Part shown: one piece after another, positions 1-12,636 of the stretch | How the letters are laid out: every line of letters starts with the position of its first letter | How positions within the stretch are numbered: the stretch's first letter is position 1 | Source of the DNA: a virus | Direction: 5' to 3' (one strand) | Length of the DNA stretch: 12,636 nt | Virus record (IMG/VR): IMGVR_UViG_3300024520_000039 | The notes under the pieces: generated by a model | Told to the model about the DNA's origin: nothing | Databases searched by the model: none | The model's input: only the letters and a program-made list of their open reading frames with translations | Translations under genes and position numbers: made by a program

Positions 1-127
1 AATTAGGATCACCAACTAATGCACCTACAGATTTAACTCTTGGATCAAACCAGCCAATAGCAGTAGCCACACAAGTTGGAGAAGATATACAAATTTCTGA
101 TAAGATACAATTAGTAGAATTTACTTG
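1..127. repeat. Terminal overlap, copy 1. Identical to 12510-12636 and marks circular closure (or a terminal redundancy) of a 12,509-bp replicon.
   Basis: Base-by-base comparison: nt 1-127 (aattaggatcaccaactaatgc...gtagaatttacttg) equal nt 12510-12636. Confidence 0.95.
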
Positions 128-1889
128 GACATATACAGATGGGACTCTACCAGCTGAGGGGTTTGAATTAAAATATACTGATGATAGTGGGTTTGAGAAT
201 TTAGTTTATCTGTCTAGCGATACAAGAAAGGCGTTTGTTGTATTTGATGCTACTACCTTTACAGCATTTATTAGAGCATTTAGAATTGATGCTGATGGAA
301 CACAATTCACCAGTGCAGCTGATCTTGAGGGAGGGATAACTCCAGATACTATTAGCACTCCAATTAGTCCATTCCAAAGAGTAGGTACAGATATAACCAC
401 TGTAAATAGTGGGGATGATGTTACTTTATCTGGAGCATTAACTGTTAGTGGGGCAGTAACAGGAGATTCAACATTAACTATACTAGACGCAAATACAACT
501 TATAGTCAAAGTTTAAGTGCTATTACATTTAATCCAACTATAACAAATGATCTGAATAACGCTTCAACTATTGGAGTAAACTTAGCACCTACATTAAGCG
601 TAGATCAAGCAGCTCAAGTTATACCTTTTGCAGGTGTAGCAGTACAGCCAACAGTTAAAAACCCTTCAAGTGCATCAACATTTCTTGGGAGTAATATTAG
701 TTTATTATCTGCACAAACTCATACAGGAGATACAAATTCTATTCAGACAAATAATACAGGTGTCTTACACCAGCCAGTATTTAATATAGCAAATGGTGGA
801 GATCTACAAGTTAATGCAGATACGGCTTTTCTTAGTGGTAATTGTACTACTGTAGACGGATCCAATATAGTAAATAAGTATGGATTTTTTATGACTAACC
901 CGACTTTACTATTTGCAGACTCAAACCTTACTAATTTGTACGGGGCATATATTGAGGACATGACTTCATGTACTAATGGTTATGGAGTGGTTATTGAAGG
1001 GGCTAAGACCAATGCTTTATGGTTAGCTAGTGGAGGAGATACAACTACTGAATCTGGAGGGGTAGTCTTTGGTGCTAGTAAAGATACTAATTTATATCGT
1101 AGTGCTGCAGATACTCTAAAAACTGATGATGGATTTGTAGCAAACTCTTTAACATTAACAACTGATTTGGCAGTAGCACATGGGGGAACAGCTGCAAGTA
1201 ATGCAGGAGATGCAAGAACAAATTTAGGAGTAGTAATAGGGACAGATGTACAAGCCTTTGATGCTAATAATGCAACAGCTAGTAGTACAACAACATTTAC
1301 AAATAAAACAATAGACGCAAATGGTACTGGAAATAGTATATCTAATATAGATGTGGCAGATTTATCAAATGGAACGGATGGAGAATTAATTACTTGGGAT
1401 AGTTCGGGAGTTCCTGCAACTGTTGGAGTTGGAACAGCTACTCATGTTTTAACCAGTAATGGGGCAGGGGCAGCTCCTACTTTTCAAGCAGCAGGTGGCG
1501 ATAACACAAGTGTAGTCTTCGGTACTTCTGAAACTAATAGAGCTTCAACACATTATCATGGTTTAGGTGGAGCTAATAGCTCTTCTCTAATAAATGTAGA
1601 GAATGTGCGTATTCCAGTAGCTGGGGTATTAAGTGATTTATATGTTCGTTGTGATACTCAACCTGGAACAGGGAGTGATGCTTGGGCTTGTCAATATTTT
1701 GTTAATGGTAGTTTGAAAAGTGGAGGGTCTGATCCTATTGCTACAATTACCTCGGCAAATAAAAACGCGGCAGACACATCAAATACTTTAACTGTTTCAG
1801 CAGGAGACCATGTAGCAGTTAGGTTTTTAGAGTTTGGAACTTGTGCAAGTGCAGCGACTGGATGGAGTGCAGTCTTTACACCCTCATAA
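1..1889 (+). CDS. Tail fibre / receptor-binding protein, distal 629 codons of a wrap-around ORF. The ORF starts at 12359 and in-frame codons begin at nt 3. The track ORF 891-1889 is only its internal-Met tail. Full product is 679 aa.
   Basis: The frame starting at nt 3 has no stop until TAA 1887-1889. It is the same frame as the ATG at 12359 once the 127-nt overlap is collapsed. Content: an FN3-like segment (LVEFTWTYTDGTLPAEGFELKY), T/S/N/G-rich beta-helix-like repeats, the fibre-type motif LAVAHGGTAASNAGDARTNLGV, and a C-terminal jelly-roll-like module (VSAGDHVAVRF). Confidence 0.75.
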   Translation, partial: LGSPTNAPTDLTLGSNQPIAVATQVGEDIQISDKIQLVEFTWTYTDGTLPAEGFELKYTDDSGFENLVYLSSDTRKAFVVFDATTFTAFIRAFRIDADGTQFTSAADLEGGITPDTISTPISPFQRVGTDITTVNSGDDVTLSGALTVSGAVTGDSTLTILDANTTYSQSLSAITFNPTITNDLNNASTIGVNLAPTLSVDQAAQVIPFAGVAVQPTVKNPSSASTFLGSNISLLSAQTHTGDTNSIQTNNTGVLHQPVFNIANGGDLQVNADTAFLSGNCTTVDGSNIVNKYGFFMTNPTLLFADSNLTNLYGAYIEDMTSCTNGYGVVIEGAKTNALWLASGGDTTTESGGVVFGASKDTNLYRSAADTLKTDDGFVANSLTLTTDLAVAHGGTAASNAGDARTNLGVVIGTDVQAFDANNATASSTTTFTNKTIDANGTGNSISNIDVADLSNGTDGELITWDSSGVPATVGVGTATHVLTSNGAGAAPTFQAAGGDNTSVVFGTSETNRASTHYHGLGGANSSSLINVENVRIPVAGVLSDLYVRCDTQPGTGSDAWACQYFVNGSLKSGGSDPIATITSANKNAADTSNTLTVSAGDHVAVRFLEFGTCASAATGWSAVFTPS

Positions 1890-2110
1890 TGAAATATAAA
1901 ATACATGATGTAGTACCATCAAAAGATCCTAGAAAATTAATGATAACTGTCATTAAGTATAGTGACACTACAGAAGAAGAGTTCACATTCGACGTGGATG
2001 GGACAACAACCAAAGAACAAGTGTTACTAGAGATTGATAACATTATGAAAGCAACAATACTAGATTATATGGATTTTAAGGTAGAACGTAACAAACCGAA
2101 AGATATATAA
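1889..2110 (+). CDS. Hypothetical small protein (73 aa, MKYKIHDVV...). The track alternative start at 1841 would overlap the fibre gene by 49 nt.
   Basis: The ATG at 1889 overlaps the fibre stop (TAATG), the junction type used throughout this genome. The frame is open to TAA 2108-2110. Confidence 0.5.
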   Translation: MKYKIHDVVPSKDPRKLMITVIKYSDTTEEEFTFDVDGTTTKEQVLLEIDNIMKATILDYMDFKVERNKPKDI

Positions 2111-2111
2111 A
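2097..2111 (+). promoter_or_regulatory. Archaeal-type BRE/TATA promoter candidate (CGAAAGA-TATATAAA) for a leaderless RHH-gene mRNA.
   Basis: The 8-nt TATA box at 2104-2111 lies exactly 21 nt upstream of ATG 2133. There is no Shine-Dalgarno sequence in between. The geometry matches the sites at 10134-10148 and 4123-4137(-). Confidence 0.5.
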
Positions 2112-2132
2112 GAGTGATTGTGTGATATCACT

Positions 2133-2270
2133 ATGAAAGAACTAAGAATAATGTTTAGGGATAAGGATTTCAAAAGAATCAAGAGAATAAAACTAAGGAC
2201 AGGATCCACATGGAACAAAGCCGTAGTCATAGCTTTTGAATTACTAGACAGGGAGTTAAACAATGGTTGA
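2133..2270 (+). CDS. Ribbon-helix-helix (CopG/Arc-like) DNA-binding protein, 45 aa. It is below the ORF-track size cutoff.
   Basis: Manual translation gives MKELRIMFRDKDFKRIKRIKLRTGSTWNKAVVIAFELLDRELNNG. This has a short N-terminal beta-strand followed by two helices, as in RHH proteins. The gene is preceded by TATA-N21-ATG and overlaps the next gene (ATGGTTGA). Confidence 0.5.
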   Translation: MKELRIMFRDKDFKRIKRIKLRTGSTWNKAVVIAFELLDRELNNG

Positions 2271-2451
2271 AAAGGAAACAATAGCAAGATATGAAACTGG
2301 TTATATTAAACTAATGAAGATGTCTAAAGGGTATAATTGGGAGATCAAATACTTTGAAGATATGAATATGCCTACATTTCAAGTAATAATGAAGAACTTA
2401 GAAGAGATAGATTCAAAGATGCAGGAAAAATGGGGGGATATTATCGTATAA
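2263..2451 (+). CDS. Hypothetical protein, 62 aa.
   Basis: Track ORF. Its start overlaps the stop of the RHH ORF by 8 nt, suggesting translational coupling. No motif recognised. Confidence 0.45.
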   Translation: MVEKETIARYETGYIKLMKMSKGYNWEIKYFEDMNMPTFQVIMKNLEEIDSKMQEKWGDIIV

Positions 2452-2540
2452 TATTCATAGGGGGGTTTTATCACCAAATACTTGCTTGATTTCCTCATAA
2501 AAATCTGGCATTCTCTTCCCCCCTTTGATTCATAATTAAA

Positions 2541-2666
2541 ATGGAAATAACTTGTACAAAATGCAATACCATTTTTATGGTAGAATGGGATTCCAACGGG
2601 ATAAGAAAAGATAAGGAGGAGATTCAATGTCCTATTTGTGATTTTGACATTATCATAATAAATTAA
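2541..2666 (+). CDS. Zinc-ribbon mini-protein, 41 aa (CxxC-N21-CxxC). It is below the ORF-track cutoff.
   Basis: Manual translation gives MEITCTKCNTIFMVEWDSNGIRKDKEEIQCPICDFDIIIIN. Stop TAA 2664-2666 lies 1 nt before the next ATG. Confidence 0.45.
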   Translation: MEITCTKCNTIFMVEWDSNGIRKDKEEIQCPICDFDIIIIN

Positions 2667-2667
2667 A

Positions 2668-2919
2668 ATGGAAACAAAAATAGGAATAATAACTTTAAGT
2701 GATAAGGAGCATTGTTTATCTTGTGGGAAAACTAACTGTCCCTCTTGTGGATTTGATGGATTCGAAATAAAAGATGTCAAAGAATTTATTAAATTGTTAA
2801 AGGAAGAGATGAACGTATTTGTGTGGGATGTAGCTAATGAAGAAGGTGGAAGTAATTTACACTATAATGAGTTAATTGATGAAATAATAGATAAACTAGC
2901 AGGAGATAAATTAATATAA
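2668..2919 (+). CDS. Zinc-knuckle protein, 83 aa (CLSCGKTNCPSCG).
   Basis: Track ORF with a CxxC-x4-CxxC motif. Its first 26 nt are 25/26 identical to the first 26 nt of the next gene. The junction with that gene is TAATG. Confidence 0.6.
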   Translation: METKIGIITLSDKEHCLSCGKTNCPSCGFDGFEIKDVKEFIKLLKEEMNVFVWDVANEEGGSNLHYNELIDEIIDKLAGDKLI

Positions 2920-3326
2920 TGGAAACAATAATAGGAATAATAACAGATAAGCAGCATAAGAGCGGTAATGCTAAGGCAACTGGTAAGCCTTATGAGATGT
3001 GGACATTCCAAGTTAATGGGGCTAAGTTTAGTACTTTTGATGCAGATGTAGGGCGTTTGTATGCTATGGGGGATAACGTTGAAGTTACTCTTGAACAAGA
3101 CGGCAAGTATAAGAAGTTACTAAATATGAAAGTATCTACATCTAAACCAGACAGTAATATGAGTAATAAACCAGAGTTTCATTTAACAGAAGAAGCAATT
3201 AGAAGTAATGCCTTAACTAGTGCTATAGCTATATGTAAGAAGGAAGAGTTATTATTTGATTATGTTATTAGATTTGAGCAATATATCAGGGAGGGCATTA
3301 AAGATGAAGCAGAAGAAGAAAGGTAG
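2919..3326 (+). CDS. OB-fold, SSB-like protein, 135 aa.
   Basis: The N-terminal ~70 aa have an alternating beta-strand pattern (IGIITDK...WTFQVNG.KFSTFD...GDNVEVTLEQDGKYKKLLNMKV). This is followed by a linker, a helical region and an acidic C-terminal tail (KDEAEEER), as in many single-stranded DNA-binding proteins. The call is by pattern only. Confidence 0.45.
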   Translation: METIIGIITDKQHKSGNAKATGKPYEMWTFQVNGAKFSTFDADVGRLYAMGDNVEVTLEQDGKYKKLLNMKVSTSKPDSNMSNKPEFHLTEEAIRSNALTSAIAICKKEELLFDYVIRFEQYIREGIKDEAEEER

Positions 3327-3405
3327 TGCCGCTGTTGTATTTATTTGGTTAGTTTTCTTTTGGCCTGCAGCGATATGGTATTATCTTGAGAGGAGGTGGG
3401 ATTAA
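3304..3405 (+). CDS. Possible 33-aa single-pass membrane micro-protein (MKQKKKGSAAVVFIWLVFFWPAAIWYYLERRWD).
   Basis: Manual ORF with a Lys-rich N-terminus followed by a hydrophobic helix. Its stop overlaps the next ATG (TAATG at 3403-3407). It overlaps the 3' end of 2919-3326 by 23 nt. Confidence 0.3.
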   Translation: MKQKKKGSAAVVFIWLVFFWPAAIWYYLERRWD

Positions 3406-3608
3406 TGGTAAAAGAAGATCTGGGGATAAAGATTGGTAGTAAAGAGGAATCCTTTTGGCAAGATGTAGTGGATTCAGAGTGTATAGAGATAGAGGGACTA
3501 GAAAAGATGATGAAGCTACATTGTGCTGTTAGGTTAATGGCACAGGATAAGGTAATTCATGAAGAAGCAAAACGAAGTAGCGATACAACTAGCGATAAGA
3601 GCTCTTGA
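3405..3608 (+). CDS. Hypothetical protein (67 aa from ATG 3405; the track uses a GTG at 3396).
   Basis: GAGAGGAGGTG (3388-3398) lies upstream of ATG 3405 and resembles a Shine-Dalgarno sequence. The frame is open to TGA 3606-3608. Confidence 0.45.
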   Translation: MVKEDLGIKIGSKEESFWQDVVDSECIEIEGLEKMMKLHCAVRLMAQDKVIHEEAKRSSDTTSDKSS

Positions 3609-3753
3609 GGATGAAGTATTAAGGTTAAATGAGTTAAAGCTAAAAGGTAAGTTTAACCTGCTCCAATCTGAACACGCTCTAAAAAGGCTTACGGGGGCTA
3701 TACTGAATATATTTATTAAGGATCCTGATACTTTGGAACAGCATCCCGAATAG
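3559..3753 (+). CDS. Hypothetical helical protein, 64 aa.
   Basis: Track ORF with a heptad-like helical sequence (AIQLAIRALEDEVLRLNELKLKG). It overlaps the previous ORF by 50 nt in the +1 frame and overlaps the convergent minus-strand ORF by 38 nt. Confidence 0.35.
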   Translation: MKKQNEVAIQLAIRALEDEVLRLNELKLKGKFNLLQSEHALKRLTGAILNIFIKDPDTLEQHPE

Positions 3754-3889
3754 CTGCTTTACCTGCTGGTGATTTCCAAAAGGATTTAGCCTCTTTCATA
3801 AGTTTGTCATAATTCTCTTTACCCATACTTTGCCTTAAATCCTCTTTACGTGATTCAAGAATTCTCTCTCTTATTGGTCCGTAGCCCAT
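3716..3889 (-). CDS. Hypothetical protein, 57 aa (MGYGPIRERILESRKEDLRQSMGKENYDKLMKEAKSFWKSPAGKAAIRDAVPKYQDP). It is below the ORF-track cutoff.
   Basis: Manual translation of the minus strand. A strong GGGAGGG sits 6 nt upstream of the ATG (plus-strand CAT 3887-3889). The start overlaps the end of the upstream minus-strand gene by 19 nt. Confidence 0.45.
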   Translation of the reverse strand: MGYGPIRERILESRKEDLRQSMGKENYDKLMKEAKSFWKSPAGKAAIRDAVPKYQDP

Positions 3890-4101
3890 AGCAATCCCTC
3901 CCTATACTCAATTAGCTCTGCAGTAACTAGATCCTTAATATACTCTCTAATCTTAATTGTTCTAACTCCCCACTCTATTGATTGTAACGCTGTTAGTTTA
4001 TTCTCATCAACACCAACACCTTTTGACGTCGCTAATCTTATTGAGTTAAGAATGATGTTTACCTTTTCTCTTCTGTTTGCTGCCTGAAACTCTCCCTTCA
4101 T
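3871..4101 (-). CDS. Small winged-helix (wHTH) DNA-binding regulator, 76 aa.
   Basis: Track ORF. The pattern LTALQSIEWGVRTIKIREYIKDLVTAELIEYREGLLWA resembles a helix-turn-helix followed by a beta-hairpin wing. It is divergent from the terminase operon and has TATA-N21-ATG with no SD. Confidence 0.55.
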   Translation of the reverse strand: MKGEFQAANRREKVNIILNSIRLATSKGVGVDENKLTALQSIEWGVRTIKIREYIKDLVTAELIEYREGLLWATDQ

Positions 4102-4122
4102 ACATATCTGTTTACTTACTCA

Positions 4123-4137
4123 TATATAAAGGTTTCT
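4123..4137 (-). promoter_or_regulatory. Archaeal-type BRE/TATA promoter candidate (minus strand AGAAACC-TTTATATA) for a leaderless wHTH mRNA.
   Basis: TTTATATA (minus strand, 4130 down to 4123) is separated by exactly 21 nt (4122-4102) from the ATG at 4101. No SD is present. Confidence 0.5.
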
Positions 4138-4167
4138 AAGCCAAACCACCAGCTACGAGATTCTATT

Positions 4168-4180
4168 AAAAAGGCTGTAT
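4168..4180 (+). repeat. 13-nt direct repeat AAAAAGGCTGTAT, copy 1. It runs into TATATAAT (4178-4185), a TATA-box or -10-like element.
   Basis: Exact 13-mer repeated at 4662-4674, 494 nt downstream. Confidence 0.85.
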
Positions 4181-4661
4181 ATAATGCTCTACTAACTAAG
4201 ATTTATCTTTCTCTTGATTATATACTTGGATACAATTTAGTATTCCCACCAGAGGTGGGGACCTAGCTTATATAAGTATAAACAACTTTGGCCGTTTGGA
4301 GACAGCGTCGACAATCTAGGCCACCTGAACCTAGTCCTCTGATGTAAACATCTTTTGAGTATAGTATGGCCTAATAATAACCGATTGGTTATTTAGTGGA
4401 TTTAGGGGTTAATATAGGTTGTATGTGCATTGTGGGGTAATAACATTGTTTCGATGATAAACCGGCACTATTATATAGATCGCTCACTATAGCAAAGCTA
4501 TACGTTCGCTGACTATTTAATGTGCGAACGGACCTATCTCGAAACGGGCGTACAGGGGCTCTAAAGGCCAAATTCGGGGTTTTTCCCGCCTAAAAACCCC
4601 TCCAAGTATGGGGATATACTAGTTATTCGGCTAACCGAACAACTCAAAAGACCGACGTTCA

Positions 4662-4674
4662 AAAAAGGCTGTAT
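4662..4674 (+). repeat. 13-nt direct repeat AAAAAGGCTGTAT, copy 2.
   Basis: Exact match to 4168-4180. It is followed 2 nt later by GTAGCTGG (4677-4684), the reverse complement of CCAGCTAC at 4149-4156. Confidence 0.85.
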
Positions 4675-4708
4675 TTGTAGCTGGGCAGAAGACTGGAGAA
4701 AATTATTA

Positions 4709-4720
4709 TTTTTATTTTTT
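4709..4720 (+). terminator. Oligo-T tract (TTTTTATTTTTT). It is a possible archaeal-style intrinsic termination signal after the structured region.
   Basis: T5 (4709-4713) and T6 (4715-4720) runs lie immediately downstream of the GC-enriched region. No canonical bacterial stem-plus-U-tract terminator is seen. Confidence 0.3.
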
Positions 4721-4753
4721 AAAAAAGATTAAAAAGTCTAATATCTTAATAAT

Positions 4754-4781
4754 ATGGGGGGGTTATCTCTTTCCCTCCCAT
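4754..4781 (+). promoter_or_regulatory. G7-run hairpin in the terminase 5' leader.
   Basis: ATGGGGGGG (4754-4762) pairs with CCCTCCCAT (4773-4781), giving 9 bp including one G-T (G-U) wobble that works only on the + strand. The loop is 10 nt. The stem ends 9 nt before ATG 4791, and there is no SD. Confidence 0.4.
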
Positions 4782-4790
4782 TAAGAGAAA

Positions 4791-6035
4791 ATGGTTAAAC
4801 TAGATCAATGGCAACAAGATGTACTAGACACGAAGGGTAATATATGTCTAGTTAGCGGAAGACAAGTAGGAAAGAGTTTCATAATCTCCATTAAAGCAGC
4901 AATAGCAGCATTAAGTAAACCAAGACAGACTATAATGATTGTAGCAGCTACTGAAAGACAAGCATATCTACTATTCGAGAAGACACTTGCTTTTATAGAA
5001 CAAAATGACAGCAAAGCGATTAAGAAGGGGAAGTTTAGACCAACAAAGACAAGACTTAACTTAAGAAACGGAAGTACTATACATTGTTTACCAGTTGGAC
5101 TATCAGGTTATGGGATTAGAGGTTACACAGTTAATCAACTTTACGTTGATGAAGCAGCTTTTGTTAATGATGACGTATTTACTGCTATACTACCTATGCT
5201 CAGTACAACCAAAGGAGACCTTATACTACTGAGTACTCCACACGGAAGGAAGGGATTCCTTTACGAAGCAAGTAATAGAACTGACTTTAAACAGTTTAGA
5301 ATCAGTAGTGAAGAATGTGAAAGACATGATATAGAATTCTTAAACACACAAAAGGATATGATGACTAAAAAGGAGTACGCACAAGAGTATTTGGGACACT
5401 TTATAGATGACTTAGATCAGTTCTTCCCAGATAAGCTTATTAAAAGTGTTATGAAGAGGCAAAGACAACCTTACAACCCAGAATTTCACTACTATATGGG
5501 AGTAGATATAGCTAGAATGGGAAGTGACGAATCCACGTTTGAAGTTGTTTACAAGAAGAAGGATAGAATATACCAAGTAGACAATCACATAACTAAGAAG
5601 ACGCTAACCACTAACACAACAAGATTAATTAAAGTGTTTAAAGAGAAGTTTAACCTAAAGAAGATATATATAGATAGTAGGGGAGTTGGAGCTGGAGTCC
5701 TTGATCAATGTTTGGAGGATAATGACCTTAAGCGTAATATAGTTCCAATAGATAATGCAGCTAAAGACTTAACATATGACTCAAGTAGGCCAAAAAAACG
5801 TAAGTTGAACAAGGAAGAACTATACACTAACTTATTACGGTTAATGGAACAAGGTAAGATAGACTTACTAGATGATTCAGAGATATTCCAATCTCTAAAA
5901 AGCGTTCAATATGAATATACTAATGATGGGGATATAAGGATCTATGGAAAATACACTCATATAGCAGAAGGGCTGATTAGAGCGGCTTGGTGTGTTAAAG
6001 ACAAAAGCTTAAATATATGGATTGACTATATTTAG
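4791..6035 (+). CDS. terL: Terminase large subunit (ATPase plus nuclease), 414 aa.
   Basis: Walker A VSGRQVGKS, Walker B LYVDEAAF and a coupling-type LLSTPHG motif. The C-terminal RNaseH-like nuclease carries acidic motifs MGVDIARMGSDES and IYIDSRGVGAG. Confidence 0.9.
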   Translation: MVKLDQWQQDVLDTKGNICLVSGRQVGKSFIISIKAAIAALSKPRQTIMIVAATERQAYLLFEKTLAFIEQNDSKAIKKGKFRPTKTRLNLRNGSTIHCLPVGLSGYGIRGYTVNQLYVDEAAFVNDDVFTAILPMLSTTKGDLILLSTPHGRKGFLYEASNRTDFKQFRISSEECERHDIEFLNTQKDMMTKKEYAQEYLGHFIDDLDQFFPDKLIKSVMKRQRQPYNPEFHYYMGVDIARMGSDESTFEVVYKKKDRIYQVDNHITKKTLTTNTTRLIKVFKEKFNLKKIYIDSRGVGAGVLDQCLEDNDLKRNIVPIDNAAKDLTYDSSRPKKRKLNKEELYTNLLRLMEQGKIDLLDDSEIFQSLKSVQYEYTNDGDIRIYGKYTHIAEGLIRAAWCVKDKSLNIWIDYI

Positions 6036-6072
6036 CAAGAAAATAGGTAAAAAACACTAAAAAACAACTAAA

Positions 6073-6426
6073 ATGGCAGAAACTTTATGTGATTCGGGGG
6101 CAGTTAAGCTAAAAGCAGGGGCAAACGTGGCTACTTTAACAGGATCACAATATACACAATTAATAAACCAAGCTGAGGCGGATATAATGGCTTCAACCCG
6201 TATAGACTGGGTAAATCTATACAGTAGTCTGGACGCAGAAAACAAACTTATACTAGAGGCAGCCTGTAGTGATAAAGCAGGGATATATGCAATAAGCTAT
6301 GATATGTCAGGATACACCAGTCGAGCAGAAGCAATAACCATGTTAAATGTATTATGGGCAAGTTTTACTGATGCTTTGAGAGTATTAAAAGAAGATAATT
6401 CAAAAACTTATCTTGGAGGTAGCTGA
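6073..6426 (+). CDS. Possible head-tail connector/adaptor (gp6-like helical protein), 117 aa.
   Basis: Small helical protein within the head morphogenesis block. The segment QYTQLINQAEADIMASTR resembles the conserved helix of head-tail connector families. Evidence is weak and by eye only. Confidence 0.35.
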   Translation: MAETLCDSGAVKLKAGANVATLTGSQYTQLINQAEADIMASTRIDWVNLYSSLDAENKLILEAACSDKAGIYAISYDMSGYTSRAEAITMLNVLWASFTDALRVLKEDNSKTYLGGS

Positions 6427-7067
6427 TGGGAATATTACCAACAACAATCCCCCAACAAGCAGAAAGCCCTTTGATTACTTTCTCTTTTACTGATGTTGCA
6501 GAAGGAACTGGTATTCAAACCTTCTTCTTAGCTAATACAAAAGAAGATACAACTACTAGTTATTTACTAACAGGTAATGAGATATATAGTAATGATCAAA
6601 TTGAAACAGTATCTTTAGCAATAGATACATCAAGTTTTACTAAATTTGGAGATTTTGATTTTGACACTTCAGTATTAAACCTACCAAGAAACATAAGAGG
6701 TACTTTATCATCTAATTTATTCTGGAGTATTCAAAAAGCAACTGGATTTGTTTGCCAGGGATACATTATACTAAAGTTAAGGAAATGGGATGGAACTACT
6801 GAAACTGAAGTTACTTCTGTTCAATCTGAAACTGTAACTTCAACTCAAGCAGGAGTGGAACAAATTAGTGCAGTTCAAGTTTTAGTTAGTGATACACATT
6901 TTAAAAAGGGAGATACTATCAGATTAACTGTGGAAGTCTGGGCTAAAAATACAGATCCATCAAATCAAGGAACAATTAAATTTGGAAATGACCCTCAAAA
7001 TAGAATTGATGATATTTCAGAAGGAAGTAAATCGACGGTGTATATGCCGTTTAGGATAGACTCATAA
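6426..7067 (+). CDS. Virion-associated beta-sandwich protein of unknown role, 213 aa.
   Basis: GGAGG lies 8 nt upstream, with a TGATG junction to the previous gene and a TAATG junction to the portal gene. It is T/S-rich with beta-strand periodicity and a KKGDTIRLTVEVWA motif like the other two jelly-roll-like modules. Confidence 0.45.
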   Translation: MGILPTTIPQQAESPLITFSFTDVAEGTGIQTFFLANTKEDTTTSYLLTGNEIYSNDQIETVSLAIDTSSFTKFGDFDFDTSVLNLPRNIRGTLSSNLFWSIQKATGFVCQGYIILKLRKWDGTTETEVTSVQSETVTSTQAGVEQISAVQVLVSDTHFKKGDTIRLTVEVWAKNTDPSNQGTIKFGNDPQNRIDDISEGSKSTVYMPFRIDS

Positions 7068-8158
7068 TGGGAGAATTTGACTTAAACAAAACAACAGTAA
7101 CAGACCTAAGTGGAACTGTGGACGACTTCAAAGTAAACACACAAACCTTAGACTCTCCAGGAGAACAACAAGATGAAACAACTTATACTTTTGATAAAGC
7201 AGCAGAACAATTAGGTTACTACAAGTCTATACCTGAATTAAAAAAGGCAATAGATAGCCTAGCTATTTGGAGTGTTGCACAAGGATTTAAATCAGACGCA
7301 AGAACAAAATCAACTCTAGACTCTTTAACTGGATGGGGAGAAGATAGTTTTACTAGTATAGTTAGAAACCTAATAACTCAAAAGAAGATATTCGGAGATG
7401 CTTTCGCAGAAATAATAAGGGGAGATAATAATTCTATAATTAATATTAAACCACTATATACTGGAGATATGAAAGTAGTTGTTGATGGTAAGGGGATAAT
7501 AAAAAGATATGAACAGCTAAGTAGTAATAAAAAAAGCAAACCAAAAGTATTTGCACCAAATGAAATACTACATTTAGCAAACAATAGAATAGGTAATGAG
7601 ATTCATGGCGTAAGTGTTGTTGATGCTGTTAAGTGGGTTATAGATTCAAGAGCAGAAGCAATGAACGATTGGAGAAGACTCTCCCATAGATCAACAATTA
7701 GACTAATGTATATTGATGCAGATAATACAACCAAACTTAATTCAATAAAGACTGAGTATGCAAGTGCTATTGACAAAGGAGAACTAATGCTTATACCAGC
7801 TAAGAAAGGAGAGGCTGAGTTCCAAGATTTAGATCTACCGCCAATACAAAACCATCTTCAATGGATCCAATACTTAGAGAACTATTTCTACCAGGCGGTA
7901 GGAGTACCACGAGTTATTGCAACCTCTGAAAACTTTACCGAAGCTGCCTCTAAGATTGGATTCCTAACTTTTGAACCTATATACACAAGTGAACAAGTAG
8001 AGTTAGAAAGTGACCTTTGGTTACAAGCAGCAATAAAAGTTACATTTACTAGACCTCCTAGTCTAAGTGGGGTAGCACAAGACAATGAAGAAAAGAACAC
8101 AGGACAAACTGGATTTCAACAAAATGAAAGCCAAGTCGGTGTAGGGAGGACGGAATAA
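7067..8158 (+). CDS. Portal protein, 363 aa.
   Basis: Size and position within the terminase/head gene block. Central segments typical of portals are present (FGDAFAEIIR...ILHLANNRIGNEIHGVSVVDAV...). The C-terminus is disordered and Q/N/E-rich. Confidence 0.75.
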   Translation: MGEFDLNKTTVTDLSGTVDDFKVNTQTLDSPGEQQDETTYTFDKAAEQLGYYKSIPELKKAIDSLAIWSVAQGFKSDARTKSTLDSLTGWGEDSFTSIVRNLITQKKIFGDAFAEIIRGDNNSIINIKPLYTGDMKVVVDGKGIIKRYEQLSSNKKSKPKVFAPNEILHLANNRIGNEIHGVSVVDAVKWVIDSRAEAMNDWRRLSHRSTIRLMYIDADNTTKLNSIKTEYASAIDKGELMLIPAKKGEAEFQDLDLPPIQNHLQWIQYLENYFYQAVGVPRVIATSENFTEAASKIGFLTFEPIYTSEQVELESDLWLQAAIKVTFTRPPSLSGVAQDNEEKNTGQTGFQQNESQVGVGRTE

Positions 8159-8343
8159 TGACAAAGAAGAAACAAACCCATAAACCCTTAATTGAAACTA
8201 TAATTAATACATCTGCCTTAGCCTTAACAGCGTTTGGAGTTCAACAAATAACTATGAGTAATTGGGAAGGATACGGGTCTTTACTACTAGGTGTTATGTT
8301 GGAGTTTGCTAAATACTGGGGTAGAAAGGAGGAACTATGGTAA
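8158..8343 (+). CDS. Small membrane protein with two predicted TM helices, 61 aa. A holin-like role is possible but unsupported.
   Basis: GGGAGG SD and a TAATG junction. Hydrophobic segments IINTSALALTAFGVQQI and GYGSLLLGVMLEFAKYW. Confidence 0.4.
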   Translation: MTKKKQTHKPLIETIINTSALALTAFGVQQITMSNWEGYGSLLLGVMLEFAKYWGRKEELW

Positions 8344-9386
8344 CTAAGAAGAAGAAGAAGCAAATTTTTAATCAAACTCCAGCTACTCCGTTTGACTTAG
8401 CCAGAGGTAATAAAGAAACTCAAGATTCAACACCTAATAAAGGAACAGGATTCACTACTCAACCTGATCCTGGAGGAAAAGCAATATCCTTAAGTGATCC
8501 TGAAAAAGGAGGACAAACAACAGGTTTAGTATTACCAGATGGAAGGACATTACTTGGACTTAGTAAAGCAGATGTAGCAAAATTAACTCAAAGGTTTGAT
8601 GATGATTTAGGTGAGGGTAAAGGAGTTATAAGTGGAGTGGCACAAGGCGAAGCACTAGCACAAAGAAAAGCAGAAGGGTTACCAACTACAGATGAAGAAG
8701 CAGCAAGACTAGGAGAAGAACAAGGAGTTTTCAAAGATGTAACACAACCTCAATTAGAAGCACAATCTATTTTTACAGCAAAAGGAATTAGAGAAGCAGA
8801 AGCAGCAGCACAAGCGACTAACCCTTTAAACGGATTAAGAAAACAACTAAAGGGAGTTATACCAGAAGGCGAAGATACGCCACTTAGAATATTATTTGAA
8901 GGACAAAGAAAGATGATAGACTTAATTTTTGATGGGGCAGGTAGGAGAATAGCTTTAGTAAATGCAGCAAAGGAAATACCTGGATCAGTTCCTTTCGTTG
9001 GAGGGGCAGTTCAAACACTTACTCGTGACCCCCAAAAAGATGTTAATGAAATAAAAGGGAGTTTTGAAGCAAGAAACCAATTAGTAGCCAATGTTGCTGT
9101 AGATGTCTTACAGGAAGATATGTTAGCAGCAGATGGTTTTAGGGCATTAAATGAACATGAGAAAAGAGTAAACGAATATCTAGAAGAAATAAGAACGCAA
9201 GTAATCTTAAGCCCTTCCTTAAGAACTTCTGAACTAGAAGACTTAGAAGTGGATGCCTTAGAATTATTAGAGGAAATACAAGGGGCAAGAGGGGACATAT
9301 TTGAAGTAAGTGTTGGGACAAACCCAGACCCAGAAAGGATAGCTATGAAGATTGAGAGATATAAGAAACTTTTAAAGAAAGTGTAA
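8337..9386 (+). CDS. Scaffolding-like or internal head protein, 349 aa.
   Basis: AAGGAGG SD. The N-terminus is Lys-rich and disordered, followed by long E/A/K/Q-rich helical regions. The gene lies between the portal and capsid genes. No protease catalytic motif recognised. Confidence 0.5.
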   Translation: MVTKKKKKQIFNQTPATPFDLARGNKETQDSTPNKGTGFTTQPDPGGKAISLSDPEKGGQTTGLVLPDGRTLLGLSKADVAKLTQRFDDDLGEGKGVISGVAQGEALAQRKAEGLPTTDEEAARLGEEQGVFKDVTQPQLEAQSIFTAKGIREAEAAAQATNPLNGLRKQLKGVIPEGEDTPLRILFEGQRKMIDLIFDGAGRRIALVNAAKEIPGSVPFVGGAVQTLTRDPQKDVNEIKGSFEARNQLVANVAVDVLQEDMLAADGFRALNEHEKRVNEYLEEIRTQVILSPSLRTSELEDLEVDALELLEEIQGARGDIFEVSVGTNPDPERIAMKIERYKKLLKKV

Positions 9387-9396
9387 GGAGGTTAAA

Positions 9397-9648
9397 ATGA
9401 ACGAAAAAGAAACCAAAGAGATAAAAGATAATGAAGAGAAAGAAGAACACCCACTTGTCCAAACAGCACAGGAAGCGGCAACTCGTCTTGAGGCGGCTAA
9501 CAAAAAGGCTGAGGAAATTCTTAAAGCTAATCTTGAACTAGAGGCTAGAGGTAGACTTGGAGGAAAAGCAGATATTACAGTTCCTAAGAAGGATGAAGAA
9601 GTCAGCGCTGAGGATTATGCAAAACAAGTTCTAGGAGGTAAGTTATAA
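9397..9648 (+). CDS. Small charged coiled-coil protein (scaffold-like), 83 aa.
   Basis: AGGAGG SD with 6-nt spacing. E/K-rich helical sequence (AATRLEAANKKAEEILKANLELEARG). Confidence 0.5.
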   Translation: MNEKETKEIKDNEEKEEHPLVQTAQEAATRLEAANKKAEEILKANLELEARGRLGGKADITVPKKDEEVSAEDYAKQVLGGKL

Positions 9649-10067
9649 TGCACTTATACGTAATGGCTAAGGGGATAAAGCCCCATCTTGAAACTTGGCA
9701 GAATGAACTATTAGCCCAAAAGTTACCACTCATGAGGGATGGAAAACCAGTAATAGAAGAAGGAAATAGACAAATGTTCGTACAATTAGCAGTAAGACCA
9801 GTACAACTATTTGAGATAGGATTCCCAAAAGAACATCTTGATTATGTTATGAATGTCGTTGGTACTGGAGATTATATACTAGATCGTTATCCTATTCTAA
9901 ACTATAGTGCTAAGGCTCTGCGAAAGAGTTTTGGACTAAAGGATGTACCTATACCAAAGGCACCTAATATGTTAATGCAGCCAGAACCAACTCAAAAATC
10001 AGTTGCAATAGTCCCAATAGGTATAAAGGAGGACATGTTTAGCAAGGATGGAGTTGAGCAACTTTGA
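9648..10067 (+). CDS. Hypothetical head-module protein, 139 aa.
   Basis: AGGAGG SD and a TAATG junction. No motif recognised. Confidence 0.5.
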   Translation: MHLYVMAKGIKPHLETWQNELLAQKLPLMRDGKPVIEEGNRQMFVQLAVRPVQLFEIGFPKEHLDYVMNVVGTGDYILDRYPILNYSAKALRKSFGLKDVPIPKAPNMLMQPEPTQKSVAIVPIGIKEDMFSKDGVEQL

Positions 10068-10149
10068 CTTATGGTTCTTTAGAATAGGTGCTTTAGGCAT
10101 GATTCTAATAAAATCTTATCAAGTCTTTATTAAGGAAAGATTTAAATAA
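10048..10149 (+). CDS. Possible 33-aa membrane micro-protein (MELSNFDLWFFRIGALGMILIKSYQVFIKERFK).
   Basis: Manual ORF overlapping the end of 9648-10067 by 20 nt. It has a hydrophobic core followed by a basic tail and fills most of an otherwise non-coding 102-nt gap. Its 3' end overlaps the TATA box at 10141-10148. Confidence 0.25.
   Translation: MELSNFDLWFFRIGALGMILIKSYQVFIKERFK
10134..10148 (+). promoter_or_regulatory. Archaeal-type BRE/TATA promoter candidate (GGAAAGA-TTTAAATA) for a leaderless decoration/capsid mRNA.
   Basis: TTTAAATA (10141-10148) is followed by exactly 21 nt and then ATG 10170. No SD is present. The GAAAGA element is shared with the site at 2097-2111. Confidence 0.5.
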
Positions 10150-10169
10150 TAGTACTGTGTAGTCCTAAC

Positions 10170-10595
10170 ATGGCAAATGAGGCGATTTGGAGAGATAACT
10201 TGGGAGAAACTCCTATAGATTTTACTGTTGCAGACGGTACAGGGATTGAAAAAGGAGCTTTATGCAAATTAACAGATCCTAGAACAGCAGCACTTTCTGA
10301 CACACTAGGAGAACCTATTGCAGGTATTGCAGCTAGAGAAAAGATAGCAAATAATACAATAACTAGACTTGCATTTCACAGAAAGGGTATTTTTGATATG
10401 GTAGCTAGTGGTGCAATTACAGTTGGAGAACCTGTAACAACAGCAGCAGACGCAAACTACCCAAACACAGTTAGAGTTGCTTTAGAGAGTGCTATTTCAG
10501 GAGCAGCAGTTATAGGACACTCACTTGAAACAGCATCTGATGGTGAAGTAGTTCAAATTTTATTTAACATAGGAAGTGGATCTCCGCAGAAATAA
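10170..10595 (+). CDS. Head decoration / capsid cement protein (DUF2190-like), 141 aa.
   Basis: Pattern ...GTGIEKGALCKLTD...IAGIAAREK...GIFDMVASGAITVGEPV...AVIGHSLETASDGEVVQILFN, typical of DUF2190-type decoration proteins. The gene lies immediately upstream of the major capsid gene. Confidence 0.6.
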   Translation: MANEAIWRDNLGETPIDFTVADGTGIEKGALCKLTDPRTAALSDTLGEPIAGIAAREKIANNTITRLAFHRKGIFDMVASGAITVGEPVTTAADANYPNTVRVALESAISGAAVIGHSLETASDGEVVQILFNIGSGSPQK

Positions 10596-10596
10596 A

Positions 10597-10659
10597 ATGA
10601 ATGACGAAGAAGTAACACCTACAGAAGAAGAAGAAAATAAAGAGGAGGAAGAAGAATAA
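10597..10659 (+). CDS. Possible 20-aa acidic micro-ORF (MNDEEVTPTEEEENKEEEEE). It may equally be only a purine-rich spacer carrying the capsid gene's SD.
   Basis: Manual ORF whose stop overlaps the capsid ATG (TAATG). It contains GAGGAGG 11 nt upstream of ATG 10659. Confidence 0.15.
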   Translation: MNDEEVTPTEEEENKEEEEE

Positions 10660-11525
10660 TGGCAGATACAGTAGAACAGGCAGACATAAGGGGATTAGAT
10701 ATAGATAAAGCTGTAAAAGGATTTGCTTTAACAGAATATATTTTTAAGAACTTAGTTTCACAAGGTACAACATCAGGAGATTCTATTAGATGGTACAAGG
10801 AAACAGCAGCAGACTTAACAGCAACAGCACCAAGTGTTATTGCTAACATCTCACCATTAAGTACATTCCCAACTCTTGAAGTATCTTGGACAAGAAATAC
10901 TAGTTATGTAAGAAAATATGCAGCTGAAGGATTCTTATCTATGGAAGATATGAAGTCAGCAGATATTGATGTATTAGCTAGAACTCTACTTAGATTAACT
11001 AGGGCAGTAGTAAAGCAAGTAGATACTAGAATTTATAACGTATTAACTGAATCTCAATCACCAAGTGATATTGGAACAGCAGCTGCTACAGGAACAGGAT
11101 GGGATGATACAACTAATGGAAACCCAGTATTAGATATTATGGCAGCAAAGCAAAACATAGCTGAGAATGATTATGACTTAGCATCTTGTATTGTAGCTAT
11201 GAACCCTAAGAACCATAAGGATTTACTTAACTATTTAATAACAGTAAAAGGATCTAGTATCCCAAGTTTCTCAAGTGAGAAGGTACAAACTGGTATAGTT
11301 ATGAACCTATTAGGTTGTCGAGTGGTAGTAAGTAATAACGTTGTAGCAGATTCAGTTTATGTAGGATTACCTGCTAAAGCTGCAACTTGGAAAACATTCA
11401 CAGGAACAACAGCAAGAGTTATTGAAGATCCTGGACTCGGAAGTAAGGTAAGAGTATGGGAAATTGGAGAAGCTATTTTAACAGATCCTAAGGCATGTTA
11501 TTTAATTACTGATACAGATACATAA
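10659..11525 (+). CDS. Major capsid protein, HK97 fold, 288 aa.
   Basis: Position after the scaffold and decoration genes. A spine-helix-like segment DVLARTLLRLTRAVVKQVDTRIYNVL is present. The region GWDD..NPVLDIMAAKQNI...AMNPKNHKDL and the C-terminal VWEIGEAILTDPKACYLI are typical of HK97-like capsid families. Confidence 0.8.
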   Translation: MADTVEQADIRGLDIDKAVKGFALTEYIFKNLVSQGTTSGDSIRWYKETAADLTATAPSVIANISPLSTFPTLEVSWTRNTSYVRKYAAEGFLSMEDMKSADIDVLARTLLRLTRAVVKQVDTRIYNVLTESQSPSDIGTAAATGTGWDDTTNGNPVLDIMAAKQNIAENDYDLASCIVAMNPKNHKDLLNYLITVKGSSIPSFSSEKVQTGIVMNLLGCRVVVSNNVVADSVYVGLPAKAATWKTFTGTTARVIEDPGLGSKVRVWEIGEAILTDPKACYLITDTDT

Positions 11526-11686
11526 TGACAAAAGAAAATTCTAAAAAGTTATACGATTTTTACTTAGAAAGTGGTAACATCAAAGCAGCTACTAACATGC
11601 TTAATAAGTACCCTGACTTTGCAACAAAGAAGAAAGTAGTAGTAGAAGAAGTTGTAGAAGAAAAAGAAAAAATTAAAAAGAAGTAA
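11525..11686 (+). CDS. Hypothetical 53-aa protein with a Lys/Glu-rich tail. It is below the ORF-track cutoff.
   Basis: Manual ORF MTKENSKKLYDFYLESGNIKAATNMLNKYPDFATKKKVVVEEVVEEKEKIKKK, joined to the capsid gene by a TAATG junction. Confidence 0.4.
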   Translation: MTKENSKKLYDFYLESGNIKAATNMLNKYPDFATKKKVVVEEVVEEKEKIKKK

Positions 11687-11700
11687 TACGTATAATTCTA

Positions 11701-11823
11701 ATGGTAGAAGTAGGAACAGGAACAATAGGTACTAGATTTATAGAAACTGATTATCCTAATAGTGGTGGTCTTGTCGCTGGTACAACTATTACCTGGGAAG
11801 ATAAAGATCTGGAGATTTCATAA
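11701..11823 (+). CDS. Hypothetical 40-aa protein (MVEVGTGTIGTRFIETDYPNSGGLVAGTTITWEDKDLEIS). It is below the ORF-track cutoff.
   Basis: Manual ORF joined to the next gene by a TAATG junction. An A/T-only octamer ATTAAAAA (11672-11679) again lies exactly 21 nt upstream of the ATG; this site is weaker than the other three. Confidence 0.35.
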   Translation: MVEVGTGTIGTRFIETDYPNSGGLVAGTTITWEDKDLEIS

Positions 11824-12359
11824 TGGTACCTGGATTAGCAGCTAACGCACATCCCACAAATTTTGTATTACCTAATCAAAGTGGTATGGAAAACAATTCT
11901 AGATTTCTAAATGAAATGCAAGTTTACGGAGAGATATGGGTTAAGGATAATACTACAGAAACAACTCTAAATAGTGCAGCAAAGGCACAAATATTAGTAT
12001 TTACTGATGATGGAGATGCAGAAGGGAGTAAGCCTGAATTTGAAGAGGGACATATAGAGATAAAAAAAGCAGGGAAATATATGGTTAATGTCGCTATGTC
12101 TATGAGCAATACAGCAGGACAAGGCCATGTCGTTAGTGTTGGATTATTTGTAAATAATGGAGAAGATCCATTTAATAATGTCCATGCAGGTAGAGGATTA
12201 ACAACAGCATCAACAGTTGGTAACGCTCATATGTCAGGGATATGTAACTTTGATGTTGGGGATACTGTGGAACTATGGGCTATTACTGATAGCGGCCAGG
12301 ATAGGAATGTATTATTTGAAGATGTAACATTAAGTATAACAAGGGTAGGTAAATTATAA
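11823..12359 (+). CDS. C1q/TNF-like (BclA-C-terminal-like) jelly-roll protein, 178 aa. Probably a fibre-tip or receptor-binding component.
   Basis: Strand pattern YGEIWV...HIEIKKAGKYMVNVAMSMS...VSVGLFVNNGED...MSGICNFDVGDTVELWAI...VTLSITRV matches the C1q/TNF jelly-roll signature. TAATG junctions lie on both sides, and the gene is directly upstream of the fibre ORF. Confidence 0.5.
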   Translation: MVPGLAANAHPTNFVLPNQSGMENNSRFLNEMQVYGEIWVKDNTTETTLNSAAKAQILVFTDDGDAEGSKPEFEEGHIEIKKAGKYMVNVAMSMSNTAGQGHVVSVGLFVNNGEDPFNNVHAGRGLTTASTVGNAHMSGICNFDVGDTVELWAITDSGQDRNVLFEDVTLSITRVGKL

Positions 12360-12636
12360 TGGGAGGACAAGGGAGTGGAAGAAAACCAGATGAGGCGAAG
12401 AGGTTTATAGAAACTCATGCTAATGTAGCAGCTGCAGGAAAAGAAGGTTTAGTTATCCCAAATTATTCTGGTATAAGAGATGATATAAATAAAGGTAGAG
12501 TTGGGAAAAAATTAGGATCACCAACTAATGCACCTACAGATTTAACTCTTGGATCAAACCAGCCAATAGCAGTAGCCACACAAGTTGGAGAAGATATACA
12601 AATTTCTGATAAGATACAATTAGTAGAATTTACTTG
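12359..12636 (+). CDS. Tail fibre / receptor-binding protein, 5' part of the wrap-around ORF that continues at nt 3-1889 (MGGQGSGRKPDEAKRFIETHANVAAAGKEG...).
   Basis: The ATG at 12359 overlaps the preceding stop (TAATG). An in-frame stop at 12350-12352 precludes an earlier start. The frame is open to the window end and is in phase with nt 3 onward via the 127-nt overlap. Confidence 0.75.
   Translation, partial: MGGQGSGRKPDEAKRFIETHANVAAAGKEGLVIPNYSGIRDDINKGRVGKKLGSPTNAPTDLTLGSNQPIAVATQVGEDIQISDKIQLVEFT
12510..12636. repeat. Terminal overlap, copy 2 (identical to 1-127).
   Basis: Base-by-base identity with the window start. Confidence 0.95.

Follow-up and report, generated by a model that had tools for sequence, protein, structure and literature searches.

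A complete 12,509-bp HK97-type virus genome with archaeal-type promoters from an apparently undescribed family

Introduction

Among deposited viruses, the closest match to the TerL described here is found in the haloarchaeal Halogranum tailed virus 1 (HGTV-1), with 32% identity (5e-44), which is in itself a hint of archaea. In the PDB, the matches are to gp17 of T4 and RB49 and to the TerL entry 4zni. No tblastn match to the accompanying capsid protein was obtained among GenBank phages or PLSDB. Both proteins are encoded in the IMG/VR record IMGVR_UViG_3300024520_000039, a stretch of 12,636 nt that was analyzed at its full length and is referred to as the window. The initial annotation, made from the sequence alone, regarded the window as a complete genome dominated by virion morphogenesis genes, and left open whether it represents a minimal podovirus-like virus or a capsid-forming satellite.

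Genome closure and family of relatives

Bases 1–127 are an exact 127-nt match to bases 12510–12636, and collapsing this terminal overlap (1..127, no strand) gives a unit of 12,509 bp. The closure proposed initially was reproduced by an independent MEGAHIT contig of 12,650 bp (L033), which is cut inside TerL, has an overlap of 141 bp, is 100% identical to the window and yields the same 12,509-bp unit. This contig spans the window junction unbroken, with the 679-aa gene that crosses it (12359..12636 -> 128..1889) intact as a single ORF, and the concern that the window might be a fragment is thereby removed. The overlap lengths of 127 and 141 presumably correspond to assembler k-mers, suggesting a circular assembly graph and not a physical terminal repeat. 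Thus, the genome is circular or circularly permuted, and the terminal overlap is a product of the assembly.

Completeness is also borne out by the relatives, 11 of which circularise with units of 11.34–12.52 kb. Two contigs (L013 and L018) contain repeats of more than one unit with a period of about 11.7–12 kb, and the longest contigs of the MCP and TerL clusters concentrate at 10–13.8 kb. We conclude that the window represents an uncultivated capsid-portal-terminase virus (HK97, Caudoviricetes-type) with its genome complete. The core proteins fall into thousands of sequence clusters across metagenomes, with 1208 homologues of the capsid protein and 2297 50%-identity clusters matching the 6426–7067 protein at E<=1e-3. 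The genome belongs to a very large and apparently undescribed family of 11–13 kb genomes of fixed size. A single rightward block occupies about two thirds of it, with the order TerL, 117-aa protein, jelly-roll protein, portal, scaffold-like set, cement, capsid protein and fibres, and the remaining 2 kb or so holds fast-changing tiny genes and a short leftward two-gene operon. In a 35-kb contig (L010), the head module of the family is fused to other DNA.

Virion morphogenesis genes

The assignments of TerL, portal, DUF2190 cement protein and HK97-type capsid protein were confirmed by Pfam and PHROG profiles, and the view that the recognisable content is virion morphogenesis held up in these searches. 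TerL (4791–6035, +; 414 aa) contains T4-type ATPase and RNaseH-like nuclease domains (Terminase_6N, 2e-17; Terminase_6C, 1.7e-5; phrog_2, 1e-44), and its Walker A, Walker B and nuclease-region acidic residues are invariant in 25 of 25 family TerLs. Hjc-like nucleases adjoin TerL in some relatives, a weak archaeal hint. The portal (7067–8158, +; 363 aa) matched phrog_12 (1.4e-12) and PF04860 (7e-9), the latter with 35.7 bits, slightly below the gathering score of 39.1; PF04860 or PF06074 matches are on record for the orthologues in relatives. The cement or decoration protein (DUF2190, Phage_cement_2; 10170–10595, +) matched PF09956 (2e-7; 31.7 bits, cut-off 24), and the major capsid protein (10659–11525, +; 288 aa) matched PF25209 (1e-10; 42.8 bits, cut-off 27) and phrog_1650 (3e-26).

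The 117-aa core protein (6073–6426, +), present in 15 distinct sequences of related loci, had no Pfam, PHROG or PDB match and is a candidate head-tail adaptor. The next core protein (6426–7067, +; 213 aa) has a flexible N-terminal arm of about 25 aa and gave a confident AF2 model (pLDDT 94.2, pTM 0.87), for which Foldseek returned cocaine esterase entries (TM 0.55) and RANKL, and BFVD returned large fibre-type proteins (collagen-repeat, intramolecular-chaperone and tail fibre). The modelled fold is a jelly-roll resembling fibre-knob or TNF-type domains, which makes the protein a candidate neck, knob or vertex protein. The fold is not that of a tail tube, and the AlphaFold and Foldseek analysis proposed in the initial annotation, applied to this one unassigned ORF with a usable model, gave no tail-tube homologue.

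Downstream of the portal, a moderately hydrophobic protein of 61 aa (8158–8343, +) is followed by a fast-evolving core protein of 349 aa with a Lys-rich, low-complexity N-terminus (8337–9386, +). BLASTP connected 15 of 17 positional orthologues of the latter; neither it nor its orthologues had a Pfam, PHROG or protease match, and the C-terminal region gave weak PDB matches of coiled-coil type only. It is a candidate scaffold or internal (ejection) protein. The 83-aa product of 9397–9648 (+) is rich in Glu and Lys (42% charged residues), is kept in 17 distinct sequences of related loci and appears scaffold-like from its composition. The 139-aa core protein at 9648–10067 (+), recognised in the family alignment, gave no hits, and its single-sequence AF2 model was unusable (pLDDT 37). 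Two small ORFs of 53 aa (11525–11686, +) and 40 aa (11701–11823, +) are partly kept 3' of the capsid gene in relatives.

The block ends with the fibre genes. The 178-aa beta-rich protein (11823–12359, +), previously described as C1q-like, does match BclA_C (C1q/TNF-like; 3.5e-4), albeit weakly and below threshold (20.9 bits, cut-off 38), and is a candidate second fibre or knob protein. The 679-aa fibre had no Pfam or PHROG match. Its 5' part (12359..12636, +) encodes an N-terminal anchor in the first 45 aa or so, and aa 1–45 are the only conserved segment, heading proteins of 134–853 aa in 16 related loci. The 3' part (128..1889, +) is variable, rich in Ser, Thr, Gly and Asn, and presumed to be receptor-binding. 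Syntenic fibre genes of relatives matched lectin or fibre domains (Laminin_G_3, PKD and "tail fiber" PHROGs).

Small genes and missing functions

The variable small-gene module begins with a 73-aa ORF (1889–2110, +), which is also called in L033 and had no significant Pfam or PHROG match. It is followed by a basic, RHH-like ORF of 45–50 aa (2118–2270, +), likewise with no Pfam or PHROG match, and by a semi-conserved 62-aa ORF (2263–2451, +) with homologues in L003 (70%), L007 and L018/19. CcdA-type RHH proteins are present in relatives. Of the two Zn-ribbon proteins annotated initially, the 41-aa protein with four Cys (2541–2666, +) obtained weak library support (Zn_ribbon_4, 3.7e-5, below the gathering score); the N-terminal Zn-ribbon of the 83-aa protein (2668–2919, +) is read from its CxxC...CxxC pattern, and a weak FYVE match was the only one found. 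The 135-aa protein (2919–3326, +) combines a beta-rich N-domain with a conserved helical C-domain (EFHLS.EQVR.NAL in the family alignment). A small membrane protein (3256–3405, +; 33–49 aa by start choice) has one hydrophobic helix (Kyte-Doolittle 19-residue maximum 1.90) and is a candidate holin-like or membrane factor. The acidic helical protein of 67–70 aa (3396–3608, +) might, speculatively, be a packaging accessory or TerS substitute, since its homologues in L002 and L009 sit immediately upstream of TerL. The rightward unit ends with a 64-aa ORF (3559–3753, +).

The leftward operon consists of a winged-helix-like protein of 76 aa (3871–4101, -), which is its first gene, has homologues in L022, L003 and L005 and is a candidate regulator, and, in second place, a basic 57-aa ORF (3716–3889, -) preceded by a GGAGGG Shine-Dalgarno-like motif. 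The RHH, wHTH and OB-fold/SSB labels (the last for 2919–3326) received no significant support from Pfam, PHROG or PDB profiles and are plausible but putative, being based on sequence pattern.

The reported lack of replication, integration and tail functions was upheld, and none of the outcomes that the initial annotation listed as refuting it emerged. In the 20 of 26 window ORFs that were searched, which cover those of 62 aa or more apart from 9397–9648 (3256–3405, 8158–8343, 11525–11686 and 11701–11823 are among the smaller ORFs, of 40–61 aa, outside this set), no Pfam or PHROG match pointed to replication or integration (polymerase, primase, helicase, Rep, integrase), to TerS or a protease, to tail structures (tube, sheath, tape measure) or to a lysin. 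At the level of structure, the absence covers 6426–7067, and it is provisional for 6073–6426, 8337–9386, 9648–10067 and the small ORFs. The same functions were missing from the full list of Pfam families for 150 non-core proteins of 24 related loci, and from the best 25 of 56 PHROG families for these proteins, apart from one PHROG match to "replication initiation protein" (2e-9) and one to "endolysin" (2e-7), both in relatives, which hint that such genes may occur there. Among the precomputed Pfam results for all called genes of L010–L024 and L033, no family pointed to replication, integration, a protease or a tail tube. The absence of replication genes should be read as none being recognisable, as small winged-helix or RHH initiators are hard to recognise.

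Promoters and the gene-free region

The motif TTTAWATA (<=1 mismatch) was found exactly 29 nt before an ATG in 45 cases from 17 genomes, as compared to approximately 4 cases expected or seen per other distance (ORFs >=40 aa). These TATA boxes are preceded by AGAAA (BRE-like) in the family promoters. BRE/TATA elements occur before the first genes of transcription units, and GGAGG ribosome-binding sites before internal genes. The pattern represents an archaeal leaderless-promoter signature and is consistent with leaderless mRNAs. In the window, the box TTTATATA (4123..4130, -) begins 29 nt ahead of the ATG at 4101, as expected for an archaeal-type leaderless promoter. The box TTTAAATA (10141..10148, +), preceded by GGAAAG (BRE-like), begins 29 nt ahead of the cement ATG and is the predicted promoter serving the cement and capsid genes.

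The gene maps show a 689-bp gene-free region upstream of TerL (4102..4790), with counterparts of 700–1100 bp in all relatives; an ORF at 4389–4571 (-) is probably spurious. Its folding is more stable than that of shuffled sequences, with z-scores of -2.9 (+ strand) and -5.2 (- strand), and it had no Rfam match and no tRNA. The 13-nt direct repeat AAAAAGGCTGTAT (4168..4180, +; second copy at 4662–4674) flanks the structured core. A 22-bp dyad, GTTATTCGGCTAACCGAACAAC (4622..4643; family consensus GTTATTCGGTTAACCGAATAAC), was found by an exact scan of IMG/VR in 14 contigs, 10 of which are family members, located either in the gene-free region or 4–10 nt ahead (5') of the TATA box that serves the cement and capsid genes. 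This conserved palindrome is operator-like and marks the late promoters and the gene-free region; the latter is a candidate for the origin of replication, the packaging site and a region of divergent promoters.

Host and proposed life cycle

The BRE/TATA signature 29 nt before start codons suggests that the host is very probably archaeal. As a further archaeal hint, the capsid protein of one relative is deposited in two Heimdallarchaeaceae MAGs. Against this, the MAG bins in which family contigs occur do not agree on a host: two belong to Heimdallarchaeaceae, the others to Balneolia, Saccharibacteria and an "uncultured archaeon". When 185,579 species genomes were scanned twice, with two peptide patterns each, only whole-contig copies binned in MAGs were found and none with cellular flanks; integrated copies may have escaped these patterns.

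Our preferred reading, with a probability of roughly 0.6, is a short-tailed archaeal virus that is autonomous, depends on the host replisome, belongs to an undescribed family and has a complete genome of 12,509 bp. With no recognisable polymerase, primase, helicase or initiator of its own, the virus would recruit the host replisome to an origin within the structured gene-free region, perhaps via a small DNA-binding protein or a palindrome-binding host factor. Replication would produce concatemers, which TerL, of T4 type and with an intact nuclease domain, would cut and package by headful, a process that would result in assemblies closing into circles. The capsid protein, which seems to lack a delta domain, would assemble on a separate scaffold (9397–9648 and/or 8337–9386) into a small shell, built without protease and reinforced by the cement protein, with T=3 or T=4 expected from genome-length scaling. 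The tail would be a minimal podovirus-like neck of 6073–6426, 6426–7067 and possibly 9648–10067, to which exchangeable fibres could attach via the conserved anchor. In this scheme, the origin, the headful mode of packaging, the T number and the roles of the scaffold proteins are inferred.

Alternatively, the particle may be tail-less or borrow its tail from a helper, as no tail, adaptor or nozzle protein was recognised by homology. Less favoured is a helper-dependent, capsid-forming satellite: between the two options of the initial annotation, the autonomous minimal virus is preferred because no integrase was recognised, the two genome scans gave no copy with cellular flanks, the fibres with their family-wide anchor and the promoters are its own, and genome size is fixed across a huge family.

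The initial account is otherwise supported. It did not consider an archaeal host, with which the lack of an endolysin would be far less surprising. In a host with only an S-layer, an endolysin would be unneeded, and release may use small membrane proteins. For the lack of a prohead protease or TerS, too, podoviruses of the T7, P22 and phi29 types provide precedents.

Particle genes and the conserved core

Profile searches confirmed the virion genes named in the initial annotation, that is, a large terminase (TerL), a portal, a DUF2190 cement protein (10170-10595) and an HK97-type capsid protein. The capsid protein (10659-11525) matched PF25209 Phage_capsid_4 with 42.8 bits against a cut-off of 27, and phrog_1650 'major head protein' at 3e-26, which points to the HK97-fold major capsid protein expected of a Duplodnaviria/Caudoviricetes-type virus. 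The portal of such a virus is also present: the protein at 7067-8158 matched phrog_12 at 1.4e-12 and PF04860 at 7e-9, the latter with 35.7 bits and thus slightly below the cut-off of 39.1, and its orthologues in the relatives have recorded matches to PF04860/PF06074. TerL (4791-6035) matched Terminase_6N at 2e-17 and Terminase_6C at 1.7e-5, and its solved relatives in the PDB are T4/RB49 gp17 and TerL entry 4zni. The Walker A, Walker B and acidic nuclease-region residues were invariant in 25 family members, and the large terminase with ATPase and nuclease domains that belongs to this virus type is therefore encoded. The label C1q-like for the protein at 11823-12359 is kept as a tentative one; the match behind it was a sub-threshold match to BclA_C.

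The 679-aa fibre protein gave no family match. Its first approximately 45 residues are found again at the start of the syntenic protein (134-853 aa) in 16 related loci, and the anchor-bearing proteins of the relatives contain lectin, PKD and 'tail fiber' domains. This pattern would be that of a conserved virion anchor joined to exchangeable receptor-binding parts.

The comparison of 19-24 related loci defined a core set consisting of TerL, a 117-aa protein (6073-6426), a 213-aa protein (6426-7067), the portal, a fast-evolving protein of 300-370 aa (8337-9386), a Glu/Lys-rich protein of 80-100 aa (9397-9648), a 139-aa protein (9648-10067), and the cement and capsid proteins. The module of small genes at 1889-4101 was highly variable between relatives. 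The capsid protein was the best conserved core protein, with 52-85% identity in most loci, as compared to 40-55% for TerL and 36-58% for the portal, which is the opposite of the usual order in tailed viruses. At TerL identities of 40-55%, the capsid protein reached 60-85%. A query that joined three core proteins matched a single protein of 291 aa from an 11.7-kb contig (P0250), with 51% identity over about one quarter of its length; the matched length fits the 117-aa core protein, so that P0250 could be an extended or fused form of the latter.

The 213-aa core protein was modelled from 150 homologues as a jelly-roll beta-sandwich (pLDDT 94.2). Its structure matches included cocaine esterase entries and TNF-family ligands and, in BFVD, large fibre-type proteins (collagen-repeat, intramolecular-chaperone and tail-fibre). 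We rejected a tail-tube identity for this protein on the basis of the predicted jelly-roll fold. The single-sequence AlphaFold model of the protein at 9648-10067 was unusable (pLDDT 37).

Functions missing from the genome

The initial annotation had reported that no polymerase, integrase, small terminase (TerS), protease or tail tube could be recognized. This held for the window, where Pfam and PHROG scans of 20 of the 26 ORFs, including every ORF of at least 62 aa, gave no match to families of replication or integration proteins, TerS, protease, tail tube, sheath, tape measure or lysin. It has to be qualified for the relatives, of which 150 non-core proteins from 24 related loci were scanned. 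The Pfam matches were to lectin and fibre domains, CcdA-type ribbon-helix-helix (RHH) proteins (three), a cytosine methylase, HNH and Hjc-type nucleases and MarR/winged-helix proteins. The PHROG scan matched 56 families, and the top 25 added families of fibre and tail proteins as well as one hit each to a 'replication initiation protein' (2e-9) and an 'endolysin' (2e-7); the sources of these two isolated hits were not among 30 re-scanned candidate proteins from the relatives. Precomputed Pfam assignments for all called genes of a dozen relatives agreed with these scans. Tail families were not detected by Pfam or PHROG in the window or by Pfam in the relatives, and fibre-like proteins were present. 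Profile searches against PDB sequences returned chance-level matches only for 6073-6426, 6426-7067, 9648-10067, 8337-9386, 2919-3326 and 3871-4101. In the window, the search for a polymerase or primase, integrase, TerS, protease or tail-tube homologue has so far come back empty at the profile level, and the one core ORF covered at the structure level, 6426-7067, was modelled as a jelly-roll.

In relatives, the TerL start is adjoined or overlapped by an ORF for which a small-terminase identity was rejected, since its product varies from one relative to another: HNH nuclease, (cytosine) methylase, Hjc/Mrr-like nuclease, CcdA-like RHH protein or short helical protein (L013 3677-3976, L025 2-304, L018 9775-10035, L023 493-753, L026 1040-1336, L003 1008-1535 and L020 1643-2065). 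No gene abuts the TerL start in the window. The tRNA search gave nothing usable in the window, and the comparison with Rfam at E<=1 gave two chance-level matches only. In a 12.6-kb relative (L023 10956-11128), ARAGORN predicted two adjacent tRNA-Ser-like genes of 75-76 nt, which is short for tRNA-Ser, and no tRNA in 27 other loci scanned.

The lack of recognizable replication, tail-tube, tape-measure and lysis genes in both the window and its relatives is what would be expected of a capsid-forming satellite-like element that builds its own small head and obtains replication, tail parts or release from a helper virus. Capsid-forming PICIs in bacteria depend on a co-infecting helper virus in this manner; the content of the window is rich in head genes as theirs is, and its genome size falls within the satellite range. 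Since no tail or replication protein was identified, we keep some weight on this explanation, although we consider it unlikely. The integrase and chromosomal integration that characterize capsid-forming PICIs and satellites were not found: neither the window nor the families listed for the 150 accessory proteins of the relatives included an integrase, and 185,579 species genomes yielded no copy flanked by cellular DNA, in a scan of limited sensitivity in which the family matches were exclusively short free-standing contigs of 1.5-11 kb binned in metagenome-assembled genomes (MAGs). Also arguing against a satellite are the element's own fibre proteins with their family-wide N-terminal anchor, its own regulated promoters and the fixed genome size of an enormous family. 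No candidate helper with shared sequence was seen.

A structured non-coding region and a conserved palindrome

A gene-free stretch of 0.7-1.1 kb is kept upstream of TerL in every family member and spans 4102-4790 in the window. Compared with shuffled controls, the part from 4230 to 4700 has the more stable predicted folds on both strands (z of -2.9 for plus and -5.2 for minus), and it contains several short GC-rich hairpins; an AT-rich run ends the gene-free region. A 13-nt direct repeat at 4168 and 4662 brackets the structured region, which showed no match to an Rfam family. An additional hairpin at 4753-4780, with a 9-bp stem (ATGGGGGGG...CCCTCCCAT), is located approximately 10 nt before the TerL start codon, which in the window has neither a TATA box at -29 nor a Shine-Dalgarno motif.

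The sole DNA conserved family-wide in the gene-free region is a 22-bp palindrome, GTTATTCGGTTAACCGAATAAC, of which the window contains a copy with two changes at 4622-4643. An exact scan of IMG/VR for the palindrome identified 14 contigs, 10 of which are family members. Copies were located at about 6990 in L003, about 2655 in L004, 9073 in L034, 2926 in L036, 8438 in L037, 7358 in L038, 4639 and 9988 in L039, 9128 in L041, 3199 in L043, 975 in L044, 5511 in L045 and 361 in L046. The palindrome occupies one of two positions, the first within the gene-free region and the second preceding the BRE/TATA elements of the cement and capsid genes by 4-10 nt, and it is conserved across genomes whose flanking DNA no longer aligns. 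The window's own cement promoter is without it. By its position, the palindrome is a putative operator for a dimeric DNA-binding protein controlling the late promoters. Since conservation across the family extends to the site and not to the small viral genes, it may be bound by a host factor or by one of the core viral proteins. The palindrome offers a concrete handle on the regulator and, through the regulator, on the host. A 20-nt core of it was found in four IMG/VR contigs without family genes (L035, L040, L042 and L047; 21-66 kb, three of them at a GC content of 47-51%), where it could reflect chance or a host-factor site shared by unrelated elements.

Promoter geometry and host domain

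In the window, a TTTAWATA box starts 29 nt upstream of the ATG at 4101, which belongs to the first gene of the leftward operon (box at 4123-4130 on the minus strand), and likewise 29 nt upstream of the ATG of the cement gene at 10170 (box at 10141-10148 on the plus strand). The internal genes have GGAGG sites. We counted TTTAWATA boxes with at most one mismatch before the ATG of ORFs of at least 40 aa in 17 family genomes, at distances of 8-59 nt. The box started exactly 29 nt before the ATG in 45 cases, as compared to 14 and 10 cases at 30 and 31 nt and about four at each other distance. A purine-rich AGAAA is located two bases upstream of the box. A TATA box centred approximately 26 nt before the start codon, together with an upstream BRE-like element, is the geometry of archaeal promoters for leaderless mRNAs, and to our knowledge a fixed TATA/BRE geometry would not be given by bacterial -10/-35 elements. 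The family therefore has the BRE/TATA promoters expected of a virus of Archaea.

The nearest TerL, by a wide margin, was that of the haloarchaeal virus HGTV-1 (32% identity over 97% of the length, 5e-44). Nucleases resembling Hjc/Mrr adjoin TerL in some relatives, the match being weak (1e-5 at best and 7e-3 on re-scanning). The capsid protein of one relative has been deposited under two Heimdallarchaeaceae MAGs, and other bins with family contigs are labelled Balneolia, Saccharibacteria and 'uncultured archaeon'. An assignment of the host lineage from these labels was rejected on account of their inconsistency; since the bins disagree and hold whole-virus contigs, binning is weak evidence either way. 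We conclude that the host is probably archaeal.

We also considered a minimal podophage of a bacterium, for example of a small-celled member of the Patescibacteria or of a member of the Bacteroidota. The family contigs binned in one Balneolia MAG and one Saccharibacteria MAG would agree with this, as would the GGAGG Shine-Dalgarno sites, which are typical of bacteria too, and the many bacterial-phage relatives of TerL at 24-27% identity. However, the fixed 29-nt distance of the TATA box and its AGAAA element follow the archaeal leaderless geometry and not that of -10/-35 promoters, and the best TerL match by far comes from a haloarchaeal virus, so that a bacterial host appears distinctly improbable.

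With a probably archaeal host, as suggested by the promoters, the missing lysis gene that the initial annotation had noted becomes ordinary, and the missing protease and TerS have precedents in podoviruses. The BRE/TATA signal at a fixed distance may serve as a sequence-only flag for archaeal viruses among small metagenomic contigs. Distant TerL relatives with 28% identity were observed in an 11.5-kb contig from a Nitrososphaeria MAG (L029) and in another short contig, from a Wolframiiraptor MAG (L030). The size of the former hints at more small archaeal viruses with a capsid and a terminase outside the family.

Genome closure and size

The first 127 bases of the window are identical to the last 127, giving a unit of 12,509 bp, and after circularization the 679-aa ORF crosses the junction (12359..12636, then 128..1889). 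The claim that this is a complete genome, closed into a 12,509-bp replicon, was borne out by a 100% identical contig from another assembly (L033), which at 12,650 bp with a 141-bp overlap yields 12,509 bp again; its cut falls within TerL, which leaves the 679-aa gene whole. It was further borne out by 11 related contigs that self-close into units of 11.34-12.52 kb. The terminal overlaps in the window and its relatives measure 127, 141, 114, 59, 55 and 43 bases, which presumably correspond to assembler k-mers. Such overlaps indicate a circular assembly graph rather than a physical terminal repeat, and the genome is therefore either circular or linear and circularly permuted. The cut points of the family contigs are scattered over the gene order, as expected of circles and not of linear genomes with fixed ends. 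Two longer contigs (18.3 and 21.4 kb) run through more than one round of this gene order, repeating approximately every 11.7-12 kb. The capsid protein has 1208 metagenome homologues, and the longest contigs carrying them cluster at 10-12.65 kb; the longest TerL-bearing contigs gave the same size picture, up to 13.8 kb.

The circular map and the lack of an integrase could also indicate a non-integrating, plasmid-like temperate virus, which would exist as a host-replicated circular episome and form particles only occasionally. The CcdA-type RHH proteins of the relatives could then be antitoxin-like or partition-like regulators, and a divergent regulator operon adjoins the long non-coding region. 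Against this, no ParA/ParB, toxin or plasmid Rep family was detected and PLSDB contained no match, and we regard an episome as quite unlikely. It differs from the explanation that we favour, a small autonomous archaeal virus, in lifestyle alone.

The possibility that the window is a mis-circularized piece of a larger virus genome is already contradicted and has a negligible probability: its sole support is a related head module on a 35-kb contig (L010) that looks chimeric, whereas two assemblers, cutting the circle at different points, both arrived at 12,509 bp, closure at 11.3-12.5 kb was seen in eleven relatives and two contigs circle more than once. Across 8.2 kb, the 35-kb contig, a MEGAHIT assembly, shares 99.9% identity with L011, a family genome of 11.5 kb; it then switches, inside a fibre gene, to DNA of lower GC content (30%), the further course of which lies on a separate 23.8-kb contig in a JGI assembly. 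L010 is a probable chimera and, less probably, a larger relative; the observation concerns L010 1-17492 and L048.

A proposed minimal archaeal virus family

The initial observation was confirmed and its interpretation supported, the probably archaeal host being the main correction. Our analysis shows that the genome is small and complete and that it has a full module for head and packaging, fibres, archaeal promoters and a conserved putative operator. We propose, with a probability of roughly 0.4, that the window represents a globally distributed and undescribed family, perhaps a higher taxon, of the smallest autonomous archaeal viruses with capsid, portal and terminase. These would have no replication protein of their own, and replication, late transcription and perhaps packaging would be organized by the 0.7-1.1-kb structured non-coding region and the 22-bp palindrome, possibly read by a host factor. 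In a bolder version, which we consider less likely, an RNA encoded by the structured region would stand in for the missing small terminase, by analogy with the packaging RNA of phi29.

In the proposed cycle, the host replisome would start copying at an origin within the gene-free region, and the nuclease-bearing TerL would cut and package concatemers by a headful mechanism without a recognizable TerS, perhaps helped in relatives by an HNH or Hjc-like nuclease. The 288-aa capsid protein, which is too short for a delta domain, would be built up around a separate scaffold, with no protease involved, to give a T=3 or T=4 shell that the cement protein stabilizes. Small core proteins may form a minimal neck that bears the fibres. 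Release from an archaeon would need no murein hydrolase, and the small membrane proteins at 3256-3405 and 8158-8343 are candidates for this function.

The family suggests a practical lower bound of approximately 10 conserved genes and 12 kb for a virus with capsid, portal and terminase, and an archaeal host would add to its interest as a minimal virus family of Archaea. Known classified archaeal tailed viruses start near 20 kb, and if the archaeal assignment is true, small tailed-type viruses extend to Archaea. The family comprises more than 1,200 clusters of the capsid protein and approximately 2,300 clusters of one core protein. Given this size, the lack of capsid and portal matches in GenBank phage records and the lack of a description in the literature searched, a common component of environmental viromes may go unclassified.

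Comparison with known systems

A megablast search with the whole genome gave no match to GenBank phages. The initial annotation had pointed to TerL, portal and major capsid protein as search queries; among 50,697 GenBank phage and archaeal-virus records, TerL alone matched, with at most 32% identity, whereas the capsid and portal gave no tblastn match at E<=1e-3 in these records and none in PLSDB, the capsid homologues being the 1208 from metagenomes. A literature search found no description of the 11-13 kb family, with a coverage that was incomplete, so that an earlier description is possible.

Capsid-forming PICIs and satellites resemble the window in size (approximately 10-15 kb), in being rich in head genes (capsid protein, portal and TerL) and in having no tail-tube or lysis genes. 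Satellites, however, reside in a chromosome and encode an integrase, mostly together with a primase or Rep, whereas the window has no detected integrase or Rep and no flanked copies, and does have fibre genes. Identity with the marine virion-encapsidated satellites (VEIMEs) was rejected, since these encode no capsid protein (PMC9618062). Charybdis elements were rejected because they are 4.6 kb in size and have no HK97 protein, and the gut 'twilight' mini-viruses because they are encapsulin-like elements without portal and terminase.

The smallest isolated tailed phages include Mycoplasma phage P1 (approximately 11.6 kb) and the phi29-like Salasmaviridae (16-20 kb). The window resembles them in its size at the lower edge and, as we infer for the window, in a short tail without prohead protease and TerS. 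These phages encode a protein-primed DNA polymerase and a terminal protein, and phi29 has a packaging RNA. In contrast, the family-B polymerase, terminal protein and packaging RNA of a phi29-like virus were not found in the window: there was no polymerase family match, likewise in the Pfam assignments of the relatives, and no Rfam packaging-RNA match among the two chance-level matches at E<=1. The window also differs in the nuclease domain of its TerL and probably in host domain. The phi29 group has been termed the smallest known tailed viruses (PMC11476376), and the lower bound of isolated tailed phages has been placed at 11.6 kb (bioRxiv 10.1101/2025.06.18.659913). Smaller predicted Caudoviricetes of 7.4 kb have been obtained from metagenomes, as cited in bioRxiv 10.1101/2025.08.03.668216, and the size of the window alone is therefore no record.

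The likeness to podoviruses of the T7/P22 type would consist in a separate scaffold in place of a delta domain or protease, a call made from gene order, and in fibres that join swappable distal parts to a conserved anchor at the N-terminus. Homologues of the adaptor, nozzle or internal core proteins were not found in the window, nor was an RNA or DNA polymerase, and the genome is a third of the size.

With archaeal tailed viruses (class Caudoviricetes), of which HGTV-1 is the nearest, the window has an HK97-type capsid protein, a portal, a T4-type TerL and archaeal-type promoters in common. HGTV-1 is 144 kb, as compared to approximately 12.5 kb for the window, and newly isolated archaeal tailed viruses are 35-105 kb (PMC8651126). 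Unlike these, the window is without replication genes, tail tube, sheath and tape measure. It would fall outside the classified groups Shortaselviridae, Verdandiviridae and Magrovirales, with which hallmark proteins do not appear to be shared at the sequence level. For the Verdandiviridae of Asgard archaea, there was no capsid or portal similarity in the GenBank phage set, which is assumed to hold verdandivirus records, and the window is approximately 7 kb smaller, VerdaV2 being 19.5 kb (bioRxiv 10.1101/2025.06.18.659913). Like the window, however, the Verdandiviridae are metagenome-derived, small and of the HK97 type, and one relative of the window is found in Heimdallarchaeaceae MAGs.

Follow-up and report, generated by a model that had tools for sequence, protein, structure and literature searches.

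The question raised by this locus is what reads an A/T-rich octamer that recurs, at one fixed distance and with no intervening Shine-Dalgarno (SD) sequence, ahead of the first genes of several operons of a small tailed virus, and what the answer says about the host. The window, the whole 12,636-nt stretch of DNA that was analysed, carries a 127-nt terminal direct repeat (1..127 is identical to 12510-12636) and is a closed genome with a 12,509-bp unit. The sites are very probably archaeal-type core promoters, driving leaderless first genes through the TBP, TFB and RNA polymerase (RNAP) of an archaeal host.

Octamer sites and transcription units of the window

The sites were located by direct reading of the sequence and by regular expressions, and scored with a PWM built from relatives. 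P1 (2095..2135, plus strand) consists of a BRE-like ACCGAAAGA (2095-2103, with the purine box CGAAAGA at 2097-2103), the TATA box TATATAAA (2104-2111), a 21-nt spacer (2112-2132) and an ATG at 2133, and scores 12.2 bits. P2, on the minus strand (4099..4139; 10.1 bits), has a BRE-like TTAGAAACC (4139-4131, purine box AGAAACC at 4137-4131), the TATA box TTTATATA (4130-4123), a 21-nt spacer and its ATG at 4101-4099. P3 (10132..10172, plus strand; 15.2 bits) joins the BRE AAGGAAAGA (10132-10140, purine box GGAAAGA at 10134-10140) and the TATA box TTTAAATA (10141-10148) through a 21-nt spacer to the ATG at 10170. P4 (11663..11703, plus strand; 12.6 bits) does so with the A-rich BRE AAAGAAAAA (11663-11671) and the TATA box ATTAAAAA (11672-11679), again followed by 21 nt and an ATG, at 11701. 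A GGAG-type SD is absent from all four spacers. The original prediction of three SD-less octamer-N21-ATG sites (P1, P2 and P3) is borne out, each octamer lying exactly 21 nt before the ATG of a real gene; its dismissal of the fourth, at 11672, as weaker is not, since that site scores on a par with the others.

The octamer T[AT]TA[AT]A[AT]A occurs 11 times on the two strands, in 7 places that are independent of one another; 1000 dinucleotide shuffles of the window give 18.8 +/- 6.0. An ATG at N21 follows 3 of the 11, against 0.30 expected, with three or more in 0.4% of shuffles (P about 0.004), and each of the three ATGs opens a real gene. Upstream of the 27 listed gene starts the strict octamer stands at no spacing between 0 and 60 nt other than 21. 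At exactly N21, four of these starts score 10.1-15.2 bits and the remaining 23 all score below 4; the only other gene-proximal site with a PWM score of at least 10 is at 6008. The initial list of 27 included position 891, later recognised as an internal methionine of the tail-fibre ORF and rejected as a gene start.

At least four transcription units would begin at these sites: an early unit at 2133, a divergent regulatory unit at 4101 (minus strand), a capsid unit at 10170 and a tail unit at 11701, with a fifth BRE/TATA at the end of TerL. P1 would drive the early/regulatory operon (2133..3753, plus strand), in which a leaderless 45-aa gene is followed by genes of 62, 41, 83, 135, 33, 67 and 64 aa, most of them with an SD or an overlap; zinc-ribbon proteins are encoded by genes 2541 and 2668 (Zn_ribbon_4, 3.7e-5). 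The 73-aa gene upstream of P1 ends in a stop codon (2108-2110) that lies within the P1 TATA box, and the spacer holds a candidate operator (2114..2131) made of a perfect 10-bp palindrome, GTGATATCAC (2122-2131, -11 to -2), and a third half-site, GTGAT (2114-2118). The palindrome occurs once in the genome; lying over the P1 start point, it is a candidate repressor site, through which P1 may be autoregulated. P2 would drive a two-gene operon (3716..4101, minus strand) consisting of a leaderless 76-aa gene (4101-3871) and an overlapping 57-aa gene (3889-3716) with the SD GGGAGGG. A homologue search with the 76-aa protein found identical copies only, and the RHH and wHTH labels earlier given to the 45-aa and 76-aa proteins were looked for and not confirmed.

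The packaging and head-assembly genes (4791..10067, plus strand) comprise TerL (4791-6035), 117-aa and 213-aa genes, the portal (7067-8158, PF04860) and genes of 61, 349, 83 and 139 aa, their internal starts marked by an SD (GGAGG), an overlap or both. In the capsid operon (10170..11686, plus strand), assigned to P3, the leaderless first gene (10170-10595) encodes a decoration/cement protein, as had been proposed (PF09956, 2e-7); a 20-aa ORF, the MCP gene (10659-11525, SD GAGGAGGA; PF25209 at 1e-10, phrog_1650 at 3e-26) and a 53-aa gene with a TAATG overlap follow. The tail module (from 11701, plus strand; profile match phrog_24210, 2e-5), assigned to P4, holds genes of 40 and 178 aa, the 679-aa tail fibre, which runs from 12359 through the junction to 1889, and the 73-aa gene ending at 2110. 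That internal genes are SD-led or stop/start coupled also holds: GGAG or GGAGG lies 4-12 nt upstream of 11 of them (2263, 2919, 3304, 3405, 3889 on the minus strand, 6426, 8158, 8337, 9397, 9648 and 10659), and TAATG or ATGA overlaps couple many. Both an SD and an N21 promoter are missing at the starts of TerL (4791), 2541, 2668 and 6073, so that the model needs SD-less leaders for them.

Promoter grammar of the family and of mapped archaeal promoters

The octamer-to-ATG distance, tallied over 720 kb of related sequence in 84 loci (about 85 genomes and fragments), peaks sharply at 21 nt. The count there is 97 (background about 7) when the ATG opens an ORF of at least 40 aa and 124 (background about 25) when every ATG is taken; the peak has shoulders at 22 and 23 nt, and the PWM-based histogram places 113 sites at 21 nt. 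Unselected columns give the consensus A-[C/G]-AAA-NN-TTTAAATA, with T at -10, a pyrimidine at -1 and A at +1 (A is 0.84 at -38, 0.65 at -36, 0.91 at -34, 0.81 at -33 and 0.92 at -32; T at -10 is 0.75 and C/T at -1 is 0.87). The BRE is A-rich, A standing 3-5 nt upstream of the TATA box; between -15 and -4 the sequence is G-poor. A promoter-N20-23-ATG arrangement precedes the decoration-protein homologue in 30 relatives. The closest relative, L092, has a promoter at all four orthologous positions in intergenic DNA that cannot be aligned: TTTAAATA with N22 before a 74-aa gene as the positional counterpart of P2, TTTAAATA-N21 (18.7 bits) for P3, and an identical ATTAAAAA-N21-ATG (14.6 bits) for P4. 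The persistence of the rule across about 85 genomes and fragments makes archaea, rather than bacteria, the most likely hosts of this virus family.

The top PWM match of the window (18.0 bits) is P5 (5999..6037, plus strand; AGACAAAAG CTTAAATA, octamer 6008-6015), which lies within the 3' coding end of TerL and has a stronger BRE/TATA than P1-P4. Its counterpart stands N21 before the gene after TerL in 14 of the 19 relatives examined, and 56 family promoters precede homologues of gene 6073. In the window the next ATG (6073) is 57 nt away, a distance that implies either a 36-nt A-rich, unstructured, SD-less leader (predicted fold -0.2 kcal/mol) or decay of the promoter. Synonymous codons across the motif are fixed, with AAA for 38 of 38 lysines, TTA for 19 of 19 leucines and AAT for 19 of 19 asparagines (background 61%, 34% and 62%); judged from this codon choice, the C-terminal coding sequence of TerL is under selection to keep the P5 BRE/TATA. 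A candidate TerL promoter, P6 (ATTAAAAA, 4728-4735; 4719..4790 with its leader, plus strand; PWM 9.3), is not conserved in relatives; speculatively, transcription from it would start near 4757 and give a 34-nt SD-less leader with a G7/C7 hairpin at 4754-4781 (-15.1 kcal/mol, z -1.1).

Cellular archaeal core promoters whose starts were mapped, by dRNA-seq or primer extension, are built along similar lines. In Thermococcus onnurineus they combine an A-rich BRE with an 8-bp TATA box centred at about -27, and carry a PPE at -10 and a pyrimidine at -1, and ATG starts 94.9% of its leaderless mRNAs (PMC5316973); in Methanocaldococcus jannaschii the TATA box's 3' edge is 23 +/- 2 nt from the transcription start (TSS), and a BRE position 3 nt upstream of the box is conserved (PMC2699501). 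The window family has in common with both the 8-bp box (TTWTAW and TWTATATA there) and adjoining A-rich BRE, the conserved A 3 nt from the box, A/T at -10, pyrimidine at -1 and purine at +1, and the window shares with cellular archaeal promoters leaderless mRNAs beginning with ATG and internal genes with GGDGRD-type SDs. It differs from them in its consensus, TTTAAATA and not TWTATATA, and from M. jannaschii in a box-to-start distance of 21 nt (with minor classes at 22-23). A spacing of 21 nt is at the lower limit of the range in M. jannaschii. In Sulfolobus spindle-shaped virus 1 (SSV1, NC_001338), mapped starts lie 27-30 nt from the start of box A, and transcripts T3, T4 and T9, with a TTTAAA/TTTATA box, no SD and further cistrons following in their operons, start 1 nt before the ATG; the window octamer begins 29 nt before the A of its ATG. 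SSV1 differs as a spindle-shaped crenarchaeal virus with unrelated genes, whose starts were mapped experimentally, whereas those here are predicted.

Together, the family N21 peak, the BRE, PPE and Inr columns, the likeness to SSV1 and the lack of bacterial signals support the archaeal BRE/TATA leaderless-promoter reading originally proposed. TFB would recognise the A-rich BRE, and host TBP would bind the adjoining 8-bp TATA box. With this spacing RNAP would start at the A of the ATG or 1 nt upstream of it, so that the first gene of each operon would yield a leaderless mRNA. This would be translated without an SD, and downstream cistrons by SD-led initiation or stop/start coupling. Having neither an RNAP of its own nor a recognisable transcription factor, the virus would depend on host TBP, TFB and RNAP, and its host would be an archaeon.

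Bacterial and non-promoter readings

The most durable alternative, a bacterial host (low-GC or CPR, for example) in which the octamer is either a -10-like box, leaving an SD-less leader of some 14 nt, or a -35/UP-like element rich in A and T, is unlikely. It draws on bins of relatives labelled Balneolia and Saccharibacteria, on a short tail-fibre motif common to Rhizobium and Puniceispirillum phage fibres, and on a weak portal match to Clostridium phages. Leaderless genes of Actinobacteria and Deinococcus likewise combine a fixed element-to-ATG distance with the lack of an SD; however, in bacteria the element is TANNNT, some 12 nt upstream of the start codon, and the archaeal TA signal lies about 30 nt upstream (PMC3160421). 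The family sites have A at -11 at 0.14 and T at -7 at 0.35, and in the window the 8-bp TATA box, preceded by a BRE, occupies -29 to -22, which is the archaeal position. A TTGACA-like partner 17 nt upstream is absent, the AAA-NN block adjoining the box instead; sigma-70 pairs are below expectation (31 vs 42.6), and a rigid octamer-to-ATG distance is unexplained if there is a leader. Intrinsic (hairpin) terminators are not enriched either (4 vs 6.2 expected). The N21 peak is absent from the AT-rich bacterial phages examined, Clostridium phage CDKM15 and Mycoplasma phage P1. The relatives, whole viral contigs within MAGs, fall into mutually discordant bins (some are labelled 'uncultured archaeon'). 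Binning is unreliable for free viral contigs; yet the MAG labels are no help to the archaeal-host reading.

It is very improbable that the octamers form a promoter class peculiar to the virus and recognised by a bacterial RNAP in modified form, in the manner of T4 late promoters, whose -10 consensus TATAAATA, used with a phage sigma, resembles the octamer. No sigma-like or RNAP-like gene was found among 20 proteins scanned with Pfam, to which PHROGs add none for 10 of them. With such a class transcription would begin about 6 nt past the box and leave a 15-nt leader; the class leaves the fixed 21-nt ATG distance, the BRE, T at -10 and the pyrimidine(-1)/A(+1) start unexplained, and sits poorly with one motif driving early, regulatory and late operons alike. 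That the octamer is no promoter at all, being a 5' UTR translation enhancer or an AT-rich intergenic by-product, is the least credible reading: the genome is 36% GC and A/U-rich leaders can enhance translation, but octamers are not over-represented, the single-nucleotide peak, BRE and Inr are features of a DNA grammar, synonymous codons keep the motif inside TerL, and equally AT-rich bacterial phages lack the peak.

Related viruses and genome size

The archaeal-promoter reading agrees with the placement of TerL and MCP, for both of which the nearest isolate is the haloarchaeal HGTV-1 (Halogranum tailed virus 1, Halomagnusviridae): TerL matches at 32% over 97% (5e-44; next 1e-25) and MCP at 27% over 173 aa (1e-7). 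Gene order is alike (TerL, small gene, portal ... small gene, MCP), but HGTV-1 is a 144-kb myovirus of a halophilic host and, in the 15 kb examined, has about 50% GC. Its portal and decoration proteins have no detectable similarity to those of the window, and its promoters do not match the family PWM; portal, decoration and tail proteins of the window have no informative isolate homologues.

An element of this kind has very probably been reported before. Vik et al. 2017 (PeerJ, PMC5474096) described ETNP contig 2_300_C3851131, a circular, 12,262-bp "putative archaeal virus" of marine viromes. It has about 20 genes, including a terminase that resembles those of archaeal viruses and a divergent portal (PF04860); they doubted its circularisation, and their archaeal case came from the best hits of few genes only. 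By description (12,262 against 12,509 bp, circular, PF04860 portal) it is probably a member of the same family. What is added here is the promoter grammar and the closure of many independent genomes.

The window has no gene for a recognisable replication protein. Mycoplasma phage P1 (11,660 bp), one of the smallest tailed phages, also has a genome of about 12 kb; it differs in its protein-primed DNA polymerase and terminal repeats, and has no octamer-N21-ATG signal though its GC content is 27%. The window is a member of a large, widespread family of very small tailed viruses with units of 11.0-12.5 kb, and the description of it as an unusually small archaeal head-tail virus stands because, besides its own closure, 15 relatives close likewise, at 11,017-12,516 bp.

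A TATA octamer at a fixed distance from the start codon

Re-read directly, the sequence returns every coordinate of the original prediction. On the plus strand, TATA boxes at 2104-2111 (promoter P1, TATATAAA), 10141-10148 (P3, TTTAAATA) and 11672-11679 (P4, ATTAAAAA) are each followed, after exactly 21 nt, by an ATG (at 2133, 10170 and 11701, respectively); on the minus strand, the box at 4130-4123 (P2, TTTATATA) stands at the same 21-nt distance from the ATG at 4101-4099. ATG is the start codon of all four promoter-led genes, the bases at -1 among the four starts are T, C, T and A, and the BRE elements directly 5' of the boxes read GAAAGA (P1), GAAAGA (P3), GAAACC (P2) and AGAAAAA (P4). The strict octamer, T[AT]TA[AT]A[AT]A, occurs 11 times on the two strands of the window, in 7 independent places, and 3 of these 11 have an ATG at exactly 21 nt (0.30 expected, P ~0.004, from shuffles); upstream of the listed gene starts it is found at no spacing except 21. 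Scored at the exact spacing with a position weight matrix (PWM) made from family sites, the four starts yield 10.1-15.2 bits, while the other 23 gene starts all score below 4.

It is the relatives, rather than the window alone, that supply the decisive evidence for reading these elements as promoters. Metagenomes hold more than 2000 homologues of the large terminase (TerL), many of them on contigs of 11-13.8 kb, and the family numbers 558 or more IMG/VR contigs; the comparison drew on 80 loci from IMG/VR together with several further ones. In 84 loci (720 kb), with TerL proteins 48-70% identical and intergenic DNA that cannot be aligned, the distance from octamer to ATG has one sharp peak, at 21 nt, with shoulders at 22 and 23. 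The peak stands at 124 against a background of ~25 for any ATG, and at 97 against ~7 for ATGs that open ORFs of at least 40 aa. The family consensus in a 96-site logo is likewise TTTAAATA, at -29 to -22, and the unselected columns of the same logo carry a good deal of further information: A at -38 (0.84) and -36 (0.65), C or G at -35, an AAA block at -34 to -32 (0.91, 0.81, 0.92) separated by two unspecified positions from the TATA box, T-rich positions at -20/-19, T at -10 (0.75), a pyrimidine at -1 (0.87), and then ATG-G. The frequency of G between -15 and -4 is 0.01-0.24. The genes behind these family promoters are the gene after TerL (56), decoration (30), portal (8), g11701 (6) and TerL itself (3), along with 76 small genes that are not conserved; loci of at least 10.5 kb have between 0 and 7 promoters (median 3). 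In the closest relative of the window, L092 (TerL 70% identical), each of the four orthologous sites retains a promoter, and the ATTAAAAA variant is among those retained.

The highest PWM score of the window, 18.0 bits, belongs to a site within the C-terminal codons of TerL (KDKSLNI), where ACAAAAG-CTTAAATA occupies 6001-6015 (predicted promoter P5, 6008). The synonymous choices that build its BRE and TATA box are fixed among 19 diverse TerL genes: K is AAA at 38/38 positions (61% elsewhere in the same genes), L is TTA at 19/19 (34%), N is AAT at 19/19 (62%) and D is GAC at 14/17 (36%). The ATG of the next gene lies exactly 21 nt past the motif in 14 of the 19. The window is an exception in that its ATG, at 6073, is 57 nt away, which implies either an A-rich, unstructured, SD-less leader of 36 nt or a decaying promoter. 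The gap between P5 and 6073 looks like a clade-specific insertion or promoter decay; the corresponding gap in L092 contains a 43-aa ORF.

Archaeal and bacterial readings of the motif

Promoters of this grammar, and leaderless first genes followed by internal genes with Shine-Dalgarno (SD) sites, are textbook archaeal biology. In Thermococcus onnurineus, an 8-bp TATA box is centred near -27 with an A-rich BRE just 5' of it, A/T at -10 and a pyrimidine at -1, and leaderless mRNAs start with ATG (PMC5316973); in Methanocaldococcus jannaschii, the most conserved BRE position is 3 nt from the box, whose 3' edge lies 23 +/- 2 nt from the transcription start (PMC2699501). In the window and its family, the TATA box is 8 bp long, A/T-rich and of the TTTAWATA type; the A-rich BRE adjoins it and has a conserved base 3 nt away, an A/T element stands near -10, and the initiator has a pyrimidine at -1 and a purine at +1. 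The ATG start, with no SD between it and the promoter, is what a leaderless mRNA would be expected to have.

SIRV2 served badly as a control here, since its peak, at 35 nt, reflects short leaders; the comparison therefore uses the mapped starts of the Sulfolobus spindle-shaped virus SSV1. In SSV1, box A begins 27-30 nt ahead of the transcription start, which for T3, T4 and T9 is located 1 nt before the ATG; the window is similar, with the octamer beginning 29 nt from the A of the ATG, its starts being predicted where those of SSV1 are mapped. With the ATG taken as the start point, the 21-nt spacing falls inside the SSV1 (19-22) and M. jannaschii (23 +/- 2) ranges. Zheng et al. give a rule that separates the two domains: in archaeal leaderless genes a TA-like signal precedes the start codon by ~30 bp, and in bacterial ones TANNNT precedes it by ~12 bp (PMC3160421).

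The notion that these are bacterial sigma-70 promoters, or bacterial leaderless genes, finds little in its favor. The logo is devoid of a bacterial -10 signal (A at -11, 0.14; T at -7, 0.35), pairs of sigma-70-like elements are no commoner in the window than in shuffles (31, against 42.6 +/- 7.2), with none placed at an operon start, and no peak at 21 is seen in two bacterial phages that are AT-rich and contain 203 and 49 octamers. Hairpin (intrinsic) terminators are not enriched in the window either (4, with 6.2 expected). Taken with the family peak at 21 nt and the BRE, -10 and -1 columns, the lack of sigma-70 enrichment sustains the archaeal reading of the original prediction: the geometry itself is confirmed, and its interpretation as archaeal BRE/TATA promoters of leaderless genes is held with high confidence.

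The companion claim, that internal genes are SD-led or translationally coupled, is also borne out: GGAG and GGAGG sites or TAATG and ATGA overlaps are found, and GGAGG sites peak 5-10 nt ahead of the other ATGs. Four starts, TerL (4791), 2541, 2668 and 6073, lack both an SD and a promoter at 21 nt, and a model of promoters and SD sites accounts for them incompletely.

The strict octamer is scarcer in the window (11) than in dinucleotide shuffles (18.8 +/- 6.0), a shortage that is not significant. Runs of five or more T number 12 on the plus strand, which is mainly coding, and 35 on the minus strand, a threefold difference. Scarcity of both would fit an avoidance of spurious TATA boxes and oligo-T terminators, an effect confounded by the A>T skew and not significant.

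Host, genome size and kinship

Bases 1-127 of the contig are an exact copy of 12510-12636, and because this end repeat is exact the contig closes into a unit of 12,509 bp. The genome is carried by samples ENA ERZ27250004, JGI 3300024517 and SRR7615941. TerL (4791-6035; PF03237, 2e-17; phrog_2, 1e-44), a portal (7067-8158; PF04860 at 7e-9, which is under the Pfam cut-off; phrog_12, 1e-12) and an HK97-type major capsid protein (MCP; 10659-11525; PF25209, 1e-10; phrog_1650, 3e-26) are recognized by sequence, and this combination of terminase, portal and predicted HK97-fold capsid protein places the window in the Caudoviricetes.

The best isolate match of TerL is to the haloarchaeal Halogranum tailed virus 1, HGTV-1 (32% identity, 5e-44, 170 bits); the next match is at 1e-25, and bacterial phages reach at most 115 bits. 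A tblastn search with the MCP against 50,697 phage records gives no match, and pairwise the protein aligns to the HGTV-1 MCP at 1e-7. At 27-32% identity, this closeness of the hallmark proteins to a known archaeal virus weakly suggests an archaeal host, and does so independently of the promoters. Searches with the portal, decoration and tail-fibre proteins against isolate phages are uninformative on the host, and an exact-protein look-up with the window TerL returns no record.

Metagenome-assembled genomes (MAGs) were a less reliable guide. Whole or partial family genomes sit in GTDB or public MAGs (L003, PXDL01000472.1; L004, CAYQQO010000032.1; and L005) whose bins are labelled Balneolia, Candidatus Saccharibacteria and "uncultured archaeon"; these labels conflict. 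The family genomes are probably viral contamination of the bins rather than evidence on the host, and the result flags such contamination in the Balneolia and Saccharibacteria MAGs. Bins of Nitrososphaeria and Wolframiiraptor contain TerL relatives at a greater distance (28%), and the placements in all these bins were treated as unreliable. One candidate provirus of 21,422 bp (IMGVR_UViG_3300028920_000300, L016/L093) was rejected: it carries two related but non-identical portal-to-capsid gene sets in tandem and is an assembly chimera or a concatemer of two family members.

Vik et al. (2017) very probably met the same virus group. They described a circular contig of 12,262 bp from the ETNP whose genes include an "archaeal virus-like terminase" and a portal of divergent sequence, and suspected an artefact of circularization because its size is below that of known tailed-virus isolates (PMC5474096). 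Closure at 11,017-12,516 bp in 15 independent relatives, in addition to the window itself, shows that the ~12-kb size is real, and the genome is as unusually small as originally proposed. Searches of the literature for ~12-kb archaeal tailed viruses with a formal description turned up the report by Vik et al. and no other. What is new here is evidence for an archaeal host that is cis-regulatory and family-wide.

Host domain is the hardest assignment to make for uncultivated viruses, and cis-regulatory grammar is independent of protein best hits and of MAG binning; the promoter-based evidence covers a large family of ~12-kb circular tailed-virus genomes. If it holds, the TATA-N21-ATG rule (exactly 21 nt between octamer and ATG) could be used to tell the host domain of uncultivated viruses from sequence alone, and to spot viral contigs mis-binned into bacterial MAGs. 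We lean, with some reserve, towards a wider proposal, that these genomes make up a lineage of family rank, globally distributed and undescribed, whose members (11.0-12.5 kb) are the smallest archaeal tailed viruses known, have no recognizable polymerase, replication initiator or transcription factor, and depend wholly on host TBP, TFB and RNA polymerase through 1-7 leaderless BRE/TATA promoters per genome. If the hosts are abundant mesophilic archaea of marine waters and sediments, the family would rank with the smallest known tailed dsDNA viruses and would offer a minimal model of the reliance of a head-tail virus on host transcription and replication.

Transcription units, gene content and non-coding DNA

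Host TBP would bind the octamer and TFB would read the AAA block, with RNA polymerase starting on the A of the ATG or 1 nt before it; the first cistron would then be translated as a leaderless mRNA, and later cistrons from GGAGG sites or by termination-reinitiation. The predicted P1 unit (from 2104) comprises small early genes at 2133-3753; convergent with it, the predicted P2 unit (from 4130, minus strand) comprises two small genes at 4101-3716. P5 (6008), and perhaps P6 (4728), would serve the packaging and head-assembly genes; P3 (10141) the capsid gene and that of the cement/decoration protein (10170-10595, assigned by Pfam/PHROGs); and P4 (11672) the tail genes, across the contig junction to 2110. 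One ORF of 679 aa encodes the tail fibre (phrog_24210, 2e-5), starting at 12359, crossing the junction and ending at 1889; the ATG at 891 is an internal methionine. In scans of 20 window proteins neither a sheath nor a tube nor a tape measure was detected, a result that points to a short tail; the same scans gave no match to a polymerase, a replication initiator, an integrase, an RNA polymerase or a sigma factor. When the window and 12 relatives were scanned for tRNAs and Rfam families, nothing was found.

A perfect palindrome, GTGATATCAC, unique in the window, occupies 2122-2131 (-11 to -2 of P1), with a third GTGAT half-site 8 nt upstream (2114-2118), making it a plausible candidate repressor operator for autoregulation by one of the window's small proteins. 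The first genes behind P1 and P2 had been labelled RHH and wHTH, assignments that found no confirmation: neither the 45-aa nor the 76-aa protein has a Pfam match, and their AlphaFold models (single-sequence and low-confidence, pLDDT 73 and 64, respectively) lack RHH topology. PDB sequence searches with the two are empty or spurious, and the 76-aa protein is an ORFan, with no homologues except identical copies. The early operon also contains a zinc-ribbon pair, 2541-2666 and 2668-2919, small CxxC...CxxC proteins (Zn_ribbon_4, 3.7e-5; a weak FYVE-like match); the SSV1 annotation likewise includes small zinc-ribbon proteins.

Between P2 and TerL lies a gene-free region of 689 nt (4102-4790) without nucleotide similarity to any of the ~85 relatives. 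On either strand its RNA is predicted to fold more stably than shuffled versions do (z -3.4 and -3.0), and the 13 nt at 4168, AAAAAGGCTGTAT, recur exactly and in direct orientation at 4662; the region is a candidate origin, pac site or non-coding RNA locus. Several relatives have an ORF-free stretch of 500-850 nt shortly upstream of TerL (by a qualitative scan subject to boundary artefact), and in L092 the pre-TerL region has strong BRE/TATA matches (2342, plus strand; 2301, minus strand) with no ORF downstream. Just 5' of the SD-less genes 2541 and TerL are similar G-run/C-run elements that can form hairpins: 2459-2525, GGGGGGTTTTATC...CTCTTCCCCCC (-22.7 kcal/mol, z -2.3), and 4754-4781, GGGGGGGTTATCTCTTTCCCTCCC (-15.1 kcal/mol, z -1.1). 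Such elements are not conserved upstream of TerL in the relatives, and since that upstream region is itself unconserved, the G7/C7 hairpin of the TerL leader is specific to the window genome and not significant. In the C-terminal half of the tail fibre, a 39-aa motif, LAVAHGGTAASNAGDARTNLGV (residues ~86-124 of that half), matches tail fibres of Rhizobium and Puniceispirillum phages at 74% identity.
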